Below, piece by piece: positions 1-64,000 of a stretch of 64,000 nucleotides of DNA. Location: assembly GCA_052146795.1 (NCBI GenBank), contig JBKQMH010000151.1:1502-65501 (forward strand). The letters run 5' to 3'. Origin of the DNA: Verrucomicrobiia bacterium (GTDB lineage: Bacteria > Verrucomicrobiota > Verrucomicrobiia > Palsa-1439). The notes under the pieces were generated by a model. That model ran no database searches. It was given only the letters and a program-made list of their open reading frames with translations, and was not told the DNA's origin. The position numbers and the translations under genes were made by a program. How positions within the stretch are numbered: the first letter of the stretch is position 1; every line of letters starts with the position of its first letter.

Positions 1-571
1 ATGCGGAAGCGAAGGCGGACGCAGGCTAAAGCCGTGCGGCTACGGGGGAAACGGCGTGGCTACAACGACGAGGAGCGGCGGGATACCTACACGACAGGCA
101 TCCTGCCCTACAATAAGGAGGGGGCGGAGCGCGGCGAGATCGTTTTTTTGACCGGCGATCGGAAAGGGCTGGACAGTCGTCATGCGGTAGTGTATGGTCG
201 GCGCAGTTGTAGTTCTTTGATATGAATAGAGGGGCGGCGTAGGCCCGTCGGACGGGCCATGCCGCCCTACCATTCGGAGACGCGCGGGAGGGGGTAGGCC
301 CCAAACATGTAATTCTGCAAAACGAAGCCAATTATAATTGACAAAACTTTGGCATTTGGGTCGTTGTGGGACAGTAAGTTACGGAGAAGAGAGGGGGTAA
401 AATGTGGTTGGCTTCGTTTTGTCAAAACGAAGCCAAAATTGGGTTCGTTTGCCTCGTTCCGGCCCGTTCGCGGTGCGTTTCGGGCTTGGATTCGTCGGAA
501 CGAGGCCAGGGTCGAGGTCGATATCGGACATGGCTTGACCGGGTTACGATGAGGACCTATTCTGCGCCCAT

Positions 572-1618
<1,047 letters not shown>

Positions 1619-1624
1619 TTTCGG

Positions 1625-2698
1625 CTACGGCGTTTTCGTGACGAAGTAGCCGCGCACGATCACTCCGAGAATGCGTTTGTCCGCGGCGGCGACGGGACGC
1701 GGGCCGGGTTTGCCGGAGAGTTCCTGGCCGTAGGCGCGGCGGTAGGCTTCTTTGCCGGAGCGAAAGGCGAGGCGGGTGACGACAAAACCGGTGGCGCTCG
1801 CGGCGGTGCTGTCGGGCTGTTGCAGAACGCGCTCCAGCTTCTCGTCGAAGCACTTGATTCGGACGTGCCATTTCAATGGACCGATTCGTTTCGTGGTGAC
1901 TTCGTGCCGGTGCTTCAGGCAAACGCGCGACAGTCGTGCGAGGCGCGCGCGTTCCAGCGCCGCGGCTTGCTTGTCGATGTCCGCCGCGTGGCGCGCCACC
2001 TGATTTCCGTAGGCGTCGTAGAAGGCGTCGGTCAATGCGAAATGCGAGCGGAAGACGGTGATGTGGTCGATGCGCTGCCGCTCGTCGAGCGAGTCGTGAA
2101 GTTCGGCCTTGTCGATGTCGATGAGGCAGAATTTGTTGTCGGAAGCCGAGTACAGGACGTTTTTCGCTGAGATATCCAAATAGATGATGCCCGCGTCGTG
2201 CATTTGTCGCAGGAACCGCCCGAGCGACGATTGGAACTCGGGCGTCTTCGACTCGGGACACATCAGCAATTGTACGTAGCCGGGCAGCCCTTCGGTGATC
2301 AGCGCGCTCTCCAACAGCCCGTACCATCCCCAACGTTCTCCGTGCGCGAGGTGTGGCACCACGGCGATCCCCCGGGCTTGGAACGCCGGGGCAAACCTCC
2401 ATTCTCTGCGGCTCTTGTCTGACCGAACGAAATACGCCACGGGCGCCAGCCCGCGCCGCTCGTGCTGGTAGCGCTTGATGTAAAATTCGCGGTTGGCGAC
2501 GCGGCGAAGGGTCACGGTCGTTGCGGAGGAGGTCTTGACCGGTTCGCCGGGTTCTTGAAGCACTTCGGCCAGCAGCGATTCGAATGGCGGAGCGAACTCC
2601 CAGCGAAGTCCCTGGTAGGTTGTCCGGGTCACGCCGCCATCGTAGGGAAGTCCGGGCCGCTCGTCAACCAGTGGGTGCCCGACAGGCGACGGAATCAT
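1625..2698 (-). CDS. Lipopolysaccharide kinase (Kdo/WaaP/InaA) family protein
   Basis: 357-aa ORF. Protein-kinase-like motifs typical of Kdo/WaaP kinases (IIYLDISAKNVLY catalytic-loop-like, CLIDIDKAE Mg-binding-like). Lies in an envelope-glycan gene context. Family assignment by motif only. Confidence 0.5.
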   Translation of the reverse strand: MIPSPVGHPLVDERPGLPYDGGVTRTTYQGLRWEFAPPFESLLAEVLQEPGEPVKTSSATTVTLRRVANREFYIKRYQHERRGLAPVAYFVRSDKSRREWRFAPAFQARGIAVVPHLAHGERWGWYGLLESALITEGLPGYVQLLMCPESKTPEFQSSLGRFLRQMHDAGIIYLDISAKNVLYSASDNKFCLIDIDKAELHDSLDERQRIDHITVFRSHFALTDAFYDAYGNQVARHAADIDKQAAALERARLARLSRVCLKHRHEVTTKRIGPLKWHVRIKCFDEKLERVLQQPDSTAASATGFVVTRLAFRSGKEAYRRAYGQELSGKPGPRPVAAADKRILGVIVRGYFVTKTP

Positions 2699-3628
2699 CT
2701 ACGCCGGTTTTTGGGCGACGAACGCCAGATAATCCGTCAGGTTGCGACGTTCCAACGCCCCGTGGAACCAGCGGGACACCGGCGAGGGATTGATCTTGTA
2801 CTTCAGTTTTGACCAAGAGCGACAGTACACAAGCTCAAACCCGGCTTTCTCCAGCATCAGCCGCAGACTGCCTTCATCAAAATTGAAAACGTGATGGGGA
2901 AAGCCGAAATGTTTGAACTGCTTGCGCGCCAGACCGTGCCGATTCAGAAACGTTTTGTACCGGTTGGTCAAGCCGCGCCAGTTCGGCACTTGGCCGAATA
3001 GATGCCCGCCCGGCCGCGTGATGCGCCGAATTTTGGCGAGGATTTCCAGCGGATTGTGAACGTGCTCGAGGACGTCCCAAAAAATCACCGCGTCGATGCT
3101 GTCTTCCTCAATATCGGCTTCCTCGATGCGCCCGCAACGCACGGTTACCCCCAGTTTCTCATGCGCCAGATTCGCCAGGCGTCGGGAAATGTCGATGCCC
3201 TCGGCTCGAAACCCGCGTCGGTTCGCTTCATAAACGGTCAGGCCGAATCCCGATCCCACGTCCAACAATCGTCCTCCCGTCGGGACGTACTTCACCACCA
3301 AATCCAACAGATCGGCTTTGACCTTGTAGCTGGACAGGGAATTGACGACGTAGCCTGTTTGCTGTTTCCATTGGTCATAATTGAAGTTGTCGAATACCGA
3401 GATATCGGAGAAGTCCTCGCTCTCGTAGATTTCGGCAAGCTTGCGCGGCGTCAACCGCGGCGAGACGAACATCAGGCCGCATCCATCGCACAGCCGGATT
3501 CCGAGACCATCCGTGCGCTGAAAAAGAAACCGGTTCCGCGCCGCCGGTCCGCACGTCGGACACTCCACCTCTTCCATGTCGGCAGAGTCGTACCTCGTCG
3601 TTGCCATTGCTGAGTCCGCCACCTCCAT
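2699..3628 (-). CDS. Class I SAM-dependent methyltransferase with N-terminal zinc ribbon
   Basis: CPTCG...CDGCG zinc-ribbon, then motif I LLDVGSGFG and motif post-I/II (DAVIFWDVLEHV). Start chosen at MEVADS (3628); the track ORF extends to 3670. Confidence 0.7.
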   Translation of the reverse strand: MEVADSAMATTRYDSADMEEVECPTCGPAARNRFLFQRTDGLGIRLCDGCGLMFVSPRLTPRKLAEIYESEDFSDISVFDNFNYDQWKQQTGYVVNSLSSYKVKADLLDLVVKYVPTGGRLLDVGSGFGLTVYEANRRGFRAEGIDISRRLANLAHEKLGVTVRCGRIEEADIEEDSIDAVIFWDVLEHVHNPLEILAKIRRITRPGGHLFGQVPNWRGLTNRYKTFLNRHGLARKQFKHFGFPHHVFNFDEGSLRLMLEKAGFELVYCRSWSKLKYKINPSPVSRWFHGALERRNLTDYLAFVAQKPA

Positions 3629-3685
3629 GCGCAAAACCGTAGTCCAAACGCCACGTCCGGGCAAACACAAACCGCCGGCGGAGAA

Positions 3686-4504
3686 TCAACTGTAGGAGAA
3701 CCAACCATTGGCCTGTTTCGTTCTCAGGCGCGCACATCCCGTCTCATCTGTTGCGTGGCGCACCGAACGCCGTAATTCGTACAGTTTTCCGTACTTCAGA
3801 AACGCCGAATAACCTTCCATGAACGCGATCGTCAACCCCTCGGTGCCATCCAGAAAGCCGCACTTGAAGATGTAGGATTTCAGAAAACCGCCGATACTGT
3901 GGCCGGCGACGCGCCACCCCGTCCCGCGCAAGCCCCGGTCACGAGCATTCAGCGCTCCCCACGTGCTGTAGCGATCCACTTTGCTCAGGTACTGACTGAG
4001 ATTGCGAAAACCGTGATGCTCCAGTTTCCCGCGGCACCAACCCACTTGCCCATCCAGCTGAATCTCGGCATGGACGTGCTTGCTTTCGTAGCGGCCCAGA
4101 TCACGGCGGAACAGCCGCAGCACCTTGTCCGTCCTCCACGTCCCGTGGCGTATCTGCTTTCCCCCCATGAAATTCCGCCGACGAATCCAGTAACCGTCAT
4201 ACTGCGGCCTCTCCAGGATGCCTTGGATCTCCGCCGCCAGCTCCGGCGTCACCCGTTCATCGCTATCGACGATCAACACCCACTCGTGTCGCGCCTGCGG
4301 AATGGCCCAGTTCTTCTGCGCGGCGCTGTTGACGTATTCGTGCTGCAGAATCCGGTCCGTGTACTTGCGGGCAATCGCCAGCGTCCCGTCCGTGCTGAAC
4401 GAGTCCACCACCATGATCTCATCGGCAAACCTGACGCTGGCCAGGCAACCTTCGATCACGCCTTCCTCATTGCCGCATGGGATGATTACGGTTAGGCGTT
4501 CCAT
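3686..4504 (-). CDS. Family 2 glycosyltransferase (LPS/glycan core type)
   Basis: IIPCGNEEGVIEGCL...VVDSFSTDGT nucleotide-sugar binding region and DSD (LIVDSDERV) DxD motif. 272 aa. Confidence 0.75.
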   Translation of the reverse strand: MERLTVIIPCGNEEGVIEGCLASVRFADEIMVVDSFSTDGTLAIARKYTDRILQHEYVNSAAQKNWAIPQARHEWVLIVDSDERVTPELAAEIQGILERPQYDGYWIRRRNFMGGKQIRHGTWRTDKVLRLFRRDLGRYESKHVHAEIQLDGQVGWCRGKLEHHGFRNLSQYLSKVDRYSTWGALNARDRGLRGTGWRVAGHSIGGFLKSYIFKCGFLDGTEGLTIAFMEGYSAFLKYGKLYELRRSVRHATDETGCARLRTKQANGWFSYS

Positions 4505-4660
4505 ATCGCGTGCATGCGTTCAGCGGTTTGTTCGGCCAATAGAACCAGTCCCCTTGTCCTCACCACTGACTCAACCTCCTTCATGTCCAATACAATAGTC
4601 TATCACTTTGATAGAGTAAAGAGAAATTTTCGGCGTCCAGAATCCACTGGATATGACCCG

Positions 4661-5506
4661 ATGACTTGGTTTATATCGTTCATCACCATGGGGTCGCCGC
4701 AGCCACAACCAACCGCCATTGTCGGCCAGACGCTTCTGCCCATCTCCGTGCCTATCATCACCCTGAATGAGGAACAAAACCTCGCGCGCTGCTTGGAGAG
4801 CGTGCGCGGCCTGGCGTCGGAGATTGTGGTGCTGGACTCCGGGTCGGTTGATCGCACCAGGGAAATCGCCCGGGACTTCGGCGCGAACTTTGAGGTCCAT
4901 CCGTGGCAGGGACACGTCGCACAAAAGAACGCCGCGTTGAGTCACTGCACCCAACCGTGGGTGCTGTGCCTGGATGCCGACGAGGCGCTGTCACCGGAAC
5001 TGGCCCGGTCAATCCGCCAGTTGTTTGCCACGGGCCAGCCGAATGCGAACGGGTTTTGGGTGAACCGGCGAACGTATTATCTTGGCGACTGGATCCGTCA
5101 CGCGTGGTACCCCGAGTGGCGGTTGCGTCTGGTTCGACGGAACCATGCGGAATGGCGTGGTCTCGATCCGCACGACAAGCTGGAAGCCGATGGGGCGACG
5201 GCGCGACTCGATGGCGATTTGCTGCACTATCCGCCGTTTGCCAGCGTCCACGACCATTTGCAAAGCACGATCGGTCACGCACGCACCATGGCCCGCTCGT
5301 ATGCCAGTGCGGGTCGCCGGTGCCACTGGTACCATCTGCTGTTGTCGCCTTGGGCAGCGCTGTTCAAGTCCTACGTGCTCAAGCAGGGCTGGCGCGATGG
5401 CTGGCGGGGTCTGATGATCGCTTGTGTGACGCTGATCGGCACGATGGCCAAGTACGTCTTTCTCTGGGAAACACAGCGCGCCAATTCGAGCGGCCACTCG
5501 GCGTAG
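4661..5506 (+). CDS. Family 2 glycosyltransferase (divergent paralog-like partner of 3686..4504)
   Basis: ISVPIITLNEEQNL...VVLDSGSVDRT and LCLDADEAL (DxD). Start placed at MTWF (4661) or MGSP (4688); the track ORF starts at 4514 in AT-poor leader. Confidence 0.7.
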   Translation: MTWFISFITMGSPQPQPTAIVGQTLLPISVPIITLNEEQNLARCLESVRGLASEIVVLDSGSVDRTREIARDFGANFEVHPWQGHVAQKNAALSHCTQPWVLCLDADEALSPELARSIRQLFATGQPNANGFWVNRRTYYLGDWIRHAWYPEWRLRLVRRNHAEWRGLDPHDKLEADGATARLDGDLLHYPPFASVHDHLQSTIGHARTMARSYASAGRRCHWYHLLLSPWAALFKSYVLKQGWRDGWRGLMIACVTLIGTMAKYVFLWETQRANSSGHSA

Positions 5507-5538
5507 TGGCGACTGGCCAACTGAAAACCGCGTGACCG

Positions 5539-6405
5539 TTACCTGCGCCGCGAGTAGGGATTCGCGCCCGCGGCAAGCTTCAGTCCTTCCTCTGTGAATG
5601 TCAGACACAACTCGTCCAGATAGGCCTTTATCCAGCGGTCAGCAACGATCCGTTCCTGCACCTCTTGGGGCAATTCTTCCTTCCAGCGAAGGTCGAAGTA
5701 GCTGGTTTTTTGCTCTTTGATCCAATCGTACTTCCGTTTCTGCGTGCCAATGTGTTCGCGGTTCCAGTATTCGAGTTCGCCGGGCTCAAACGATAAGCCG
5801 ATCCACTCCGTCAATCGCCGCACTTCGCCGGCCGTGTCTTTCGCCAGGTCGCGGTAGGTCACCAACTCGGCGTCGAACTGGTGCCGACGAATGAATCGCG
5901 TGATGGCCCTGTTCTGCTGAAGCCAGCGGTACATCAACATCGACGGCAGATCCCCGAACGCCGCCCGACCGGGTACCTGCGGCCAGGAGCGCAGTAATTT
6001 CCACCGGAGTCGCATCCGGTTGGTCTTCTCCTCCGGCAGCATCCAGCGACGAACCAGCGCCCGCGGGTCGCGAATCAGATGAACGCATTTTCGGTGATGA
6101 CGGTCGTCTCCGACAAACATCTCCATCCAACCGCGGAGCACCTTGGACGTGTCCACCAGCGCCTCGATGTGCGGGTCGACCCGCGAGAAAATAATGCCGT
6201 ACACATCCCGGATGTTGTGTGGACCGATCCCTTCGAAAATCGGGCTGGAAGTGAAATACACCTCCTTCAACATCATCCCCTTCGTGCGCTTCAATTGGAA
6301 CAATTCCCCGACGTGCAGCGCCTTCGAATGGCTGCCCAGCAACAGCGACAAATAATGCGAACCCGCGTAGCTCGTGGACAGGATGTGGACGACGGTTTTC
6401 TTCAT
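5539..6405 (-). CDS. Sulfotransferase-family protein (putative)
   Basis: N-terminal P-loop-like 5'-PSB region (ILSTSYAGSHYLSLLL) and 3'-PB-like IRDPRALVRRW motif. Start moved to MKKTVVHIL (6405) because the longer track ORF (to 6552) runs through the tRNA at 6492..6566. Confidence 0.55.
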   Translation of the reverse strand: MKKTVVHILSTSYAGSHYLSLLLGSHSKALHVGELFQLKRTKGMMLKEVYFTSSPIFEGIGPHNIRDVYGIIFSRVDPHIEALVDTSKVLRGWMEMFVGDDRHHRKCVHLIRDPRALVRRWMLPEEKTNRMRLRWKLLRSWPQVPGRAAFGDLPSMLMYRWLQQNRAITRFIRRHQFDAELVTYRDLAKDTAGEVRRLTEWIGLSFEPGELEYWNREHIGTQKRKYDWIKEQKTSYFDLRWKEELPQEVQERIVADRWIKAYLDELCLTFTEEGLKLAAGANPYSRRR

Positions 6406-6491
6406 GTCGCGAGCCGCACGGTATTGGCCGCCACGCACGTAATCAAGGACATTCTCCCTCGCCGACTTCGCGACCTTCTCAGAATGAGATT

Positions 6492-6566
6492 TGGTGCCAG
6501 GGGGGAGAGTTGAACTCCCGACCAAGGGCTTATGAGTCCCCTGCTCTACCACTGAGCTACCCTGGC
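6492..6566 (-). tRNA. tRNA-Met (anticodon CAU); tRNA-Ile2(lysidine) not excluded
   Basis: Minus-strand read: GCCAGGG-TA-GCTC-AGTGGTA-GAGC-A-GGGGA-CTCATAA-GCCCT-TGGTC-GGGAG-TTCAACT-CTCCC-CCCTGGC-A-CCA. It has a 7-bp acceptor stem, D and T arms, a CUCAUAA anticodon loop and an encoded CCA. G1:C72 argues against an initiator tRNA. Confidence 0.8.
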
Positions 6567-6750
6567 GCCGTCGTGAAGTGCCGTATGATTAGCGAGCCGC
6601 CCGGAAATTTCAACTGCGTTTTTTCCCTCAGCATGAAACGGACGACTTCGACAATATCAGGGTGTGAACCGCAAATCTAGGCGGTTCGCCAACAGTCCAA
6701 AACTGGGGCGGCAGCGGCCCGAGTGTTCCTTCGTGGCGGGTTGGAAAAAA

Positions 6751-6905
6751 GTTGTCACTCTTAGTTGTCACTCCTCATGAAAAAATGAGGCGATTCAGGA
6801 TGACGTGAGAAAAAGAGCAGTCGGCGTGTAGCCTTTAATTTTGCGGCGTTTGATGACTAGGGAGCACGCGAGAGGAAACCAGCGAAAATAGCCCGTTCGT
6901 CTTAT
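6751..6905. repeat. Intergenic repeat R1, copy 1 (tandem GTTGTCACTC x2 + hairpin CCTCAT-N6-ATGAGG + ...GATTCAGGATGACGTGAGA...ACCAGCGAAAATAGCCC)
   Basis: About 90% identical to 9129..9217 apart from a ~60-nt insertion (6816..6875). Confidence 0.7.
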
Positions 6906-6935
6906 GAGTCCCCTGCCGTAGGGATCTGGAACCGG

Positions 6936-6966
6936 AAGGTTCGCAAAGCGTCCAAAGCGAGGAGAG
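6936..6966. repeat. Intergenic repeat family B, copy B1 (core AAGGTTCGCAAAGCGTCCAAAGCGAGGAG only)
   Basis: Shares the 29-nt core with the B2-B5 copies. Confidence 0.6.
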
Positions 6967-7019
6967 GCGTACAGTGGTAAACACTGGTTGCGGGTGGCAA
7001 GCTGGGATAAACTCTTGGC

Positions 7020-8945
7020 GTGTTGAAACTGCGTCAGTTCATCCCGTTGTTGGTGGTCGCCGTGGGGTTGCTGGCGTATCACAACAGTTTCACCGCGCCG
7101 TTCATCTTCGATGACGTCACCTCGATCGTGAAGAACCCGACGATCCGTCGACTATGGCCGATATGGGGGCCGCTGTTGCCGCCTCATGAGGGCGGCTCGA
7201 CAGTCGAAGGCCGGCCCGTGCTCAATTTCTCATTGGCCCTGAACTATGCGGTTGGCGGCGTGACGCCATGGGGTTATCACGCGCTGAATCTGGCGATTCA
7301 CATCCTCGCCGGCTTGACCCTGTTCGGGATTACCCGGCGGACGTTGCTGCGGCCGGCCCTGTGCGGGCGGTTTGGCGCGGAGGCAACGTCCTTGGCGCTG
7401 GCTGTCGCTGGAATCTGGACAGTCCACCCGCTGCAAACGGAGGCGGTCACGTACGTGGCGCAACGCGCCGAATCGCTCATGGGGCTGCTCTATCTGCTGA
7501 CGTTGTATGGCTTTATTCGGGGGGTAGAATCGCTGAAGTCGGGGTGGTGGTACGCGCTTTCCGTAACCGCGTGCCTGCTTGGCATGGGGACCAAGGAGGT
7601 CATGGTTTCCGCCCCGCTGATCGTGCTGGCCTATGATGGGCTGTTTGTGGCCGGGCGCGTCCAACAGGCGTGGCGGAAGCGATGGCGGCTCTATACGGGG
7701 CTGGCGAGCACTTGGCTGCCGCTCGGTTGGCTGGTGGCGAATACGGGCACCCGGGGCGGCTCCGCCGGCTTGGGGGGTGTCGTTGGCTGGTGGGAGTACG
7801 CGCTGACGCAGTGTCGGGCTATTGTGCGGTACTTGAGGTTGTCGGTGTGGCCCGACCCGCTCGTTTTCGACTACGGGACAACGACGATCCCCCACTTGGG
7901 GCAGGCTTTGCCTTACGCGCTGATTCTGGCGGCCTTGGCTGCGGGAACCATGATCGCGCTGTGGCGCCACCGCCCCATCGGTTTCCTGGGCCTCTGGTTC
8001 TTCGCAATTCTGGCCCCAAGTTCCAGCGTGGTGCCGGTGATCACCCAAACAATGGCCGAACACCGCATGTACCTGCCGCTGGCAGCGGTAGTTACGATGG
8101 CCGTGGTCGGCGCGTTTGCGCTCGGGAAACGCCTGCTGGGCGCGTGGCCGAGGCTGGGTCGGTTGGTCGCGTGGGGAATGGTCGGTGTCGTAGTGCTGTG
8201 GCTGGCAGTGCTGACGATCCAACGCAATTTTGACTACAGCTCAGAATTACGGATCTGGCAGGACACGGTGGCCAAGTGTCCCGACAACCCGCGCGTGCAC
8301 TACAATCTGGGGGTCGTCTTGGGGCAAGCGGGCAAGATTGACGATGCCATTGGGCACTATGAGCAGGCACTGCGGATCAAACCCGATGATGTCAAAACGC
8401 ACTGCAACCTGGGGATCGCCTTGAGGCAAGAGGGCAAGATTGACGATGCCATTGGGCAGTATGAACAGGCGCTTCGGATCAAGCCGGATTACGCCGACGC
8501 GCACAACAATCTGGGGACCGCCTTGAGGCAAGAGGGCAAGATTGACGATGCCATTGAACAGTATGAACAGGCACTACGGATCGATCCCGATTTCGCCGAT
8601 GCGCACTACAATCTGGGGACCGTCTTGGGGCGGGCGGGCCGAATACCGGAGGCGATAGAGCATTTGCAGGAGGCGCTGCGGATCGAGCCGAATTTCGCCG
8701 AGGCGCACTGCAACCTGGGCATCGCGTTGGGGCAAGTCGGCAAGATTGAGGATGCCATTGGGCACTATGAGCAGGCGCTACGGATCAAACCGGATTACGC
8801 CGATGCGCACTACAATCTGGGGATCGCCTTGGGGCAGGCGGGCCGGATACCGGAGGCGATAGAGCACTTGCAGCAGGCGCTACGGATCAAGCCCAATTTC
8901 ACCCAAGCGCAGAACGCGCTTGCGCGGCTGCAAGCTCGCCAGTAA
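7020..8945 (+). CDS. TMTC-like protein: N-terminal polytopic membrane domain (DUF1736/PMT-like) + C-terminal TPR repeats
   Basis: 641 aa. N-terminal LAYHNSFTAPFIFDD...NPTIRRLWPIW...NLAIHILAGL signature as in transmembrane-and-TPR (TMTC/O-mannosyltransferase-like) proteins. About 11 TM segments, then at least 7 canonical 34-aa TPRs (HYNLGxALxxxGKIDDAIxHYEQALRIKPD). Confidence 0.7.
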   Translation: MLKLRQFIPLLVVAVGLLAYHNSFTAPFIFDDVTSIVKNPTIRRLWPIWGPLLPPHEGGSTVEGRPVLNFSLALNYAVGGVTPWGYHALNLAIHILAGLTLFGITRRTLLRPALCGRFGAEATSLALAVAGIWTVHPLQTEAVTYVAQRAESLMGLLYLLTLYGFIRGVESLKSGWWYALSVTACLLGMGTKEVMVSAPLIVLAYDGLFVAGRVQQAWRKRWRLYTGLASTWLPLGWLVANTGTRGGSAGLGGVVGWWEYALTQCRAIVRYLRLSVWPDPLVFDYGTTTIPHLGQALPYALILAALAAGTMIALWRHRPIGFLGLWFFAILAPSSSVVPVITQTMAEHRMYLPLAAVVTMAVVGAFALGKRLLGAWPRLGRLVAWGMVGVVVLWLAVLTIQRNFDYSSELRIWQDTVAKCPDNPRVHYNLGVVLGQAGKIDDAIGHYEQALRIKPDDVKTHCNLGIALRQEGKIDDAIGQYEQALRIKPDYADAHNNLGTALRQEGKIDDAIEQYEQALRIDPDFADAHYNLGTVLGRAGRIPEAIEHLQEALRIEPNFAEAHCNLGIALGQVGKIEDAIGHYEQALRIKPDYADAHYNLGIALGQAGRIPEAIEHLQQALRIKPNFTQAQNALARLQARQ

Positions 8946-8952
8946 GTGACTA

Positions 8953-9075
8953 CCCTCGGCACTTCAAACCGCACGGTTCGCAAAGCGTCCAAAGCGGGGA
9001 GCTATCTTCGACCTGACGCAAATGGGGAGCCTTTGCTGAGGGTGTGGGCTGTCGAAGCCCCACGGCGTTCGAGGA
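8953..9075. repeat. Intergenic repeat family B, copy B2 (full length ~120 nt)
   Basis: CCCTCGGCACTTCAAACCGCACGGTTCGCAAAGCGTCCAAAGCGGGGAG...CAAATGGGGAGCCTTTGCTGAGGGTGTGGGCTGTCGAAGCCCC. Aligns with B5 (16783..16900) and B4 (12313..12415). Confidence 0.7.
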
Positions 9076-9128
9076 GTTGGCATTGTGGGGCGTCGCGGAT
9101 GCGACCCGTACCCGGCGAGGGTGCGGAT

Positions 9129-9217
9129 CGTTGTCACTCTTACTTGTCACTCCTCGGTCGAAAATGGGTCGATTCAGGATGACGTGAGAGAAAACCAGCG
9201 AAAATAGCCCTTTCGTA
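9129..9217. repeat. Intergenic repeat R1, copy 2 (compact form)
   Basis: GTTGTCACTCTTACTTGTCACTCCTC...GATTCAGGATGACGTGAGAGAAAACCAGCGAAAATAGCCC. Abuts the stop of the PKD protein gene. Confidence 0.7.
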
Positions 9218-11134
9218 TTACGGCAACAATACGCGCACGCGGTAATACAGGTCGGGACTGGCCGTTACATTCGAGTCCGTCATGCTGGTGATGGTACCGG
9301 AGCCGTTCCCGCCACTGAGAATATTGGTCTGGCCCGTATCCTCCCAACCGCCATTCGTGTAGTCGCCGATGGCGTCACCGGTTGTGTAATCCAGCACGTT
9401 CGTCCGCGACGCAATCCCCGGCATGTAACTGTTGTCCCCGTTGGCGCCAAGATATGTCACTACCACGTTCGTATTCCCCGCCACCAACTGCTCCGCGATG
9501 CTGATAATGTGCAGGTACGCTGCCCCGTTGGTGGCATTGAAGCCCGCCATGAACTTGTTGGTGTTGCTCATGCCGTCGCCCGTGTAGGAGGCGTTCGGAC
9601 CACATAACGCGCAGTTGTTGGTGAGACCGTAGCCCCGCTGCCACCACGCGAATGGATCGTACACGCTGATCAAGTTCACCACCGTGTCCGTACTGGACTC
9701 ACCATTACCGGTCACGATTTCCTGCACGGTGTAGGAGCCCGGATTCACGTAGATGTCCGACGGGTTCTGACTGCTCGACGTGTTGCCATCCCCAAACGCC
9801 CATGCCCAGCCTGTGGGCGAGCCGGTCGAGGTATCGTAAAAATACACAGTCAGTGGCGCCGGCCCGCTGGCGGGATTGTTCGTGAAACTCGCCACCGGCG
9901 GCGGGGGTGTCGCACTGCGGACCACAATGTAGTTGGGCTTGGTGTTGGTGTTGGACCCGCCAAGGCCGCTGACGATCAAACTTACCTGGTTGCTGCCCGT
10001 CGTTTGATAAACGTACTGAACGCTCGTCGCCGTGGTGTTCGTGGTGCCACCATCCCCAAAGCTCCAGAACCGATTGGTAATCGAGCCGGTCGACGTGTCT
10101 GCGAACGTCACGGTCAGGGGTGCGGACCCATTGGTGGGACTGCCGCTGAAAAGGGCCGACGGCGGACCAACCGATCCCAGGCTCGAGAGACCCAGCGTGA
10201 CCAATTCGTAGGCGGCCGGCACATTCGTGGTTTGGCCGGCCGTCATCCCCGCAATGTTGTTGGATACCATCAACATATCGGTGCGGTTCAGCGCGTTGAC
10301 CGTCACCGCCTGATTGGAAACCAGTCCTGACGCCAGTCTCGCCGCGTAGGTATTGGTAATGATCCGGCACCGCACCGTTACCGGAACATTCGAAGGCATC
10401 GGGCTGGTCGGTTGGAACCAAAAGAAACTGCTGACAAAATCATTCGTCAATCCCGACATCGCGATGCCCTGCCATTGGGAGTAATTAATGTTCGGGCTTA
10501 CCCAGGTGAACATCAGGTGGCTGCCGTCGGACAACACGGTGGCGATCATTCGATCGAACCCGTTGAACAGCTCCTTTTCATAGGTGGTGGATTCGGTAAG
10601 GGCATAGGCGTCGTTCGTGATGTTCGCGTGGTAGTCGCTGTCGAAGACAAAGGTGCCGGAGCCGGCGTTCCATGTGTCCACCTCGGTTATCGGGTGGATC
10701 TCATACTGCCGTTCCCCCTGGTGCTCGGTATAAAAGCGAAAGATCCCGTGCGTTCTGCCCTGATCCGTATTTAGCGTGTTCAGATGGGAGACCTGGGCGG
10801 ACGTCACGTTGATGACTTCGGTGTGGATCGGTGAGTAACCTGAGTTGGAGCCGGTCTTGCCGGTACCAGACGAATTGATGGCCATCTCGATATCCTCATC
10901 GCCATCGGAGTTGATGGAACCGCTGGGGAACAAGAACTGCCACAAATTCGTACCGCCGCCGATCGATGGGTACTGCGCGTTGGCCAACGGGGAAATCTGG
11001 AGGCTGTCCACCTCCCACAAACTGGCCATCAGATTGACTTCAGCAAAGGTATTGGTCATGATCGTCTGTGCACGGACCACCCCGGCACAGATAAACAGAG
11101 CGACCCCAGCCAGCACGACCTTTTTCGTCACCAT
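9218..11134 (-). CDS. Secreted PKD-domain protein (two PKD domains)
   Basis: Signal peptide MVTKKVVLAGVALFICAGVVRAQ. Two PKD signatures (PLTVTFADTSTGSITNRFWSFGDGGT and PLTVYFYDTSTGSPTGWAWAFGDGNTSS). Thr/Ser/Asn-rich. Confidence 0.7.
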   Translation of the reverse strand: MVTKKVVLAGVALFICAGVVRAQTIMTNTFAEVNLMASLWEVDSLQISPLANAQYPSIGGGTNLWQFLFPSGSINSDGDEDIEMAINSSGTGKTGSNSGYSPIHTEVINVTSAQVSHLNTLNTDQGRTHGIFRFYTEHQGERQYEIHPITEVDTWNAGSGTFVFDSDYHANITNDAYALTESTTYEKELFNGFDRMIATVLSDGSHLMFTWVSPNINYSQWQGIAMSGLTNDFVSSFFWFQPTSPMPSNVPVTVRCRIITNTYAARLASGLVSNQAVTVNALNRTDMLMVSNNIAGMTAGQTTNVPAAYELVTLGLSSLGSVGPPSALFSGSPTNGSAPLTVTFADTSTGSITNRFWSFGDGGTTNTTATSVQYVYQTTGSNQVSLIVSGLGGSNTNTKPNYIVVRSATPPPPVASFTNNPASGPAPLTVYFYDTSTGSPTGWAWAFGDGNTSSSQNPSDIYVNPGSYTVQEIVTGNGESSTDTVVNLISVYDPFAWWQRGYGLTNNCALCGPNASYTGDGMSNTNKFMAGFNATNGAAYLHIISIAEQLVAGNTNVVVTYLGANGDNSYMPGIASRTNVLDYTTGDAIGDYTNGGWEDTGQTNILSGGNGSGTITSMTDSNVTASPDLYYRVRVLLP

Positions 11135-11210
11135 TGGCGAAGCATCTCACAGATTGGCCAACATCGCAAGAAAAACTTGGGCTATGCGGAACCTTCTTAC
11201 CGGCGGAGAT

Positions 11211-11657
11211 TCACTTGTGCGCGGCGGGGACAGCCGCGGTATTGGTAGAACTACCGGTGTTCGGCTCTTCCGTCCCATTGAAATAGTATGACACCCTCGT
11301 GCCATCCTTTTTCATCCATTGCAGACGGCCGCCGACATGGGTGGCCCCGATATTGCCGAGCCAGTCGATCACCTCGCCGACGCCGTTGGTCTGCGAGACG
11401 TCGAACTCCGCTTCGTGCTCTTCTCGTTCGCCATGGTACCCCGCTGGTTGGAACCCCTTGGCTAGGAACACCGTCGATGAGAATTTTCCGTCGGCAAAGC
11501 TCAGCGTGTCGTCGAATCCCTGGTCACTCTTGTCAGCGGGTGCGTCCGCGAGAACAATTCTTACCTTGGCGCGTATGCCGTCCAAGGCCCCGGCCCCGCA
11601 GTTCATCGCAATGACCGTCAGCGCCACAATACCCAGTGCGCAGAGGGTGAGCCTCAT
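11211..11657 (-). CDS. Hypothetical secreted protein
   Basis: Signal-like MRLTLCALGIVALTVIAMNC. No recognisable domain. Start chosen at MRL. Confidence 0.35.
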   Translation of the reverse strand: MRLTLCALGIVALTVIAMNCGAGALDGIRAKVRIVLADAPADKSDQGFDDTLSFADGKFSSTVFLAKGFQPAGYHGEREEHEAEFDVSQTNGVGEVIDWLGNIGATHVGGRLQWMKKDGTRVSYYFNGTEEPNTGSSTNTAAVPAAHK

Positions 11658-11861
11658 AAATCGGCTCGTCTTTGCTTCGTGGTACATAGCTGCGAAGTGT
11701 AGCAAGTTTCCGTGGCCAAGCAAGCGCCCGTGCGGGATACCGGTCGCACTTCAAACCAGGCGCACGGGTACTATCGGTTCGGCACTACCCCATGAGGATT
11801 CGGCGTGAGCGGGCCGGTGGCAGCTGATGCCATCGCCCTTGCGCCGCCGCCTGCCGGATTC

Positions 11862-11915
11862 CCTTCGTCATTTCAAATCGCAGGGTTCGCAAACCGTCCG
11901 AAGCGGGAACTCCTT
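11862..11915. repeat. Intergenic repeat family B, copy B3 (partial)
   Basis: TTCAAATCGCAGGGTTCGCAAACCGTCCGAAGCGGGAACTCC. Confidence 0.55.
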
Positions 11916-11992
11916 TTTGTGCTTTCTTCGCGGTTCCGTCAGGAGTCTAATGGGGTTCACACACTTGGCGGATGTAGAAGTTAGGAGAATTT

Positions 11993-12271
11993 ATGAAACT
12001 GAGAACGACGGAGGACGTCCTGCTGATAGTTGCCTTTACCCTTATTGCCGCAGGCCTTATCCTCGGCATTGGCGGCTGGATGTGGGGTCTGAACGCTTTG
12101 TCCGGTGTTGTGGGCACCACGGCGACCCCGCCCGGACACGTTCAGACCGGAATTAGCGTTGTGTTCATCTGCTTTTTCATAGCCACTCCGATGTTGATTA
12201 TAGGATTTCTCATGCTTGTAGTATCCGTTATCGTTCATTTCGCGACGAAGCGGAAAGGCCATGCAAACTGA
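11993..12271 (+). CDS. Small membrane protein (2-3 TM), unknown function
   Basis: 92 aa, hydrophobic helices, AGGAG 7 nt upstream of the ATG. Confidence 0.45.
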   Translation: MKLRTTEDVLLIVAFTLIAAGLILGIGGWMWGLNALSGVVGTTATPPGHVQTGISVVFICFFIATPMLIIGFLMLVVSVIVHFATKRKGHAN

Positions 12272-12312
12272 ACCACATGGTGGAGCGAACTGACGAGCCG
12301 CTACGCGGTAAT

Positions 12313-12415
12313 CCTCGGGAGTTCAAACCGCAAGGTTCACAAACCGTCCGAGGCGAGGAGCCGTTTTGTTTATACGGCACAATTGGGAAACCTCGGCTGA
12401 GTGTGTGGGATCGTT
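12313..12415. repeat. Intergenic repeat family B, copy B4
   Basis: CCTCGGGAGTTCAAACCGCAAGGTTCACAAACCGTCCGAGGCGAGGAG...CTCGGCTGAGTGTGTGGGATCG. Retains the CTCGG/CCGAG inverted repeat. Confidence 0.65.
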
Positions 12416-12488
12416 TTAGACCTCGGCGACACCGTGGTGATCCAACAGCCCACTCGACTTGCCGGGGCGCCACTGTTACCGTTCGGCC

Positions 12489-14456
12489 ATGTCTGGGGGT
12501 ACTACGGCACTCGGGTTGTCTGAGGTTGCGGAACCCGCGGCCTCACCGCACCGATGGAAGACCATCCTTGGCGGTGGGATGATTGTCCTCGCCGCTCTGG
12601 CGGCCTACCACAACAGCTTCGCAACGCCATTTCTCTTTGATGATCTCGCCTCGGTTGAGAAAAATCTGACCATTCGCCATCTCTGGCCGATCTGGAAAGC
12701 CCTGTCGCCGTCCGCCACTTCGCTCGTGGGAGGTCGCCCGGTCGTGAACCTCTCTCTGGCCCTCAACTATGCGCTGGGGGGGACGGGCGTGTGGGGTTAT
12801 CACGCGTTCAATCTGAGCGCGCATGTTCTGGCGGGCTTGACGCTGTATGGCATCGTGCGGCGGACATTCTTGAGCCCGTTGTTGCGGGAACGATTCGGCG
12901 CGGCGGCCGAGTGGGTAGCTCTGGCGGTGGCGGTCATCTGGACGGTTCATCCGCTGCAGACGGAAGCAGTGACCTACATATCCGAACGTTGCGAGTCGTT
13001 GATGGGGTTGTTCTACCTGCTGACGGTGTATTGCTTCATTCGTGGGACGAACGCCCAGAGATCGGTCTGGTGGTTCACCTTGTCCGTGGCCGCGTGTTTC
13101 CTGGGCATGGCGAGCAAGGAGGTGATGGTGACGGCTCCCGTGATGGTGCTGCTGTATGATCGGACGTTTGTCAGCGGGAACGTTCGGGAAGCATGGACTC
13201 GACATTGGCGCCTGTATCTGGGGTTGGCCAGCAGTTGGCTGTTGCTGGGCTGTTTGATGGCCGATTTGCACAACCGCGGTGTCGGCTATGGCTTGGGGAT
13301 TGCGTGGTGGGGCTATGCGCTGATGGAATGTCGAGCGGTGGTGCAGTACCTCCGGCTCGCCGTTTGGCCGCATCCGCTGATTTTGGATTACGGAGAGTAT
13401 GTGCCGACAGGGCATCTGGCGGCGGCACCGTACGTACTGATTCTGGCGGCCCTGGCAACCGGCGTTTTGTTCGCGCTGAAGCGGTACCCAGCCATCGGGT
13501 TTGTTGGGGCCTGGTTTTTCGTGATTCTGGCTCCGACCTCCAGCGTGGTGCCGATTGGGGGATCACCGATGGCGGAACACCGGATGTACCTGCCGCTGGC
13601 ATCCGTGGTTACGATGACCGTGGTCGCCGCGTTTGCGCTCGGGAAATGGCCGTTACATAAGCAGCAGGGTGCCGTACTGGGATGCGTGGCGGGTGGTTTC
13701 GTGGTGGTGCTGCTCACATTCCTCACAATCCAACGGAATCGGGACTACAACTCGGCGGTGACCATCTGGCAGGACGCTGTGGAGAAACGTCCCAACAACC
13801 CCCGTGCCCACTACAATCTGGGGGTCGCCTTGGGGCCAGCGGGGAAAATTGACGATGCCGTTGAACACTATGAACAGGCGCTACGGATCAAGCCGGATTA
13901 CGCCGAGGCACACTACAATCTGGGGGTTGCCTTGGGGCAACTGGGCAAGATCGACGATGCCATTGAACACTATGAACAGGCGCTGCGTTTCAACCCCGAT
14001 TACGCCGATGCGCACGACAACTTGGGGACCGCCTTGAGGCAAGTGGGCAAGATTGACGATGCCATTGAACAGTATGAGCAGGCCCTGCGGATCAAGCCCG
14101 ATTTTGCCATGGCGCACTACAACCTCGGGAATGCCTTGAGGCAAGTGGGCAGGATTGACGATGCCATCGTCCATTACCAGCAGGCCCTGCGGATCGAACC
14201 CGATTTCGCCGACGCGCACAACAACCTGGGGACCGCCTTGGGGCGCGCGGGCAGGATACCGGAGGCGATAGAGCATTTGCAGCAAGCGCTGCGGATCAAG
14301 CCCGATTTCGCTGAGGCACACTGCAACTTGGGGATCGCCTTGGGGCAGGCGGGCAGAACACCGGAGGCGATAGAGCATTTGCAGCAGGCGCTGCGGATCA
14401 AGCCCGATTTCGCCCAAGCGCAGAACGCGCTGGCGCGACTGCAAGCCCGCCAGTGA
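12489..14456 (+). CDS. TMTC-like protein, paralog of 7020..8945 (membrane domain + TPR array)
   Basis: Same LAAYHNSFATPFLFDD...IRHLWPIW signature. Colinear with the first copy. C-terminus nearly identical (ALRIKPDFAQAQNALARLQARQ*). Alternative start MIVLAAL at 12579. Confidence 0.7.
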   Translation: MSGGTTALGLSEVAEPAASPHRWKTILGGGMIVLAALAAYHNSFATPFLFDDLASVEKNLTIRHLWPIWKALSPSATSLVGGRPVVNLSLALNYALGGTGVWGYHAFNLSAHVLAGLTLYGIVRRTFLSPLLRERFGAAAEWVALAVAVIWTVHPLQTEAVTYISERCESLMGLFYLLTVYCFIRGTNAQRSVWWFTLSVAACFLGMASKEVMVTAPVMVLLYDRTFVSGNVREAWTRHWRLYLGLASSWLLLGCLMADLHNRGVGYGLGIAWWGYALMECRAVVQYLRLAVWPHPLILDYGEYVPTGHLAAAPYVLILAALATGVLFALKRYPAIGFVGAWFFVILAPTSSVVPIGGSPMAEHRMYLPLASVVTMTVVAAFALGKWPLHKQQGAVLGCVAGGFVVVLLTFLTIQRNRDYNSAVTIWQDAVEKRPNNPRAHYNLGVALGPAGKIDDAVEHYEQALRIKPDYAEAHYNLGVALGQLGKIDDAIEHYEQALRFNPDYADAHDNLGTALRQVGKIDDAIEQYEQALRIKPDFAMAHYNLGNALRQVGRIDDAIVHYQQALRIEPDFADAHNNLGTALGRAGRIPEAIEHLQQALRIKPDFAEAHCNLGIALGQAGRTPEAIEHLQQALRIKPDFAQAQNALARLQARQ

Positions 14457-14492
14457 GTGGCAGGCTCCCGTGTATCAGTTCGGAGGTTTGGA

Positions 14493-15149
14493 ATGGATAT
14501 CTCTTTCTCGTGTGCCGATTGCGGTCAAAAGCTTGTCGTCGATGAATCGGGCACCGGTCTGGTTGTCCCGTGTCCGACGTGTGGGCATAATCTTACGATT
14601 CCTGCTGCCCCAACTCTTGCGGGAACGACTTCGAGAAAACCGTCAGCGACAAGCGCCGCAACCTCATCGGCGGGTCCAAGCAAATCCAATTGGCAGCCAA
14701 AGATTCCCAAGGCCGAGAAATGGATGGTTGCACTGGGGGGCGCGTTGCTCGGCATCGGATTGTTAGGCTTCTTCGGCTACACATTCTACGGCAGGCTGTC
14801 GCAGAAAGATCCCCCGGCTCTGCTGAAACAGCACGTGGCGACCATGCAGGAGACGTATGCCGGGCTTTTTCATGCGAAGATTGTCGAGTGCACCTATGAT
14901 GTGCAGAAGACCGACTCTCTGGTCTCCCCCTATATCGGGTATGTGAACTACACCGAAGACATGGGCAAAGGCGCGATGGCGAAATACAAAATCACCCTAG
15001 CATTTCAAGACGGTGCATGGGTGTTACAGACTGTACAGAGGCAGTTTGTCTGGGCGGGAGGCTCAAGCTCTTGGAAAGAAATTTTGCCTTCCGATGACAC
15101 CGCCAGTAGCGCTCCGTTCCGGGTGGTTAAGCATGCCCTCGGACTGTAA
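14493..15149 (+). CDS. Zinc-ribbon (CxxC...CPTC) membrane-anchored hypothetical protein
   Basis: MDISFSCADCGQKLVVDESGTGLVVPCPTCGH, one TM helix, then a C-terminal soluble domain. GGAGG 6 nt upstream of the ATG. Confidence 0.5.
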   Translation: MDISFSCADCGQKLVVDESGTGLVVPCPTCGHNLTIPAAPTLAGTTSRKPSATSAATSSAGPSKSNWQPKIPKAEKWMVALGGALLGIGLLGFFGYTFYGRLSQKDPPALLKQHVATMQETYAGLFHAKIVECTYDVQKTDSLVSPYIGYVNYTEDMGKGAMAKYKITLAFQDGAWVLQTVQRQFVWAGGSSSWKEILPSDDTASSAPFRVVKHALGL

Positions 15150-15425
15150 GGATGCGCCGACATGTTTTCCCCAAATCATCACACTGTCGGACTTGTCGGT
15201 ATATGCAAGGCGGTGCTGACAAGCAACCACTTCAACGGCGCGAAAAAGGACAATGAAGCCCATAAATACGCGCCCGCACCGTTCGTCGTTCTGTGTTGAC
15301 AGCGACTCCGAAGCGGACAAAAATTGGCACGGTAACAATAACAGCGTTCCATTGGCGTGCCGCGTTTTGCAGCCAACTCGCCACTCAGGTATGACGTGAA
15401 GAAAAATAATTCTGTGAACCTAAAG

Positions 15426-16109
15426 ATGTTGCTGTTTGGTGTTGGTTTGTCGTTGATGTTGGCTGGACAAACACTCCGCGCCCAGCAACGCGATGCTGAC
15501 CTCGCGCGAATCCACGAACTCCGAGCCAGTGCGGACCGAGGCGATGCCAAAGCCCAGATTGAATTAGGCGTCTGCTACGACAAGGGCCAGGGCGTGAGGA
15601 AAGATGAGGTGGAGGCGGTGAAATGGTTTCGCAAAGCCGCCGAGCAGAATCTCGCCGTGGCTCAATACAATCTGGGCGTCTCCTACGCCACCGGCCAGGG
15701 CGTGACGAACGATGTGGTGGAGGCAACGAAATGGTTTCGCAAAGCCGCCGAGCAGAATCTCGCCGCAGCTCAATACAATCTGGGCTGCGGCTACTACACG
15801 GGCCAGGGCGTGACGAACGATGTGGTGGAGGCACCGAAATGGTTTCGCAAAGCCGCCGAGCAGAATCTCGCCGCGGCTCAATACAATCTGGGCGACTGCT
15901 ACGACAGGGGCCACGGCGTGAAGAAGGATGAGGTGGAGGCGGTGAAATGGATGGCACTGGCGGCGGCGCAGGGTATGGAGGAGGCAAAGGCTGCCATCCC
16001 TTTGCTTCAAAAGAAGCTGCCAGAGAAGCAAATTGAGGACGGGGAATGGCGCGCGATTGATTGGCTCGAAAATTGGAAGAGGGCGACGGCAACTGCGCCG
16101 CAGCAGTAG
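15426..16109 (+). CDS. Sel1-repeat (HcpA-like) secreted protein
   Basis: Signal peptide MLLFGVGLSLMLAGQTLRA. At least 4 Sel1 repeats (KWFRKAAEQNLAxAQYNLGxxYxxGxGVxxD). Confidence 0.7.
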   Translation: MLLFGVGLSLMLAGQTLRAQQRDADLARIHELRASADRGDAKAQIELGVCYDKGQGVRKDEVEAVKWFRKAAEQNLAVAQYNLGVSYATGQGVTNDVVEATKWFRKAAEQNLAAAQYNLGCGYYTGQGVTNDVVEAPKWFRKAAEQNLAAAQYNLGDCYDRGHGVKKDEVEAVKWMALAAAQGMEEAKAAIPLLQKKLPEKQIEDGEWRAIDWLENWKRATATAPQQ

Positions 16110-16152
16110 CGGCGAGACTGCGGCTTACACAAACTCTTCAACGGTACGAAAA

Positions 16153-16566
16153 ATGATAATCAAGCAACTGAATACGAGACGAGTCATCGCCGTGTTGTCA
16201 AGTGTGGTATGTATCTGGCTGGCGCTGTCGACGACGACGTGTTTTGGCGGGGAGACCGTTGAGCCGGGGCGAGCCGTCTTGGACAAACTCCTCAAGGCAA
16301 TCGAAACGAACGACCACGACGCCGTCATGGCGGTGGATGGCACCGACGGTTTCAAGGCGGCTTTGACAAAGGAGAGTCTGGCAGGAGCCAGCGGCCAGCT
16401 TTCGCCACGGATGAAGAAGGGGTATCAGTGTTTGTATCTGGGCGAATTGAAACAGCATGGCACTCGGGTTCTTCTTTGGAAGCTCGTGTTCAAGGATGGC
16501 GGTGATGACACGCTGGCCAGGCTCATTCTGAAGGACGGCAAGGTGGCCGGGTTTGGGTTGCAATAA
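16153..16566 (+). CDS. Hypothetical secreted protein
   Basis: MIIKQLNTRRVIAVLSSVVCIWLALS signal-like N-terminus. No known domain. Confidence 0.4.
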   Translation: MIIKQLNTRRVIAVLSSVVCIWLALSTTTCFGGETVEPGRAVLDKLLKAIETNDHDAVMAVDGTDGFKAALTKESLAGASGQLSPRMKKGYQCLYLGELKQHGTRVLLWKLVFKDGGDDTLARLILKDGKVAGFGLQ

Positions 16567-16635
16567 TAGCTCGCCGTTCGTTCCGTTTCCTTCAACCATA
16601 GGCCACGCCATTGTCTTCGCTCGGGCATTAGGCTG

Positions 16636-16778
16636 ACGTGCACTACAATCTGGGGGTCGCCTTGGGCCAAGCGGGCAGGATGCCGAAAGCGATCGAGCAA
16701 CTTGAACAGTCGCTAAAACCCCGGCCAATTTTGCCCCGCGACAAACGCGTTGGCACGACTGCAAGCTGGCCACTAAGT
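16636..16778 (+). pseudogene. Orphan 3' fragment of a TMTC/TPR-family gene (last TPR + C-terminus), degenerate
   Basis: Nucleotide similarity to 8800..8945 (CACTACAATCTGGGGGTCGCCTTGGG...GCAAGCTGGCCACTAAGTGG against ...GCAAGCTCGCCAGTAAGTGA), followed by repeat B5 exactly as at the intact gene ends. No upstream membrane domain. Confidence 0.5.
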
Positions 16779-16782
16779 GGCA

Positions 16783-16900
16783 ACCCTCGGACGTTCAAAC
16801 CCCAAGGTTCGCAATTCGTCCAACGCGGGGAGGCATTTTGAGATGGCGCAAATGGGGAACTCCTGCTGAGGGATGTGGCCGTCGAGGCCCACAATTCCAA
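16783..16900. repeat. Intergenic repeat family B, copy B5 (full length)
   Basis: CCCTCGGACGTTCAAACCCCAAGGTTCGCAATTCGTCCAACGCGGGGAG...CAAATGGGGAACTCCTGCTGAGGGATGTGGCCGTCGAGGCCC. Confidence 0.7.
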
Positions 16901-16919
16901 GTGGGGGGGTGGTGGCGGC

Positions 16920-18218
16920 CTACTCAACCGTACCAATCTGGAAGTTCAGAATGGCCCGCTGGATCTCATAGTCGTACTTGGCGCTGGTATTGGCGATCTG
17001 GGCTGATGTCATGTCGAGCTGAGATTGGCTGACCTCGACGATGGAACTGCTTCCCATCGTGTAGCGGGCCTGCGCCAAATCAAAGGCCAGACTCGCGTTC
17101 TCGAAGAGCTTCTGGGTCAGGTCGAGCCGTTCGTAGGCGTAATTGACATTCAGGCCGGCGTTCCGCACGTCCTGGATGGCCGTGTTCTCGGCGTCGCGAA
17201 GTGATTCGGCGGCGGCTTGCGCGCGTAGTTCGGCTTCGGATGCCTTGGCCGCGTTCAACCCGGCATCGAAGACCGGGAGGCTCAAGTTGACGCCGGCAGC
17301 GGCGTAGCGATCCTCAAAATGGGCTGTATCACGAATCGGGATCAGCCCCCCGGCACCAAACGCCATGATGGTCGGATAGTTCAACGCCTTTTGGGCCCGG
17401 GCAAATTGCGAGGCGGAATCACGTTCCAACCGCAATCGGGCCAAATCCGGGCGTTGCGACAATGCGGTATCGACCAGCCCGGTGGGATCGACGGTCTTGG
17501 GCGCTGGCCTGGACTCTTCAATCAAACGATAGACACGGCGGTTGCGATCTCCCAAGACCGTGGACAGGGCATTGAACGCCTGATCCAAATCGTTTTGAGC
17601 CTGGGCGACCAACAATTGGCCCTGTTCGTAGGTCACGGCGGCGAAACGCAAATCGAGTTCCGACCGAAGTTTGTTGGTGGTCAGGGCGGTGATCTGGTCC
17701 AACAAGACCTTGCGCGTTTCCAGGGTTTGGCGGGCCACGTCCAACACCGATTGTGCCTTCAGCGCTGTGAAGAATGCCACGTCTACCTGGAGCACGATTT
17801 CATCCCGTGTGGCCTCGGTGTTGGCGGACGCTGCACGTGAGGACAATCGCGAACTGTTCAGCAGGTGCGCCGTCCGTCCGAAATCGGTCAGCAATTGGGT
17901 GACCATCACCCCATCCGCCTCGCGCTGGTAGATAGACGAATTCGCCAAGCCGCCCGCCGCAATGCGGGTGTTGGCGTCCCCGTGCCCGACCGCCGTGGCG
18001 TCAAACATCACATTCGGCAGGAGCCCGGCCCGCACCTGTGTAATCACCTGCTTCGATGCCAGCGCCTGCAAGTCGGCTTCGGAGATCTTCGGATGATTGC
18101 GCAGTGCGATATTCCGCGCCTCGCGTAGCGTCAGTGGTTGCAGTTCCTCCGCATTGGCCGGACTGAGGCCAATTGCGAGACAACAGACAGCGGCGAGGTG
18201 GGTCCGTCCCCAGTTCAT
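16920..18218 (-). CDS. Outer-membrane efflux protein (TolC/OprM family)
   Basis: Signal peptide, two OEP repeat halves. 4-nt overlap with the upstream RND gene. Confidence 0.8.
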   Translation of the reverse strand: MNWGRTHLAAVCCLAIGLSPANAEELQPLTLREARNIALRNHPKISEADLQALASKQVITQVRAGLLPNVMFDATAVGHGDANTRIAAGGLANSSIYQREADGVMVTQLLTDFGRTAHLLNSSRLSSRAASANTEATRDEIVLQVDVAFFTALKAQSVLDVARQTLETRKVLLDQITALTTNKLRSELDLRFAAVTYEQGQLLVAQAQNDLDQAFNALSTVLGDRNRRVYRLIEESRPAPKTVDPTGLVDTALSQRPDLARLRLERDSASQFARAQKALNYPTIMAFGAGGLIPIRDTAHFEDRYAAAGVNLSLPVFDAGLNAAKASEAELRAQAAAESLRDAENTAIQDVRNAGLNVNYAYERLDLTQKLFENASLAFDLAQARYTMGSSSIVEVSQSQLDMTSAQIANTSAKYDYEIQRAILNFQIGTVE

Positions 18219-21200
18219 GCGACTCCTTTACTCATCGCGGCATTGGCTTCTTTCCGCCGATAGATCAGGAAATAGAAAGCGGGCACAAGAAAAATCGCTT
18301 GTGCGGCGGAGACGGACAGGCCTCCGATCAACGCGCGGGCCAGAGGGGCGTACGCTTCGCTGCCGGTACCCATCTTCGCCGCCATCGGAATCAACCCGAT
18401 TGCCGTCGCCAAGGTCGTCATCATGACCGGGCGCAATCGCACTCGCGGCCCGAGCACCACCGCCTCACGCAAGGACCGGCCCTCCTCGCGCAGCCGATTG
18501 ATGAATTCGACAATGAGAATGCTGTCCGTAACCGAAATCCCGACCATCAACAGGACACCCATCAGCGACATCACGCTGATCGGCGTGCCCGTCAGAAACA
18601 GCATCAGCAGCACCCCGGTCAGTCCCGGCGGCACTGCCAGCAGAATCAGAAACGGGTCCACGAAGGAGCGGAACTGGGCCACCAAAATCAAATAAACCAA
18701 AATGACCGACAGCGTCAGACCAATGGCGAAGCTCTGGAACGAGTCGCGCATCGCCTGCACCGTGCCCCGTACGGTAACAGTCATGTTTTCCGGCAAGTGG
18801 GTTTTGCCGATGATCTTTTGGACTGCGGCGTACACTTTGCTCAGGTCCTCACCCTTCGGCGCGACGTACACATCCACCGTCCGACGGATCTGGTAGTGAT
18901 CCACCTCGGTGGGCGTCTGGATGTGGGAGATGTGGACCACCGAATCCAACCGGGTCGGCACCTTGAGGTTCGGCGCCCGGAGCGGCATCGTGCCGAAGTC
19001 GGCAAGATTGTTCACGATGTTTTCCGGGTATTGCACGGTCAAGAAGTAGTTGTTGCCGGTCTGCGGATCAATCCAATAACTTGGCGCAATCATCTGATCC
19101 GACGTCAGGGCGGTGATCACGCTGTCCACGACGTCCTTGGCGCTGAGGCCGAGTTCGCTGGCGCGCTCGCGATCAACCTGCAGTTTGAGAGACGGATAAT
19201 CCACGTCCTGCGGCACGAGCACGTCGCTGACGCCCGGCAGCACGCGAACCTGTTGGGCAATGTTATTCGCGATGTTGTGGGCCGCAGCGAGGTCCATGCT
19301 GCTGACCTGAATATCGAACGGCGCGGGCATGCCCTGATTGAGGATGGCATCGACCAACCCGCCGGTCTGGAAGTAGGCGCTGACCTGTGGCAGGTCGCGT
19401 TTGAGCCGGGCGCGTACCAGGTCCATGTAGGCAAAACTGCTGAGTTTACGGTTTTCGTTCAATCCTACCTGCACGACTGCCGTGCTTGGACAGGAATTGG
19501 GGTTGAGGATGGAGTTGAAGCCGGGCGTGGTCCCGATGTTGGAGACGATGATTTTGAGATCGTGCTTCGGAACCACGTCGCGCACGATGTCCTCCACCTG
19601 ACCGACCAGTTTGTCTGTCAGTTCGATGCGGGTGCCGGAAGGGGCTTTCAGACTGATCACGAACTGGCCGGGATCGGTCCGCGGAAAGTAGGACTTGCCG
19701 ATCAGCGGATAGAGTCCCAGGCTCAGCACGAACACGCCACTGATGGCGAGAACGGTCGATAGCGGCCGCAGCAAGGCGACGCCCAGGTGTTTTTCGTAGC
19801 CGTCGAGCATCCTTGTAAAATGACCGTTGAACCACGCGTTGAATCTTTGGCCAAAGCCCACGGGCTTGGCATGATCGCCCTCGGCGGAAGCGCTGGCTTC
19901 GTGGGATTGATGACCCTTGATCAGCTTCGCGCAGTACAGCGGCACGACGGTCATGGCCACGAAATAGGAAGCAAACAACGACAACACCAACGAAAGCCCG
20001 AGCGCCCCGAACAAGAATTTACTGACGCCGTACAGCATGGTGACGGGAAACAGCACCACCACCAAGGTGAGAGTTGCCGCCAACACCGGCAGCGCGACTT
20101 CCTCACCGCCGCGTTCGGCGGCGACCTCGGGCGGTTCCCCCATTTCGAGATGGCGGTAAATGTTCTCCAGGACGACGACGGAATTGTCGATCAGCCGGGA
20201 AAATGCCAGCGCCAAGCCGCTCAAGATCATGCTGTTGATCGTGCTCCCGCCCAGCGCGAGCGCGATGAACGCGGCCAGCGCCGAGAGCGGAATGGAAAGG
20301 AACACCGCCGCGGTCGCCCGCATGCTGCCCAGGAAAATCAGGATCATCAACCCGGTCATGATCAAGCCAATGGCGCCTTCGTGGACCAGCGTCTCAATGG
20401 CTGTTTTCACGAACACCGATTGATCAAACACCACCTGGGTCACGAGTTGCTTGGGCACATCCAGCAGTTTGGAAATGACCTTCCTGACGCCGTTGACGAC
20501 GGCGATCGTGTTGGCGTTACCTCCCAATTTCACGACCGGCAAGTACACGGAATGCTGACCGTTGACGCGGACAATGTTGTATTGGATTTGCGAGGCGTCC
20601 ACGGCTTTGCCGACGTCGCGCACCAACACAGAAGACGGGATATCTCGGGAAGTTCGCTCGGGCACCATCACAGTGCCGGATGCTTCCCCGACGGTTTTCA
20701 AGGGGACCAGATTGAGGTCGCGCATGCTGTTGATCTGGCCGTCGGCATAGACGGTGTAATCGTAGGGACCGATTTTCACGTCGCCGGCCGGCAGGATCAG
20801 GTTGGCTTCGTTCACGTTGTGTACCACGTCCATGACGCTCAACCCATGCGCCTCCAGCTTGAGCGGGTCCACGTAGACCATGATCTGGCGATACCGGCCG
20901 CCAAAGGCGGGCGGCAGAGACGCGCCCGGCACACCCGCCATTTGGTTGCGGATCGTAAACTGGCCAAGGTCACGCAGTTGCGCCTCGGTCAGTCCCTCGC
21001 CTTTGAGCGTCACCAGGCACACCGGCAAGCTGGACGCGTCGAACGGCATCACAATCGGCGGCAGCGTGCCCGGCGGCAGATAGCGCATGGTGGACATGGC
21101 CAGGTTGGCGACGCTGGCGGCGTCGAGGTCCGGATTGGAACCCGGCTGGAAATACACCTTGATGAGGCTGATGCCTGTGAGCGAGCGCGACTCCATGTGA

Positions 21201-21427
21201 TCGAGACCGGGCGCCAGCGTGAACATCCGTTCGAATTGGCCGGTGATATCGTTTTCGATCTGTTCGGGGGCCATGCCGGAGTAAAATGTGACAACAACGA
21301 CGACGGGAATCTTGATGGGAGGAAACAAATCGACCGGCATCTGCAGCAGGCTTGTCGCCCCCACCACACAGATGATCAGGCACAGCACTACAATCAGGTA
21401 CGGGTATCGGAGAGCAAATCGTGACAT
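18215..21427 (-). CDS. RND efflux transporter permease (AcrB/CusA/CzcA superfamily; heavy-metal type suggested by context)
   Basis: 1070 aa, 12-TM RND architecture, TM4 motif SRLIDNSVVVLEN. Operon with cusRS-type TCS, MFP and OMF. Confidence 0.85.
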   Translation of the reverse strand: MSRFALRYPYLIVVLCLIICVVGATSLLQMPVDLFPPIKIPVVVVVTFYSGMAPEQIENDITGQFERMFTLAPGLDHMESRSLTGISLIKVYFQPGSNPDLDAASVANLAMSTMRYLPPGTLPPIVMPFDASSLPVCLVTLKGEGLTEAQLRDLGQFTIRNQMAGVPGASLPPAFGGRYRQIMVYVDPLKLEAHGLSVMDVVHNVNEANLILPAGDVKIGPYDYTVYADGQINSMRDLNLVPLKTVGEASGTVMVPERTSRDIPSSVLVRDVGKAVDASQIQYNIVRVNGQHSVYLPVVKLGGNANTIAVVNGVRKVISKLLDVPKQLVTQVVFDQSVFVKTAIETLVHEGAIGLIMTGLMILIFLGSMRATAAVFLSIPLSALAAFIALALGGSTINSMILSGLALAFSRLIDNSVVVLENIYRHLEMGEPPEVAAERGGEEVALPVLAATLTLVVVLFPVTMLYGVSKFLFGALGLSLVLSLFASYFVAMTVVPLYCAKLIKGHQSHEASASAEGDHAKPVGFGQRFNAWFNGHFTRMLDGYEKHLGVALLRPLSTVLAISGVFVLSLGLYPLIGKSYFPRTDPGQFVISLKAPSGTRIELTDKLVGQVEDIVRDVVPKHDLKIIVSNIGTTPGFNSILNPNSCPSTAVVQVGLNENRKLSSFAYMDLVRARLKRDLPQVSAYFQTGGLVDAILNQGMPAPFDIQVSSMDLAAAHNIANNIAQQVRVLPGVSDVLVPQDVDYPSLKLQVDRERASELGLSAKDVVDSVITALTSDQMIAPSYWIDPQTGNNYFLTVQYPENIVNNLADFGTMPLRAPNLKVPTRLDSVVHISHIQTPTEVDHYQIRRTVDVYVAPKGEDLSKVYAAVQKIIGKTHLPENMTVTVRGTVQAMRDSFQSFAIGLTLSVILVYLILVAQFRSFVDPFLILLAVPPGLTGVLLMLFLTGTPISVMSLMGVLLMVGISVTDSILIVEFINRLREEGRSLREAVVLGPRVRLRPVMMTTLATAIGLIPMAAKMGTGSEAYAPLARALIGGLSVSAAQAIFLVPAFYFLIYRRKEANAAMSKGVA

Positions 21428-21442
21428 GGCAAGAACAGGTTT

Positions 21443-22138
21443 TTACAGACGATTCTGTTTGACGGCGGCCCGGAGTTTTTCGATGGAGAAGTCCGGTGAC
21501 TGGCACAGTTTGATGAGCCCCTGCTCCTCGGTGTCGATTTTCGCCGCCACCGGCGGGATTTGGGTGGCAATGTCCTCGGGGATGGATTGGACTCCGTGCT
21601 GATCACCGTGCAGCAAATCTCCGGACTGGATCTTCAATCCGCCGATCTCGACCAGCGTGCCGAATTCAACGATGTGAACATAGGCGTGGGATACCGAAGT
21701 GCCGCCGGTGAAAAGTTGGAAGCCAAGCTTTTCGGCTGCCGGTATGTCCCGCACGGCGCCGTTGGTCACCGCGCCGACGCAACCGAGCGCATGCAGGATG
21801 TTGAAGTGTACCACGCCGAGCAATGACCCGAGTCCGGTTCTGGTAGCCATATCCTGCACCACAACCACCCGCGGCGCGGGCACGGAGACGATGTAGTCCC
21901 ACCAGTCGGTCCGGTCCAGGTAGGCGTCACCGGCAAACGCCGGGGCCGATCCACGAATCTTTACCGTGACCGCGTAACCGGCCACATGGGGCAGATGCGG
22001 GAACAGGCAGCGCACAGTGCCGTCGGTGAATCCTTCATTGCGCAGGCGGTGTTGAAAACTCTCGATGGCGTTGGCCAGCGTAGAAGCATCGAGGCGGCGC
22101 AAGGCTTCCAGTTGCTCGGTAGTCAGGGGTGCTTTCAT
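21443..22138 (-). CDS. RraA-family protein (RNase E regulator / HMG-CHA aldolase-like)
   Basis: 231 aa with RraA/DlpA-like fold motifs (GDLLHGD...GVQSIP, GGTSVSHAYV). Its start overlaps the MFP stop by 4 nt, so it is embedded in the efflux operon. Confidence 0.6.
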   Translation of the reverse strand: MKAPLTTEQLEALRRLDASTLANAIESFQHRLRNEGFTDGTVRCLFPHLPHVAGYAVTVKIRGSAPAFAGDAYLDRTDWWDYIVSVPAPRVVVVQDMATRTGLGSLLGVVHFNILHALGCVGAVTNGAVRDIPAAEKLGFQLFTGGTSVSHAYVHIVEFGTLVEIGGLKIQSGDLLHGDQHGVQSIPEDIATQIPPVAAKIDTEEQGLIKLCQSPDFSIEKLRAAVKQNRL

Positions 22139-23310
22139 TCCACAACCTCAGGCTTGATTGTTTTGGTTTCGACCTTCTGGCCCGGTTTGAGTTGGGCGGG
22201 ATTGCCCAGCATCACCAGGTCCCCTTCTCGCAGGCCGGAGACGACTTCGTACTTGGACGGCGTTTCGAGTCCCAGCGTCACCGGGCGTTCCTCGATTTCA
22301 TGGTTGGCGTTGACGATGAGAACCTTGGTGGTTCCGCCCGAGGCCGAGGCCTGGATGGGAATGGCCAGGCATTGTGGGCGCTCTTCCGCTTTGAACGCCG
22401 CCGTCGCGTACATGCCCGGGTCGATTTCGAGATTCGGGTTGAGCACCTCCAGTTCGGTGATCATCGTTCGTGTGTCCTCGGCGACTCTTCTGGTGAAACG
22501 AGTAATCGTGCCTGTGAACGTCTTGCCCTCCAGAGATTCCACGCGCACATCCACCTTGTCCCCCAGATGGATGTCATTGACGTACTCCACGGACACGGGG
22601 AAATCGAGTCGCAGGTGGTAGTTGTCAGAGATCCGCAGCAACGACTTGGCCTGGGTCGCGGCCGCCGTGCCCGCCTCGATGAGCGCGCCGGGGTCGGCGT
22701 AACGCCACGTGATCACGCCATCAAACGGAGCGTTGATTTGTGTATAGGCCAGCAGCGTCTGGTATTTCGCCACGTCGGCTTTGACGGCGTCGATGGCCGC
22801 CGCCGTCTCATGGTCCTTGGCTTCAGCGGTATCGAGGTCCTGTTGGGCGACGAGATTGGGCTGCTGCTGGTTGACCCCGACGAGGCGGGTGTAGATAAGA
22901 TGAGCGTCGACGTGATCGGCTTCGGCTTTCTTCACGGCGGCCATGGCGTTGTGGAGTTCATCCGATAATTCCGGAACTTCGAGCGTGGCCAGGAGTTGAC
23001 CGGCTTTCACCCGGTCGCCGAAGTCCACATTCATCTGGTCCACGTAACCGGAAACCTTCGCGTGCAACTCCACCTCTTCGTACGGGCGGAACTCCGCCGG
23101 GATGGTTACCTCACGGTACAGGTCTTCGCGATCCACTTTCGCCACGGCGACCACGGGCTGCGAGCGAGTGGCAGGTTCACGGCTCGCCTCCGCATGGCGT
23201 ACCACCCACAGCAATCCCACAGCGACCACCACCGCCCCTGTGATAAAGACCAGCCGTAGTTTGGGGCGCGCGCGCAGGTGCTGCCAGAATCCAACAGTGT
23301 TCGGTTTCAT
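22135..23310 (-). CDS. Efflux RND periplasmic adaptor (membrane fusion protein, HlyD/CusB-like)
   Basis: N-terminal TM anchor, coiled-coil, lipoyl/beta-barrel MFP domains. Confidence 0.8.
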   Translation of the reverse strand: MKPNTVGFWQHLRARPKLRLVFITGAVVVAVGLLWVVRHAEASREPATRSQPVVAVAKVDREDLYREVTIPAEFRPYEEVELHAKVSGYVDQMNVDFGDRVKAGQLLATLEVPELSDELHNAMAAVKKAEADHVDAHLIYTRLVGVNQQQPNLVAQQDLDTAEAKDHETAAAIDAVKADVAKYQTLLAYTQINAPFDGVITWRYADPGALIEAGTAAATQAKSLLRISDNYHLRLDFPVSVEYVNDIHLGDKVDVRVESLEGKTFTGTITRFTRRVAEDTRTMITELEVLNPNLEIDPGMYATAAFKAEERPQCLAIPIQASASGGTTKVLIVNANHEIEERPVTLGLETPSKYEVVSGLREGDLVMLGNPAQLKPGQKVETKTIKPEVVE

Positions 23311-23317
23311 AGCATCT

Positions 23318-24736
23318 TCATGGAGATTTCTTGCTGTGGGTTAAGGGTATTTTGACGCGGAAGAGGCTTCCACCACGGTAACTCTGCGCTTCTACCGTCG
23401 CTCCGTGCGCGGTACAGATTGATTTGACAATCGCCAGGCCCAACCCCGCGCCGCCCGGGTCGCGGGTCCGCGCCTTGTCCACACGGAAGAAGCGATCAAA
23501 CACGTGCGGTAGGGCGTCTGCCGGAATGCCGATGCCATTGTCGGACACCTCCAACACCGCGTGACCGTTGGCGGCGGCGACGCGCAAATGATTTGCGCCC
23601 CCGGCCGGTGTGTACTTGATGGCGTTGTCGAGAAGGTTCACCACCACCTGTTTGAGCCGCGCCCGATCCCCGATAACCATCACGCGTTGTTTCGCGTCGC
23701 AGGTGACCGTGATCCCTTTGTCTTCGGCGAGCAGGCTCATCTGCTCGGCGGTCGTCACCGTCAATTCCGCCAGGTCGAACTGGATCCACTCGGTTTGCGC
23801 CTCGCCGGCATCGAGTCGCGACAGGGCGAATAATTGTTCGACGATTCTCGTCAGTCGTTCGACTTCTTCGAGCAGGCTGCCCAGCGTCTCGCGCAACTCG
23901 GGCTTCTGGCGAACGTCGGAAGCGAGGCTTTCGAGTTCGGCGCGCATGGCCGTCAGCGGCGTGCGCAATTCATGGGAGGCGTCAGCGACAAACCGTTTGG
24001 AATTCAGGAGGGCGTCTTCCAATCGCCCAATCATCAGGTTTAGCGACAACGAGAGCCGTTCGAGTTCCTCGGCGGTGTGCGCCACCGGCAAACGCTCGCC
24101 CAGGTTGTGTTGTGTGATCTGCTCCGCCTTCCGCGCGATTTGATCGACGGGCGCGAGCGCGCGCCCGACCAGCAGGTAGCCAACGCCGGTGGCCACGAGC
24201 ACGGCCACCGGCAGCCCGATGGCCAGCAGCACCAAAAGCTGGTGAAGCATCGCCTCGACCGGCGCCATTGGCGCCCCGACCTCCACAACGTAACGCACAC
24301 CATTGGCCGACGGGGAATTCAGCGCCGCAATGAGCAGGGTTTTCTTGTCGGCAAGTCTCTGTGTTCGCACGGATTCCTCCGTCGGCGGGCCAGAGAGGGA
24401 CGGTAATCCAGTCGGGTCGAAGCTCTGATCCGTGGGAGGATTCGAAGCATAGAGAACGCTTCCATCCGGACGCGATACACGGATGAAGCGGTCGTTGATC
24501 TCCGGGGCATACAGGGAATTGATTTCCTTGCCGATGGCGGCCTCGCCGGTTTGGCTCACGTTGGCGAGGAGGGTGTCGGCGATCTGCTGCGCGCGGCGCT
24601 TCTGGGTTTCGGCAAGGTTGGCTTCCAGATAATGTTTCAGGCCCACGAACATGAGCGCGGCCAGCAGAAGAAACACGGCGGTCAACAGGCCGGCGTACCA
24701 GGCGATCAATCGAAATCTCAGGGAGCGCGTGCTCAT
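23318..24736 (-). CDS. Heavy-metal-type sensor histidine kinase (CusS/CzcS-like)
   Basis: MSTRSLRFRLIAWYAGLLT N-terminus typical of heavy-metal sensor kinases. HAMP, HisKA (ASHELRTPLT), HATPase (GGAGLGLAIV). Confidence 0.85.
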   Translation of the reverse strand: MSTRSLRFRLIAWYAGLLTAVFLLLAALMFVGLKHYLEANLAETQKRRAQQIADTLLANVSQTGEAAIGKEINSLYAPEINDRFIRVSRPDGSVLYASNPPTDQSFDPTGLPSLSGPPTEESVRTQRLADKKTLLIAALNSPSANGVRYVVEVGAPMAPVEAMLHQLLVLLAIGLPVAVLVATGVGYLLVGRALAPVDQIARKAEQITQHNLGERLPVAHTAEELERLSLSLNLMIGRLEDALLNSKRFVADASHELRTPLTAMRAELESLASDVRQKPELRETLGSLLEEVERLTRIVEQLFALSRLDAGEAQTEWIQFDLAELTVTTAEQMSLLAEDKGITVTCDAKQRVMVIGDRARLKQVVVNLLDNAIKYTPAGGANHLRVAAANGHAVLEVSDNGIGIPADALPHVFDRFFRVDKARTRDPGGAGLGLAIVKSICTAHGATVEAQSYRGGSLFRVKIPLTHSKKSP

Positions 24737-25413
24737 AATTCGGTTTCATCTGTGAGGCAGTAACCCACGCCGCGCACGGTGCGGATCAACTTGGGCTCGT
24801 GTCCCTCATCCACCTTTTCCCGCAAATGGCGCACATACACGTCCACGATATTGGTGAGTCCCTCGAAACTTTCGTCCCAGACGTGCTCGATGATCATCGT
24901 TCGGGAGAGCACCCGGTCGGCGTGGGACGCGAGGTACTCCAGGAGCGCGTATTCTTTCGAGGTCAACTCGATGCGCTTGCCCGCGCGCTTGACCTGTTGC
25001 GTGAGGCGATCGATTTCGAGGTCAGCGATTCGCAGCACGTGGTCGTGGCTGGCCGGGGGACGGCGCAGCAACGCTTTGACACGAACCAGCAATTCGGCAA
25101 ACGCGAACGGCTTTGTCAGGTAGTCATCGGCGCCGGCCTCGAAATTTTCGACCTTGTCCTTGGTGGCGTCGCGCGCGGTCAGCACGAGCACCGGTGCTTT
25201 GCTGCCCTTGCGACGAAGACGGCGGAGCAATTCCGTGCCGTTGAGACCGGGCAGCATCAGGTCGAGGATGATGAGATCGTAGTCGATATTCGACGCCATT
25301 TCCCAGCCGCTGTCGCCGTCGGAAGTGACGTCGACGGCAAACCGCTCGGCGCGCAATCCGCGGACGATGGCGTCGGCCACTTTCCGTTCATCTTCTATGA
25401 GCAATAAGCGCAT
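24733..25413 (-). CDS. OmpR-family response regulator (CusR/CopR-like)
   Basis: Receiver (LLLIEDE...DLIILDLMLPG) plus winged-helix trans_reg_C (TVRGVGY). Start at MRLLLIED. Confidence 0.85.
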   Translation of the reverse strand: MRLLLIEDERKVADAIVRGLRAERFAVDVTSDGDSGWEMASNIDYDLIILDLMLPGLNGTELLRRLRRKGSKAPVLVLTARDATKDKVENFEAGADDYLTKPFAFAELLVRVKALLRRPPASHDHVLRIADLEIDRLTQQVKRAGKRIELTSKEYALLEYLASHADRVLSRTMIIEHVWDESFEGLTNIVDVYVRHLREKVDEGHEPKLIRTVRGVGYCLTDETEL

Positions 25414-25529
25414 GTCGCTTTTGACACCACCATACCATGACAGACTCACATTAAGATTGCATGAACGCCAAGTTAAAATTCCTTCAGAAACTTTGCACAG
25501 AAGCAAATCTGTGGCAACATGGCAGTGTT

Positions 25530-26045
25530 ATGAAAGCTTACTACACAGTTGTCATTCTGACAGCCGCCACGTTGTGGTCCGGCTGCGCCTTTGGCCCGCG
25601 CGGAATGGTGTTGGAACCCGTCGGGCCGTCACCCACCCCGGTGGCAGAAAACAACGGGGCGGGCTCATTGGTGGTTTACACGGCGTATGAAGTTAACTCC
25701 ATCGGCATCGGTGATTACGAGGAACGGCGCCACTATTCCGACTACAAGGTCCTTACCGATGACGGAAAACTCTTGCGAACCGTGCACAACGATGTCGGCG
25801 CAATCAGGCAGGCCACGCATGTGACCCTGCCGGTGGGCAAGTATCGCGTCGTCGCCAATGCGAACGGGTACGGAACCGTGACCGTGCCGGTGGTGATTGG
25901 ATCCAATCGCCTAACCGTGGTGCATCTCGAAGGCGGAGCTTCCTGGCCCGATATGGCCGCCGACAGTCAGGCCAGCGCCGTTCGCTTGCCCGATGGAGAA
26001 ATCGTCGGCTGGCGAGCCCCCGCAGAAAGTGCGCGGACTCCGTAG
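25530..26045 (+). CDS. Lipoprotein, unknown function (paralog pair member 1)
   Basis: MKAYYTVVILTAATLWSGC lipobox-like signal. Shared architecture with 26099..26590 (VYTA.E...KYVV.A.A...G.V.V.I....VRLP.G..VGWRA). Confidence 0.45.
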   Translation: MKAYYTVVILTAATLWSGCAFGPRGMVLEPVGPSPTPVAENNGAGSLVVYTAYEVNSIGIGDYEERRHYSDYKVLTDDGKLLRTVHNDVGAIRQATHVTLPVGKYRVVANANGYGTVTVPVVIGSNRLTVVHLEGGASWPDMAADSQASAVRLPDGEIVGWRAPAESARTP

Positions 26046-26098
26046 TCCACTCGGTTGGCCACGATGCTGAGAGGTAGACGTAACACAGGCGAAGAACC

Positions 26099-26590
26099 AT
26101 GAGTAATCGTCTGGCCGCTTGGTTGGTCGTCGGGATATTACCCATGGTGGCTTCCTGCGCGGCTTCAAGAGATTCTGTTGTGATCGGCCCCGTTGGTCCT
26201 CAGCCGTCGATAGCGGATGATTTGGCTCCCAAAGGCTATCTAAAGGTCTACACGGCGACGGAAGACCACGATGACGGGCATGTACATTATTTCCCCCACA
26301 CCAGTTACACCATCTACTCCGAGGATGGGAAAACAGTCGTGAAAAAAGTGGCCAACGCCATCAGTATTCATGATGAAGACCCGTCCCTTGTCCAGGTACC
26401 CGCCGCTAAGTATGTGGTCCTCGCGAAAGCCGAGAACTGCGGCATGGTGAGGATCGCGGTCATCATTACACCGGGACAACTCACCAAGATTGATCTGCAG
26501 TATGACTGGAAGCATCGCACGCCTTCCGGAACCGCCGCCGATTGGGTGCGATTGCCGAATGGCCAGGTCGTCGGCTGGCGGGCGCAGTGA
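26099..26590 (+). CDS. Lipoprotein, unknown function (paralog pair member 2)
   Basis: MSNRLAAWLVVGILPMVASC lipobox. Colinear similarity with 25530..26045. Confidence 0.45.
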   Translation: MSNRLAAWLVVGILPMVASCAASRDSVVIGPVGPQPSIADDLAPKGYLKVYTATEDHDDGHVHYFPHTSYTIYSEDGKTVVKKVANAISIHDEDPSLVQVPAAKYVVLAKAENCGMVRIAVIITPGQLTKIDLQYDWKHRTPSGTAADWVRLPNGQVVGWRAQ

Positions 26591-26711
26591 ACCAAGCCAG
26601 CCGATGGCTCTCGTTGGTGCGGCGTGCGATGTCTGGTATCGGCGCGGGCGAGATCAACGACCTCGCCGAATCCCCGATCAGCCTCATGCCCAACGGCGAA
26701 AAGATCGAGTT

Positions 26712-28160
26712 CTAGAACGAGAACTGAGCCCGCCCGAGGAGTACCTGCTCGGTTTCGCGGTTGACGGGAGTGTACGTCGTCGTCGTTTCGGAGCCCTGGC
26801 CCCAGGTGAACCAGGTCCGGTCATAATCGAGGACGAGCTTCACGTTGTTGTTCATGTACCAATTGAGGCCAACGCCCCATTCACGCGCGTTTTGAGCGGA
26901 CTTCGTCGGATCGGCGAATCGTACATCCGCGGCCGTCGGCGCTGTGCCGAATGCTCGTGGATCAATATCGAGAGCGCCATAGCGGGCCGCGAACTCAAAG
27001 GCGCCCCAGTCGTGCGACCTCGGGTTGAATGGATGTCGCGGGATGACGCCATTGTAGCTGGCGTCCTCGCCAGTCAGTACGAAGGTCCCCACCACCTGCC
27101 AGGCGTTATTGTGGATGAAAAAGTGATGGGTGCCGTTTTGAAGCTCTTGATCCGCGAACGTGTACTCGCTGAGCACTCCCAGCGGTCCCCAATAGTAATA
27201 GCCCTGTGGCGCCAGACGGTATTCCAACCCATTCGGAACCACTCCCTTTCCGAACGTGAAGAATGTGAGCTGCCCGGGCGTTTTGTAAGTCGCCAGGTTC
27301 GTGGTCGTCCCGCTTAAGTCGCGATCACCAATTGTCCCGCCAACACCCACGCCCAAGCCCTTGATCGGATCAATACTTGTCGTCTTGAAAGGCTGGGTGA
27401 AAATGCGCGCCGCGCCGTCCATCGAATTCCAGGTAGCCACATCCGCGATGCCCCCGTCCACGACGCCGTTGAAGACGCCGCCGGCGTAGCTGACGGTCCC
27501 GTCCAACAAATCACCCGAAACTTGGACGCCGGCGCTACGTTGCGGCACCAGGGCCGTCGGCAGGCCGCGCTCGGCGAAATCCGCCCACCGGTCTTCCTGC
27601 AGCCACTCGAGCCCGACGGGTACCTTGAATTTGCCGGCGCGGATCTTCAGCCATGGCCAGTAATGCCATTCCACGAAGGCATCTTGCAGAACGGTCGTAC
27701 CATTCCCAAAATCAGGCATGATCCGGAAGTCGAAATCCCGGTCCACGGTGCCTTGCAGATAGGGACGGACCCGCCTCATGAGGAACGTGTCCGTGGCATT
27801 ATTAGCCTTGTCGTAAAGATAAAACCTCCCGTCCGCCTGCGCGTACCCGCCGATCCGTAGCACGAAGTTGCTATCCGCCGACTCAAGGCCGAATCCGTCC
27901 GACCCTGCCAGAATGATCGGCGCCGGCTTCGCCGGTTCCGCAGCCTGAGTGGACTGTTGCTGTGCTTGCTGCTGCGCCTGCTGTCGGTCGAGCTCGCGCT
28001 GATGCTTCAGGTCTTGGATCTCCTGCTCCAATCGGTTAATTCTGTCATCGACCGTAGCCGCGGGCGCCGCGTTGGTATCATCCGCGAACAAACTCCCGGC
28101 GAACGCAATGACCGTTGCTCCCACCGTCATCAGAACTAGAATGCGTTGACGCATCTTCAT
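26712..28160 (-). CDS. Phosphate-selective porin O/P (OprO/OprP-like) outer-membrane protein
   Basis: Signal peptide, N-terminal coiled-coil/Gln-rich segment, beta-strand-rich body ending in aromatic F, as in the OprO/OprP family. The upstream promoter carries Pho-box-like phased repeats. Confidence 0.6.
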   Translation of the reverse strand: MKMRQRILVLMTVGATVIAFAGSLFADDTNAAPAATVDDRINRLEQEIQDLKHQRELDRQQAQQQAQQQSTQAAEPAKPAPIILAGSDGFGLESADSNFVLRIGGYAQADGRFYLYDKANNATDTFLMRRVRPYLQGTVDRDFDFRIMPDFGNGTTVLQDAFVEWHYWPWLKIRAGKFKVPVGLEWLQEDRWADFAERGLPTALVPQRSAGVQVSGDLLDGTVSYAGGVFNGVVDGGIADVATWNSMDGAARIFTQPFKTTSIDPIKGLGVGVGGTIGDRDLSGTTTNLATYKTPGQLTFFTFGKGVVPNGLEYRLAPQGYYYWGPLGVLSEYTFADQELQNGTHHFFIHNNAWQVVGTFVLTGEDASYNGVIPRHPFNPRSHDWGAFEFAARYGALDIDPRAFGTAPTAADVRFADPTKSAQNAREWGVGLNWYMNNNVKLVLDYDRTWFTWGQGSETTTTYTPVNRETEQVLLGRAQFSF

Positions 28161-28220
28161 GGTTCCTCTCTTCTGGACCCCCTCTACAATAATTGGGTTC
28201 TCACCGGCTTGCCCGGCCTA

Positions 28221-28271
28221 TTGTCTATGTATATGATAGACATTGTCTAAGTCTATTGATTTGATAGATGT
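28221..28271. promoter_or_regulatory. 11-bp-phased direct-repeat array (TTGTCTA / TATGATA / TTGTCTA / TATTGAT / TAGATGT), Pho-box-like
   Basis: Heptamers start at 28221, 28232, 28243, 28254 and 28265 (exact 11-bp period), 60-110 bp upstream of the porin start. Also contains the palindrome TAGACATTGTCTA. Confidence 0.45.
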
Positions 28272-28618
28272 TTGCAAGCGTTTTTTTGCGATTTGTTGGT
28301 GTTGACCCGGTTCTCTGCAAACCCTTGGGCCACAAGCCCGCAACTGGCCAGCCCATTGCCCGGGGATACGCTCACCTCAACTACGGACACTCAACCATGG
28401 CCCACGAAATTAAGACCCTGCTCATTGATGACCGTGAATCGGGTGCGGTGTACGTCCGCAGCTCGACCCCCGTGTAGGGCTGGAACCTTTCCGATCCCTG
28501 ACACGAATTGGCTTGACGCGATGCTTCGGCAAACGGTATCAGCCACCCAACACCCCGTTTGTGGGCCAGTCATCTGGCTCACAGTATCGTCCCGTCTGCG
28601 CAAGGTTAGGAGAACACG

Positions 28619-28687
28619 ATGAAACGGTCCGTTACCCTGATGTTGAAGGCGAATTTGCCATGTAAGGAGAAGCGGGCCGAATCATGA
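28619..28687 (+). other. 22-codon upstream ORF (MKRSVTLMLKANLPCKEKRAES) translationally coupled (ATGA) to 28684 gene
   Basis: AGGAG 7 nt upstream of its ATG. Its TGA overlaps the ATG of the downstream gene, whose own SD is poorly spaced. Confidence 0.35.
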
Positions 28688-30195
28688 TCTATCCGTTTTG
28701 GGACGAGCCGTTCGGCTACGGGATCTTGATGGCGATCATCGCGGTGCTGCACGTCTTCGTGTCGCATTTCGCCATCGGCGGCGGGCTGTACCTGGTCGTC
28801 ACCGAGCGCCGGGCCACAAAAGCCGGTGACCAGGCGACGCTGGAATTTTTACAGCGACTGAGCCGGTTCTTTGTCCTGATCACGTTGGTTTTCGGCGCGC
28901 TGAGCGGCGTGGGGATTTGGTTTGTCATCGGTCTGCTGAACCCGGCCGCCACCGAGGCGCTGATCCACAACTTCGTCTGGGGCTGGGCCATTGAGTGGAC
29001 GTTCTTCGTCGTCGAGATCACCGCCGCGATTGTCTATTACTACGGTTGGAACAAGCTGGCGGCGCGCGAGCACCAAATCGTCGGGTGGATCTATTTCATT
29101 TTTGCGTGGCTGTCGCTGGTGATCATCAACGGCATCATCACGTTCATGTTGACGCCCGGCCGATGGCTGCAGACCGGGAATTTCTGGGACGGTTTCTTCA
29201 ATCCGACCTACTGGCCGTCGTTGGTGATGCGAACGGGCGTATCGCTGATGCTGGCCGGCCTGTATGCGCTGCTCGTCGCGGCGCGTTATCCCGCCAGCGA
29301 TTTCAAGGCGCGCACGGTGCGCTACACGACAACGTGGGGCATCGTGGGCCTCGGTGTAACCGCGCTGTCGGAGTGGTGGTATTGGAATGCCATCCCCGCG
29401 GCGATCACCACCAAGGCGGCGCAGATCATGGCGACGCCGATGCACGCGATGCAGTATACGGTCTGGCTGGCCGCCGTCATCGGCGTGCTGTTGGTGGTTT
29501 TTGGGTGGTTGGCGGCGCGGCGGCTGCCGACGGCGGTTGCGGCGATATTGATGGTGCTCGGGCTGGCTTGGTTTGGTGCGTTTGAATCGTTCCGCGAATC
29601 GGTCCGCAAACCGTACATCATCACCGGCTACATCTATGGCAACGGCGCGGAGCTGGCCCGGGCCGGGACCTACACGAACGCGGGGTTCCTCGCCCAGATA
29701 AAGTACACGACCGGCGACGAGGGGGCGGATTTGTTCCGGCATTCGTGCCGAAGCTGTCACACGCTCACCGGCTACAAGGCGCTGAAGCCGGCATTCGACG
29801 GCACGGACCGCGCGTTCATCGGGGCGATTGTTCGTTCGACAAACCTGCTCAAGGGTAACATGCCGCCGTTCCTCGGCACGCCAGCCGAAGCGGACAAGAT
29901 CGCGGATTATCTGTACCAGCAAATCGACAAGCGGCCACTCGGCGAGGTGTACGGTTTGCAGGGCGAAGCGCTCGGTCGGAAGGCGTACGACATCCGCTGC
30001 GGCAAGTGCCATATTTTGGGCGGGGCCAGCGACAAATCGAAGTCGTTCGCCGGTCAGGGCCCCGACGACCTCAACGCGATGCTCGATATGAGCGCCGATC
30101 TCGGCAAGGGGATGCCCGCCTACACCGGTAGCGGCCCCGAGCGCGCGGCGCTGGTCGCCTATCTTCAGAAACTCGGCAAACAGGTCAAAAAATGA
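28684..30195 (+). CDS. Polytopic membrane protein fused to C-terminal dihaem cytochrome c domain
   Basis: About 9 predicted TM helices with conserved His (AVLHVFVSHFAIGGG). C-terminal soluble region with two CxxCH (CRSCH, CGKCH). Paralogous to the next gene. Confidence 0.6.
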   Translation: MIYPFWDEPFGYGILMAIIAVLHVFVSHFAIGGGLYLVVTERRATKAGDQATLEFLQRLSRFFVLITLVFGALSGVGIWFVIGLLNPAATEALIHNFVWGWAIEWTFFVVEITAAIVYYYGWNKLAAREHQIVGWIYFIFAWLSLVIINGIITFMLTPGRWLQTGNFWDGFFNPTYWPSLVMRTGVSLMLAGLYALLVAARYPASDFKARTVRYTTTWGIVGLGVTALSEWWYWNAIPAAITTKAAQIMATPMHAMQYTVWLAAVIGVLLVVFGWLAARRLPTAVAAILMVLGLAWFGAFESFRESVRKPYIITGYIYGNGAELARAGTYTNAGFLAQIKYTTGDEGADLFRHSCRSCHTLTGYKALKPAFDGTDRAFIGAIVRSTNLLKGNMPPFLGTPAEADKIADYLYQQIDKRPLGEVYGLQGEALGRKAYDIRCGKCHILGGASDKSKSFAGQGPDDLNAMLDMSADLGKGMPAYTGSGPERAALVAYLQKLGKQVKK

Positions 30196-31217
30196 ACCTC
30201 CCCGATTACGAATTTCTTTCCGCGCCGCTCTGGCTGATCACGGTCCTGCATGTGTTGACGCTGACACTGCATTTTGTGGCGATGAACTTCCTGTTCGGCG
30301 GCGTCATCATCACACTGTACGCGGCGGTCCGGCGGCGCTGGGATGATCCGACGCTGAAAAAGTTTGTGCGGCTGTTCCCCAGCGCGATGGCGGCGACGGT
30401 CACGCTTGGCGTGGCGCCCTTGCTGTTCCTGCAGATGGTCTATCCCAAGCAGATGTACGCGGCGGCGATCGTGAGCGGCTGGTTCTGGCTGCTGATTATC
30501 GCGGTGGCCATCGTCGTCTATTACGCGCTGTACCGCTGCGCGTTCAAGGCCGAGCGGACGGGTCGGATCAGCCAGGCAGCCCTGGGGCTGGCGTTGCTCG
30601 GACTGCTCTACATCTCGCTGACGTACAGTTCCGTATTCTCGATGGCGGAACGGCCGGGCCAGATTCACAGCCTGTACGCGCAGGATCAATCCGGCTGGAT
30701 GTGGAACCCCGCGGCAGGCGATTACGTCTTGCGCTGGCTGCACATGATGCTCGGCGCGGTCACGGTCGGCGGGTTTTTTGTCGGGATGATTGGACGCGAC
30801 GAGCCGGCGGCGTTCGCGTTGGGCAAACAGTTTTTTGTGGTCGGCATGGTGTTGGCGATGGTGGCGGGGATGGCCTATCTGCTGACGTTGCTGCCGTATC
30901 TGGAGGCGTTCATGCACACGCCAGCGATCTGGGGACTGACGGTGGGCGTGCTGCTCTCGCTCGGGTCACTGCATTTCTTCTTCAAGCGGAGATTCTGCGA
31001 GTCGGGCACGATGTTGTTCGTCTCGATGTTGACGATGGTCTATGCCCGGCACACCGTGCGGCTGTTGAAACTGGCGGCCCAGTTCGACCCCGGTACCTGG
31101 CACGTCGCCCCGCAATGGTCGGTGTTTATCCTGTTCCTGATCTGCTTTGTCGTGATGCTGGCGGTGGTCGGCTACATGCTCCGACTGGTCTTCGGTGCGA
31201 AGCGCGGCGCATCGTAG
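30192..31217 (+). CDS. Polytopic membrane protein, paralog of the membrane domain of 28684..30195 (no cytochrome c domain)
   Basis: LITVLHVLTLTLHFVAMNFLFGG aligns with MAIIAVLHVFVSHFAIGGG of the upstream gene. 4-nt overlap (ATGA). Confidence 0.5.
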   Translation: MNLPDYEFLSAPLWLITVLHVLTLTLHFVAMNFLFGGVIITLYAAVRRRWDDPTLKKFVRLFPSAMAATVTLGVAPLLFLQMVYPKQMYAAAIVSGWFWLLIIAVAIVVYYALYRCAFKAERTGRISQAALGLALLGLLYISLTYSSVFSMAERPGQIHSLYAQDQSGWMWNPAAGDYVLRWLHMMLGAVTVGGFFVGMIGRDEPAAFALGKQFFVVGMVLAMVAGMAYLLTLLPYLEAFMHTPAIWGLTVGVLLSLGSLHFFFKRRFCESGTMLFVSMLTMVYARHTVRLLKLAAQFDPGTWHVAPQWSVFILFLICFVVMLAVVGYMLRLVFGAKRGAS

Positions 31218-31238
31218 TGTGGGCGTCTTTCTGCGATA

Positions 31239-31249
31239 TGTCGCTTAGC
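31239..31249. repeat. 11-bp direct repeat TGTCGCTTAGC (left flank of low-GC cassette)
   Basis: Identical 11-mer at 32839..32849, exactly 1600 bp away. Confidence 0.4.
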
Positions 31250-31339
31250 GATATATCATGGATGGCGCGCGGGCTGTGGTGCGCATGTCATGATTATAGG
31301 TCTGACCCCGATTACTCTAACGGCGTCAGGTCTGCCGTG

Positions 31340-31918
31340 CTATTTGGAGGGTTTCGGTTTGGTTGTTGGAGGCTTTTGCGGAGCGGCTGGCTTCGTGGGC
31401 GGCTTACTCGATGAGGCTGCTTTAGGTGAGCTATTGGCGACCTTCAGTTGCTGTTGCATTAAAGTTTGGAATTTGAGGCTGACTCCTGCGTCTCTTAGGA
31501 GCTCCCCTAGACACTTTTCTAGCGCCTCGCGATTCGAACACTGGTGTTCCGCACCACCCCAAGTCACGGTGCAGGGGTAGCCGTTTCTGTGCTGCTGCCA
31601 CCTCGCCAGCTCATAGACCGTGCTTCCTCCGGCCTTTGGATTCCTAGCAATGATCGCCCAGTAACGCTTTGGCTCTGATGGCGGGCGAAGCATAGCAGCT
31701 CCGATTGCAGCCAGACCAGTAAGAGGCGGCTCAACCTGTTGCTCAACGCGGACGTCGATCGCTCCCTTACTAGCTGCAGATACATCTTTGTTGAGTTGCG
31801 ACAGGACGGCCTTAATCTCGTTTCGTGCTGCGGTCACCTTATCTGCAGCGGTTTGCCCTTGGGCAAAGTCGCCTTTGAAGTCTCTCATCCTTGTTTTCCT
31901 TTCAGTTGAGTCTCTCAA
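31340..31918 (-). CDS. Hypothetical protein with Lys/Pro-rich C-terminal tail (low-GC cassette)
   Basis: 192 aa, no recognisable domain. 17-nt overlap with the upstream EEP gene. About 45% GC against ~63% in the flanks. Confidence 0.45.
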   Translation of the reverse strand: MRDSTERKTRMRDFKGDFAQGQTAADKVTAARNEIKAVLSQLNKDVSAASKGAIDVRVEQQVEPPLTGLAAIGAAMLRPPSEPKRYWAIIARNPKAGGSTVYELARWQQHRNGYPCTVTWGGAEHQCSNREALEKCLGELLRDAGVSLKFQTLMQQQLKVANSSPKAASSSKPPTKPAAPQKPPTTKPKPSK

Positions 31919-32861
31919 TGACGCTTATGACAGGGAAATGGTCAAATTTGACTGCTGTATCCTGGACTAGGGCATCTAGTGGCGGCAATCGGAGAATTCT
32001 CGTTTCACGCTCATTCAGTTGCCAGCCCCCTGGCCTCAAAAACGACGAAGAGAACATAATCTGATCAATAGTTCTCCAATGTGTTCTTGGGTCAGAATCA
32101 CAAAAGCATGTCCCGCCAAAGCTCTTGGTTTGCTTGTCTGAGGCATACGGGTGAGACTCGCCAAGGTGCCGCCAAAAGGGATTATAGAGAAAGTTAGTGC
32201 TGGACCGGGCGAGCTCCCTATCCCGCGTCGCCAGAAGACGCTGAGCTAATGACGCATCGAATGGTTCGTCATTGTAATCCCCGAGAAGGATAATGGCGGG
32301 CTCGACGACGACTTCTCTAATGTTATCGACGGCATTTCTCAACTCGACCCCCAAGTCTTCCCGTTTAGGGGTATTGATCCCCAGAACGCGACTTGGCCAG
32401 TGCGACACCAAAACGTGCACCGAAGACTGGGACGAGGGGATGAAGAATTCGAGCTTGTTCGCGACTTTCAGCGAGCCCGTTCCCTGATCGCCAATGAGTG
32501 CTACCCCTCCCTGTTTTATGAGTCTCGTGCCATTGTAGATGACCCCAGTGTTAAACTCCAGGCCATCAGCCTTAGTGCCATCGAATATGTCGTGATGGGC
32601 AAGGGCACATTGATCACACAAGCGGCCAAGATCTTTGATCGAGACCTCGCCCAATGCCAAGCAATCGACAGCAAGATCTCTCAACAAGAACTGCACGACC
32701 TGAACCGCGACTTGTTTCTGCTCTTTTTCTTGAGCTCTCCTGACGCGGGGCGGAGACAAACTCGTGTTCCACCAAGCAAAGGTCAGTCGCTCAAGCTGCG
32801 GGCTCTGCTTAGAACTTGGCGTTGCTAATTTTGCTGTTTGTCGCTTAGCCATTGCATACAA
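31902..32861 (-). CDS. Endonuclease/exonuclease/phosphatase (EEP) family protein (low-GC cassette)
   Basis: EEP motifs: LTFAWWNTS (N-terminal Mg-binding strand), LLGDYNDEP, IDQIMFSSS, DHFPV. Confidence 0.65.
   Translation of the reverse strand: MYAMAKRQTAKLATPSSKQSPQLERLTFAWWNTSLSPPRVRRAQEKEQKQVAVQVVQFLLRDLAVDCLALGEVSIKDLGRLCDQCALAHHDIFDGTKADGLEFNTGVIYNGTRLIKQGGVALIGDQGTGSLKVANKLEFFIPSSQSSVHVLVSHWPSRVLGINTPKREDLGVELRNAVDNIREVVVEPAIILLGDYNDEPFDASLAQRLLATRDRELARSSTNFLYNPFWRHLGESHPYASDKQTKSFGGTCFCDSDPRTHWRTIDQIMFSSSFLRPGGWQLNERETRILRLPPLDALVQDTAVKFDHFPVISVIERLN
32839..32849. repeat. 11-bp direct repeat TGTCGCTTAGC (right flank of low-GC cassette)
   Basis: See 31239..31249. Confidence 0.4.
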
Positions 32862-33067
32862 GCGTTAAGTTCAACTGATTTCGATTGCCCGCGGAGCTAC
32901 GTGCCGTCGCCCTGACCGCAACTCAGGGCGTGCCCAGTTCCTGCAGAACAGTCGCTAGAGTTTACACATTTAGTGATTTTTGCACAAGCGCAGTTGGTCG
33001 TCATGGGCGAAATGCGGCGGGCGCAGGGGTGGCACAAAGTGATTGCCAGACGCGGCCAATTACCGGT

Positions 33068-35074
33068 CTACGACACGCCGAACGCACGCAGGCCCTGAAA
33101 GACAAGCAGGGAAGCGACGTAGGCCAGGACCGTCATGTAACCGAGTTGGAAGACGGGCCATTTGAGGCTGTTGGTCTCGCGGCGCGTGATGGCTTGCGTC
33201 GCCAGACATTGCATCGCCAGGACGTAGAAAATCAACAGGCTCGCGCAGGTGGCGGTTGTGAACACTTTGGCGCCGTTGGACCGCTGGGCGCGGCGCAGGG
33301 AATCGTAGAGTGATTCCGGGTTTTTCTCGGCGGCATTCTCCCCCACCCCGTACACGACGGCCAGCGTCGAGACCACGACTTCGCGCGCGGCGAAGGAACT
33401 GACGATGCCGATCCCGATTTGCCAGTCGAACCCCAGCGGGCGGATGGCAGGCTCGATCCAGCGCCCGAGATGGCCCGCCGCCGAGTTCGCCAGCGCGGAA
33501 TGACTGATGAGCCGGCCCGCTTGTTCCTGCAATTCGTCGGCGGCCGGCCCGGTCAGTTTCGCGGCCTGTTGCTGCAAGGCGACGGCTTCGGGAGGCGGCG
33601 CGCTCTTGGGATAGGTGGCCAGCGCCCACAACGCGATGGAAATCAACAGAATCACCGTCCCGGCTTTTCGGATAAAGACCCACGCGCGATCCAGCATCAG
33701 GAGGATTGCCGTCCGCAGGCTCGGCAACTTGTAACTCGGCAACTCCAGCACCAGTGGATGCGTTTCGCCCTTCAAGATCGTGTGTTTCAGCGCCAACGCC
33801 GCGACAATCGCCGCGACCAGACCCAGCACGTACGCGCCGCTAAACACGAGCGCCGCTTTCCACGCGTCGTGCGCGAACAACAATGCCGCCAGCATGCTGT
33901 ACACCGGGATCCGGGCGGAGCAGGACACGAGCGGCAGGACGAGAATCGTCACCAACCGGTCCCGTTTATCTTCGATGACGCGGCTGGCCATGATGGCCGG
34001 GATGGCGCAGGCATGGGCGGAGAGCAACGGCACAAACGCCTTGCCCGGCAGACCCACGCGTCGCATGAGCCGGTCCATCACAAACGCCGCGCGCGCCAGA
34101 TAGCCCGTGTCCTCCAGCAACGAGAGACAGAAGAACAGAATGCAAATCTGCGGCAGAAACACCAGCATCCCGCCCAGGCCGCCGATGCCTCCCTTGACGA
34201 GGAGGCTGCGTACATCGCCCGCCCCCATGTGTTGTTCGATCCATGAACCGAGATGGCTGAACAAGCCGTCGATCAAATCCATCGGGATCTGCGCGATGCG
34301 GAAAATCAGGAAGAACACACCCAGCATCACCCCGAAAAACACCAGCACCCCGATCACGGGATGCGTCAACACGGCGTCCAGCCGCTCCGTCCACGGCTGC
34401 GTCACCCGCGGCAAACGCTCGACGCAGTGCCCGACGATCGCGTCCGTCCACGCGTAGCGGGACTTGAACCGGCAACCACTGCATCCGGCGCACATCGGCA
34501 CCGCGGACACAGGCGCCGGCGCGGTCTTCAAGTGTTCGATGGCGCGGCGCAGTTCGCCCAGCCCGCGGCCGGTGCGCGCGACCATCGGTATGACCGGGCA
34601 GCCGAGCGCCCGCGCCAGCTTTACGGCGTCGATGCGGACGCCAGCCGCCTCGGCGAGGTCCATCATGTTGAGGGCGACCACGACCGGGAGTTTCATCTCG
34701 ATAATCTGGCTGACGAGAAACAGGCTCCGACTCAGGTTTGTCGCGTCGGCCACGACAATTGCCGCGTCCGGCCTGCCGGTCTTCGGGGATCGGCCGGTGA
34801 TCACATCCACGGCAACGCGCTCTTCCTCCGATATCGCCTGGAGATCGTAGCACCCGGGCAAATCAATGATTTCGATGGTTTCATCCCGCACCGAGAAGTG
34901 GCCGACCCGGCGCTCGACGGTGGTGCCGGGATAATTCGCCGTCTGCGCGCGCAATCCTGTCAGGGCATTGAACAGCGTGGTTTTCCCGCCGTTCGGGTTG
35001 CCGGCCAGGACGAGCCGGTACGTGTCCTGCGACACGGCTTTCGCCGGCGGACAACAGGATGCCGTGGCACTCAT
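33068..35074 (-). CDS. feoB: Ferrous iron transporter FeoB
   Basis: G-domain (GNPNGGKTTLFNALTG, DLPG), GDI domain, and two gate-motif membrane halves. Start at MSATAS (35074); the track ORF N-extension overlaps feoA. Confidence 0.9.
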   Translation of the reverse strand: MSATASCCPPAKAVSQDTYRLVLAGNPNGGKTTLFNALTGLRAQTANYPGTTVERRVGHFSVRDETIEIIDLPGCYDLQAISEEERVAVDVITGRSPKTGRPDAAIVVADATNLSRSLFLVSQIIEMKLPVVVALNMMDLAEAAGVRIDAVKLARALGCPVIPMVARTGRGLGELRRAIEHLKTAPAPVSAVPMCAGCSGCRFKSRYAWTDAIVGHCVERLPRVTQPWTERLDAVLTHPVIGVLVFFGVMLGVFFLIFRIAQIPMDLIDGLFSHLGSWIEQHMGAGDVRSLLVKGGIGGLGGMLVFLPQICILFFCLSLLEDTGYLARAAFVMDRLMRRVGLPGKAFVPLLSAHACAIPAIMASRVIEDKRDRLVTILVLPLVSCSARIPVYSMLAALLFAHDAWKAALVFSGAYVLGLVAAIVAALALKHTILKGETHPLVLELPSYKLPSLRTAILLMLDRAWVFIRKAGTVILLISIALWALATYPKSAPPPEAVALQQQAAKLTGPAADELQEQAGRLISHSALANSAAGHLGRWIEPAIRPLGFDWQIGIGIVSSFAAREVVVSTLAVVYGVGENAAEKNPESLYDSLRRAQRSNGAKVFTTATCASLLIFYVLAMQCLATQAITRRETNSLKWPVFQLGYMTVLAYVASLLVFQGLRAFGVS

Positions 35075-35355
35075 GCGCACCGTTCCACGACCACGTGTCG
35101 CGCCAGCCGACCCGACACACCGATGCGCGCCCCCAGCAGCCGGAGGATGAGCGGGTTGCCCCGGCGGACGACTTCGAGTTCGCGTCCGACACACAACCCC
35201 ATCGCCATCAGCCGTTGCATCGCCTCCCCGGCCGGTTCGATGTGCTGGACGACAGCCCGCGAGCCGGACGGCAGTTCGTTCAAACTGCACCGGCCGTTGG
35301 CGGGTTCGGCGGCTGATTTGGCCGGTGTGGTAGGTTTTGTCGTCATGGTCGCCAT
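35071..35355 (-). CDS. feoA: Ferrous iron transport protein FeoA
   Basis: SH3-like FeoA motifs (LNELPSGSRAVVQHI, RLMAMGLCVGRELEVVRR, PLILRLLGARIGV). 4-nt overlap with feoB. Confidence 0.7.
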   Translation of the reverse strand: MATMTTKPTTPAKSAAEPANGRCSLNELPSGSRAVVQHIEPAGEAMQRLMAMGLCVGRELEVVRRGNPLILRLLGARIGVSGRLARHVVVERCA

Positions 35356-35677
35356 CGAGTTGTAACAAAGCCCGAGGGTCATTGCCACACCGCCCTGCCA
35401 TTCAACCCCATGCACCGGCTGGACTGCCCCATCAGGAAATCAGGCACCAACCTCGTCGACTGGGTCCACCCTCCAGGCGTTGCGCCCGGGGCAGGCGAAT
35501 AGGTTGGCGCGAGGACCGTTCGTTGACTCTCCGCGATCACAACGCCGAGCGCGGGAGTGAGCGGCATTCGAAATTTGTATGTCGTGCCGGGATAATCCGA
35601 CTCGGCCATGCACGTGCCCGTACCGACTGTGCGGTTGTCGGCGATCGCAACGTTATTCTCGTGACAGTGCATGGTCG

Positions 35678-37048
35678 TCAGTAGGCAAAGGTTTCCAGTT
35701 CATAACGCCCGAGGTGCGGTCGGCCGCGCCGTTCGTTGAATCGAAGGGCCTCGCGGATGGCTTGTTCCTGCGCGCGCATCTGCGCGACGGACAACGACTC
35801 GATCTGTAGCGCGCTGGTTTGTTCGGTGTACCGGCTGTTCGGGTACGTCACCAAGGGCGAAAAATAGATGAAATCATCGCGGCCCAGCGGCAGGTTGTTG
35901 ATCAGGCGCGCCGTCTCCCGCACGTGGGCTTCGGCAAACTCGCGACCGCCAGCACCCAACAGCGCGATCACTCCCACGGTCAGCCCGGCCGTCTTCAGGC
36001 TCGTGACGCATTGGGCGATGCCCTCGCTCGTGGCCGGTTTGCACAGCCACTTCAACAAGTCGTCGTCGCCCGTTTCCAAACCGACATAGACCCGGCGCAG
36101 GCCGAGTTCCCGTAATTCCTCAAAATCGGCGGTGGTACGCCCGGGTCCCGCAAACGCGTCGAGGAACGTGCTCACGCCGTCGAAGCGCGTCTCGTGACCC
36201 AGCCACCAACTGGCGGGAACGTGCTCTTCGGTGTGCGGTGGCAGCTCGAAATGCTCGTGGAGCACGCCAAAGATTTTCACCAAATCCTCGTGTGGCAGGC
36301 TCAGCGCATTGGCCTCACCCAGAAAAATGGAACGTCGTCCCCGCAACGCTTTCCCATGGTATGCAATCGCGTCGGTCACGTGTTTGGCAAACTGGGCGGG
36401 GGTCTTGCGTCCGTAGACCGCGTCGCGATACAACTCGCAGAACAGGCAGCACGAATACGCGCACCCTTCCGTCGCCTGGAGCACGAGCGCGTTGTATTGG
36501 TCGGGCGGAAGCACGGCGACGCGACCGTAAATCGAATGAAATCGTTCCGCATCGCGGCGCGCGGCCGGCTGGTCAAACATCGCGGCGCGTTGCAATGCCG
36601 GCAGGATCTCCGCGAGCGCCTGCCCCGGTCCCGGTTTCGCGTATTCCAACGCGATCGAATTCCCCCGCAATTCGTTCATCACCTGGACAGCCTTCTCGTG
36701 GGCTCCCGTCACCAACGCGTCGGCATCTTCCGTGAGGAGAACGCAACGTTCGATGCCGCCACCCTGTTGGACGGAACGCCGGTGGGTCACCAACACTTGA
36801 TGCGACAGGCCGCGACGTCGATGATGATCGGGCCTCGCGACCTTAGTCAGGCGTCCCTCGAGGTCGTAATGCAACGCCACGTCATTCTCGAAGTAGAGTG
36901 CGAGTTCGAATGCCGAGAGCGCGACGTAGACCCGTTCCCCACCCGACAGGAGCACTTGTAAACCCGCGGTGTAGCGTGGCACCTGCCCGAACGCGAGCGC
37001 CTCCTGGTACTGCAACAGGTTTGTTTTTGTTTCTGCCCCGACTTTCAT
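35678..37048 (-). CDS. Cys-rich hypothetical protein, possible non-canonical radical-SAM-like Fe-S enzyme
   Basis: 456 aa. Cluster EGCAYSCCLFCELY (Cx3CCx2C, not canonical Cx3Cx2C), later GLETGDDD (glycine-rich SAM-site-like). Directly downstream of two SPASM radical-SAM genes. Confidence 0.35.
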   Translation of the reverse strand: MKVGAETKTNLLQYQEALAFGQVPRYTAGLQVLLSGGERVYVALSAFELALYFENDVALHYDLEGRLTKVARPDHHRRRGLSHQVLVTHRRSVQQGGGIERCVLLTEDADALVTGAHEKAVQVMNELRGNSIALEYAKPGPGQALAEILPALQRAAMFDQPAARRDAERFHSIYGRVAVLPPDQYNALVLQATEGCAYSCCLFCELYRDAVYGRKTPAQFAKHVTDAIAYHGKALRGRRSIFLGEANALSLPHEDLVKIFGVLHEHFELPPHTEEHVPASWWLGHETRFDGVSTFLDAFAGPGRTTADFEELRELGLRRVYVGLETGDDDLLKWLCKPATSEGIAQCVTSLKTAGLTVGVIALLGAGGREFAEAHVRETARLINNLPLGRDDFIYFSPLVTYPNSRYTEQTSALQIESLSVAQMRAQEQAIREALRFNERRGRPHLGRYELETFAY

Positions 37049-37071
37049 AAATCAATCTCTCGGTCGCTCCG

Positions 37072-38262
37072 TCAGGCGGTCAACGCCGTCGCCTCGGCAT
37101 AGCCGATTTCCTTGTTGGTCAAATAGCAGGCTGGGTCGGACGCCCACGGATCGCCGTACACCTGCGCCGCCCGGACGCGGAAACTCCCGCCGCAAATGTC
37201 CTGGAACCGGCACTGCCCGCACCGTCCCTTGAGTAACGGCAAGCGGTTCCGCAATTTCGCCAAGAGCGGGATCGAGTTGTCGGACCAAACCTGGCTGAAC
37301 GGCCGCTGCTTCACATTGCCCAGCGTGGCGGCCTGCCAGAACTGGTCGGGATGGACGTTGCCTTGCGTGTCGATATTGGCGATCCCGATGCCCGAGGAGT
37401 TGGCGCCGCCGCCATTCCACTTCATCAATTTGTGGACCTGCTCGGCGCGTTCGGCGTCGCGCTCGCACAGCTTCAAGTACACGTAGGCGTTGTCCGCGTG
37501 GTTGTCGACCGTCAGGATTTCCTTCTTCAACCCTCGTTGATGAAACGACAGGGTACGTTCGAGAATGATGTCCATGGCGCGACGAATCTCCGCCGTCGTC
37601 AACTCGTCGGCGGCGTTGCCGCGACCCGAATACACGAGATGATAAAAGCACGCGCGCTGGATGCCCTCGGCCTCGATGAAGTTGAAAATGTCGTGCAAAT
37701 CCATGCAATTGCGGCGAGTCAGCGTCAGGCGCAAACCAACTTTCTGATCGACCGCGCGACAATTACGCATCCCGCGCACCGCTCCCTCGAATGCGCCCTT
37801 CTTGCCGCGGAAAATATCGTTGGTCTCGCCAATGCCATCCAGCGAGATGCCGACGTACGTGGTGCCGAGTTCCTTGAGCTTCTTCGCCGCGGCTTCATCC
37901 AGTAACGTACCGTTCGTCGAGAGCGTAAGTCGGAGTCCCTTGCCGACGGCATAGCCCATGAGATCGAACAAGTCAGGTCGGGTGAGCGGCTCGCCGCCGG
38001 AAAACAAGACGGCCGGTACTTGGAACACCGCGAGGTCGTCGATCACCCGCAACGCTTCGTCGTGAGTCAGTTCGCCGGGATACTTCTGCGCGTAGCTGTC
38101 CGAGTAACAATGCACGCAACGCAGGTTGCAGGTGCGCGTGACGTTCCACACGACGATCGGACGGCGTTCCGCGGCGGATTTCGGAGCACCCTGGCCATGA
38201 CCGTATCGCAACCCATCGGCGGGCTGCTCTTCACCACAGTAAAGCTTGGTAATGTTGACCAT
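37072..38262 (-). CDS. Radical SAM/SPASM protein, NirJ/AhbC/AhbD family (haem-type tetrapyrrole modification)
   Basis: VVWNVTRTCNLRCVHCY (Cx3Cx2C), LFSGGEPL, C-terminal SPASM cysteines (CGQCRFQDICGG...CY). Confidence 0.7.
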   Translation of the reverse strand: MVNITKLYCGEEQPADGLRYGHGQGAPKSAAERRPIVVWNVTRTCNLRCVHCYSDSYAQKYPGELTHDEALRVIDDLAVFQVPAVLFSGGEPLTRPDLFDLMGYAVGKGLRLTLSTNGTLLDEAAAKKLKELGTTYVGISLDGIGETNDIFRGKKGAFEGAVRGMRNCRAVDQKVGLRLTLTRRNCMDLHDIFNFIEAEGIQRACFYHLVYSGRGNAADELTTAEIRRAMDIILERTLSFHQRGLKKEILTVDNHADNAYVYLKLCERDAERAEQVHKLMKWNGGGANSSGIGIANIDTQGNVHPDQFWQAATLGNVKQRPFSQVWSDNSIPLLAKLRNRLPLLKGRCGQCRFQDICGGSFRVRAAQVYGDPWASDPACYLTNKEIGYAEATALTA

Positions 38263-38287
38263 GACGCTTCCTCCCGGCGTTGCCGCG

Positions 38288-39445
38288 CTACAATGCTTCG
38301 TCCAAAATCTCCTGTTTCCTCATCCGTCGCGGCTCGTAAATGCAGTGTGGCTCTTCCGCCATGTAATTGCCGTGGGTTGCGTAAAATGCCCGGGCACGAC
38401 AGCCGAGACACACTTTTTTGAATTCACACAGCCCGCACTTGCCTTCGAGTTGTTCGACATCGCGCAGGCGACTGAACACTTCCGAGTGCTCCCAAATCTC
38501 CTGCACCGGCTGGTGTTTCACGTTGCCCGCGCTAACGGGCAGATAACCGCACGGGAAAACCTCGCCCGTGTGCGACACGAAGCAAATGGCGCTGCCAGCC
38601 AGGCAGCCCTTCGTCATCGCGGCCATGTTCGGACCGCCGCCATGGCTCGGACGCCCCGGATGACCGTGTCCGGGTTTACCATGGCTGTGCGTGGCCTCGA
38701 TGTGAACATGCTCCACTGTAGCGCGCTGACGCATCACGCGGAAATAATGCGGCGCGCACGTCGCCTTGAGATGAAGAGCGCGCTCCTTGCTCTTGTCGTA
38801 CATCCAGTTGAGCACGCGCTCGTATTCCTCGGCGGGCAGCATGTTCGACTCGGCGATTTGCACCCCGCAGCCGACGGGGACCAGCATGAACAGGTGCAAC
38901 GCGTCTGCGCCAAGTTCCTGGGCGGTGGCATAGAGTGTCTCGATCTGGTGCACATTGTGCCGGGTGACGGTGCAGTTGATTTGCATGCTCATCCCGAGGC
39001 GGCGCAGGTGACGAAAGCCTTTCACCGCCGCCGCCAACGAGCCGGGCTGGCGACGAAAACTGTCGTGTGTGGTCTCGTCGGCGCCATCAATGCTGATCGC
39101 GACGCGTTGGATGCCGCTATCAACAATCGCGTGGGCCATGCGTTCGTCGATGAGCGTCCCGTTGGTGGCCAACGCTACCGCCAACCCTTGGTCGCGCGCG
39201 TGCACCGCGATCTGGAAAATGTCCGGTCGGAAAAGTGGTTCGCCACCGGACAGGACGAGGATGGGTTTGGCAAACGCTGCCAATGCGCGGACAAACAGCA
39301 GCGCTTCCTGGGTGCTAAGATCGTTTTTCATGAGCTGCCGGCTCACGTCGAGACGGCGGCAATGAATGCACTCCAGATTGCAGCCCGCCGTCGTCTCCCA
39401 AAAGAGAAGCCTCAGCTCGTTGTGGTTTTTGGTTTCTGCGACCAT
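38288..39445 (-). CDS. Radical SAM/SPASM protein, NirJ/AhbC/AhbD family (AhbD/haem-synthase-like)
   Basis: LFWETTAGCNLECIHC, LSGGEPL, SPASM (CGLCEFKKVCLGCRARA). Start placed at MVAETKNH (39445) because a sigma-54-like promoter element lies inside the longer track ORF. Confidence 0.7.
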   Translation of the reverse strand: MVAETKNHNELRLLFWETTAGCNLECIHCRRLDVSRQLMKNDLSTQEALLFVRALAAFAKPILVLSGGEPLFRPDIFQIAVHARDQGLAVALATNGTLIDERMAHAIVDSGIQRVAISIDGADETTHDSFRRQPGSLAAAVKGFRHLRRLGMSMQINCTVTRHNVHQIETLYATAQELGADALHLFMLVPVGCGVQIAESNMLPAEEYERVLNWMYDKSKERALHLKATCAPHYFRVMRQRATVEHVHIEATHSHGKPGHGHPGRPSHGGGPNMAAMTKGCLAGSAICFVSHTGEVFPCGYLPVSAGNVKHQPVQEIWEHSEVFSRLRDVEQLEGKCGLCEFKKVCLGCRARAFYATHGNYMAEEPHCIYEPRRMRKQEILDEAL

Positions 39446-39462
39446 AGCCGCAGAATGATTTA

Positions 39463-39477
39463 GCACTGACGGTGCCA
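39463..39477 (-). promoter_or_regulatory. Candidate sigma-54 (-24/-12) promoter, minus strand reads TGGCACCGTCAGTGC
   Basis: GG-N10-GC spacing. Shares TGGCA-N-CTGC architecture with 45310..45324 and 61962..61976. 18 nt upstream of the ATG. Confidence 0.35.
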
Positions 39478-39654
39478 GCACGAGGAAGCGAAGTTCTAAC
39501 TAACGGTGCTGCAATGAACTACGCAGGAAAACACGATGAGGCCTGTGCCCTAAGAACCTGACATTTTGGCAAGATGGCACGAGCCATGTCGACAAGTTGT
39601 CGGCTTGGCCCACTTACTTCAGGAGTGACCGCTGTTTTGGCGCCCCATCTGATA

Positions 39655-41667
39655 CTAGAAGCGGACGCTGCAACTGGCGCTGACCAGATTCGCGACGTAG
39701 TTGTTGAAACCGCCGGTGCTGGACTCGTCGTACGAGTAGAACCCGTAGCGAAGGCGGGCGACCGCATTCTTGCTGATCTTGCGGCTGACGCCTGCCTGAA
39801 CTGCATGGCGTTGGAAATTCAATCCCAGTGGCAGACCGGCGGCGTCGTTGTTGCTGAAATTGTCCGAACACGAGTAGCTGTATTCAAGTGTGAGATCGGT
39901 CTTGTTGTCGATCGCGTAGCCGGTTGTGGCCATGACCGTATACACGTTGCCCCGGTACGTTTGGACGGCGGGGTTTTGATTGACGGGCGTGCTCGTCCGC
40001 GTGTCTTGCAACGAGAAGTAGCCGGTCAGGTACCATCGAGACATCGGCGTGACCGTCGCGCTCACGCTGTAAATATTCAAATCGTAATCGCCCGACTGGA
40101 GTGTGCCGCCGGGCGTAATCACCGGAACAGCTTCCGTGCTGGTGCGGATGTCGGTGGACACGAGCTGGTAGGTGAACGCGACGCTGAACCGCGAGCACGG
40201 GCGCAAGGTCAGTTTGGCCATGGCCTCGTCGGTGGTGAAATCCTGCGCGGTGATGAATCCGGGGTAGCCCACAACGGTGTCGATGGGATAGTCGTAGTCA
40301 TCGTGATCAATGTAATGTCGATAACTGCCGGCCAGCGTCATACGGGACAGCGGTGCGGTGTTGAAGCCAACGCGGTAGTCCTGTCGCAATGTTGTCTCGT
40401 TGGAGTCGACGGCGAGGCTGGAAGCGCCGTCCTCCGTCTCCGTTTGGTCCAAATCGATTTGCTCTTCGTTCCATTGGCCCTCGGCGTAGAGGGTGGTGTA
40501 CGGAATCTTCGTATACCGCATGCCGAGGGTTTCTGAGAGGCTCTCGGTGTTCTCGGACGAACGAATCAGGTTGGTCGTCGCCGCCGAACCGCCTTGTGCG
40601 AGAAGCGCGTCGGTAAAACCGTGCGTATCTGTTTTTTCCGCCTGCAATCCGCCGTAGAGAATGAGGCCCTTGAACGGCCCAAACATGGTATTCAGGTTGA
40701 CCACGTCGGAATCCAACTCAACCCCGATCGCATTGGCCGTCCCGCCGATGTCGAACGGCCCGACCGGCGGCGGGGTACTTACCTGGATGTCGCCGTTACC
40801 GGAGAGCGAGCTGTGCAGATAACCGAGCGACCAATACACCTTGTCATTCACATGGCAGTCCATATGGAACGTATTGTAGAAGGCATCCTGATGATAGTCC
40901 TCGTGAACTGTCACCGTTTGGCTGGAACTCGTGTTCAGGTCTATCGAGGTATCATCGCGCGTATCATCGCTGCCGAAGTGTTCATAGCGGAAGTCGTCCA
41001 ACAGGTGGACCTTGCTAATGTCATAGTCCACGCTCAATTTGACGATATCGGTGTGTTCTTTGATGCCGTCGGTCGAGGGATAAATCTTGCGCGTGTTCGC
41101 GCCCTGCGTGACGCCCCCCCACTCGACCAATGATTCGTCGCCATCCTGTGATTGTCGCTCATAGCCGACGGTGACTTTGGGGAGATTGGGCAAGGTCAGT
41201 CCAGCCTCGAAGAAGATATCGCTGTTATCGATCCGCAGGCCTTGATCCAGACGGAATGACGACGGCGTAAACGGCCCGTAGAAGCCCCCCTGGCTGTCGT
41301 AGTACTCGCGATATTCGGTGTACCCGGTCCGAACAAAACCGAAGTCCCGTTTCGTCAATTGTAACTGGAATTTGTAGTCGTGCTCATCAATGATAAACCG
41401 GCCTTCGCCATCGAGCGTCGTGTCTTTGTTGAGATCGTAATGCAGCGTTCCATCCTCAACGCCGCCGTTCCAGCCCGGCTCGATCCCGAGGTCTTCGCGG
41501 AATTTCTGGGCATTGCCGGACACCTTCGCATACGTCACCTCCGGCGTCCCGGACAACTGGATCGGCGAATTGGTTTGCGAATCATCGCCCCGGGCAGCGG
41601 CGAGCGTCATCAGTCCCAGCGGGAGGGTAACGAGGAGCACTTTGTAGAAGGTGTATTTCATCACCAT
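39655..41667 (-). CDS. Large outer-membrane beta-barrel of a porin-cytochrome conduit (MtrB/OmbB-like by context)
   Basis: 670 aa, signal peptide, alternating-hydrophobic strand pattern throughout, C-terminal ...SCSVRF. Immediately downstream of two multihaem cytochromes. Confidence 0.55.
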   Translation of the reverse strand: MVMKYTFYKVLLVTLPLGLMTLAAARGDDSQTNSPIQLSGTPEVTYAKVSGNAQKFREDLGIEPGWNGGVEDGTLHYDLNKDTTLDGEGRFIIDEHDYKFQLQLTKRDFGFVRTGYTEYREYYDSQGGFYGPFTPSSFRLDQGLRIDNSDIFFEAGLTLPNLPKVTVGYERQSQDGDESLVEWGGVTQGANTRKIYPSTDGIKEHTDIVKLSVDYDISKVHLLDDFRYEHFGSDDTRDDTSIDLNTSSSQTVTVHEDYHQDAFYNTFHMDCHVNDKVYWSLGYLHSSLSGNGDIQVSTPPPVGPFDIGGTANAIGVELDSDVVNLNTMFGPFKGLILYGGLQAEKTDTHGFTDALLAQGGSAATTNLIRSSENTESLSETLGMRYTKIPYTTLYAEGQWNEEQIDLDQTETEDGASSLAVDSNETTLRQDYRVGFNTAPLSRMTLAGSYRHYIDHDDYDYPIDTVVGYPGFITAQDFTTDEAMAKLTLRPCSRFSVAFTYQLVSTDIRTSTEAVPVITPGGTLQSGDYDLNIYSVSATVTPMSRWYLTGYFSLQDTRTSTPVNQNPAVQTYRGNVYTVMATTGYAIDNKTDLTLEYSYSCSDNFSNNDAAGLPLGLNFQRHAVQAGVSRKISKNAVARLRYGFYSYDESSTGGFNNYVANLVSASCSVRF

Positions 41668-41674
41668 GGCTCCG

Positions 41675-42481
41675 TCAATACCGCAGGTGCGCGTTAATGT
41701 CCGAACCGTGAACGGCCGTGTGACAACCCGCGCTGAAACAGGTGCCCTGTTCTAGGAAGCTGGTGGGCGCAAACCCGGCGTGCGGCATGTTCCCGATCGA
41801 TACGACGCCGGGCAGGGTGGGCGAGGCCACCTGCGCGTGGCACTTCAGGCACAGATTATTGTCGCGCTCGGTCAACATCTTCGGGTTGATCGAGCCGTGC
41901 ACGTTGTGGCAAGAGGTGCACCCTTCGCGCATCGCCTCATGCTCGTAGACGTGCGGCCGGGCCTGCTCGCGATGGCATTGCGCGCAATCCTCGTTCACGC
42001 GGCCGACCAGCATGCCCTTCGGTTTGAGAATGTCTTCGCCATGCGGATCGTGACAGGAGATGCAACTCATCCGCCCTTCCTTGACGGGATGATGGTATTG
42101 GAGACTAAACTCGGCGTTCTTATCGAGATGGCACTGGAAACACGCCTCGGGACTCTTGCCGGGGTTGACGATCAGTTTGCGGTCCCCGCCCGAATCCACA
42201 TGTAAACTGCCGGGACCGTGGCAACTCTCGCATCCTTGCCCTTCCACACGCGGTCCCTCGCCGGGAATCTGGATTCGCGCGTGCTCCGTAAGCTTGAAGT
42301 TCTTCACTTCCTTCTCGTGGCACAACGCGCATTGATCCATGCCGACGTACTTGGCGCCCGGAATCATCGGCGGGGCAAGAACCACCCGATCCACCGTCGC
42401 GCAGGAGATGATCAATGCGGCCAACGCGGCGCCACCGATGGCTGCGACTGTTACCGCAGTTGAGGATCGTGGGCTATTCAA
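41675..42481 (-). CDS. Periplasmic multihaem cytochrome c (7 CxxCH + 1 Cx4CH), lipoprotein-like signal
   Basis: CALCH, CESCH, CFQCH, CISCH, CAQCH, CTSCH, CLKCH, CFSAGCH. Signal with ...LIISC. Confidence 0.8.
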   Translation of the reverse strand: MNSPRSSTAVTVAAIGGAALAALIISCATVDRVVLAPPMIPGAKYVGMDQCALCHEKEVKNFKLTEHARIQIPGEGPRVEGQGCESCHGPGSLHVDSGGDRKLIVNPGKSPEACFQCHLDKNAEFSLQYHHPVKEGRMSCISCHDPHGEDILKPKGMLVGRVNEDCAQCHREQARPHVYEHEAMREGCTSCHNVHGSINPKMLTERDNNLCLKCHAQVASPTLPGVVSIGNMPHAGFAPTSFLEQGTCFSAGCHTAVHGSDINAHLRY

Positions 42482-42592
42482 GGATCACCTCTGGTACCAA
42501 TCTCTGCCTGCGAAGGGTCGGGCGGCCGCCTTCGACGACTTGCGTCCTCTGAGCCGCCGCCCGTGTCGAAACCCGCGCCATCGCGCCCACTC

Positions 42593-45280
42593 CTACCGGA
42601 GGACGGCGTACGGATAGGCGTTCGTGTACGTCCTGGTCACGTCATTGTAAAAGTTCGTGCTCAGATCGGTGTAGGTCGTTTGCAACAGGCGGATGGTGAA
42701 CTGCGAGTTGTGCACGCCCATGCTGCCTTCGAAATACTCCAGATTCCAATTCCAAGCGGCCTTGCGTTGCGCTGCCGTCAAAGCTACATTGTTGGTGGAA
42801 TAGCCGCCGCCGAAATAAATAGTGCTTCCATGCGCGATGGTATTGGAGAGACCCGTCGCGTACATCAGGGTCGCCAGATTGTTCAACAGTCCCTGCGTTT
42901 GCGTCTGGATGCCTTCGATCACGCCATTCGTATTGCCGTCATAATTTTGGAAGTTCGCCGCCTGATAGTCGAAGTTAGTGACCGGCCCGAAGCTCCCGTG
43001 GCACTGGTTGCACGCGGCAATGTTCTCCACCACATTGGTCATACCATTCGTGCCCACATATTGGTACGTCATCTCAAACGTGTGGGAGCCCAGCACGTTC
43101 GCATAGGTGGCAAGGTTGTTTGCCGTGATCACAACCGGCGCGTCATTGACGAGGATCGTGTCACCCGCCTTGAGTGAATACATATGGCATTCTTGGCAGC
43201 TCGCCAGGTACGTGTGGAAAGAATTCCCCATCTCCTGGCCATAATCGCAGGCGCCCAAGCCGGCGAACATTTCGCCAGCGGTGCTCATGTCCGGTGTAGT
43301 TGTCTGGTAGAACATCTGATTGGTACCGGAGCCGCTGACCTGGATTTGCGTCGGCCACATTCGCTCATTGTGGCAGACCATGCAGGCCGCGGACAAACCA
43401 GCATTGGTCACGGTGACGGTGCTGTTGGTCAACGCCAGATTCGCCGTGGTCAGGCTGTCGCCGAGGCCGATGCGAACCGTCGGGCTGTTCGTCAGTAGCG
43501 GGTTGCCCAATTGGACGGTGTCATAAACCCGCAATTGGTGGCGCGCCGAATCGGGCGCATTGCCGAAGTTGCTATGCGGATCGTGGCAGACCTGGCAGGT
43601 CAACGGCCCGGTGCCCAGGGCCACCGCGGTCAAGCCCGCCGCGTTGGTGATGGCGGCGGCGACCTGGTTCGTCGCGACGCTGATAAAGGCAGCGGGCGAA
43701 TGGCATCGCGCGCAGCCTGAATTGTTGCCCTCTGAATCGGATATGCTCTCAAACGCTCCCGCGTGCGGCGAAATCTCCCATTGCTGGACATTGACTTCCT
43801 CGGTGCCGCTCTGGTGGCAGCTCGAGCAGACCTTCTCATTCAGGCTGACGGACGGCGAACCCGGATGCTGGCTGCCGGGACCGTGGCAGTTTTCGCACTG
43901 GATGTTGGCCAGATTCTGGAGCTGAGCGGGCATCAACGCGTAGTTGCCCGCTTGGAGCACGGTGGGGAAATTCCAGCCAAGTTGTTGTTGGACAGCATAG
44001 AAATTGCCGTTGGCCGCCGCCGCCGGTGATTGGTTGAAGCCGACGGTATGGCATTGGAAGCAAGACTCGTTGTAATGCGAGGAGAGGACTCCGTCCACCC
44101 CGCGCTGGGCCATCGTCGCATGCCCCGTCCCTTGCCACGGCGTAACCATATCGGCCAGACCGACCAGGTTGCCCGGGCCATGGCAGATCGCGCAGAACTC
44201 CACACCGGTCCAGCTGGCCGCCGTGTTGGTGACAGTCTGGCCCGTGACATTGTCCTGAATCACGTATATGCCCTGGACGTCAGGCCGCAACGCAGCGATC
44301 AAACCATTGGTGTGTGTAAGGGCGGCGACGGAACCAGCAGGCTTGGACACGAGTGACCAGTTCATGCTATTGGTCGCCCCCTTATAAAAGGCGGTTACGC
44401 CTGCCGGAATATTCGGTTGTGCGGGCGTCTGGACGGAACACGCCACCGTGAAAACCCCGGTGCGTGTGACCGAGCCATTGCTGACGAGCACTTGGAAGCC
44501 GTACGTGGCTGCGCCCGCCTCTTCGTTGTCAAGGGAAATGCCGCTGGCAGCGCCAAACCGATGTTCTGGCGGCACATACGGTTGATTCGTGTAAACGCCG
44601 GCGGTGTGAAAGTCGATAGTGTTCACGAAGGGTGCTGTCGTCGTGGCCATATCCACGAAGTTCGTCAGCGCATCCGTGGTGAAACTGGTCGAGACAGCGC
44701 CGTTGGCGCTCAGCGCAACCGTCTTGCCGCTGGTCTGGCTCCAGGTGTACGTCAGCGTCCCTGCCAGGCCACTGGTGGGGACGATCGAGCCGTCCAGCGT
44801 TACCGAGTTTTCGAATCCCACATCGTAGAGGTTTGTCGTCACAGTCAGAGACCCCGACGGAACGGCGTTGGTGACGGAGGTGATGGTAACGTGCAATGTC
44901 TTTGAGCCGATGTTCTTGCGGTCAAAAGTCGCGGTCACGTGCACAGTCGCAACGCCAACGAAGTTGGTGGGGATGAGAACCGATGTGCCCGACACGTTCG
45001 TACTGGCGCCAACCGGCGGGTTGGTAATGGTGAGCACGGGGAACTTCGTCGTCCGGAATTTTTTGCCGCTGACCGTGGCCTTGACGACCAACGGACCCGT
45101 GTTGGTCACGACATTCAAATCGAACTGGTAGCTGAGCGTGCCTCCCGACACGATGGTCCCGGCAGCTGAGACAGTCCCAAGCTTGGCGGCAGCAGGCGCG
45201 GCGTGTGTTTGCAAAGCGACCATGGTAGACAGTGCGACGACCAGCGCACCGACTCGTTTCAGAAAATGTGTTCCCGTCAT
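42593..45280 (-). CDS. Large secreted/surface multihaem cytochrome c (9 CxxCH) with N-terminal beta-rich (Ig-like) region
   Basis: Signal peptide, ~330-aa Thr/Val-rich N-terminal region, then CAICH, CFQCH, CENCH, CSSCH, CARCH, CQVCH, CMVCH, CQECH, CNQCH. Confidence 0.8.
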   Translation of the reverse strand: MTGTHFLKRVGALVVALSTMVALQTHAAPAAAKLGTVSAAGTIVSGGTLSYQFDLNVVTNTGPLVVKATVSGKKFRTTKFPVLTITNPPVGASTNVSGTSVLIPTNFVGVATVHVTATFDRKNIGSKTLHVTITSVTNAVPSGSLTVTTNLYDVGFENSVTLDGSIVPTSGLAGTLTYTWSQTSGKTVALSANGAVSTSFTTDALTNFVDMATTTAPFVNTIDFHTAGVYTNQPYVPPEHRFGAASGISLDNEEAGAATYGFQVLVSNGSVTRTGVFTVACSVQTPAQPNIPAGVTAFYKGATNSMNWSLVSKPAGSVAALTHTNGLIAALRPDVQGIYVIQDNVTGQTVTNTAASWTGVEFCAICHGPGNLVGLADMVTPWQGTGHATMAQRGVDGVLSSHYNESCFQCHTVGFNQSPAAAANGNFYAVQQQLGWNFPTVLQAGNYALMPAQLQNLANIQCENCHGPGSQHPGSPSVSLNEKVCSSCHQSGTEEVNVQQWEISPHAGAFESISDSEGNNSGCARCHSPAAFISVATNQVAAAITNAAGLTAVALGTGPLTCQVCHDPHSNFGNAPDSARHQLRVYDTVQLGNPLLTNSPTVRIGLGDSLTTANLALTNSTVTVTNAGLSAACMVCHNERMWPTQIQVSGSGTNQMFYQTTTPDMSTAGEMFAGLGACDYGQEMGNSFHTYLASCQECHMYSLKAGDTILVNDAPVVITANNLATYANVLGSHTFEMTYQYVGTNGMTNVVENIAACNQCHGSFGPVTNFDYQAANFQNYDGNTNGVIEGIQTQTQGLLNNLATLMYATGLSNTIAHGSTIYFGGGYSTNNVALTAAQRKAAWNWNLEYFEGSMGVHNSQFTIRLLQTTYTDLSTNFYNDVTRTYTNAYPYAVLR

Positions 45281-45309
45281 AAATGGTTGTCCTCCATCTC
45301 CCTGCTATG

Positions 45310-45324
45310 GCAGTGGACGTGCCA
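45310..45324 (-). promoter_or_regulatory. Candidate sigma-54 promoter, minus strand reads TGGCACGTCCACTGC
   Basis: TGGCACG-N4-CTGC with GG-N10-GC spacing, 30 nt upstream of the cytochrome ATG (GGAGG SD between). A sigma-54-dependent regulator is encoded immediately upstream. Confidence 0.5.
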
Positions 45325-45626
45325 AGGTCATCGTCCAATTCTGTAAGCGTGGCGCTGACAGCTACTTACTTGAAACGGCATGCTGGCACAAGACAATAAA
45401 TCACTGGAAGCTGCGCGGATTCGCTCAAAGAAATGCGTGCTTCCGCGCAACAGGACATCAACGCGCCAACCCAATGGCACCGCTTTCAACGGTTTTCGGG
45501 GCAGAACCGGCACACGGCACGAGCAGTGCTAAGCCGATAACGGTATGCTCACAGGCAGGACGTTGGGACTCGTGCTCGCGCTGATCGGGGTGATCGTAAT
45601 CGCCCTGTCAGCGGTCGTGATCTACT

Positions 45627-47027
45627 TCAGCACTTCGCCGCGCTGAGTTCGCTGGTCGTCGCGGCCAGATACCCGTACTTGATCAACCGGCGACGTAACG
45701 CGTCGCGCTCGATCCCCAGCAATTCCGCCGCGTGACACTGGTTGGCGCCGGCGCGTTCCATCGCCTGGTAAATCAATTCGCGTTCCACCTCCGCCAGTGC
45801 CACACCACCGGGGGGCAATTGAATGAGGGAATGTCCATTCAACCGCGTGCCCAGCCGCAGCTCCGTCGGCAGGTGTTCGGGCAGCACCACCTCGGCTCGC
45901 TCGAGGATGACCAGCCGCTCGATAACGTTGCGCAACTCGCGCACGTTGCCCGGCCATGCGTACTGCTGCAGCATCGTGGCGGCTTCCGCCGAAAGTTTCT
46001 TGATTGGCCTGTTGAACTCCTCAGAAAACCGAGCGAGGTAATGTTCCGCCAGCAACGGGATGTCTCCCGCTTGTTCGCGCAAGGACGGCATCCGCAGCGA
46101 AATGACCTTGAGCCGATAGTACAAATCCTGTCGGAATTCTCCCTTGGCCACGGCCTCCTCAAGGTTCTTGTTGGTCGCGGCGATCACACGCACATCCACG
46201 GAGATGTTTTGCGTGCCTCCGACGCGTTGAAACTCTCGCGACTCCAACACCCGCAGCAATTTCGCCTGCAGCGCGGGTTTCATGTCACCGACCTCATCGA
46301 GCAACACCGTGCCGCCGTCCGCGAGTTCAAATAGCCCCCTCTTGGTATTCTTCGCGTCGGTGAACGCGCCGCGCTCATGTCCGAACAACTCGCTTTCGAT
46401 GAGCGCGTCCGGAATTGCCGAGCAGTTGATCCCCATGAACGGCTGATTGGCCCGCGCGCTGCCGAAATGAATCGCGCGCGCCGCCAACTCCTTGCCCGTC
46501 CCGTTCTCGCCGTCGATGAACACCGTCGTGGCGTCGCTCTCGCCGACCCGCGCAATCAACTCTCGCACCTGGCGCATCTGCGGACTCACCCCGACAAGGT
46601 TTTCCAAGCCGAACTTGCGGCGTTGCGCGCGGCGGATGCGCGTGACTTCCCGACGCAGTTTCAAGTCCTCGCGCGCCTTTTCCAGCGCCACGCGCACTTC
46701 GTCAAACTCGAACGGCTTGCACAGATAATTGTACGCGCCGAGCCGCACGCATTCGACGGCGCGCGCGATCGACGTTTCCGCGGTCAACATGATGACGGCG
46801 ATGTCGCGCTCCAGATTCCTGATCTCTTGCAGCACTTGTACGCCGTCGATTCCCGGCAATCGTAAATCCAGCAGCACCAGGTCGAAACCGTCCTCGCGGA
46901 TGAGGTTCAGTCCCTCCTCGCCCGTCGGCGCCGATTCGACCTCGTAGCCTTCGCGGCCCAGCTTTTGTTGAAGTGACCAACGTACGAGTTTCTCGTCGTC
47001 GATAATGAGTATCTTAGTTCTCGACAT
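45627..47027 (-). CDS. Sigma-54-dependent response regulator (NtrC family)
   Basis: Receiver (ILIIDDE), AAA+ sigma-54 activation domain (GESGTGKE-like FIDGENGTGKE, GAFTDA), C-terminal HTH. Confidence 0.9.
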   Translation of the reverse strand: MSRTKILIIDDEKLVRWSLQQKLGREGYEVESAPTGEEGLNLIREDGFDLVLLDLRLPGIDGVQVLQEIRNLERDIAVIMLTAETSIARAVECVRLGAYNYLCKPFEFDEVRVALEKAREDLKLRREVTRIRRAQRRKFGLENLVGVSPQMRQVRELIARVGESDATTVFIDGENGTGKELAARAIHFGSARANQPFMGINCSAIPDALIESELFGHERGAFTDAKNTKRGLFELADGGTVLLDEVGDMKPALQAKLLRVLESREFQRVGGTQNISVDVRVIAATNKNLEEAVAKGEFRQDLYYRLKVISLRMPSLREQAGDIPLLAEHYLARFSEEFNRPIKKLSAEAATMLQQYAWPGNVRELRNVIERLVILERAEVVLPEHLPTELRLGTRLNGHSLIQLPPGGVALAEVERELIYQAMERAGANQCHAAELLGIERDALRRRLIKYGYLAATTSELSAAKC

Positions 47028-48540
47028 GAGCGAATTCCTTCCGTGTTTCCATTCCGCCTGGCGACGCAATCATCTCGGGTTTGCAAACGGCCAACTCCAG
47101 GGTAATTGTCGTTCCTTTTCCCGGCTCGCTATCCACCGCGATGGTGCCGTGGTGCTTCTCAATGATCGTGCGGGTGATCGACAGTCCGAGGCCTGTGCCG
47201 CGATGTTTCGTGGTGAAAAATGGGGAGAAAATCTTGGCGAGATGCTCGCGCGCAATCCCAACTCCTGTGTCCCGCACCCGGATGCGGACAATGCCGCCGC
47301 CATCGCGCTTGGCTGATTCTGTGGAGACGGTGAGCGTCCCGCCGCCGGGCATGGCCTGAACGGCGTTAAGCAGGATGTTGAGCAGTGCCTGCTGCATTTG
47401 CCCCGGATCGGCGAAGATGTGCGGCAGATCGGCGGCCAACCGCTCCTCGATTTTGATATGAAACTTCTGGGCGTCGGGCCGTACCAGCGCGAGCATCGGC
47501 CGGATGAATCCGTGCACGTCGCAGGGCGCCATCTCCGGATCACGGAGCCGCGCGAATTCGAGAAGATCGTGCAGCGTGCGGTTGAGCCGGGTGATCTGGC
47601 GATGAATCTCAGCGACGATTTCGGCCCGCTGGCCGTTGAGGTTGTTCTCTTCCGATAACACCTCCACCGCCGCGCCGATTCCGGCAAGCGGATTACGAAT
47701 TTCGTGCGCGATGCCCGAGGCCAGCTCGCCGATCGATGCCAGCTTGCCGGCTTGCTGGATTTGCTTCTGATGCGATTCCTCAAGTTCCCGCGTGGCGTTG
47801 TCGAGGCTTTGCACCATCGCGTTAAAACCGCTGGCGAGTTCGCCGATTTCATCCCCGGTCTCGGTCACCGCTCGGGCGTCGAGGTCGCCCGTTTGCACTT
47901 TGCGCATCTGTTCGAGTACGCGGCTGACGGGCTGCGTGACGAGCCGCACAATGAGCAGCCACAGCACGATGCCGACCAGCACGAAAATCACCACCCCGTA
48001 CACGATCAGCAGATTGCGGTTGCTGGCGACGCTGGCCTCGGCGGGGGCGAGTGATTTCTCCACGACGATGGCGCCGATGACGGCGGATTTCGGATCGTGG
48101 CAACGCTGGCAACTCTCGCTGTTGAGCACCGGCCGCATCACCACGGAGAGCCGCTGGCCGTCCTCGACGCGGGTGCCCTGCAACACCTGATTTTCGGTGA
48201 ACAACTCCGGCGGCACCGACATCACCGCGCGTTGCACCTCCTGCGTGTCGGTCGAGAACACCACCGTGCCGTCGGGTTTGATGAGGCGTCCGCGCCAAAT
48301 CTCGTCCGCGCCCTTTAGCTTTTGCAGGAACCCCTGCACCTCTTCATGGCGTTCGCTGAGCATGACGCCGTTGAGGTACTCGTGGACGAGCGACGCGGCG
48401 ATCAGGTTTTGCGCCTGGGTGCGCTCGTGCCACCACGCGCTCTGCACGCGAATGACAAAGTACGTGTAGATCGCAATCACCACGGCAACCGTCACGCCGA
48501 CCGCAACCAACATTTTCGCGGTGAGGTTGCGTCTAAACAT
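47014..48540 (-). CDS. Sensor histidine kinase with periplasmic haem-c (CxxCH) sensor domain
   Basis: TM-periplasmic domain-TM-HAMP-HisKA (AHEIRNPL)-HATPase (GTGLGLSI). The periplasmic segment contains CQRCH (nt 48097..48111). Confidence 0.8.
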   Translation of the reverse strand: MFRRNLTAKMLVAVGVTVAVVIAIYTYFVIRVQSAWWHERTQAQNLIAASLVHEYLNGVMLSERHEEVQGFLQKLKGADEIWRGRLIKPDGTVVFSTDTQEVQRAVMSVPPELFTENQVLQGTRVEDGQRLSVVMRPVLNSESCQRCHDPKSAVIGAIVVEKSLAPAEASVASNRNLLIVYGVVIFVLVGIVLWLLIVRLVTQPVSRVLEQMRKVQTGDLDARAVTETGDEIGELASGFNAMVQSLDNATRELEESHQKQIQQAGKLASIGELASGIAHEIRNPLAGIGAAVEVLSEENNLNGQRAEIVAEIHRQITRLNRTLHDLLEFARLRDPEMAPCDVHGFIRPMLALVRPDAQKFHIKIEERLAADLPHIFADPGQMQQALLNILLNAVQAMPGGGTLTVSTESAKRDGGGIVRIRVRDTGVGIAREHLAKIFSPFFTTKHRGTGLGLSITRTIIEKHHGTIAVDSEPGKGTTITLELAVCKPEMIASPGGMETRKEFAHVEN

Positions 48541-49819
48541 GGCCGCTCGCCTCCATCGGGCCGATTACCCTCACATGCTCCGTCGCAGACGCGTGCGAGT
48601 GGCCGCCAATATCCGGATGCTCGAACAACGGCAGGTAACGCGCCGCCAACCCGAAGAGTACGACCCCAAACGAAAGCAGATTCAGTACGACGGTGATCTC
48701 AATCCATGACGGGAAGTAGTTCGAGTGGGTCGCCGGCAACAGGCCGATCCAGGCGACGTTGAGCCGATTCAGGTTAACCCCCAGGATGACGGGAATCGCC
48801 GCGGCAAACGCCCAGCGCCGACGGCCCGACCATCGCGTCTTCAGCACCACGAACAATGGCAGCGTCAGCAGCAGCATCTCCAGGGTGAACGTGAAACCCT
48901 GAAGCGGGCAGCGGAATATATACATCCACGCATTCCGCGCCGTGAGATCCGCGATGCGGAGAAACAGATAGAGAAACAGTAGCGGCGTCATCCCCTTGGC
49001 CAGCGACGTGAGCACGCGCGGTTCCAGCGGCTTGTGGAATATCCAGAACGACAAGGCGGACACGAAGATCGCCATCGCAAAACCAGAAATGAGCGCGCTA
49101 ATGAAGAACAGGATCGGCAGTAGCGGCGTATACCACAGCGGCAACAGCTTGGTGGGTAGAATGAGGAACAGTGAGCCGAGCGACGACTGGTGCAACGTCG
49201 AGAGGATTACGCCGCAAATGACAAAGGGGACGGTGATCGCGTGTACGGCACGTGACACGCGCGTCCAGCCCAGTTTATCGAGCAGGATCGGCGCGAACTC
49301 CACGGACAGCACGCCCGTGTAGAGCATGACGCACCAGGACACTTCAAACAGTACCGAGTGATGTTGCCAGTAGAAGATCGGTCGCCAGATTTGGTGGTAT
49401 CGACCGAGATCGACGAGCAACGCGCCGGAGGCCGACAGCATGTAGCCGAGATACGCAGCCAGAACCACCGGCCGAAGGATCGGGTAAAACGTGCGGATGC
49501 GAAAGATATACACCATGCACGCCGTGAGGAACCCGCCCGCCGCAAAGGCGATTCCGCAGACAACCAACGCTTTCCAGATGCCCCATGGAAATTGATCGGT
49601 AAGATTCGTCACCGCGCCGAGGCCCAGTGCATACCGTGAGGTGAACCCGTAACCTCCCAGACCCCAGAGCACGATCAGCAATGACCAGCCAAATACGCCC
49701 GACAGGTGCTTGGGAGTTTGACGGCCGGAGAGCAACCAGCAAGCGAACACCGCACCGCACATCATGACCAAGACGCCGATGACGCGGAACAATGCCAGGA
49801 TCCAGTTAAAATCGTTCAT
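48533..49819 (-). CDS. NrfD/PsrC-family integral membrane quinone-interacting subunit (module A)
   Basis: Start at MNDFNWIL. About 10 TM segments; paralog of 51574..52878 (DQFPWGIW, YWQHHSVLFEV). Confidence 0.7.
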   Translation of the reverse strand: MNDFNWILALFRVIGVLVMMCGAVFACWLLSGRQTPKHLSGVFGWSLLIVLWGLGGYGFTSRYALGLGAVTNLTDQFPWGIWKALVVCGIAFAAGGFLTACMVYIFRIRTFYPILRPVVLAAYLGYMLSASGALLVDLGRYHQIWRPIFYWQHHSVLFEVSWCVMLYTGVLSVEFAPILLDKLGWTRVSRAVHAITVPFVICGVILSTLHQSSLGSLFLILPTKLLPLWYTPLLPILFFISALISGFAMAIFVSALSFWIFHKPLEPRVLTSLAKGMTPLLFLYLFLRIADLTARNAWMYIFRCPLQGFTFTLEMLLLTLPLFVVLKTRWSGRRRWAFAAAIPVILGVNLNRLNVAWIGLLPATHSNYFPSWIEITVVLNLLSFGVVLFGLAARYLPLFEHPDIGGHSHASATEHVRVIGPMEASGHV

Positions 49820-50673
49820 GGCCGCTCCGTCGGGTTCCGTGTCCGCCAGCGAACCACCGCGCTCAGGACCAAGCCGACACCGATGACCACAAATGGCACC
49901 TTCGAAATGGCCTTCCACGTCAGCGATGGCAGCGGATCCTTTGGCAGGCCGCGCGGGAACCCGAGATCTTCCGGCGCGGTATCGGACAAGTACAACCACG
50001 ATGTGCCACCGGCAACGTCTTCGCCGTATAGCGACGTGTAGCGGTTCGGTTGCGTGTCCAGCCGGGCCTTCGCCTCCTGCAACAACTCGCGGCGTTTCCC
50101 AAACTTCAGCGTGACGGTCGGACACGCGGCGACGCAGGCCGGGGATTGGCCTTTCGCCTGACGGTCGGCGCAGAAATCACATTTGGCGACGCGCGGCATG
50201 AACGCGTTGTTCCACTCGTACTTCGGCACACCGAACGGACAGGCCAGAATGCAGTAGCGGCAGCCGATACAGATGCTCTCGTTGTAAACGACCGGCCCGC
50301 TCGCGGTCTTCTCCAATGCCCCGACGGGGCAGACCGACACACACGCCGGGTCCAGGCAGTGCATGCATTGCCGTTTCACCGGCTGTTTGGGTTTCGTGTT
50401 CCCGTCCCGGAAATCGATGAACGTCCGCGTGCGAAAACTCAGTTTGCCGTCGCCGGCGCCGTAACCAATTGCTTCGGTGGGAAGGGCATCGAAGCCCGCT
50501 CGTACCCGGCAGGCGTTCTCGCAGGCCCGGCAGCCGATGCAGCGCGTGAGGTCCACCAAGACGCCGGCCGATGCTGACGGCTCAACCGGCGATTCCGCGA
50601 GAAGGGCGCGAGCAGACGCGATCGTCAACGCGCCGGTCGCCGCGGTCTTGAAGAATTGTCGACGGGAAATCAT
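49816..50673 (-). CDS. Tat-exported 4x[4Fe-4S] ferredoxin subunit (NrfC/PsrB/HybA-like) with C-terminal TM anchor (module A)
   Basis: MISRRQFFK twin-arginine signal. Four Cys clusters (CIGCRACENAC, CMHCLDPACVSVCP, CIGCRYCILACP, CDFC...CVAACP). Confidence 0.85.
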   Translation of the reverse strand: MISRRQFFKTAATGALTIASARALLAESPVEPSASAGVLVDLTRCIGCRACENACRVRAGFDALPTEAIGYGAGDGKLSFRTRTFIDFRDGNTKPKQPVKRQCMHCLDPACVSVCPVGALEKTASGPVVYNESICIGCRYCILACPFGVPKYEWNNAFMPRVAKCDFCADRQAKGQSPACVAACPTVTLKFGKRRELLQEAKARLDTQPNRYTSLYGEDVAGGTSWLYLSDTAPEDLGFPRGLPKDPLPSLTWKAISKVPFVVIGVGLVLSAVVRWRTRNPTERP

Positions 50674-51587
50674 CGCGGCGGCTCCCCGTGTTTCTTTCGG
50701 CGGAAATGCGGCAACGCGACGCCCAGAAAAATGCCCAACAGGAACGACAGGCCGACCACGGGCGGAAACACGCGGCGGTTGGCCGCGAGTATCTCGCGCA
50801 ATTTGGCGGTTTCCGTTTCCAACTCAGTGAGACGCGCCTCGAGTTTTTCCGGTGCGACCGCTTTGAGTCGGTGGACCTCTTCTTCTAGCGTGGCGTTTTC
50901 GTGGCTCGCGTGCACCATATCGCGGTGGCAATTGGCGCAGGTCTCGGCACCGACGCCGAACGTGTGGCCGCGCACGCCGAGGCCGCGGGTCTTCATACCG
51001 ACGCCCTTCACCTCGGGCATGTGACAGCTCAGGCAGTGCAGGCCTTCAATCGCGTGGGTCGCATGGGAGAAGTCCTTGAGCCGTTCCGTGTGGCAGGTGC
51101 CGCACATTTGGTCGGGCTGGTCTTTGTGCAGTTGCATCCCATGCATCTTGTGGCAATCGAAACAGCGGATGTTCTTCTGGCCGTGCGCACTGACCCGCCA
51201 TTCGCCATAGGTAATGGCATGGCAGCTTTGGCACACTTCGGACGTGACGGGCAGCGTCAACTTCGATTTGTCCGGGTGATCGTCCTTCATGACGCCGTGG
51301 CAGGACTCGCAACTGACACCGTCATGCGAAACCTTGCCCGATTTCGGGTCGGACCGGCTGGTGTGGCAGACGAGGCATTCCCATTTCTTGCCCTCGGTCG
51401 TCCACTCGTTCAGGAACATGTCGTTTATCGTTTGGGCGTGGGGCGAGCCCTGCCAATCCTTCACCTCCTGCTCGTGGCACAGCGCACACCGCTCGGATTC
51501 TTTCTCTTCACCCTGTGCGCGCACGGCGGTCGGCACGAGTGCCAGCACGGCTGCAAGGACAATCACGGTTTGTCTAGGAAGACACAT
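50670..51587 (-). CDS. Octahaem cytochrome c with C-terminal TM anchor (module A)
   Basis: 8 CxxCH in ~250 aa; coiled-coil then hydrophobic helix at the C-terminus. Confidence 0.85.
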   Translation of the reverse strand: MCLPRQTVIVLAAVLALVPTAVRAQGEEKESERCALCHEQEVKDWQGSPHAQTINDMFLNEWTTEGKKWECLVCHTSRSDPKSGKVSHDGVSCESCHGVMKDDHPDKSKLTLPVTSEVCQSCHAITYGEWRVSAHGQKNIRCFDCHKMHGMQLHKDQPDQMCGTCHTERLKDFSHATHAIEGLHCLSCHMPEVKGVGMKTRGLGVRGHTFGVGAETCANCHRDMVHASHENATLEEEVHRLKAVAPEKLEARLTELETETAKLREILAANRRVFPPVVGLSFLLGIFLGVALPHFRRKKHGEPPR

Positions 51588-52878
51588 CTAGTGGACTCTC
51601 TTTCTCGTCTGCGACCTTCGATCCTGGTTCCGAAACTCCTTGTGGATGTTGCGGCTTCTTGCCGATGTCGGGATGCTCGAACAGGGGGAGGTAGCGCGCC
51701 GCCAACCCGAAACACACCACCCCCAGGGAAATCAGATTGAGCGTGACCACCAGTTCCTGCCACGAGGGCACATAAATGGCTTCCGCCGAGGGAAGCATGT
51801 GAAACCACGCGACGTTCAGACGATTCACAATCACCGCGGCCACCACGAGAGCCGCCGCCCAGAAAACGATCCGCGGCTGGCGAACCAATCGTGGACTCAG
51901 CAGAATAAAGGTGGGCACCAGCAGCAAAGTCATCTCCAGGAAAAAGGTGAAGGTTTGGAAGGGGAGCGGCGCCAGGTACACCCACTTGCCCCGCACCGTC
52001 ATGTCGATCACGCGGATGGTCAGCAACAGGAGGATCACCAGCGGAATCACCCGCGCCAGCGAGGTGATGATCGGCGCCTCCAGACTCCGCTGGAACGCCC
52101 GTGCGGAAAGGGTGGACTCCACAATCGTCATCGCCAGGCCTACGGCCACGGCGCTGATGAGAAAATACAGCGGCAGCAAGGGCGAATACGTGGTCGGCCA
52201 CAATTTCTCGGGCACGATCAGGAACAGCGCTCCCAGCGACGATTGGTGCAGCGTGGATAGAATGACGCCGGCAATTACCACCGGAATCGTAATCGAGTGG
52301 ACAAACCGCAGCGCGCGATGCCAATGAAACCTTTCCAACAGAAGCGGCAGGAACTCCACAGTGAGCACGATGTTGTACAACGTCACGCACCAGCCGACCT
52401 CGAACATCACCGAATGATGCTGCCAGTAAATCATCGGATGCCAGATGTTATACGGCCGGCCCAGATCGACCATCAGTCCCCCGACCACGAGCAGGTAGCC
52501 CAGATACGCCGTGAGCACCGCCGGCCGCAGGATCGGGTAGAATTTCCTCAGCCCAAAGATATACACCGCGCCGGCAGTCAAAAATCCGCCTGCGGACAAG
52601 GCGACACCGCTGAGCACATCGAACCCAATCCAGATGCCCCACGGAAACGTATCCGAAAGGTTCGTCATTGCGCCCAACCCGCCCGTAAACCGCGTCACGA
52701 CCGCCATGCCCCCCAGCGCCCAGAGAATCGGCAACAGCACCCACCACGCCAAGCCGAGGCTGACCTGCTGCGGTACTTTTCGGCCAGCCAGCAACCAGCA
52801 CGCACCCACTGCCAGCCCACCCATGACCAGCGCGGCGACCGCCTTGAGCAGAATCACCAGATAGACCGACTCAGACAT
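51574..52878 (-). CDS. NrfD/PsrC-family membrane subunit (module B)
   Basis: Paralog of 48533..49819. Confidence 0.7.
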   Translation of the reverse strand: MSESVYLVILLKAVAALVMGGLAVGACWLLAGRKVPQQVSLGLAWWVLLPILWALGGMAVVTRFTGGLGAMTNLSDTFPWGIWIGFDVLSGVALSAGGFLTAGAVYIFGLRKFYPILRPAVLTAYLGYLLVVGGLMVDLGRPYNIWHPMIYWQHHSVMFEVGWCVTLYNIVLTVEFLPLLLERFHWHRALRFVHSITIPVVIAGVILSTLHQSSLGALFLIVPEKLWPTTYSPLLPLYFLISAVAVGLAMTIVESTLSARAFQRSLEAPIITSLARVIPLVILLLLTIRVIDMTVRGKWVYLAPLPFQTFTFFLEMTLLLVPTFILLSPRLVRQPRIVFWAAALVVAAVIVNRLNVAWFHMLPSAEAIYVPSWQELVVTLNLISLGVVCFGLAARYLPLFEHPDIGKKPQHPQGVSEPGSKVADEKESPLDVSS

Positions 52879-53737
52879 GCACAAGCCTCCGGTTTCGCAA
52901 CCGGTAAATCCCGCTGAGCACCAGTGCCAGCGTGACCACCACGATCGGCACCTTCGAGAGCGCCTTCCACGTCAAGGATGGAAGGGCGACCGACGGCAGG
53001 TCAGTGCGAAACCCCAGTTGGTCCATGGGCACGTCCGAGAGGTAAATCCACGCAGTGCCGCCGACCACCTTGTCGCCGTAGATCGAGACGTAACGCTTGG
53101 GATTGGCCGATAACCGCAGCAGCGCTTCGCGCAGAATCTCCGGCCGCTTGCCAAACCTCAGTGTGCCGGTGGGGCACGCCGCCACGCACGCCGGCACCCG
53201 GCCGTCAGCCACGCGGTCGTCGCAGAAATCACACTTGCCCACGCGCGGCGTCACCCCCTCGTTCCATTCGTAGCGAGGTACGCTGAACGGGCAGGCAATC
53301 ATGCAGTAGCGGCACCCAATGCACCGCGACGCCTCATACACCACCGAGCCGCGCGGCGTCTTGTGCAACGCCGCCACTGGACAGGCCGAGACGCACGCTG
53401 CATCCAGACAGTGCATGCATTGTTTCTTGACGGAGAATCTGGTCTTGGCGGCTGGCTGACCGTGCGCCGTCCGAAAGTCCACAAACGTCCAGGTTGTGAA
53501 CGAGAGCCGACCTTCGCCGGGACCGTAGCCGAAACCCTCCGTTGGCAGGCCCGGCCGGTTCTGGCGCACCCGGCAGGCATTTTCACAGGCGCGGCAGCCG
53601 ATACAGCGGGTCAGGTCCACCAACACGCTGGATTGCTGGTCCGGATTTACCGGCGGTTCGTCGGCCGTGGCGCGCACCGGCAACAGTATCGCTCCCAACC
53701 CCGCCGCGCCCGTCGTGAGAAATCGGCGGCGCGACAT
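52871..53737 (-). CDS. Tat-exported 4x[4Fe-4S] ferredoxin subunit (module B)
   Basis: Starts MSRRRFLTTGAAGLG (ATG at 53735..53737). The 562-aa track ORF is an out-of-frame N-extension. Paralog of 49816..50673. Confidence 0.85.
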   Translation of the reverse strand: MSRRRFLTTGAAGLGAILLPVRATADEPPVNPDQQSSVLVDLTRCIGCRACENACRVRQNRPGLPTEGFGYGPGEGRLSFTTWTFVDFRTAHGQPAAKTRFSVKKQCMHCLDAACVSACPVAALHKTPRGSVVYEASRCIGCRYCMIACPFSVPRYEWNEGVTPRVGKCDFCDDRVADGRVPACVAACPTGTLRFGKRPEILREALLRLSANPKRYVSIYGDKVVGGTAWIYLSDVPMDQLGFRTDLPSVALPSLTWKALSKVPIVVVTLALVLSGIYRLRNRRLVHV

Positions 53738-53838
53738 TCCCCCGGGGTGGTCATTCTGAGCGCGGGGAAGAAGCTTTGGATCGCCTCCCTTGTGGGGATC
53801 TTCGCTTCGGTCAGGGTGAAAGACTGGAAAAGCGGCGT

Positions 53839-54759
53839 TCATTTCGACAGTCCCTCCCTCGTAGGTTTCCGACTGCGGCGATGGACCACGGCGTACTCGA
53901 TGGCCACGCCGAGACAAAAGGCCACAACCACGATTACGGAGAACACCCGTCGGTTGGCCCGCACCGCCGCGCGCAGTTGGTCGTTTTCCTTCCGCTCGTC
54001 GGTGACCTGTTTCTGCAGTGTTTCCGGAGTCATCTCCTTGAGGCGCTGCACCTCGCTCTCCAAGACGGCAATGTCGCTGCGGCTGTGCACCATTTCCTTG
54101 TGGCAAATGGCACAGGTCTCCGCGCCAACACTGAACGCGTGCCCGCGCGCGCCGGTCCCCTTGATCTTCAGCCCGGCGTTCATCACCTCCGGCATGTGGC
54201 AATCGATGCACTTCACGCCCTTGACGTGATGGGTCGCGTGCGAGTAGTCCTTCAACCGTTCCGTGTGGCAGGTGCCGCACATTTGGTCCGGGTCGTCCTT
54301 GCGCAGCTTCATCTCGTGCATCTTGTGGCAGTCGAAGCAGCGGATGTTCTTCTGGCCGTGACGGCTGATACGCCACTCGCCGTAGGTAATGCTGTGACAG
54401 GACTGACACGTCTCGGCGGTCACGGGCAACAGCTTCTTCACCTTGTCGGGATGGTCCGCAGTCGCCGGCCCGTGACAGGACTGGCAACTCACGCCGGCAT
54501 GAGAGAACGTGCCGGTCTTGCGGTCGTACTGGCTGGTGTGGCAGACGAGGCATTCCCACTTCTCACCTTCCTGGTCCCACTCGGCGAGAAATCGGCTGTT
54601 GATGGTGTGCGCGTGTGGCGAGTCCGTCCACTCTTTCGTTTCCTGCTCGTGGCAGAGGGCGCAGGTGTCGGATTCCTTTTCCTCGTCGGCCCCCCACACG
54701 GGCGCCAGTGGGACGAGCGTCACCAGCAACGCCGCAACCATCAATTCGGAGCGAGTCAT
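53839..54759 (-). CDS. Octahaem cytochrome c with C-terminal TM anchor (module B)
   Basis: Start at MTRSELMVAALL (signal peptide). 8 CxxCH. Paralog of 50670..51587. Confidence 0.85.
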   Translation of the reverse strand: MTRSELMVAALLVTLVPLAPVWGADEEKESDTCALCHEQETKEWTDSPHAHTINSRFLAEWDQEGEKWECLVCHTSQYDRKTGTFSHAGVSCQSCHGPATADHPDKVKKLLPVTAETCQSCHSITYGEWRISRHGQKNIRCFDCHKMHEMKLRKDDPDQMCGTCHTERLKDYSHATHHVKGVKCIDCHMPEVMNAGLKIKGTGARGHAFSVGAETCAICHKEMVHSRSDIAVLESEVQRLKEMTPETLQKQVTDERKENDQLRAAVRANRRVFSVIVVVAFCLGVAIEYAVVHRRSRKPTREGLSK

Positions 54760-56726
54760 CGCGGGGTCTTTCCTTTCTCCAGCTCCGCGGCCGGAGCTTC
54801 GGGTTTGGGTTTCGGCGCGCACGGGTCAGGGGCATGCGCCCCCTTCTTGCCGATCAACCAGGCGGGGTTCATCGGGTACTCCTTCGGATCGAAGATGACC
54901 CAGTAGAAATGCCAGACCAGAATTGCCAGGGTCGCCAAGACCGCCTCGTAGTAATGGATCACCTGGGCCACATCGTGCCACACCTTGGGGACCAATCGCA
55001 GCACCGTGTTGGTGAAAATCAGCATCGCCCCTGTAATAATCATCACGAACGAGCCCCAGACCAGCGCCCAATACTCGGCCTTTTCGGCGTAGTTCCAGCG
55101 ACGGTGCGGCGGCGGCGTCTGACGCAGGCCGAGGTTGAACGCCAACTGGGCAGCGGCGTCCCGCAGATCGTGCGGCACCATCCATAACGTCCACAAGTAG
55201 CTGCGGCCCCGGCGGGTGCCGACCAGGGTGAACAGATGCACCACGAAGAACACCGCGAACGTCCAGCCGCAGACGCGATGGATCATCCCCCGAATGTAGG
55301 CCCCCGTCTCCCCGAGCGCACGGAACGGCCAACTCCAACCCGCGTCGGGAAACTTGTGCGCGAATCCCGTATAGGCCAGCAGGATGAACAGCACCGTCAG
55401 CAGCCAATGTTGGGCGCGCACCAGTCGCGTCAAACGCGGTTCTGCGTGCGCGTCCGCGTTCACGGCGCGGACGTGGGCGCGGGTTTTGCGCAGATAGTCG
55501 AGCAGATTGAAGGTGGACATGCCGCCGATGGTCAGCAGAATCAAGCCGATGTAGAGCCGGGAGATGAAATTCACCAGCCACGGTTTGCCTTCCGCGGCCC
55601 CCGGCGGCGCGTGAATGCGGAAGAACTCCGCGCTGAGCCGATTGCCAATGCCAGGATGACACTTCCCGCAAGTCTCCGGCAGGTTCTTCGGATTAATTGT
55701 CGAGAGCGGATCGCTCGCGGGCAGGATGTCATGGATGCCATGACACGAGGCACAATTGGCCGCGGTCAGGTTGCCGCCTTGCAAGGCCAATCCGTGAAAG
55801 CTTTGCACATACGTCGTAAATACGTTTGGCGGCAGACGATACTGTGTCACGATCCGCTGCGCGGCGTGACACTGACCGCAGGTCTCGGGGATGTTGGCGG
55901 GCGACACGCGGGAGGTGGCCAGTTTGACGGCTTGGATCGAGTGTTCGCCATGACAATCGGTGCAGACGGGCGCGTCGCGGACGCCGCTCTTGACCGCTCG
56001 GCCGTGAACGCTACGGAGGTAGGTTTGTTCAACGTTTTCGTGGCATTTGCCGCAGGTGCTGGGGACATTCTGCCAGTAGAGCTTCGACGCGGGATTGGTC
56101 GACCGATGCAAGTTGTGGGAGCCGTGGCAATCCGTGCACACCGCGGCGTTGATTTCACCTTTTTGCAGCAGCGCGATCCCGTGGACGCTCGAATCGTAGC
56201 TCACGATCGGCGTGCGCTGACGGAGATGAAACTTCTCCATTTCCGCCGTGTTGGCGTGACAGCGCCCGCAGGTCTGGGGAAGATTGGTGCGGTACACCGG
56301 CGAGGCGGGGTTGCGATAGTTCAGCAAGTAGTGGTTGTTGCCGTGGCAGTCCTTGCAGGAGGCCGCCTCCGGCACGCCCTTGTGGATCGCCTGGCCGTGA
56401 TCGCTGTTCAAATAAATTTCCGTCTCGACCCGGTGGCACTGGCTGCAACTAACCGGCTTGGCCTGGAAATTGTCCGGATGCGGCACGTCGGTGATGTCCG
56501 AGTGGCAACTCGTGCACAGGTTCTTGGCGTGGATCGATCCGTCGAATTTGCCCTCGTCCACAAACAGCGAGACCGCCTGGCCGGTGGCGTTGGTCGTCAC
56601 CAAATTCCGGTCGCTGTGGCACGCAAAACAGTCGGAGTTGTCGATCGCCGAGGCGCTCGGTGAGGTCGCGGGCAGTGCCGCGACCAGCATCATCGAGAGC
56701 ACGACCGAACGGATCGGCGTCCTCAT
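54756..56726 (-). CDS. Undecahaem cytochrome c fused to C-terminal dihaem-b-type (FdnI/HydC-like) membrane domain (CbcL-like), copy 1
   Basis: Start MRTPIRSVVLSMMLVA (ATG 56724..56726). 11 CxxCH. C-terminal ~250 aa has 4-5 TM helices with His-bearing motifs. Confidence 0.8.
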   Translation of the reverse strand: MRTPIRSVVLSMMLVAALPATSPSASAIDNSDCFACHSDRNLVTTNATGQAVSLFVDEGKFDGSIHAKNLCTSCHSDITDVPHPDNFQAKPVSCSQCHRVETEIYLNSDHGQAIHKGVPEAASCKDCHGNNHYLLNYRNPASPVYRTNLPQTCGRCHANTAEMEKFHLRQRTPIVSYDSSVHGIALLQKGEINAAVCTDCHGSHNLHRSTNPASKLYWQNVPSTCGKCHENVEQTYLRSVHGRAVKSGVRDAPVCTDCHGEHSIQAVKLATSRVSPANIPETCGQCHAAQRIVTQYRLPPNVFTTYVQSFHGLALQGGNLTAANCASCHGIHDILPASDPLSTINPKNLPETCGKCHPGIGNRLSAEFFRIHAPPGAAEGKPWLVNFISRLYIGLILLTIGGMSTFNLLDYLRKTRAHVRAVNADAHAEPRLTRLVRAQHWLLTVLFILLAYTGFAHKFPDAGWSWPFRALGETGAYIRGMIHRVCGWTFAVFFVVHLFTLVGTRRGRSYLWTLWMVPHDLRDAAAQLAFNLGLRQTPPPHRRWNYAEKAEYWALVWGSFVMIITGAMLIFTNTVLRLVPKVWHDVAQVIHYYEAVLATLAILVWHFYWVIFDPKEYPMNPAWLIGKKGAHAPDPCAPKPKPEAPAAELEKGKTPR

Positions 56727-58930
56727 GGCTGTTCTCCGACGTTGGCGGGTTGCATCGCCGCTGGGGGCGGCGCGCCGGGCCGCCCGGTTTCGCGCGAGTG
56801 CAACCGCGATGCCATCGCATACACGATCAGCGCCAATAGCACCAACCCCAGACCGAAGAAGACGTAGCCGAACGAGCGGTGGATGCTCCGCCATTTCTGC
56901 CACTCGTCCTTGACGCGGTAATCGTCGAGATGCTTCTCGCCCTCGAGCCGGTCGTACCACCGCTTCCGCTCGTGCAGCATTTCCGTCTTCGAGATCCGGC
57001 CGGAGAAAATCACCGTGTCCATCGGGAATTTTTCCAGCCGGAAGTGCGTGTTGAAGAAGTGGAACGTGAAGATGAACCCGGCCGCCAGCAACGCCTCGTC
57101 GGAATGGATGATGAGCGCGATATTGATGACCCAGCCCGGCATGAACCGCGTGAAGAACTGCGGAAACCACATGACCAGCCCCGACAGCCCGATGGCGAAA
57201 ACTCCCCAAAATACCGCCAGGTAGTCGAACTTCTCCCAGTACGTCCACCGGTCAAACTGCGGCCGCGGTCCGTTGCCGAAGAACCATTTCTGGTGCGCGA
57301 TGAAATCCCGCCAGTCCTGCAGTGTGATCAGCATCGAGTCGGGACCGAACACGACCTTCAGCGCCCGTTTCAATTGGAACTTGCCGGTTTGCGGGTCGCG
57401 GAAACCCGGTCGCCGCGCCCAGATCGTGTTCAGCAACTCGATCACGTGCAGCGAAAAACAGACGAACAGGACGAACGCCGCAAAGTGATGGAACGTCCGC
57501 GCCACCGCCGCCCCGCCCAAGAGGTTGAAAATGCTCTTGGCCCAGTCCGTGTAATAGAATTTCAACGGCATCCCGGTCATGACCAGCAACAGGAAACTGG
57601 TCACGAGCATGAAGTGCAGCATCCGCTCGAACGGCAGGAACCGCGTGAACCATTCGTCGCCAGTTTGCGCGCTGATTTTGGCTTCGCGGAACGATTTCGA
57701 GTCGTGGCGATACAGGTAGCCGGAGCGGAAAAACCAGAACACCGTGTGCACCCCGAACACGCCAAACGTCCCGATCAACAGCGAGGTCATCACCATAAAC
57801 GTCAGGTGCAACGCCGGATAATGCTTCGCGTCCAGCGGATTGGCGTGCGGGATGTACTTGGTAAAACTGACGGTTGCCTTGGCGTGACATTGCCGGCAGG
57901 TCTCAACGATGTGCGCGGGCGACAAACGCGACTGCGGATCGGAGGGCGGCAGGATGTCGTGATACCCGTGACAATCGTAACAGGCGGCCACCTCGGGTGC
58001 GACGTTCGGTTTTCCCAGTGCCATCGCCTTGCCGTGGTAGGTCTCACGATAGTAGGCGAGCCGGTCTTTATGACACCCGCCGCACCGCTCATCGCTCATC
58101 AGTTTCTTGAAATCCCCGCCCTCGGGCGACTCGATTTGGTGCGCCGTGTGGCAATCACTGCAGACCGGAGCCCGCGGGTCGCCCTTGGCGAGCAATTGGC
58201 CGTGGATGCTGCTCTCGTACACCTTTTCCACACTGACGTGACACTTCCCGCACGTCTTGGCGATATTGGCATGATTGATCGGGGAACTGCGATCAACCGC
58301 CCGCTTGATGGTGTGGACGCCGTGGCAATCATTGCAGGACGGCGCGACGATCAGCCCCATTTTTAACAAGGCCCGCCCGTGGATGCTCTCGGCGTATTGC
58401 ACCGGCGCCTCCGGGTACTTCATGCGGTACTCGCTCGTCAGCCCGGGGTTGCTGTGGCATTTCGCGCAGGTGTGCGGAAGATTCAGTTTGAAGACCGGCG
58501 AATCCGGGTTTTTGACAGCCAGAATGTCGTGGGTGCCGTGGCAGTCCTTGCACGTCGGCGCACCTGACGCTCCCATCGCGCGGCTCACCCCGTGGATGCT
58601 GGTGGCGTACTCCTTGCCAACGACCTCGTGGCAACCCGCGCAGGATACCGACGGCGGGTTCGCGTCATGCGGCAATTCCGTAATGCCCGTATGACAACTC
58701 GTACAGAGGTTCTTGCCGTGGATGGACGCCGCGAATTGCTGATCGTCCACAAACAGCGAAACCGCCTGGCCGGCGGCGTTCGTCTTGACGAGCGACTTGT
58801 CGGAGTGGCAGGCGAAACAGTCAGCGTTGTCGATGGCCCGTGCGCGCGCCACGGGCCACAAACACAGACTCAGCAGGCACACCCATGCTGCCCGCCATTT
58901 GTTACGACCTCGCATAACTGTGGTACCCAC
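56723..58930 (-). CDS. Undecahaem cytochrome c fused to dihaem-b-type membrane domain (CbcL-like), copy 2
   Basis: Signal peptide. 11 CxxCH, colinear with copy 1 (both begin IDNxDCFACHSD). C-terminal polytopic His-rich domain. Start at 58930 or 58915. Confidence 0.8.
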   Translation of the reverse strand: MGTTVMRGRNKWRAAWVCLLSLCLWPVARARAIDNADCFACHSDKSLVKTNAAGQAVSLFVDDQQFAASIHGKNLCTSCHTGITELPHDANPPSVSCAGCHEVVGKEYATSIHGVSRAMGASGAPTCKDCHGTHDILAVKNPDSPVFKLNLPHTCAKCHSNPGLTSEYRMKYPEAPVQYAESIHGRALLKMGLIVAPSCNDCHGVHTIKRAVDRSSPINHANIAKTCGKCHVSVEKVYESSIHGQLLAKGDPRAPVCSDCHTAHQIESPEGGDFKKLMSDERCGGCHKDRLAYYRETYHGKAMALGKPNVAPEVAACYDCHGYHDILPPSDPQSRLSPAHIVETCRQCHAKATVSFTKYIPHANPLDAKHYPALHLTFMVMTSLLIGTFGVFGVHTVFWFFRSGYLYRHDSKSFREAKISAQTGDEWFTRFLPFERMLHFMLVTSFLLLVMTGMPLKFYYTDWAKSIFNLLGGAAVARTFHHFAAFVLFVCFSLHVIELLNTIWARRPGFRDPQTGKFQLKRALKVVFGPDSMLITLQDWRDFIAHQKWFFGNGPRPQFDRWTYWEKFDYLAVFWGVFAIGLSGLVMWFPQFFTRFMPGWVINIALIIHSDEALLAAGFIFTFHFFNTHFRLEKFPMDTVIFSGRISKTEMLHERKRWYDRLEGEKHLDDYRVKDEWQKWRSIHRSFGYVFFGLGLVLLALIVYAMASRLHSRETGRPGAPPPAAMQPANVGEQP

Positions 58931-59699
58931 TCAGCAGGAAGTTCACGCCGTAGTAGGTGAAAATGACCGAGGCAAAGCCGACGATCGAAATCCAGGCGGC
59001 GCGTTTGCCTTTCCAGCCCCGCATGAAGCGGCAGTGCAGGAATACGGCGTAGATGAACCACGTGATCAGCGACCAGGTTTCCTTCGGGTCCCAGCTCCAG
59101 TACGTGCCCCACGCGGAATTCGCCCAGACCGCGCCCGAGATGATGCCGACCGTCAGAAACAGAAAACCAAACGAGATGGTCTTGGCCGTCGCGGCATCCA
59201 GTGCCTCGGTAATGTCGGCTTGTGCCTTGCTGCCAGTGCGCGACGCGATCAAATAGCCAGCGCCCGTCAGCGCGGCGACAGCAAACCCGCCGTAGCCGAG
59301 GAAGGCTGTGAACACATGGAAGGTAAGCCAGTTACTGCGGAGCGCCGGCATGAGGGGTTGGATTTTCGTCTCAAACGTGCTCGCGTACGCCAGCGTGACC
59401 ACCGCCAGCAACGCAGTCGCCGCGCCGAGGACGGGGATGCGGTGGCGAACCTGCAGGGCGAGATACACGACCACTATCGCCCACGTAAACAGCACCATCG
59501 ATTCGAACATGTTGCTGAACGGCGCCCGACCGGCTGCGAACCAGCGCACGGCCATGTACACCGTTTGCGCCGCCACGCCCGCCGCGAGGAACACGGTCGC
59601 GCTCGAGGCGAACCATCCCTTTTTCGAGAACAGGTTAGCTGCCGAGAACAGTAGCGCCGTGAGATACCCAGCCAGGCTGAGATTGAATGCCCACGCCAT
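58902..59699 (-). CDS. ccsA: Cytochrome c biogenesis protein CcsA (system II)
   Basis: WGxxWxWD-type tryptophan-rich motif (AWGTYWSWDPKETWSLITW), 8 TM. The annotated start overlaps the hemA 3' end by 65 nt, so the true start may be downstream. Confidence 0.8.
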   Translation of the reverse strand: MAWAFNLSLAGYLTALLFSAANLFSKKGWFASSATVFLAAGVAAQTVYMAVRWFAAGRAPFSNMFESMVLFTWAIVVVYLALQVRHRIPVLGAATALLAVVTLAYASTFETKIQPLMPALRSNWLTFHVFTAFLGYGGFAVAALTGAGYLIASRTGSKAQADITEALDAATAKTISFGFLFLTVGIISGAVWANSAWGTYWSWDPKETWSLITWFIYAVFLHCRFMRGWKGKRAAWISIVGFASVIFTYYGVNFLLSGYHSYARS

Positions 59700-60720
59700 A
59701 GAGCCGCTCCTTTTCGAGGTTAAGTTTGGTCATCAAGGCCATCGCCCGCGTATTGACGATCTGGTCGCAGGCGGCCAGTTCCTGCTCTCGCGACCGCACG
59801 TTTTCACGCACGAGCGATTCGAGGTCGTCGATGTTGTAGAGGTACACGCCGTCGAGGCGTTGCACGTCGGGGTCGACGTTGCGCGGAACAGAAATATCGA
59901 TGAGGAACAACGGGCGGTTGCGCCGGTGTTTCATCAACGCCTCCACGTCGGCCCGATGCAATAGCGTTTTCGGGCAGCCCGTCGAGGCGACGACAATGTC
60001 GGCATCGGCCATCGCGGACAGGCAGGATTCAAACTGCACCGCCTGCCCGCCGAATTCGTTCGCCAGTTCGACGGCACGGTCGAAGGAACGGTTGGAGACG
60101 AGGATGGATCGGGCGCCCTTCTTGGCAAGGTGGCGGACGCAGGCTTCGCCCATCTGGCCCGCGCCGATAATGATCACGGTTTGCTTCGACAGGTCATGGC
60201 GGAAAATCTTTTCGGCCAATTCGACCGCCACGCTGCCCACGGAGGTCGCGCCGCGCCCGATGCTTGTGCGAGCGCGGATTTCCTTGGCTGCCTGAAAGGT
60301 TTTTTGGAAAACGCGGTTCAGCACGCGGCCAGTCAGCCGTGCCTCTTGGGCAATGTCATAGGCTTTTTTCACCTGGCCGGTGATTTCCGTCTCACCGATC
60401 ACCATCGAGTCGAGCCCGCCCGCAACGCGAAACAGGTGGCGCAGCGCCCCGACATCTTCATGTACGTACACGTGCGAGCCGTAATCACGCGGTTCCGCGC
60501 TGAGCAATCGGAAGAGTGAATCGATGCGGCCGGTCACCCGCGCTGTCGTGCCGTAAATCTCCACACGATTACAGGTCGAGAGCAGGACGATTTCATCCAG
60601 GTCGCCGCAAATCTTCAAGCGGCATGCCTGGCAGACCAACTTGGACGGTTTGACCGCGAGTTGCTCGCGCAATTCGACCGGCGCCGTCTTGTAGCTCACT
60701 CCCGCCACAAAGAGTGTCAT
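59635..60720 (-). CDS. hemA: Glutamyl-tRNA reductase
   Basis: TCNRVEIY catalytic motif, GAGQMGE NADPH-binding. 361 aa, so the C-terminal dimerisation region is shorter than typical. Confidence 0.85.
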   Translation of the reverse strand: MTLFVAGVSYKTAPVELREQLAVKPSKLVCQACRLKICGDLDEIVLLSTCNRVEIYGTTARVTGRIDSLFRLLSAEPRDYGSHVYVHEDVGALRHLFRVAGGLDSMVIGETEITGQVKKAYDIAQEARLTGRVLNRVFQKTFQAAKEIRARTSIGRGATSVGSVAVELAEKIFRHDLSKQTVIIIGAGQMGEACVRHLAKKGARSILVSNRSFDRAVELANEFGGQAVQFESCLSAMADADIVVASTGCPKTLLHRADVEALMKHRRNRPLFLIDISVPRNVDPDVQRLDGVYLYNIDDLESLVRENVRSREQELAACDQIVNTRAMALMTKLNLEKERLYGVGIQSQPGWVSHGATVLGS

Positions 60721-61931
60721 GACGATTTCCTCCGGGAGTCGAACCAGGGATTGAGGTAGAAGACGATGAACAGTCCGGCGATCATCAAGGCGAACCCGGA
60801 GTAAACGACCGCGACGCCGGGATCCTTCACCACTTGGAGTGACGTGTAGGACAAATCCTCGGGGTTATAGCCGGATTGGTAGAAGGTGTAGCCCTTGTAC
60901 GAAAACGGGCTGTTGACCTCGACGACACGGTGACCAACGACTGACTCGCCCTCGATCAATTCCAGCGTGCTCTTGAACGATTTGATTGGGCCCGCGGGCA
61001 TTGCCTTTTGCGTCACCGCGCCGCGACTCTCGTACACCATTTCCAACGGGCTTGGGCCGGAGGACTGGCTGTCCTTCGTGTGCATGTCAAAGTCCGGAAA
61101 CCTGGCAAACAGCCAGCGATGGTTCTGGTAGGTCGAGCCGTTGACCGCCACGAGGATCGCAGGATTGCGCGGTTCGTTGGACCGGCTGGTGACCTCGCGT
61201 GTCTGCATATCGACGACGAAGTCGGGTAGATACTTCAGGATCGTGATCTTGAATTCGCCGAACGCCTGCTCCACGCCCACCTTGACCGGCAATGTGGCCT
61301 CGAGTTTTTTCTCCGGCCACGAAACCTGCAGTCCGTCCCCGCCATTCTCATTCTTGGCTTGCGCTTCGCGACCAACACCTGCACCAGATTGGTCGTAGGT
61401 CTCGATTTCGAACTTCGTGAGGTGAATCGCAAACGGCAGTGGCTTGGCGCTGTTCTCGGTTACGACCTGGGCGTTGGTCTCGCCCTCGCGAAGCTCGATA
61501 TAGCCCTTCTCGCCCCAGACGCCCCGGATCACACCGCCCGTCAGGATCAGGAGTATGCTGATATGTGTGAGCATCGAGCCGAAAGCGCGGTAGCGCGCGT
61601 AACCGCTGGTCCGCCGCACGGTGGCAAACCGCGGCGAGCTGCATACCGCCACGGTCGCGGCGAGCGTGCCGAGCAAACCGATAAACCATACCGAATAGAA
61701 AACGTGCGTCAGCCCCAGCTTGCCAAGCAAATCCATGCGCCCGGCAGCATCGGGATTGTGACGAATGTATTTCGCCACATCCGCTCCCTGTGGGATCAGC
61801 GTGCCGGCGACGCAGGCGACCGCGATGATGACGACGACTGTGACCGCAAACTTTACCGAGGCCAATCGATCCACTAGCGAGGCAGTGAGGCGTTTCTCCG
61901 GCGTATCAAACCTGTTTGTAGCTTTAGCCAT
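60717..61931 (-). CDS. resB: Cytochrome c biogenesis protein ResB/CcsB (system II)
   Basis: N-terminal TM, large periplasmic domain, C-terminal TM pair. 4-nt overlap with hemA. Confidence 0.8.
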   Translation of the reverse strand: MAKATNRFDTPEKRLTASLVDRLASVKFAVTVVVIIAVACVAGTLIPQGADVAKYIRHNPDAAGRMDLLGKLGLTHVFYSVWFIGLLGTLAATVAVCSSPRFATVRRTSGYARYRAFGSMLTHISILLILTGGVIRGVWGEKGYIELREGETNAQVVTENSAKPLPFAIHLTKFEIETYDQSGAGVGREAQAKNENGGDGLQVSWPEKKLEATLPVKVGVEQAFGEFKITILKYLPDFVVDMQTREVTSRSNEPRNPAILVAVNGSTYQNHRWLFARFPDFDMHTKDSQSSGPSPLEMVYESRGAVTQKAMPAGPIKSFKSTLELIEGESVVGHRVVEVNSPFSYKGYTFYQSGYNPEDLSYTSLQVVKDPGVAVVYSGFALMIAGLFIVFYLNPWFDSRRKSS

Positions 61932-61961
61932 GGTGATCTAATCGATACAGCCTGCGGTTTA

Positions 61962-61976
61962 GCAGTGGCCTTGCCA
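61962..61976 (-). promoter_or_regulatory. Candidate sigma-54 promoter, minus strand reads TGGCAAGGCCACTGC
   Basis: 13/15 identical to the element at 45310..45324, 31 nt upstream of the resB ATG. Confidence 0.45.
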
Positions 61977-62134
61977 GCAAGTCGCAACAAACCAACAGAA
62001 CTTTTGCAACAAGCTGATTGACAGGGCATTGCGGTGCGCGAAATCACGCACACACGGAATATGGCGAACCTGATAGGAGCGACAGATTGGCGGGAAGGAA
62101 CCATTTCTTGACAGCTTGTCATCCAGTCAGGAAA

Positions 62135-62172
62135 CGAAAAACGCCGCGCGAGATCGTTCTCTCGCGCGGCGT
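62135..62172 (-). terminator. Rho-independent terminator for the tetrahaem-c gene
   Basis: Perfect GC-rich inverted repeat CGCCGCGCGAGA-tcgt-TCTCGCGCGGCG, followed on the minus transcript by UUUUUC. Confidence 0.7.
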
Positions 62173-62194
62173 TGGCGATTCAATCGCGACTCGG

Positions 62195-62800
62195 CTAGTG
62201 CTTCACTTTCGGGTCGGGATGCGCGATCTTCGCGAACGCTTGCTCGTAATCGAAGCCGACCTTCTTACCGTCCTTGGTTGTGTAGCGGTCAGGCTTCCAA
62301 GTCGGGTTCTGATCGTTGTGGCACATCTCGCAGCTCTTCGACGCGGGATAAACCAATCCGGCTTCAATGGCTTTCGCATGGTCTTCCATCGTGCTTTTCG
62401 CCATGTATTTTTTCCCCGGGCCGTGACACGACTCGCAGGTGACGCTATCTTCGGGTTTGATCTTTTCAGTGGCGGCTGCTTCGGTGAAATTGTACGCGGT
62501 CGAGTGACATCTCAGGCATTTCCCGCTGGTCTGCGGATTGTCAACGCCGACTTTGGCGCCGGCAGCCTTGGCCTCGGGCGTCCCAAGCAATTCGAACGCT
62601 TTGGCATGAGGGCTGGCCTGCCATTTGCCATACGCGTTGCCGCCGTCCTCGGATTTGTGGCAGATGCTGCACATTTTGGCGCCAACATAGTTGGCCGCGT
62701 CGCGTTCGGCAGCGAAACTGCCGCGTGTGCTCACCAATGCCGCGGCGAGCATGAATCCCCCTGCTAAAACGAATCGTTGTCTCATCATCGCATCCCCCAT
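62195..62800 (-). CDS. Tetrahaem cytochrome c (periplasmic)
   Basis: Signal peptide; CSICH, CLRCH, CESCH, CEMCH. Confidence 0.8.
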   Translation of the reverse strand: MGDAMMRQRFVLAGGFMLAAALVSTRGSFAAERDAANYVGAKMCSICHKSEDGGNAYGKWQASPHAKAFELLGTPEAKAAGAKVGVDNPQTSGKCLRCHSTAYNFTEAAATEKIKPEDSVTCESCHGPGKKYMAKSTMEDHAKAIEAGLVYPASKSCEMCHNDQNPTWKPDRYTTKDGKKVGFDYEQAFAKIAHPDPKVKH

Positions 62801-63025
62801 AGATAGATTGTCGTACAGATGTATGTTAACAACTTACGTGCCATTCATTGTGACCACAATCGCAACAACCTTCAAGCAAGAATGTTCGGTTGCGCACTGA
62901 ATTGGGTCAGGACTCGTGTCCCATCCATGGATGCGCGATTTCGCGCCCCCCGGTGCGCGATTTGGCGCAGCGATTGTCGTTAGCCCCGTGCTGCGGCCTG
63001 CGGTGGTTCCCCGCCCCACGTCACG

Positions 63026-64000
63026 TCAATGCTGCGTCTGCGCCGGGAGCTCGTGTGGCACACCGTAGACGTCGAAGTGATACTGACGACCGTGAAAGGT
63101 GACGGTGCTCTCCGAGAGATGACCGATGACGCCAAACACCACCGCCAACACCACGGCAACCACGCCAATCGTCACGGCGATGGGCCGTTTCTTCGGATTG
63201 CGTTCGGGGCTGCGATCGAGGAACGGCCAGAGCAGCAGCAACACCTGGGGAATCAACGAGACAAACAGCCCGAACGTCTTCGGGAAGTATTTCAACAACT
63301 GATAGGTCGAGAGAAAATACCATTCCGGCTTGATGCCTTCGGGCGTCGTGAATGGGTCGGCTTTCTCGCCGAGTTCGACGGGCCAAAGCACCACGAGCGT
63401 CACGAGGATGCCGATCAATACGCAGAATACCACGCCCTCTTTGAGGACGTGATTGGGGAAGAACGGGATGCCGTTCGCTTGGTCGATGGGTTTTTCTTCG
63501 CCCACGCGCTCCAGCGTGGCCAATCCCTGCACCCGCATCAGAACCAGGTGCGTCGCCAGCAGCATCGTCAACACCCACGGCAGCACGACCACATGCAGCA
63601 CGTAAAACCGCGCCAGCGTTTCGCCCGTCACGCCTTCGCCGCCGCGCAGCAACACCTTGAGATATTGGCCCGCCACCGGAATCGCCCCGGTGATCTCCGT
63701 GCCAACGGTCGTGGCCCAATAGGAGAGCTGGTTCCACGGCAGCAAGTAGCCGGTGAAACCGAACGTCACAGTACAGCCGACGATGAATACGCCGAGCACC
63801 CACGTCAGCTCACGCGGTTTCTTGTACGCTCCCATGAAAAACGTGCGCATCATGTGCACCAGCACACAGAGAATCATCAACGTCGCGCCCCACGCGTGCA
63901 GCCCGCGGATCAGCCAGCCAAAGTGGGCCTTGGTCATGATGTAGCGCACGCTCTCGAACGCCGTGTTCGTGGTCGGGCGGTAGTAGATCATCAGCAAAAT
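63026..64000 (-). CDS. Cytochrome b (fused b6/subunit-IV type) of a bc-type complex, 5' end beyond window
   Basis: His-bearing helices (WLIRGLHAWGATLM, HVVVLPWV) and C-terminal subunit-IV-like PEWYFL motif. N-terminus truncated by the window edge. Confidence 0.8.
   Translation of the reverse strand: MLLMIYYRPTTNTAFESVRYIMTKAHFGWLIRGLHAWGATLMILCVLVHMMRTFFMGAYKKPRELTWVLGVFIVGCTVTFGFTGYLLPWNQLSYWATTVGTEITGAIPVAGQYLKVLLRGGEGVTGETLARFYVLHVVVLPWVLTMLLATHLVLMRVQGLATLERVGEEKPIDQANGIPFFPNHVLKEGVVFCVLIGILVTLVVLWPVELGEKADPFTTPEGIKPEWYFLSTYQLLKYFPKTFGLFVSLIPQVLLLLWPFLDRSPERNPKKRPIAVTIGVVAVVLAVVFGVIGHLSESTVTFHGRQYHFDVYGVPHELPAQTQH

Follow-up and report, generated by a model that had tools for sequence, protein, structure and literature searches.

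On balance it is probable, if far from certain, that the five genes at positions 33068-39481 of the window (the whole 64-kb stretch of DNA that was analysed) form a conserved Verrucomicrobial module in which oxygen-independent completion of haem b would be combined with ferrous-iron supply, attached to porin-cytochrome genes for extracellular electron transfer. All five open reading frames, encoded on the minus strand, were confirmed at these coordinates, and the family matches bear out the first-pass annotation, which had described feoAB, two NirJ/AhbC/AhbD-type enzymes and a third gene, here termed rSAM3 (Table 1). Its placement of the block between cytochrome loci also proved correct. The upstream trio consists of an 895-aa cytochrome with 9 CXXCH motifs, a 268-aa cytochrome with 7 CXXCH motifs and a 670-aa putative outer-membrane barrel that has a signal peptide and a C-terminal Phe, and the downstream flank (28684-30195) encodes a cytochrome-bd-like/cytochrome c fusion.

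Table 1. Features of the block and its upstream flank (positions in the window)
Feature	Position (nt)	Strand	Basis
ahbD-like radical-SAM/SPASM gene, haem b synthase type	38288..39481	-	NCBIfam TIGR04545 AhbD top match
His/Gly-rich variable insertion in AhbD-like, ~residues 255-290	38612..38719	-	Alignment of 33 proteins
ahbC/nirJ1-like radical-SAM gene, 12,18-didecarboxysirohaem deacetylase type	37072..38262	-	TIGR04054 NirJ1 and TIGR04546 AhbC
rSAM3, 456 aa, uncharacterised radical-SAM family	35678..37048	-	Pfam Radical_SAM and predicted TIM-barrel
rSAM3 predicted cluster-binding motif C196-X4-C201-X2-C204	36437..36463	-	Cys conservation in homologues
feoA	ORF 35071..35415, likely start ATG 35355	-	PF04023 (53.1 bits) and sequence reading
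feoB, Fe2+ transporter	33068..35074 after start correction; ORF listed 33068-35401	-	TIGR00437
Porin-cytochrome trio, upstream of ahbD-like	39655..45280	-	Pfam MtrC/MtrF-like and paired-CXXCH domains

In the window, the same-strand gaps amount to 25 nt between ahbD and ahbC and 23 nt between ahbC and rSAM3. From reading the sequence, an ATG at about 39445 is the likely true start of the ahbD-like gene, and about 109 N-terminal codons of the feoB ORF as listed appear spurious; with ATG 35074 as the likely start, feoB and the feoA stop overlap by 4 nt. FeoA matches its Pfam model with 53.1 bits (vs 23), and FeoB scores 517 bits with TIGR00437 (cut-off 315.65) and has the FeoB_N, Gate and FeoB_C domains. 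With FeoB domains above cut-off and FeoA adjoining, the pair is assigned to FeoAB. The host is an uncultured soil/peat Verrucomicrobium.

The AhbD-like protein has Pfam matches to Radical_SAM (6.9e-22) and SPASM (9.9e-9). TIGR04545 AhbD, which outscores every other NCBIfam model by more than 100 bits, covers residues 25-384 over its full length (1-339/339); the score of 437.6 bits is, however, below the equivalog cut-off of 500. The radical-SAM motif CX3CX2C comprises C34/38/41, and eight further cysteines follow in the C-terminal part (C242-X50-C293-X17-C311-X37-C349-X2-C352-X5-C358-X2-C361-X18-C380). All eight agree with the full SPASM motif published for AhbD of the methanogen and sulfate-reducer type (CX20-33CX17CX36-37CX2CX5CX2CX17-35C), the first spacer alone being longer (50). 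When 33 AhbD-like proteins from Verrucomicrobia were aligned, two conserved cysteines were seen to flank a loop of variable length that is rich in HSHGKP and GHGHPG, and the first spacer is enlarged because this variable His/Gly-rich insertion sits there.

The AhbC-like protein (Radical_SAM, 3.9e-28) scores highest with TIGR04054 NirJ1 (548 bits, 1-387/387), followed by TIGR04546 AhbC with 496 and NirJ with 417 bits; none of the three scores reaches its cut-off (650 for NirJ1 and AhbC, 515 for NirJ). Judged by these scores, it is about equally far from the three models, and its substrate assignment is tentative. It contains CX3CX2C (C45/49/52) together with C348-X2-C351-X5-C357-X21-C379, and thus the published motif pair CX3CX2C and CX2CX5CX20-21C; the latter is the auxiliary-cluster motif of NirJ, and a near-identical motif occurs in AhbC and AhbD (PMC10114771). 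Homologues with at least 78% identity are exclusively Verrucomicrobial, several being named 'Fe-coproporphyrin III synthase' by JGI. The two signatures quoted earlier for the tandem enzymes, LFWETTAGCNLEC and VVWNVTRTCNLRC, are both present, and the kinship to AhbC, AhbD and NirJ holds in that these models match best and over full length, but not at the level of the equivalog cut-offs.

That rSAM3 genuinely is a radical-SAM enzyme follows from its Pfam match to Radical_SAM (PF04055; 38.8 bits against a gathering score of 29.5) and from a structural model with a confident TIM-barrel. In the predicted layout, residues 1-175 form an N-terminal domain of the beta-meander/helical kind, and the radical-SAM barrel spans residues 185-400 or so. 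Together with three conserved cysteines, this substantiates the earlier suspicion of a non-canonical radical-SAM enzyme. The cysteine cluster (CAYSCCLFC, C196-C204) had been located correctly, yet its reading as Cx3CCx2C needs revision. Among 29 Verrucomicrobial homologues, no substitution occurs at C196, C201 or C204, whereas position 200 may be occupied by S, G, N, Q, H, A, D or C; since C200 is variable, the real cluster motif is CX4CX2C. C196 and C201 are likewise unchanged throughout 36 family members from several phyla, in which C204 shows a conservation of at least 90%. The GLETGDDD motif, likewise noted before, occupies residues 323-330. The core weakly resembles class B (cobalamin-type), Elp3 and MiaB enzymes. 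A cobalamin-binding Rossmann-like N-terminal domain was sought and is absent, the N-terminal domain matched none of the solved folds, SPASM and RRE domains were not found, and none of the curated families searched covers the protein.

We compared the loci around rSAM3 in 40 species-level Verrucomicrobiota genomes. The ahbC-like gene lies immediately upstream (<200 nt) in 32 of them and within 6 kb in 34; where the arrangement is kept, the genes overlap by 4 nt, as in L001 and L003, or are separated by less than 65 nt. An ahbD-like gene is found upstream in 31/40 loci. feoB, located downstream in 25/40, is a frequent rather than a constant partner, and the porin-cytochrome trio precedes the ahbD-like gene in 22/40. 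This synteny persists as rSAM3 identity drops to 42-52%. Two further observations speak for the proposed haem and iron module. Firstly, the tie between ahbC and feo is seen independently in sister Verrucomicrobia (L096), where the ahbC-like gene overlaps feoB directly. Secondly, haem demand is evident from at least 48 CXXCH sites encoded in the window and from hemA, which has resB and ccsA, two genes of cytochrome c maturation, on either side. The first-pass annotation had taken the block as a hint of alternative haem biosynthesis dedicated to a massive cytochrome load; synteny and the number of CXXCH sites support such a tie, but the dedication itself is something we can only infer, because the ahb-rSAM3 block also exists without the trio in many genomes (e.g. 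L001 and L027).

According to our preferred reading, the AhbC-type enzyme would employ a 5'-deoxyadenosyl radical to strip the C2 and C7 acetates of 12,18-didecarboxysirohaem, yielding coprohaem. The AhbD-type enzyme, equipped with two SPASM auxiliary clusters besides its radical-SAM cluster, would then transform the two ring A/B propionates into vinyls by oxidative decarboxylation to give haem b, and FeoAB would import Fe(II) for haem as well as for the many Fe-S clusters. rSAM3, presumably co-transcribed with ahbC and translationally coupled in relatives, would with its CX4CX2C motif, class-B/Elp3-like barrel and novel N-domain most likely carry out or aid one more tetrapyrrole reaction of this pathway, a role suggested by synteny. 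The sub-cut-off Ahb scores weigh against the haem b module, as does the failure to find other pathway genes nearby. Neither ahbA/ahbB, in agreement with the earlier note for the window, nor a sirohaem synthase gene turned up in the window itself or, at distances of up to 10 kb, in any of 48 related loci, and the sole AsnC-type gene is an ordinary Lrp. The breadth of the rSAM3 family and the ahbC-like genes without adjoining rSAM3, both described below, likewise count against this reading, and AhbC activity has been published for cell-free extracts to which no partner genes were added. Given the outcome for ahbA/ahbB, anaerobic haem b supply is the most plausible reading but is not proven.

There is some chance, albeit clearly a lesser one, that rSAM3 is a housekeeping enzyme unconnected with haem, placed in this lineage in one operon with ahbC and feoAB that responds to anaerobiosis or iron; the Ahb-like genes would then still make haem. 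The breadth of the family is in line with this idea: it comprises 533 clusters (50% identity) at E<1e-30, the N-domain residues D62, G65, R66 and R79 are conserved outside Verrucomicrobiota too, and the loci of distant relatives from Chloroflexota, Acidobacteriota and Clostridia are devoid of Ahb or Feo neighbours. Elsewhere, rSAM3 is found beside 2-oxoacid:ferredoxin oxidoreductase and DUF3786 genes (about 10/40 loci) or in other, inconsistent contexts (CoA-transferase with acyl-CoA dehydrogenase; beta-eliminating lyase with EamA transporter). Moreover, some Verrucomicrobia have an ahbC-like gene without adjoining rSAM3 (L089, L090, L096), and the most divergent Verrucomicrobial rSAM3 genes (L043, L046) stay by feoB rather than ahbC. 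On the other hand, ahbC adjacency in 32/40 species despite divergence to about 52% exceeds what would be expected for a passenger gene, and ahbC is still within 6 kb of rSAM3 even in L046 and L048. That rSAM3 is, conversely, an unrecognised anaerobic tetrapyrrole enzyme partnering AhbC, either as a radical substitute for AhbA/AhbB or by catalysing a new step on the AhbC substrate or product, we consider unlikely. If true, the sirohaem-dependent haem pathway would exist in Verrucomicrobia as a variant with three radical-SAM enzymes, linked both to the uptake of Fe(II) and to extracellular electron transfer.

That ahbAB was not seen in the window or the related loci would also be compatible with a quite improbable scenario, in which haem is formed through a coproporphyrin-dependent or classical route, the AhbD-like protein serves as anaerobic coprohaem decarboxylase only, and the AhbC-like protein and rSAM3 act on another tetrapyrrole. 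For the latter, a cofactor of the neighbouring cytochromes is conceivable, as is, by NirJ-like chemistry, a haem or isobacteriochlorin in modified form. AhbD is indeed found in organisms without the other Ahb enzymes (2026 review), the AhbC-like protein scores nearly equally with the NirJ1, AhbC and NirJ models, and in sister genomes the ahbC-like gene follows genes for DUF1638 and an AcsV/RACo-type corrinoid reductive activase. Yet the ahbD-like and ahbC-like genes adjoin in most loci, as would fit consecutive steps, and the block lacks the cytochrome trio in many genomes. Furthermore, the window and the related loci revealed no cd1 nitrite reductase, nirF/nirN or other nir genes, and the surroundings of the cluster yielded no classical late haem gene. 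A URO-D-family gene in L097 was considered as HemE and rejected by NCBIfam.

It is highly improbable that the block is a natural-product cluster whose two tandem enzymes mature peptides (RiPPs). They do contain SPASM/Twitch domains and give weaker matches to mycofactocin, PqqE and sactipeptide models, but the tetrapyrrole models match end to end with 437-548 bits, three- to fourfold higher than the peptide-maturase models (at most 160 bits), a conserved ORF for a small precursor is lacking because the intergenic DNA is poorly conserved, peptidase and exporter are not present, and rSAM3 has neither SPASM nor RRE; the sequence comparisons thus support membership of both enzymes in the tetrapyrrole AhbC/AhbD/NirJ group.

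Like the AhbC/AhbD systems of sulfate reducers and methanogens (Desulfovibrio, Methanosarcina barkeri), the block has two consecutive radical-SAM genes whose products give top full-length HMM matches and share the CX3CX2C and auxiliary cysteine motifs. It differs from them in the scores under the equivalog cut-offs, the host phylum Verrucomicrobiota, the variable insert of the AhbD-like protein, the lack of nearby ahbA/ahbB, and the third radical-SAM gene and feoAB joined to the cluster; our literature search returned no paper connecting Ahb genes with Verrucomicrobiota. With NirJ (haem d1) and Firmicute NirJ1/NirJ2, the AhbC-like protein has in common its top model, NirJ1, and the NirJ auxiliary motif, whereas NirJ proper scores lower (417 bits, cut-off 515) and the nir genes are not found in the window or loci. 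rSAM3 lacks a HemN_C domain and does not meaningfully resemble HemN/CgdH or HemW in sequence (one of the 36 family members gives a HemW match, 4.5e-4), and its modelled structure is no more similar to these proteins than to unrelated radical-SAM enzymes. In a comparison with class B, Elp3 and methylthiotransferase enzymes (OxsB, MgmA, PhpK, HpnJ, BchE, Elp3, RimO/MiaB), rSAM3 is set apart by the absence of cobalamin Rossmann, TRAM, UPF0004 and acetyltransferase domains and by scores of at most 25 bits with models whose cut-offs are about 600. The CX4CX2C spacing, described before for OxsB and for a megacluster of RadicalSAM.org, is nevertheless common to rSAM3, OxsB and Elp3 in the aligned segments, and the 'GLETG' strand of rSAM3 aligns with 'GVESG' of OxsB.

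The block at 33068-39481 comprises five open reading frames, as the first-pass annotation had described, all of them on the minus strand and in the same direction. Each obtained a family match, and the motifs that had been quoted were all found where the annotation placed them. Reading of the sequence puts the most likely starts at an ATG near 39445 for ahbD, at 35355 for feoA and at 35074 for feoB, the last giving a 4-nt overlap with the feoA stop. The gaps are 25 nt between ahbD and ahbC, 23 nt between ahbC and rSAM3, the gene of a 456-aa radical-SAM protein, and about 260-320 nt between rSAM3 and feoA. Rfam detected no regulatory RNA in 31-42 kb, and promoter and terminator counts in 32.8-39.9 kb were not above those of shuffled sequence.

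Features of the block and its surroundings, with positions in the window
Feature	Position	Strand	Remarks
Cytochrome-bd-like genes	28684-31217		503-aa fusion and 341-aa membrane protein
Insertion	31218-33040		between feoB and cytochrome-bd-like genes
192-aa protein of unknown function	31340-31918		part of insertion
Endonuclease/exonuclease/phosphatase family, 319 aa	31902-32861		part of insertion
feoB	33068-35401 (as listed)	-	canonical; 517 bits against a cut-off of 316
feoA	35071-35415	-	canonical
rSAM3	35678-37048	-	Radical_SAM match above gathering score; nothing else notable
ahbC/nirJ1-like	37072-38262	-	TIGR04054, 548 bits; TIGR04546, 496 bits; NirJ, 417 bits
ahbD-like	38288-39481	-	Pfam Radical_SAM and SPASM; TIGR04545, 437.6 bits
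His/Gly-rich loop	38612-38719		within ahbD-like
Porin-cytochrome trio	39655-45280	-	two multihaem cytochromes and a 670-aa putative outer-membrane barrel
σ54 two-component system	45627-48540
Electron-transfer array	48533-58930
ORF of the array	54756-57248 (as listed)		overlaps neighbour
ccsA	58902-59699		System II cytochrome c maturation
hemA	59635-60720		glutamyl-tRNA reductase
resB	60717-61931		System II cytochrome c maturation

Among the NCBIfam models, AhbD haem b synthase (TIGR04545) ranked first for the ahbD-like product; the alignment spans all 339 model positions, the next model lies more than 100 bits behind, and the score is below the equivalog cut-off of 500. The ahbC-like product matched NirJ1 (over the full length), AhbC and NirJ, in this order and each below the model's own cut-off, and its clade is about equally distant from the three models. 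When the tandem enzymes were checked against the AhbC, AhbD and NirJ HMMs, as the first-pass annotation had proposed, tetrapyrrole models scored best, and peptide-maturase models reached at most 160 bits, also with the AhbC-like protein. This ranking gives no sign of clustering with peptide maturases, and it rules out a reading of the pair as RiPP maturases.

The cysteines of the AhbD-like protein form a CX3CX2C motif plus eight further positions with spacings of 50/17/37/2/5/2/18. Compared with the full SPASM motif of AhbD from methanogens and sulfate reducers, CX20-33CX17CX36-37CX2CX5CX2CX17-35C (PMC10452713), the sole deviation is the first spacer, which is longer because of a length-variable His/Gly-rich loop between two SPASM cysteines. 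In an alignment of 33 Verrucomicrobial orthologues (including those of loci L003-L048) this loop varies in length between about 10 and more than 60 residues; it is possibly a metal-binding or a disordered insert. The AhbC-like protein carries CX3CX2C and CX2CX5CX21C; the auxiliary motif of NirJ is of the CX2CX5CX21C type, and AhbC and AhbD have almost the same motif (PMC10114771). With both cysteine patterns matching the published ones, the two proteins are, judged by their sequences, members of the tetrapyrrole radical-SAM group. To this extent the earlier interpretation is supported, but HMM scores below the cut-offs do not by themselves confer formal equivalog membership. Homologues of the AhbC-like protein with at least 78% identity are exclusively Verrucomicrobial, and several bear the JGI pipeline name 'Fe-coproporphyrin III synthase'. 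PDB sequence and profile searches returned no structure of AhbC, AhbD or NirJ, and the literature searched held no paper linking Ahb genes to Verrucomicrobia.

The third gene had been described as possibly radical-SAM-like, which agrees with its Radical_SAM match, and as having a Cx3CCx2C cluster. Aligning 29 homologues, 50-89% identical to the window protein, corrects the latter: C196, C201 and C204 never vary, whereas C200 does. In 36 members from several phyla, C196 and C201 are likewise fixed, and C204 is kept in at least 90%. Therefore, the motif is CX4CX2C, a spacing already known from OxsB and a RadicalSAM.org megacluster. In PDB sequence and profile searches rSAM3 reached only OxsB and Elp3, weakly; the profile alignments show the same spacing in OxsB 'GCDYSRCTFC' and Elp3 'KCPHGKCIFC', and OxsB 'GVESG' aligns with the 'GLETG' strand of rSAM3. 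The barrel of the window protein and of 36 diverse members gave only weak NCBIfam matches, to the class-B enzymes PhpK, MgmA, HpnJ and BchE, and no cobalamin-binding domain was found in rSAM3. An identity as a HemN/HemW-like protein was ruled out, as rSAM3 has neither sequence similarity to these nor a HemN_C domain. The family counts 3558 representatives at 50% identity with E<1e-3 and 533 with E<1e-30; the sources name them no more specifically than 'radical SAM protein' or 'YgiQ-like', and the distant relatives only 'radical SAM protein'. PADLOC matched neither rSAM3 nor the two inserted genes at 31340-32861 to a defence system.

The window rSAM3 is 100% identical to a protein of a Verrucomicrobiia metagenome-assembled genome, and a scan with one genome per species detected relatives in 281 species. 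Verrucomicrobiota alone, from peat, bog, soil and groundwater, make up the best 40 (42-95% identity); next come Chloroflexota (Anaerolineae) and a few Acidobacteriota (32-40%). We searched the loci of 40 Verrucomicrobial species with the window proteins by tblastn. An ahbC-like gene ends less than 200 nt upstream of rSAM3 in 32 of the 40 loci and lies within 6 kb upstream in 34; in L001 and L003 the two genes overlap by 4 nt. Upstream of rSAM3 there is also an ahbD-like gene (31/40) and the porin-cytochrome trio (22/40), and feoB follows within about 800 nt downstream in 25 loci, as either of two types with about 75-97% or about 30-43% identity to the window feoB. The closest relatives, e.g. 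L006 and L009, keep the whole backbone order of σ54 two-component system, porin-cytochrome trio, ahbD, ahbC, rSAM3 and feoAB.

In some Verrucomicrobia an ahbC-like gene of 80% identity has no rSAM3 next to it (L089 7193-13622; L090 7298-11176; L096 6243-12634). There it comes after DUF1638 and an AcsV/RACo-type ATP-dependent corrinoid reductive activase, possibly an alternative set of accessories to the AhbC-like enzyme; feoB-feoA follows in L089 and L096, with a 4-nt ahbC/feoB overlap in L096. Therefore, ahbC is paired most persistently with feoB and, in the clade of the window, with rSAM3. In L033 (2646-11374), only two unknown genes separate the porin-cytochrome trio from rSAM3 downstream of it, and neither ahbC nor ahbD occurs within 10 kb. 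Some relatives have a PocR-AraC regulator after the ahbD-like gene (L097 51-14132; L041 1217-11377; L003 5045-11365), in L097 with a GltD-like Fe-S flavoprotein in between. L041 and L097 also carry a complete haem-copper oxidase operon (COX2, COX1, COX3, COX4) between ahbD and ahbC-rSAM3, and these organisms therefore respire oxygen, too.

Farther away the neighbourhood changes. In 40 Chloroflexota/Acidobacteriota loci no Ahb- or Feo-like gene lies within 10 kb of the rSAM3 homologue. In about 10 of them it is located upstream of 2-oxoacid:ferredoxin oxidoreductase alpha, beta and gamma genes, near which DUF3786, GyrI-like and CBS-domain proteins are encoded (L049-L071, e.g. L071 2503-10001); the contexts of other distant members are unrelated and inconsistent.

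With gene identity, motifs, fold and synteny as observed, the best-supported reading is an oxygen-independent module for finishing haem b combined with Fe(II) import, for which we infer the substrates and the pathway. The AhbC-type enzyme would act first and the AhbD-type enzyme next, completing haem b without oxygen, with Fe(II) imported alongside. The block is co-located with a set of extracellular-electron-transfer cytochromes, and the haem c demand of the host is very high (at least 48 CXXCH sites in the window alone). The weakest point of the haem reading is that neither ahbA/ahbB nor sirohaem genes occur in the window or the fetched loci. A jackhmmer search from the AsnC-type gene of L003 revealed no further AsnC-like protein among 4525 ORFs from all the loci retrieved; given the distance of AhbA/B from Lrp, this test is weak. 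This AsnC-type gene itself is a normal Lrp regulator and was ruled out as ahbA/ahbB, and a URO-D-family gene near the L097 cluster was ruled out as hemE, having no NCBIfam HemE match.

As for rSAM3, that it stays tightly coupled to ahbC over deep divergence points to a shared pathway, whereas a family so broad, with unrelated contexts elsewhere, points to a more general or different function. On balance, we consider a role in the haem pathway plausible, though somewhat less likely than not. That rSAM3 supplies a new tetrapyrrole step, such as a replacement of AhbAB, is one variant of such a role and is unlikely.

Several other features of the window deserve mention. hemA lies between resB and ccsA and overlaps both at its ends; thus, the cytochrome c assembly operon appears to enclose the first committed haem gene. 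In the electron-transfer array, two fusion proteins encoded in tandem each combine 11 CXXCH sites with a cytochrome b561-type membrane domain; NrfD-like and 4Fe-4S dicluster subunits are present in two sets, along with one 8-haem cytochrome. Together these genes constitute a large quinol-to-periplasm array upstream of the σ54 two-component system; for its overlapping ORF the real start is probably a signal-peptide Met near residue 174. On the other side of the block, the 503-aa protein is a fusion of a cytochrome bd subunit-I-like membrane domain with two c-type haem domains (2 CXXCH sites); its gene is followed by the overlapping gene of the 341-aa protein, which has no Pfam match. L009 has the insertion next to feoB; L014 lacks it, its flanks being separated by about 60 nt, and L010 and L015 have different inserts of about 5 kb there. 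Therefore, this site is a variable hotspot.

Of the enzymes in the alternative haem pathway, AhbC is understood least. No study of the purified protein has been published (PMC10114771). A conserved, translationally coupled partner gene would be a concrete lead to the missing chemistry or partners. The haem reading would also extend synthesis of haem without oxygen to Verrucomicrobia that are abundant in peat and soil but uncultured. They appear equipped for extracellular electron transfer, and the same cluster ties Fe(II) import to haem supply. Moreover, the family of rSAM3 is large (hundreds of clusters at 50% identity), has a new N-terminal domain and has been assigned no function. If rSAM3 were a mere passenger, the block would be just another, ordinary case of ahbCD and feoAB. 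As regards ahbCD and feoAB, a known system is seen here in a new place; the conserved architecture of three radical-SAM enzymes, including an uncharacterised CX4CX2C enzyme with a novel N-terminal domain, is worth an experiment.

Follow-up and report, generated by a model that had tools for sequence, protein, structure and literature searches.

Why do transcription units for haem synthesis, cytochrome maturation and electron transfer share a look-alike upstream motif in one gene island? In the 64,000-nt stretch of DNA analyzed here (the window), which comes from an uncultured peat/soil Verrucomicrobiia bacterium, a sequence-only reading had pointed to three minus-strand motifs (45310..45324, 61962..61976, and 39463..39477) with GG-N10-GC spacing, the first two identical at 13 of 15 positions. 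The exact reads (TGGCACGTCCACTGC at 45324..45310, TGGCAAGGCCACTGC at 61976..61962, and TGGCACCGTCAGTGC at 39477..39463), the spacing of all three, and the 13/15 identity were confirmed, as was the gene context that it named: an NtrC-type activator, a haem-c kinase, resB-hemA-ccsA, Cbc complexes, and an AhbD-like gene. All three motifs are genuine, conserved features. Their best interpretation is as sigma-54 promoters that have activator sites at fixed distances and that turn on both a cytochrome cluster for electron export and the supply of haem to it. The whole explanation, which we regard as quite probable, is that this respiratory gene island has at least five sigma-54 (RpoN) −24/−12 promoters, with one kind of upstream activator site (UAS-A) answering to the local activator and another (UAS-B) to a second activator. 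Two members of the promoter set, at 62843..62828 (minus strand) and 45515..45530 (plus strand), were absent from the earlier reading.

Position and conservation of the motifs

The significance of the motif comes from its position and conservation; count alone is insufficient, since TGGCA-N7-TGC is not enriched in the window (5 matches versus 3.3 expected; 22 of 100 shuffles reach 5). When an approximate sigma-54 matrix was scored over the 128,000 positions of the window, the three noted sites ranked 1, 3, and 6; four promoter sites rank 1, 3, 4, and 6, and the divergent promoter P_small ranks 8. Four of the six matches scoring ≥12 lie 16 to 29 nt upstream of a same-strand start codon (binomial P = 4e-6 if matches fell at random with respect to 49 gene starts), and all five promoter sites have such a codon 14 to 29 nt downstream. 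A tighter pattern, GGCA-N7-TGCTAA, has three matches versus 0.05 expected, every one directly upstream of a start codon. The sites match the sigma-54 consensus YTGGCACGrNNNTTGCW (quoted in PMC5874634): GG-N10-GC is present in four of five, and P_cyt201 has GG-N10-GT, which counts against the sigma-54 reading because the −12 GC is near-invariant.

Each noted motif recurs at the same place in about 10 to 14 related Verrucomicrobial loci. Down to 37 to 41% protein identity, orthologues keep both dinucleotides, GG and GC, at an unchanged spacing, with the spacer varying, and the background rate of −24/−12 matches is 0.022 per 700 nt. The invariant spacing and the start codons downstream bear out the earlier suggestion that the motifs are of sigma-54 type and tied to the adjacent NtrC-type system. 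The elements, their geometry, and their conservation are directly established; sigma-54 dependence, and which protein pairs with which element, we infer from sequence. Profile searches found no rpoN within the window, nor did tblastn with an approximate E. coli RpoN query find one in the related loci; within the DNA covered, this counts against the sigma-54 reading.

Could a GC-rich genome have produced the motifs by chance, or do they merely reflect constraints on coding or at the RNA level? The lack of enrichment by count would fit, as would an in-frame GTG at 39481 that would place the ahbD motif inside a longer ORF. An equally good match (TGGCATCGCGGTTGCA, 56799..56814, minus strand; second-best matrix score) is intragenic, within the 3′ end of Cbc1 and 73 nt before the Cbc2 ATG, and follows from the conserved peptide that it encodes, AMASRL; Cbc1 homologues do not keep its GG-N10-GC, most related genomes lack Cbc1, and this match is probably due to chance. 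The promoter motifs, however, are kept at orthologous noncoding positions in up to 15 loci while their flanks diverge, which contradicts such an origin. Indels around the ahbD motif are not multiples of three, which excludes coding; no Rfam family was found at the motif region, and the position statistics oppose chance. We consider an origin by chance or as a by-product extremely improbable.

Five probable promoters and the units they precede

P_cyt895 (TGGCACGTCCACTGCC, 45309..45324, minus strand), a matrix match, lies 28 nt before the ATG (45280) of a gene encoding an 895-aa multihaem cytochrome, and its leader carries an invariant GGAGGA ribosome-binding site. This gene heads a putative outer-membrane electron conduit operon of three genes (39655..45280, minus strand). 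Its products are the 895-aa cytochrome, in which MtrC/MtrF-like domains were recognized; a periplasmic multihaem cytochrome of 268 aa; and a putative porin of 670 aa, which ends in Phe and gave no family match. The element is found in 13 of 13 orthologous loci, 27 to 53 nt before the start of the tblastn match (27 to 30 nt where that match begins at residue 1); TGGCAY-N5-YTGC is kept, with eight different spacers in the 13 loci, down to 37% protein identity.

The divergent element P_small (CGGCACGAGCAGTGCT, 45515..45530, plus strand) lies 14 nt before the ATG of a conserved 33-aa hydrophobic ORF (MLTGRTLGLVLALIGVIVIALSAVVIYFSTSPR, 45545..45646, plus strand), which encodes a putative membrane protein, matches no Pfam family, keeps its length and reading frame in 13 loci, and shares 20 nt at its 3′ end with the convergent activator gene. 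Between P_cyt895 and P_small are tandem UAS-A sites (45412..45449), 16-bp palindromes reading TGCGCGGAAGCACGCA and TGAGCGAATCCGCGCA on the minus strand and lying 22 bp apart, center to center; their centers are 97/119 bp from the −24 GG of P_cyt895 and 75/97 bp from P_small. The geometry is rigid: in the related loci, every tandem pair at this place has a −24/−12 element toward the cytochrome gene, at 95 to 98/117 to 120 bp, and every pair except one (L011 at 3248) has another toward the small ORF, at 74 to 76/96 to 98 bp; the GG-to-GG separation of the two promoters is 193 to 195 bp in 12 of 13 loci.

P_cyt201 (TGGCACGTAAGTTGTT, 62828..62843, minus strand) is a −24/−12-like element 27 nt before the first ATG of a gene for a 201-aa multihaem cytochrome; its orthologues at the same place (TGGCACGCACAATGCA, TGGCAAACATACTGCT, and TGGCAAACAGAGTGCT) have GC at −12. 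Upstream lie tandem UAS-A sites (TGCGCCAAATCGCGCA and GGCGCGAAATCGCGCA, minus-strand reads; 62932..62969), again 22 bp apart and 98/120 bp from the P_cyt201 GG. The cyt201 gene ends in an intrinsic terminator (62140..62173, minus strand) with a 14-bp stem and a T run, and in the alignment the stem stays complementary in orthologues despite base changes. As this terminator separates the gene from the resB unit and precedes P_resB, the resB unit needs its own promoter.

P_resB (TGGCAAGGCCACTGCT, 61961..61976, minus strand) lies 29 nt before the resB ATG (61931). Of 21 metagenome loci, 15 carry this exact 16-mer; in five of the other six, the resB matches start at residue 11 to 23. Across 12 aligned loci with 72 to 90% ResB identity the flanks are variable. 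The unit comprises resB-hemA-ccsA, then Cbc1, Cbc2, and two sets of cytochrome/FeS/NrfD genes (48533..61931, minus strand; Pfam and gene calls), which overlap by 4 to 14 nt or abut. The run extends through the kinase and activator genes, making a single 16-kb operon (61931..45627). Upstream are a single near-perfect UAS-A palindrome (TGCGTGATTTCGCGCA, minus-strand read; 62035..62050), whose center is exactly 68 bp from the GG in the window and all 15 loci, and a UAS-B pair (GACAAGCTGTC, 18 nt, GCCAATCTGTC; 62081..62120, minus strand), with the −24 element at +104/105 from it in every locus. Several features of P_resB sit less easily with sigma-54 control. Its UAS-A is out of helical phase with the 75/97/119 series, and hemA, resB, and ccsA have housekeeping functions, odd behind a strictly activator-dependent promoter. 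With the activator gene itself inside the operon, some basal promoter must exist, but none turned up.

P_ahbD (TGGCACCGTCAGTGCT, 39462..39477, minus strand) lies 16 nt before the ATG (39445) of an operon encoding, by profile matches, AhbD-like, AhbC/NirJ1-like, and third radical-SAM proteins (39445..35678, minus strand). Nine orthologous loci conserve it, L008 and L013 with changes in the spacer. Its UAS-B pair (GACAACTTGTC, 20 nt, GCCAAAATGTC; 39560..39601, minus strand) is followed by the −24 element at +80 to +82 in 10 loci. The leaders of P_ahbD and P_small would be only about 4 to 6 nt long with no ribosome-binding site, which is unusual and counts against sigma-54 promoters.

Alternatively, an ordinary dimeric transcription factor might use the motif as its operator, with sigma-70-type starts elsewhere. 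P_cyt895 reads as the palindrome TGGCA-N7-TGCCA, so that 45308..45324 matches on both strands; the P_resB spacer is fully invariant, beyond what a −24/−12 promoter needs and unlike the free spacers expected; and a sigma-70-like TCGACA-18-CAAAAT lies upstream of the ahbD site. The palindrome, however, is peculiar to one of the five sites, and even there the symmetry is lost in orthologues (TGCG, TGCA). Conservation is asymmetric, with TGGCAY and YTGC fixed against a free spacer, and all sites share their orientation and a similar distance to the start codon. The rigid spacing to the upstream palindromes is more readily understood for an enhancer with its promoter than for two operators that act independently. 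Sigma-70-type scans gave matches no commoner than in shuffled sequence, and none at the cytochrome or resB promoters. A dimeric operator thus appears quite unlikely. A CIRCE/HrcA operator (TTAGCACTC-N9-GAGTGCTAA) was rejected since the complete inverted repeat is absent: a single half-site-like stretch, CAGTGCTAA, occurs at P_small, P_ahbD, and P_resB, with no partner half 9 nt away.

Two upstream sites and their candidate activators

An upstream search for a shared inverted repeat, proposed along with the original three motifs, was positive twice over. UAS-A is the palindrome TGCGCGA-N2-TCGCGCA, which with ≤1 mismatch occurs three times in the window versus 0.05 expected; in 1.54 Mb of related loci, 14 of 14 tandem pairs are flanked by −24/−12 elements at distances fixed to within 2 bp. 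UAS-B consists of paired GACA-N3-TGTC boxes 29 to 31 bp apart. It occurs within the window at the resB and ahbD promoters only, and for 29 of 31 pairs in the related loci a −24/−12 element follows at +80 to 82 or +104 to 105. With UAS-A at 68, 75/97, 97/119, and 98/120 bp and UAS-B centers about 90/120 and 112/140 bp from the promoter, the upstream sites fall in the roughly 70- to 150-bp range typical for sigma-54 promoters.

The presumptive activator of the UAS-A promoters is an NtrC-type enhancer-binding response regulator (45627..47027, minus strand), whose gene ends ∼200 bp from the tandem UAS-A sites. It has receiver, sigma-54-interaction AAA+, and Fis-type HTH domains (Response_reg, 104.5; Sigma54_activat, 230.7; AAA_lid_14, 96.6; HTH_8, 40.4 bits in Pfam), and its translation shows IIDDE, LLDLRLPG, GENGTGKE, and LLDEVG, as in NtrC-family two-component enhancer-binding proteins. 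AtoC, NtrC, and ZraR were rejected as identities because its scores fall below their equivalog cutoffs. Its loop reads GAFTDA, not GAFTGA, another point against the sigma-54 reading. GAFTDA is kept in all activator orthologues (78 to 100% identity); it is listed among loop motifs compatible with activation and is present in the sigma-54 activator DVU2106 (PMC4641369), and whether the variant still contacts sigma-54 is left open by PMC10714721.

The neighboring sensor histidine kinase (47014..48540, minus strand) has a periplasmic haem-c (CQRCH) sensor domain, HAMP, HisKA, and HATPase. The periplasmic domain matches PDB 3B42 (phmmer E = 1.4e-6), with CQRCH aligned to CQSCH, and Pfam Mcp40H-20_sensor (33.4 bits); it appears to be a haem-c periplasmic sensor of the Geobacter GSU0935/GSU0582 type (PDB 3B42/3B47), with putative haem binding. 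The kinase would sense periplasmic redox state or electron-acceptor availability via covalently bound c-type haem and phosphorylate the adjacent activator, which would assemble on UAS-A and contact sigma-54 RNA polymerase waiting at the −24/−12 element. Kinase and activator probably drive the UAS-A promoters, an assignment that we infer from adjacency only; the set would comprise the conduit operon, the 33-aa gene, the cyt201 gene, and the resB-hemA-ccsA-Cbc operon. Since the last ends with the kinase and activator genes, positive autoregulation would result.

The sequence-only reading had envisaged one regulon under the adjacent regulator. That part is not borne out as stated: there are two unrelated upstream operators, and UAS-A is absent from the 170-bp intergenic region of P_ahbD in the window and every orthologue, so this promoter probably answers to a different activator. 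One could still place all five promoters under the adjacent kinase and activator, with UAS-B an accessory or architectural site; the island encodes one activator, with no second in the window, and both UAS types occur at P_resB. Yet P_ahbD has no UAS-A in any orthologue, and a sigma-54 promoter needs an activator. Moreover, at the cyt201 promoter of L090, L094, and L096, UAS-A has given way to UAS-B, whose +104/105 offset is that seen at resB; UAS-B thus behaves like an enhancer that can stand in for UAS-A. A bending site would sit between enhancer and promoter, whereas the UAS-B of P_resB is upstream of UAS-A, and the two motifs have no sequence in common. A single regulon therefore seems unlikely. 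In the two-activator reading, a second activator probably drives haem synthesis and would bind UAS-B at the resB promoter and the ahbD-ahbC operon; with UAS-A also at resB, haem supply and cytochrome maturation would integrate two signals.

Comparison with known systems

Control of this type is already familiar; the lineage is new for it. In the enteric NtrB/NtrC system, the kinase phosphorylates a receiver-AAA+-Fis-HTH activator, which binds paired palindromes ∼100 to 140 bp upstream of the glnAp2 −24/−12 promoter; the genes for kinase and activator are part of the operon that they regulate. The window shares the kinase-activator pair, the paired upstream palindromes, and regulator genes within the regulated operon. 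It differs in its signal, probably haem or redox state and not nitrogen; in its site, TGCGCGA-N2-TCGCGCA instead of TGCACC-N5-GGTGCA; and in the 22-bp phasing of UAS-A, with distances fixed to the base pair across genera.

The orp operons of Desulfovibrio vulgaris DVU2106 are divergently transcribed. A passage of PMC4641369, citing Fievet et al. 2011, assigns this GAFTDA activator its flanking operons, DVU2105-2103 and DVU2107-2109. The loop is the same as in the window activator, and the two flanking operons parallel P_cyt895 and P_small; however, DVU2106 is a single-component regulator, and its targets, listed under cell division, are unrelated to cytochromes.

Closer in function is the cbcBA operon of Geobacter, whose sigma-54 promoter depends on the adjacent activator BccR (10.1101/2021.04.15.440034). 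BccR of Geobacter sulfurreducens (GSU0598), too, is a receiver/AAA+/HTH sigma-54 activator beside b/c-type cytochrome genes (CbcBA, GSU0593-0594) with a −24/−12 promoter, in a system for respiration to extracellular acceptors; the likeness is functional and architectural only. The window belongs to a different phylum, its activator ends the target operon rather than being divergent and is paired with a haem-c kinase, and its gene set adds an outer-membrane conduit, System II maturation genes, and hemA, with the second enhancer type, UAS-B, linking Ahb haem genes.

Porin-cytochrome clusters of type EET3 have been described in the peat Verrucomicrobiota order Palsa-1439 (bioRxiv 10.64898/2026.05.27.727921). 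The predicted architecture in the window is likewise a porin with an extracellular and a periplasmic cytochrome, and the window seems to share both lineage and environment with those clusters: among the related loci, L013 belongs to MAG palsa_1439, and peat MAGs of SPRUCE and Stordalen supplied others. By analogy, the window cluster may be an EET3 cluster. The words sigma, promoter, NtrC, and Cbc do not appear in that study, to which the window adds a regulatory layer and the resB/ccsA/hemA/ahb genes linked to the cluster.

Sigma-54-type promoter elements and their conservation

The sequence-only reading proposed three sigma-54-like elements on the minus strand, here named by their downstream genes: P_cyt895 (TGGCACGTCCACTGC, 45324..45310), P_resB (TGGCAAGGCCACTGC, 61976..61962), and P_ahbD (TGGCACCGTCAGTGC, 39477..39463). 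Each 15-mer is present at those positions, with GG-N10-GC spacing (the −24/−12 dinucleotides) in all three and 13 of 15 positions shared by the first two. Because the bare pattern TGGCA-N7-TGC is not enriched in the window (5 matches versus 3.3 expected), we dropped its count as evidence and used position and conservation instead: the signal beyond chance lies in where the matches fall, not in how many there are. We scored the window with an approximate matrix built from the published sigma-54 consensus YTGGCACGrNNNTTGCW (as quoted in PMC5874634), the matrix frequencies being our own approximation; the three sites ranked first, third, and sixth among 128,000 positions. Of the six matches that reach a score of 12, four are found 16-29 nt before a same-strand start codon (P ~4e-6 under random placement), and GGCA-N7-TGCTAA occurs three times versus 0.05 expected, each time immediately 5′ of a start codon.

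The best-scoring extra match, at 56814..56799 within Cbc1 (one of two fused cytochrome c/b genes), is probably a chance occurrence rather than an internal promoter; it codes for a conserved peptide (AMASRL), Cbc1 homologues do not keep its GG-N10-GC, and most related genomes lack Cbc1. Also rejected was a longer AhbD ORF starting at GTG 39481, within which the P_ahbD motif would be coding; at this place the orthologues have indels of 1 and 5 nt, and the ATG is the start that gene callers use. The sequence GTGCTAA raised the idea of a CIRCE/HrcA operator, of which a half-site alone is present. As for a structured RNA or riboswitch, Rfam matches the window only at a tRNA gene (6495..6566, minus strand).

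We fetched orthologous loci from other genomes, 13 around the 895-aa cytochrome gene and 22 around resB. At P_cyt895, TGGCAY-N5-YTGC is found in every one of the 13 orthologues, 27-53 nt before the start of the cytochrome match (27-30 nt where that match starts at residue 1), and it is kept even in loci with 37-51% protein identity. Its spacers are of eight kinds (GTCCA, GTGTA, ATGCA, GTGCT, ATAGG, GTCCG, GCTCA, and ATGCT); such variation between an invariant GG and GC argues for a −24/−12 promoter, not a palindromic operator. P_ahbD reads TGGCACCG(T/C)CAGTGCT in seven loci, TGGCATCGGCACTGCT in locus L008, and TGGCACCGGCGCTGCT in L013. Of the 21 resB loci scanned, 15 have the P_resB 16-mer unchanged, and an alignment of 12 loci spans about five lineages (ResB identity, 72-90%) whose flanks have diverged. 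In more distant loci, TGGCAAGGTCGTTGCT or TGGCAAGGCCATTGTT stands ~670-700 bp upstream of resB. The background in related loci is 0.022 matches scoring at least 12 per 700 nt. Among cytochrome homologues at 30-35% identity (Limisphaerales, Acidobacteria), the motif is present in 1 of 62, which argues that the arrangement is specific to this clade.

Besides the three sites, which were borne out, there are two that the sequence-only reading overlooked. P_cyt201 (TGGCACGTAAGTTGTT, 62843..62828, minus strand) precedes the first ATG of a 201-aa cytochrome gene by 27 nt; the element reads GT at −12, and orthologues have TGGCACGCACAATGCA, TGGCAAACATACTGCT, or TGGCAAACAGAGTGCT at the equivalent position. 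P_small (CGGCACGAGCAGTGCT, 45515..45530, plus strand) lies 14 nt ahead of a hydrophobic ORF of 33 aa (45545..45646, plus strand); this ORF has the same length and frame in 13 loci and matched no Pfam family. P_small and P_cyt895 are divergent, with a GG-to-GG distance of 193-195 bp in 12 of 13 loci. The leaders predicted for P_ahbD and P_small are only ~4-6 nt long, without a ribosome-binding site, and the GC-to-ATG distance at these two promoters (14-17 nt) is itself conserved.

The 33-aa ORF is convergent with the NtrC-type activator gene, and their 3′ ends overlap by 20 nt (45627..45646), so that converging transcription would collide or give antisense RNA. Three loci of close relatives, L003, L004 (8577..9434), and L010, have ~1.2 kb between these genes that is not in the window; it encodes, on the same strand as the 33-aa ORF and downstream of it, a ~285-aa protein with a PEP-CTERM-like sorting signal at its end (…VIPEPETITLAMFGLIPILSWLVVRSRR). 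In these loci, the divergent promoter would drive two genes.

Two classes of candidate upstream activator site

A search for shared inverted repeats 80-200 bp upstream, a check suggested by the sequence-only reading, yielded two kinds of candidate upstream activator site. UAS-A is the palindrome TGCGCGA-N2-TCGCGCA, with three window copies at ≤1 mismatch (0.05 expected) and six at ≤2 mismatches (0.88 expected). Two copies lie between P_cyt895 and P_small, exactly 22 bp apart, two lie upstream of P_cyt201, and one near-perfect copy lies upstream of P_resB. In 1.54 Mb of related loci, all 14 tandem UAS-A pairs have flanking −24/−12 elements: on the cytochrome side, the two centers lie 95-98 and 117-120 bp from GG, and on the small-ORF side, 74-76 and 96-98 bp, the latter element missing in one pair only (L011 at 3248). 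The distance from the single UAS-A to the P_resB GG is exactly 68 bp in the window and in 15 loci. The tandem copies at the conduit promoters are weaker, with two to three mismatches each in most genomes.

Two observations on UAS-A geometry stand apart. The 68-bp distance of the P_resB copy (62035..62050) is 7 bp off the 75/97/119 series of the tandem (45412..45449) and out of helical phase with it. L011, a more distant relative, has two UAS-A tandems (402..623 and 3248..3388) ~2.8 kb apart on one contig. Both have a −24/−12 element at 96-97/118-119 bp, to which the first adds a divergent element at 76/98 bp; this layout suggests duplicated conduit modules under common control.

UAS-B consists of paired GACA-N3-TGTC boxes 29-31 bp apart. 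The window contains four such boxes, all upstream of P_resB and P_ahbD. Across related loci, 29 of 31 UAS-B pairs have a −24/−12 element downstream, at +80 to +82 for ahbD and +104/105 for resB. At the cyt201 promoter of L090, L094, and L096, a UAS-B pair at +104/105 replaces the UAS-A tandem, arguing that the two are alternative modules for one kind of promoter. Of sigma-70-type matches, only one, a weak one at the ahbD promoter, overlaps UAS-B; it is unlikely to be a promoter, because the UAS-B boxes have one common 11-bp palindrome, unlike −35/−10 elements.

The gene island and its regulators

The closest relatives are uncultured peat and soil Verrucomicrobiia, including metagenome-assembled genomes from SPRUCE and Stordalen (palsa/bog). 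Read along the minus strand, the island begins with a cytochrome b gene, the 201-aa multihaem cytochrome gene, and the terminator of the latter; then come resB, hemA, and ccsA, Cbc1 and Cbc2, two cytochrome/FeS/NrfD sets, the histidine kinase, and the NtrC-type activator. Since genes overlap or abut throughout the stretch from resB to the activator gene, it appears to be one ~16-kb operon holding its own regulators. Beyond a 346-bp gap lie genes for an 895-aa MtrC/MtrF-like cytochrome, a 268-aa cytochrome, and a 670-aa putative porin (no family match, C-terminal Phe); a 209-bp gap between called genes (41667..39655 and 39445) precedes the AhbD-like, AhbC/NirJ1-like, and third radical-SAM genes.

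The kinase has a periplasmic domain homologous to that of Geobacter GSU0935, a haem-c sensor domain (PDB 3B42, E 1.4e-6), with CXXCH aligned. The activator has the full NtrC-family domain set, and its start is ATG 47027, not the TTG at 47069 given by a mechanical ORF call. Its sigma-54 contact loop reads GAFTDA, which is kept in every activator orthologue (78-100% identity). The same variant occurs in Desulfovibrio vulgaris DVU2106, which is listed with sigma-54-dependent targets (PMC4641369), while the competence of the variant was left open elsewhere (PMC10714721). We found no rpoN in the window, and an approximate Escherichia coli RpoN query gave no tblastn match in 1.54 Mb of related loci; Verrucomicrobia do not appear in the main text of Francke et al. 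(2011).

Several neighboring features deserve mention. Cbc1 (56723..58930) is an extra copy, present in the window and L004 only; most relatives run from ccsA straight to a Cbc2-type gene. Its closest homologues (61-69% identity) are in L035 (Limisphaerales) and in L042, L059, L063, and L023 (Verrucomicrobiota or Verrucomicrobiales), a distribution suggesting that Cbc1 was inserted or laterally acquired within the operon. The Ahb-like radical-SAM operon is followed directly, with no change of strand, by a FeoB-type ferrous iron transporter gene (33068..35401; 777 aa, with FeoB_N, Gate, and FeoB_C domains and ~125 extra N-terminal residues), which places iron uptake beside haem synthesis. An unusual fusion at 28684..30195 joins a cytochrome bd oxidase subunit I-like N terminus to C-terminal cbb3-type cytochrome c domains. 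The region at 16920..25506 encodes an RND efflux system (outer-membrane factor, AcrB-like pump, HlyD-like adaptor) beside an OmpR-type two-component pair; like the tRNA, it seems unrelated to the promoter finding.

A proposed circuit and its relation to known systems

A sigma-54 promoter needs an activator to fire. Because P_ahbD has UAS-B only, we assign UAS-B to a second activator; no candidate for its binding protein was found in the window or flanking loci. UAS-A we assign to the local NtrC-type activator, whose gene ends ~200 bp from the tandem UAS-A and which is the sole such protein in the island; this adjacency points to binding of UAS-A by that activator. The simplest account of the sequence patterns would be a sigma-54 promoter set served by two activators. 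Of the single sigma-54 regulon originally proposed, the promoters stand on position and conservation; the one regulator does not, given UAS-B alone at P_ahbD.

The haem-c sensor kinase and GAFTDA-type activator would act through sigma-54 promoters on the conduit, the quinol oxidoreductases, and their own genes. The second activator, via UAS-B and the same sigma factor, would control Ahb haem synthesis and System II maturation. The near-perfect UAS-A at P_resB, compared with the weaker tandems, suggests a graded response in which the regulator-encoding operon would come first. By analogy with Geobacter sensor domains and BccR control of cbcBA, the kinase input may be periplasmic redox state or acceptor availability. 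With hemA, resB, ccsA, and the activator gene behind one activator-dependent promoter, the arrangement implies either a basal promoter not seen here or additional copies of the genes.

Taken jointly, these elements would form a circuit regulating extracellular electron transfer, the first one inferred in the uncultured Verrucomicrobiota of peat: from sigma-54 promoters, the kinase and activator drive their own genes along with the outer-membrane conduit and the quinol oxidoreductases of the inner membrane, a UAS-B activator ties System II maturation and the alternative (Ahb) route of haem synthesis to the same sigma factor, enhancer modules are interchangeable between lineages at base-pair-fixed distances, and two promoters give nearly leaderless transcripts. 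We give this reading as a whole an even chance of being correct. It would offer a portable test system for the switching signal (five promoters, two enhancer motifs, and a haem-based sensor kinase with its activator), and for sigma-54 biology, a well-footprinted case in a little-studied phylum, with divergent promoters sharing an enhancer, rigid distances, and a conserved GAFTDA.

A recent study with no regulatory analysis (bioRxiv 10.64898/2026.05.27.727921) proposed that extracellular organic matter is respired in deep peat by Verrucomicrobiota with porin-cytochrome clusters, uncultured members of the order Palsa-1439; the island appears to be a counterpart of these clusters. Of maturation genes, that study scored only those of the ccm type (System I), most of which it reported to be missing from these Verrucomicrobiota. 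The System II genes here, ResB and CcsA with hemA between them (58902..61931), would explain why ccm-only surveys find maturation "absent"; the cluster brings its own cytochrome-maturation and haem-synthesis genes, under coordinated control.

Control of respiratory cytochromes by an NtrC-type two-component system and sigma-54 is already known in kind. The closest functional precedent is Geobacter BccR/cbcBA, and Desulfovibrio DVU2106, assigned two flanking operons (PMC4641369), has the GAFTDA loop in common with the activator here. The island, as a further case of this kind, is well supported by the comparative evidence; to these known systems it would chiefly add a second enhancer class, lineage module swapping, rigid geometry, and possible leaderless transcripts.

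Follow-up and report, generated by a model that had tools for sequence, protein, structure and literature searches.

A putative porin-cytochrome electron conduit with a sigma-54-type promoter in an uncultured peat verrucomicrobium

A porin-multihaem cytochrome cluster of the type considered here has been described from Verrucomicrobia by He et al. 2017 (PMC5615132), and Fiorito et al. 2026 (bioRxiv 10.64898/2026.05.27.727921) named such a cluster "EET3", placed it in the order Palsa-1439, gave structural models and reported that its core genes are transcribed in situ in deep anoxic peat; in the accessible parts of both papers the same function, that of an electron conduit, is predicted for this cluster type. 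Further systems for comparison are MtrCAB of Shewanella (6R2Q), encoded in the order outer cytochrome, periplasmic cytochrome and barrel; the porin-cytochrome complexes of Geobacter sulfurreducens (OmaB-OmbB-OmcB and the Ext clusters), for which the literature gives an octahaem periplasmic partner, a porin and an outer cytochrome, the latter a dodecahaem lipoprotein; and OcwA of Thermincola potens (6I5B), a nonahaem cell-surface terminal reductase of about 500 aa in the Gram-positive cell wall.

The window (the whole stretch of DNA that was analysed, 64 kb) originates from an uncultured peat/bog verrucomicrobium of the Palsa-1439 type, and contains three consecutive genes on the minus strand, which encode a secreted nonahaem cytochrome (CytA, 42593..45280, 895 aa; from ORF and haem motifs), an octahaem lipoprotein cytochrome of the MtrA/DmsE superfamily (CytB, 41675..42481, 268 aa, TTG start; from ORF, motifs and profile matches), and a predicted outer-membrane beta-barrel (39655..41667, 670 aa; from ORF and AlphaFold model). 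The original prediction had read this succession of a 9-haem cytochrome, a 7(+1)-haem cytochrome and a 670-aa barrel as the tripartite architecture of a porin-cytochrome conduit; the ORFs and motif counts bear out the order, and gene content, synteny in 36 loci, MtrA homology and an MtrB-like model bear out the architecture. The order cytA-cytB-barrel is kept in most of these 36 syntenic loci, across which cytB and the barrel gene form the invariant core, the barrel always following cytB; the wider block conserved in the locus synteny comparison comprises quinol-oxidoreductase candidates, kinase, activator, conduit, Ahb genes and Feo, and in two loci (L014 and L016) cytA is immediately preceded by a CbcL-like gene. 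Bog MAGs, among them palsa_1439 and SPRUCE, contain syntenic orthologues, the barrel identity being 74% in the palsa_1439 MAG (locus L010); proteins of the window are 100% identical to those of a Verrucomicrobiia MAG at NCBI. The porin-cytochrome reading is supported because tripartite synteny, MtrA homology, an MtrB-like model, a conserved sigma-54 element and the same prediction in two papers point to it, and the three genes probably specify a porin-cytochrome conduit of the outer membrane, built on an MtrAB-like core, that exports electrons under sigma-54 control; the three proteins would assemble into one complex.

In comparison with EET3, as far as the accessible text of the papers goes, the three genes, their order and the haem counts (nine, and seven plus one non-canonical) are identical to those in the window, and EET3 likewise shows a partial UshA-like match (NF041198), a DmsE match (TIGR03508) and a porin model close to 6R2Q_B; no difference in the core was found. 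The core of the conduit is already known, as the EET3 / He-2017 cluster, with which it agrees in every core feature tested.

CytB carries seven CXXCH motifs and one CFSAGCH (CX4CH) motif at residue 248 as well as a lipobox (LIIS-C27), in keeping with its earlier description as a lipoprotein-type 7(+1)-haem cytochrome; all eight haem motifs are invariant across 35 aligned sequences, as is Cys27 (35/35). The lipoprotein of the cytochrome pair is this small octahaem protein, not CytA. Compared against the PDB, CytB matches 6R2Q_A (MtrA; E 1.2e-29), the CX4CH aligning with the last CXXCH of MtrA, and on sequence grounds CytB is a clear MtrA homologue. It differs from MtrA in having eight rather than ten haems, a CX4CH as last motif and a lipobox; MtrA is not known to be a lipoprotein. 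Membership in the curated decahaem MtrA/DmsE family was rejected, the match to TIGR03508 (DmsE; E 1.2e-45, 156 bits) being below the cutoff of 192.2 and CytB having eight haem motifs versus ten CXXCH. The best NCBIfam match was NF041028 (172 bits, below the cutoff of 325), the family of GSU2203 (OmcK) of G. sulfurreducens, which according to the literature is up-regulated with iron oxides; with OmaB, CytB agrees in the number of haems (eight).

A conduit of this kind might also run inward, taking electrons from Fe(II) or reduced humics outside the cell and handing them on to periplasm and quinone pool, a direction that has been suggested for MtoAB/PioAB. Mtr-type wires are reversible in principle, the superfamily of CytB (MtrA/MtoA/PioA/DmsE) includes iron oxidisers, and feoAB adjoins. 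The literature groups CbcL/MtoC-type proteins together, but it also describes MtoAB and PioAB as having no outer cytochrome, whereas the loci compared here conserve a large outer cytochrome with kinship to a terminal reductase; moreover, the haem pathway is of the anaerobic Ahb type, and related clusters are, according to the accessible parts of the sources, expressed in deep anoxic peat, with no evident oxidant for Fe(II) oxidation. Inward flow is therefore judged quite unlikely and we infer outward flow, a direction that sequence cannot give; iron respiration, iron oxidation and humic reduction are told apart by context alone.

The outer cytochrome on which this argument draws, CytA, begins with a signal peptide, which is followed by three beta-sandwich domains of Ig-like type (residues about 30-355; resembling Ig/FN3/PKD folds in a structural model, pLDDT 78); residues 360-761 make up a nine-haem domain that is OcwA/NrfA-like, and the C-terminal region is helical. 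Exactly nine CXXCH motifs were counted, kept in 50 of 54 aligned sequences, which together with the Ig-like N-terminal domains agrees with the haem and domain part of the original prediction of a surface cytochrome; signal peptides were found in both cytochromes, a type-I signal in CytA and a lipoprotein signal in CytB, and a search of CytA for a lipobox was negative. CytA would be located at the cell surface as the outer electron outlet; a periplasmic location is possible, because the protein has no lipid anchor and, beyond its signal peptide, no identified secretion signal, and a figure legend in Fiorito et al. 2026 (10.64898/2026.05.27.727921) places the modelled EET3 cytochrome in the periplasm. 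Matches of CytA comprise the generic domain PF22113 in Pfam (48.4 bits) and a partial match to the UshA-like NF041198 in NCBIfam (61.4 bits), with no match to TIGR03507 (MtrC/OmcA) in the NCBIfam search, and, for the CytA profile against the PDB, OcwA (6I5B, E 6.6e-11). By profile comparison the haem domain is an OcwA/NrfA-type homologue, whereas, according to the accessible parts of Fiorito et al. 2026, structural matching of the nonahaem protein gave nothing informative. CytA shares nine haems and this profile-level homology with OcwA, but has about 330 extra N-terminal residues (the three Ig-like domains), a helical C-terminal extension and a linked outer-membrane barrel; unlike MtrC/OmcA it is OcwA/NrfA-like with nine haems and without lipid anchor, not a decahaem lipoprotein, nor is it a dodecahaem lipoprotein like the outer cytochrome of Geobacter.

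The resemblance of the haem domain, whose best structural matches are octahaem nitrite reductase and NrfA, would also suit a mainly catalytic role of CytA, in which the substrate it reduces is soluble (nitrite, hydroxylamine, sulfite or similar), as in NrfA, ONR and OcwA, while barrel and CytB merely supply electrons or no single complex is formed. Also in favour of this role, only eight conserved non-motif histidines are present for the nine haems, so that the sixth position of one haem may be open or taken by a ligand other than His, and OcwA reduces oxyanions according to a summary in Fiorito et al. 2026, seen in part. However, no CXXCK motif was detected in CytA in a motif scan, and the strict linkage of cytA to an MtrA-like and MtrB-like pair favours a trans-outer-membrane role; we consider the catalytic alternative very unlikely.

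The conduit genes are embedded in an island of about 30 kb, with all supporting genes on the minus strand. Two HmcB/HmcC-like modules (4Fe-4S protein plus NrfD-type membrane protein; Pfam and NCBIfam) with a 305-aa octahaem cytochrome (8 CXXCH) between them are located at 48533..54559, are syntenic with the conduit cluster and represent candidate quinol:cytochrome oxidoreductases. At 54756..58930 two CbcL-like inner-membrane proteins are encoded (motifs and domain matches), both of which join 11 CXXCH and a cytochrome domain of b561/HydC type in one chain; they are candidates for quinol dehydrogenases that supply the periplasm, and a further likeness to Geobacter. Pfam matches identified CcsA, HemA (glutamyl-tRNA reductase) and ResB at 58902..61931, CcsA and ResB representing System II cytochrome c maturation and HemA the first step of haem synthesis, and a 201-aa secreted tetrahaem c554-like cytochrome (62195..62800; motif and domain matches) is a candidate periplasmic shuttle. 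Downstream of the conduit, NCBIfam matches indicate AhbD-like, AhbC/NirJ1-like and third radical-SAM proteins (35678..39481), the Ahb-type genes (TIGR04545, 437.6 bits; TIGR04054, 548 bits; both below cutoff) being syntenic with the conduit, followed by genes for ferrous iron uptake (33068..35415), i.e. feoA at 35071-35415 (PF04023, 53 bits) and feoB with its stop at 33068 (TIGR00437, 517 bits, above cutoff); coordinates and family matches thus agree with the earlier placement of feoAB and haem-biosynthetic radical-SAM genes at this position. The Ahb-type genes stand for an alternative, oxygen-independent haem synthesis.

Since feoAB and the haem-synthesis genes are co-directional and syntenic with the conduit in many loci, the conduit could instead serve iron acquisition, reducing insoluble Fe(III) at the surface for import as Fe(II) by FeoAB and so meeting a high demand of the cell for iron and haem, and the kinase described below could sense iron or redox state. 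However, four candidate quinol oxidoreductase systems in the island are disproportionate for assimilation alone, feoB is absent from several conduit-bearing loci, and the haem, iron and maturation genes are equally explained as supply for about 60 haem sites; this purpose of the conduit appears even less probable than catalysis by CytA on a soluble substrate.

For an electron-exporting conduit, the third component is the 670-aa protein, which has a signal peptide, no CXXCH and a C-terminus ending in VRF. Its AlphaFold (AF2) model is all-beta with about 26-28 strands (mean pLDDT 82.5; some 27 long strand elements counted), and MtrB (6R2Q_B), a 26-strand barrel, was the top structural match with the longest alignment, so that in the model the fold is closest to MtrB; the predicted barrel ending in F is thereby upheld, and a soluble, non-barrel protein is not supported. 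The protein had no match in Pfam, NCBIfam or PDB sequences and, in contrast to MtrB, falls below detection by PF11854 (MtrB_PioB), which gave weak matches in 4 of 47 relatives (best E 5.9e-5; 22.1 bits against a cutoff of 23 for relative P0260). The missing family match of the query and a weak EpsL match in one relative might suggest that the barrel is a chance neighbour of the cytochromes and has no relation to them, being a transporter or polysaccharide-export-associated porin of the outer membrane. This appears extremely improbable, given its constant position after cytB in the loci examined, the absence of a plug domain and TonB box, the match to MtrB, and a cytochrome domain fused to the barrel in 56 of 59 long relatives.

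Upstream of cytA, a sigma-54-type -24/-12 element (TGGCACGTCCACTGC, 45310..45324, minus strand; from sequence and an 18-locus footprint) of the form TGGCACG-N4-CTGC lies 29 nt before the ATG at 45280, with a GGAGGA ribosome-binding site between; such an element had been predicted at 30 nt, and its position is conserved in 20 loci. It has the -24 GG and -12 GC at canonical spacing (consensus TGGCAC-N5-TTGC) and the placement upstream of cytA that are expected of a sigma-54 promoter. The motif alone is not above chance, with 2 matches in the window versus 0.94 expected; it is located 27-30 nt before the nonahaem gene in the 20 related loci, and these 20 positioned sites are out of only 44 motif matches in 784 kb. 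TGGCA and TGC are invariant in the 18-locus alignment and the flanks variable. Two tandem 16-bp palindromes (TGCGCGGAAGCACGCA and TGAGCGAATCCGCGCA, 45412..45449, no strand assigned; from the 18-locus footprint and a pattern search), with centres 22 bp apart, form a conserved block that precedes the -24 element by about 90-125 nt, and are probably activator binding sites (UAS).

An NtrC-type response regulator and putative sigma-54 activator (receiver, AAA+ and HTH_8 domains; 45627..47069, minus strand; Pfam and NCBIfam; Sigma54_activat, 230 bits) adjoins the conduit cluster in about 20 loci, and is itself followed upstream by a sensor histidine kinase with periplasmic haem-c domain, HAMP, HisKA and HATPase_c (47014..48540, minus strand; Pfam). 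The periplasmic stretch of the kinase contains a CQRCH motif and a PF21563 match (33 bits), which together suggest a haem-containing kinase. The regulator and the haem-c motif of the originally predicted pair, an NtrC-type regulator with a haem-sensing kinase, were hence found; the motif alone is no proof of haem sensing, and a function as redox sensor is plausible. Two features count against the sigma-54 reading: the sigma-54 contact loop of the activator is GAFTDA in all 21 orthologues, versus the canonical GAFTGA, and the -12 element is CTGC in the window rather than TTGC as in other loci.

Common to the cytA promoter and a second, divergent sigma-54-like element (GGCACGAGCAGTGCT, 45516..45530, plus strand; 18-locus footprint) is the UAS pair. 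The divergent element is kept throughout the 18 loci examined (19 sites with that of the window counted in, L022 having two), and is located 14 nt before the ATG of a small ORF (45545..45646, plus strand) for a conserved 33-aa single-transmembrane peptide (MLTGRTLGLVLALIGVIVIALSAVVIYFSTSPR), which had no match in Pfam. Pairwise comparison of 25 instances gave differences of 0.36 / 0.205 / 0.496 at the three codon positions, as would be expected if the ORF is coding. Palindrome and sigma-54-like pairs also precede the gene of the tetrahaem shuttle (site at 62829-62843, second palindrome pair at 62932-62969) and the resB operon, and the tetrahaem orthologues in L014 and L016 have a sigma-54-like site 39 nt upstream. 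It is conceivable, though on balance rather unlikely, that the whole island (about 33.0-63.0 kb) is one sigma-54 regulon, in which the haem-c kinase senses redox, a shared enhancer serves two divergent promoters, and the 33-aa peptide either exerts an MgrB-like feedback on the kinase or is an unrecognised electron-transfer subunit; the message of the peptide would then be nearly leaderless.

In the mechanism that we propose for the electron-exporting conduit, the two CbcL-like proteins and two HmcBC-like modules would draw electrons from the quinol pool at the inner membrane, and the small tetrahaem cytochrome would ferry them across the periplasm. CytB, held by its lipid in the inner leaflet of the outer membrane, would run through the barrel of roughly 26 strands and form a haem wire insulated by this sheath, with the C-terminal CX4CH haem facing outward. 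It would pass the electrons to CytA outside, whose haem domain would be held on the three Ig-like domains and would reduce extracellular acceptors, presumably organic matter in humic or particulate form, or Fe(III). Transcription of cytA-cytB-barrel would start at the sigma-54 promoter, with the neighbouring NtrC-type regulator activating it from the palindrome pair upstream; this regulator would be phosphorylated by the kinase with its periplasmic c-type haem.

The accessible text of the EET3 papers makes no mention of a sigma-54 promoter or upstream sites, haem-c kinase, lipobox, small peptide or ResB/CcsA genes; relative to these descriptions, the additions are the sigma-54 element with palindromes, the divergent promoter with the 33-aa peptide, the lipobox of the MtrA homologue, the OcwA/NrfA-type domain, the quinol-dehydrogenase candidates and the System II genes. 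The latter answer a question left open in Fiorito et al. 2026, as far as its text is accessible, namely how cytochromes are matured without ccm genes. The defined sigma-54 promoter and enhancer are usable in reporter or in-vitro assays, the haem-c sensor kinase is, as its domains suggest, the likely switch, and the lipid-anchored MtrA homologue and the OcwA-type cytochrome are suited to heterologous expression. If the one-regulon reading is true, the periplasmic redox state would switch extracellular respiration on as a unit in uncultured peat bacteria. A large share of soil carbon is stored in peat and humic waters, whose surplus of CO2 relative to CH4 is thought to call for an electron sink not yet identified; from the literature as far as accessible, this cluster type is the leading candidate for respiration of humic or particulate organic matter by abundant uncultured Verrucomicrobiota.

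The predicted conduit is encoded by three consecutive open reading frames on the minus strand: cytA (42593-45280, 895 aa), cytB (41675-42481, 268 aa, TTG start) and the barrel gene (39655-41667, 670 aa). CytA contains exactly nine CXXCH motifs, as originally predicted, and CytB contains seven CXXCH and one CX4CH (CFSAGCH), which accounts for the 7(+1) haems assigned to it; the barrel protein has no CXXCH motif and ends in ...SVRF, with the terminal phenylalanine that had been noted. Export signals were found in all three proteins (type-I signal peptide in CytA; lipobox LIIS-C27 in CytB; signal peptide in the barrel protein). An NCBI Verrucomicrobiia MAG contains the window proteins at 100% identity, annotated as "hypothetical proteins". 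The observation on the locus is confirmed, and its interpretation as a porin-cytochrome system is supported as a prediction.

A scan for the barrel family with one genome per species yielded 47 loci, the majority in Verrucomicrobiia MAGs of peat, palsa and bog origin and the remainder partly in Desulfuromonadales, Desulfobacteraceae, Lentisphaerales and other bins. An octahaem cytochrome gene (7 CXXCH + CX4CH, approx. 270 aa) is located directly 5' of the barrel gene in 36/36 loci with enough sequence, and a nonahaem cytochrome gene (800-950 aa) is located upstream of the octahaem gene in most Verrucomicrobiia loci. One of these loci, L010 of a palsa_1439 MAG, is a syntenic orthologue of the conduit in the window.

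By sequence comparison, CytB is a clear MtrA homologue (E 1.2e-29 against 6R2Q chain A), with its CX4CH motif aligned on the last CXXCH of MtrA through a two-residue insertion; it also matches the DmsE family (E 1.2e-45; 156 bits, below the curated NCBIfam cutoff of 192.2) and the GSU2203 family (E 1.5e-50; 172 bits, below the curated NCBIfam cutoff of 325). None of the eight haem motifs varies across 35 aligned sequences, nor does the lipobox Cys. In Escherichia coli, Ala after the lipobox Cys sorts a lipoprotein to the outer membrane; Ala follows this Cys in CytB, which would therefore be an outer-membrane lipoprotein if the rule is valid for this phylum.

For the barrel protein, the AlphaFold model (pLDDT 82.5) consists entirely of beta structure, with some 27 long strand elements (roughly 26-28 strands), in agreement with the beta-barrel claimed for it. 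No PDB sequence match was obtained with the single protein or with a 47-sequence profile (E up to 10), and Pfam and NCBIfam searches gave no match. PF11854 is matched by 4/47 family members (best E 5.9e-5), and a distant relative scored 22.1 bits (cutoff 23), which suggests a faint sequence bridge from the barrel family to MtrB; since searches with the barrel protein itself were empty, the link to MtrB rests on the fold and on these faint matches in its relatives. The family is large (1143 representatives in an exhaustive search, one per 50%-identity cluster, E up to 0.001); an NCBIfam scan of ten distant relatives was uninformative. A monohaem domain of approx. 130 aa that belongs to the Planctomycete cytochrome C (PSCyt1) class was observed at the N-terminus of 56 of 59 long relatives among the top 149, including P0257-P0298 and similar proteins and those of loci L041, L044 and L047. 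With this domain, such relatives would be fused cytochrome-porins reminiscent of Cyc2, but with a much larger barrel.

The N-terminus of CytA, predicted to be Ig-like, is modelled as three beta-sandwich domains that match Ig, FN3 and PKD folds, after which come the haem domain and a C-terminal region of helices (pLDDT 78). The family profile matches OcwA (E 6.6e-11), which places the outer cytochrome with the OcwA/NrfA type rather than with MtrC; judged by this match, the haem domain is an OcwA homologue. A PF22113 match (48 bits) extends over haem-packing motifs of a generic kind. Outside the haem motifs, conserved histidines number only eight, versus nine haems, and one haem may lack a distal His. 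An invariant Met follows the eighth motif (CQECHM), and the extreme C-terminus, P-x-A-x-L-R, is nearly invariant; together with the eight histidines, these features could represent an open haem site and a signal for docking or sorting.

The sigma-54-type element predicted upstream of cytA (TGGCACG-N4-CTGC) is present as TGGCACGTCCACTGC at 45310-45324 (minus strand), 29 nt 5' of the ATG (originally given as 30 nt), with a GGAGGA ribosome-binding site in between. With 2 occurrences in the window versus 0.94 expected, the sigma-54 pattern by itself does not reach significance. The strict motif is, however, located 27-30 nt before the nonahaem ATG in 20 loci, and these sites represent 20/44 strict matches in 784 kb (both strands); the element was accepted because its position is conserved across related loci, not for the motif alone.

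The intergenic region between the activator gene and cytA was aligned from 18 loci, and four blocks are conserved where their flanks vary: the -24/-12 element, in which TGGCA and TGC do not change, the ribosome-binding site, a pair of palindromes, and an element on the opposite strand. The two 16-bp palindromes (TGCGCG-N4-CGCGCA form; 45434-45449 and 45412-45427; centres 22 bp apart), probable activator binding sites, lie approx. 90-125 nt upstream of the -24 element. The opposite-strand block is a GG-N10-GC element, GGCACGAGCAGTGCT (45516-45530, plus strand), and by position the palindromes are therefore located between two divergent sigma-54-type promoters. A copy of the palindrome with one mismatch, TGCGCGTGTTCGCGCC, was observed inside the barrel coding sequence (41088-41103). 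The second strict sigma-54 motif of the window, TGGCATCGCGGTTGC (56800-56814, minus strand), is probably a chance match; it falls within the 3'-terminal part of the first CbcL-like gene, approx. 75 nt before the ATG of the next gene, which overlaps the stop codon of the CbcL-like gene (ATGA). Sigma-54-like matches just 3' of the barrel gene in some loci fall within the ahbD coding start, are absent from the window, and were rejected as promoters. Terminator and sigma-70 scans of 33-46 kb were at or below shuffle expectation.

Divergent from cytA, an open reading frame for a 33-aa peptide with a single hydrophobic helix, MLTGRTLGLVLALIGVIVIALSAVVIYFSTSPR, is located at 45545-45646 (plus strand), and its ATG follows the GG-N10-GC element by 14-15 nt; with the usual -12-to-start spacing, the mRNA leader would comprise a few nt, i.e. 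the transcript would be nearly leaderless. The reading frame recurs in 25 instances (two copies in locus L022), and the pairwise differences by codon position (0.36, 0.205 and 0.496) indicate a coding sequence under selection. No Pfam family was matched by the peptide. The 3' end of its gene overlaps the stop of the activator gene.

The NtrC-type regulator predicted next to the conduit was found as a sigma-54 activator (45627-47069, minus strand). Its sigma-54 contact loop reads GAFTDA (residues approx. 238-243; canonical GAFTGA) in 21/21 orthologues, i.e. in the window and the 20 found, which is a caveat for the sigma-54 reading. The adjacent histidine kinase (47014-48540, minus strand) had been described as haem-sensing; a CQRCH motif in its periplasmic stretch and a match to the PF21563 sensor family point to a haem-c-containing sensor, which is not the same as a sensor of haem.

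Gene direction is uniform from approx. 63.0 kb down to 33.0 kb. In this order, the island comprises a secreted tetrahaem c554-like cytochrome (62195-62800); ResB, HemA and CcsA (58902-61931, minus strand; ResB/CcsA for System II cytochrome c maturation); a pair of CbcL-like fusion proteins, in both of which 11 CXXCH are joined to a b-type cytochrome domain; two HmcB/HmcC-like modules flanking an octahaem cytochrome; the kinase and activator; the conduit; Ahb genes (AhbD-like, AhbC/NirJ1-like and a third radical-SAM gene; 35678-39481, minus strand); and feoAB, with feoA in the frame 35071-35415 and feoB in the same downstream block. The haem-biosynthetic radical-SAM genes and feoAB are hence located next to the conduit, as predicted; a 97-aa reading frame at 35379-35672 was ruled out as FeoA. 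Many Verrucomicrobiia loci share the gene order of the window from the octahaem cytochrome to feoB. In loci L014 and L016, ResB comes first, CcsA and a CbcL-like gene follow, and the conduit comes immediately after them; HemA, between ResB and CcsA, was detected only in L016. The second HmcB-like iron-sulfur protein (52871-54559, minus strand) comprises 562 aa as longest reading frame, and its approx. 275 N-terminal residues, without family match, could be an additional domain or the result of a wrongly placed start. A cytochrome b6/ExtP-like gene (63026-63997, minus strand), apparently a fused b6 and subunit IV, is located at the window edge, immediately upstream of the island. The sole Rfam match over the window is a tRNA gene (6495-6566, minus strand), far from the conduit locus.

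The palindrome recurs as a single copy (62035-62050) approx. 60 nt upstream of the sigma-54-like element TGGCAAGGCCACTGC before resB (region 61962-62050, minus strand), and as a pair with 22-bp spacing (62932-62969) upstream of TGGCACGTAAGTTGT (region 62829-62969, minus strand), a sigma-54-like site (-12 element TTGT) 28 nt before the tetrahaem gene; in L014 and L016, the orthologue of this gene likewise has a sigma-54-like site, at a distance of 39 nt upstream. The recurring palindromes and sigma-54-like sites suggest a possible island-wide regulon.

Of the possible readings, an MtrAB-like wire across the outer membrane has the best support. In it, CytB would be located inside the barrel, anchored on the periplasmic side by its N-terminal lipid, in agreement with the inward-pointing N-terminus of MtrA in 6R2Q; the OcwA-type nonahaem cytochrome would cap the wire, and electrons from the quinol pool would reach the wire through the CbcL-like and HmcBC-like complexes and then a small cytochrome in the periplasm. 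Outward electron flow is favoured by three points, none of them proof: an outer cytochrome is present, which MtoAB and PioAB are described in the literature as lacking, the haem pathway is oxygen-independent, and this cluster type is transcribed in deep anoxic peat. Fe(II) oxidation by the conduit is a less likely rival. Reductive iron assimilation coupled to Feo is a further rival, with feoAB in the block downstream, as is a catalytic role for CytA, with its possible open haem site. A barrel of unrelated function would fit the empty sequence searches and is disfavoured by the fold and by the octahaem gene at its side.

The MtrAB-like wire has precedents. In Verrucomicrobia MAGs from bogs, He et al. 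2017 (PMC5615132) describe a new porin, with 20 or more strands, beside a periplasmic cytochrome whose eight haem sites are conserved; an extracellular multihaem cytochrome often accompanies the two, and the authors propose electron transfer to humic substances. The "EET3" cluster of Fiorito et al. (2026, bioRxiv 10.64898/2026.05.27.727921), described with multimer models and transcription at depth, shares with the window the haem counts, the UshA-like and DmsE matches and the 6R2Q_B match. Given these descriptions and the syntenic L010, the conduit core is already known as a prediction. The preprint calls such systems "entirely divergent in sequence" and convergent, which is too strong for CytB (approx. 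E 1e-29 to MtrA); its structural matches were uninformative for the nonahaem protein, whereas the haem domain is assigned here as an OcwA homologue. It also reports most ccm genes as absent in these Verrucomicrobiota and suggests an uncharacterised maturation route; System II, with ResB and CcsA inside the island, would explain the missing ccm genes. The available text of both papers makes no mention of sigma factors, kinase, lipoprotein signal, ResB, NrfD or FeoB. Beyond the known core of this ecologically important system, the present analysis adds the small peptide and a control region of sigma-54 type that is bidirectional and conserved.
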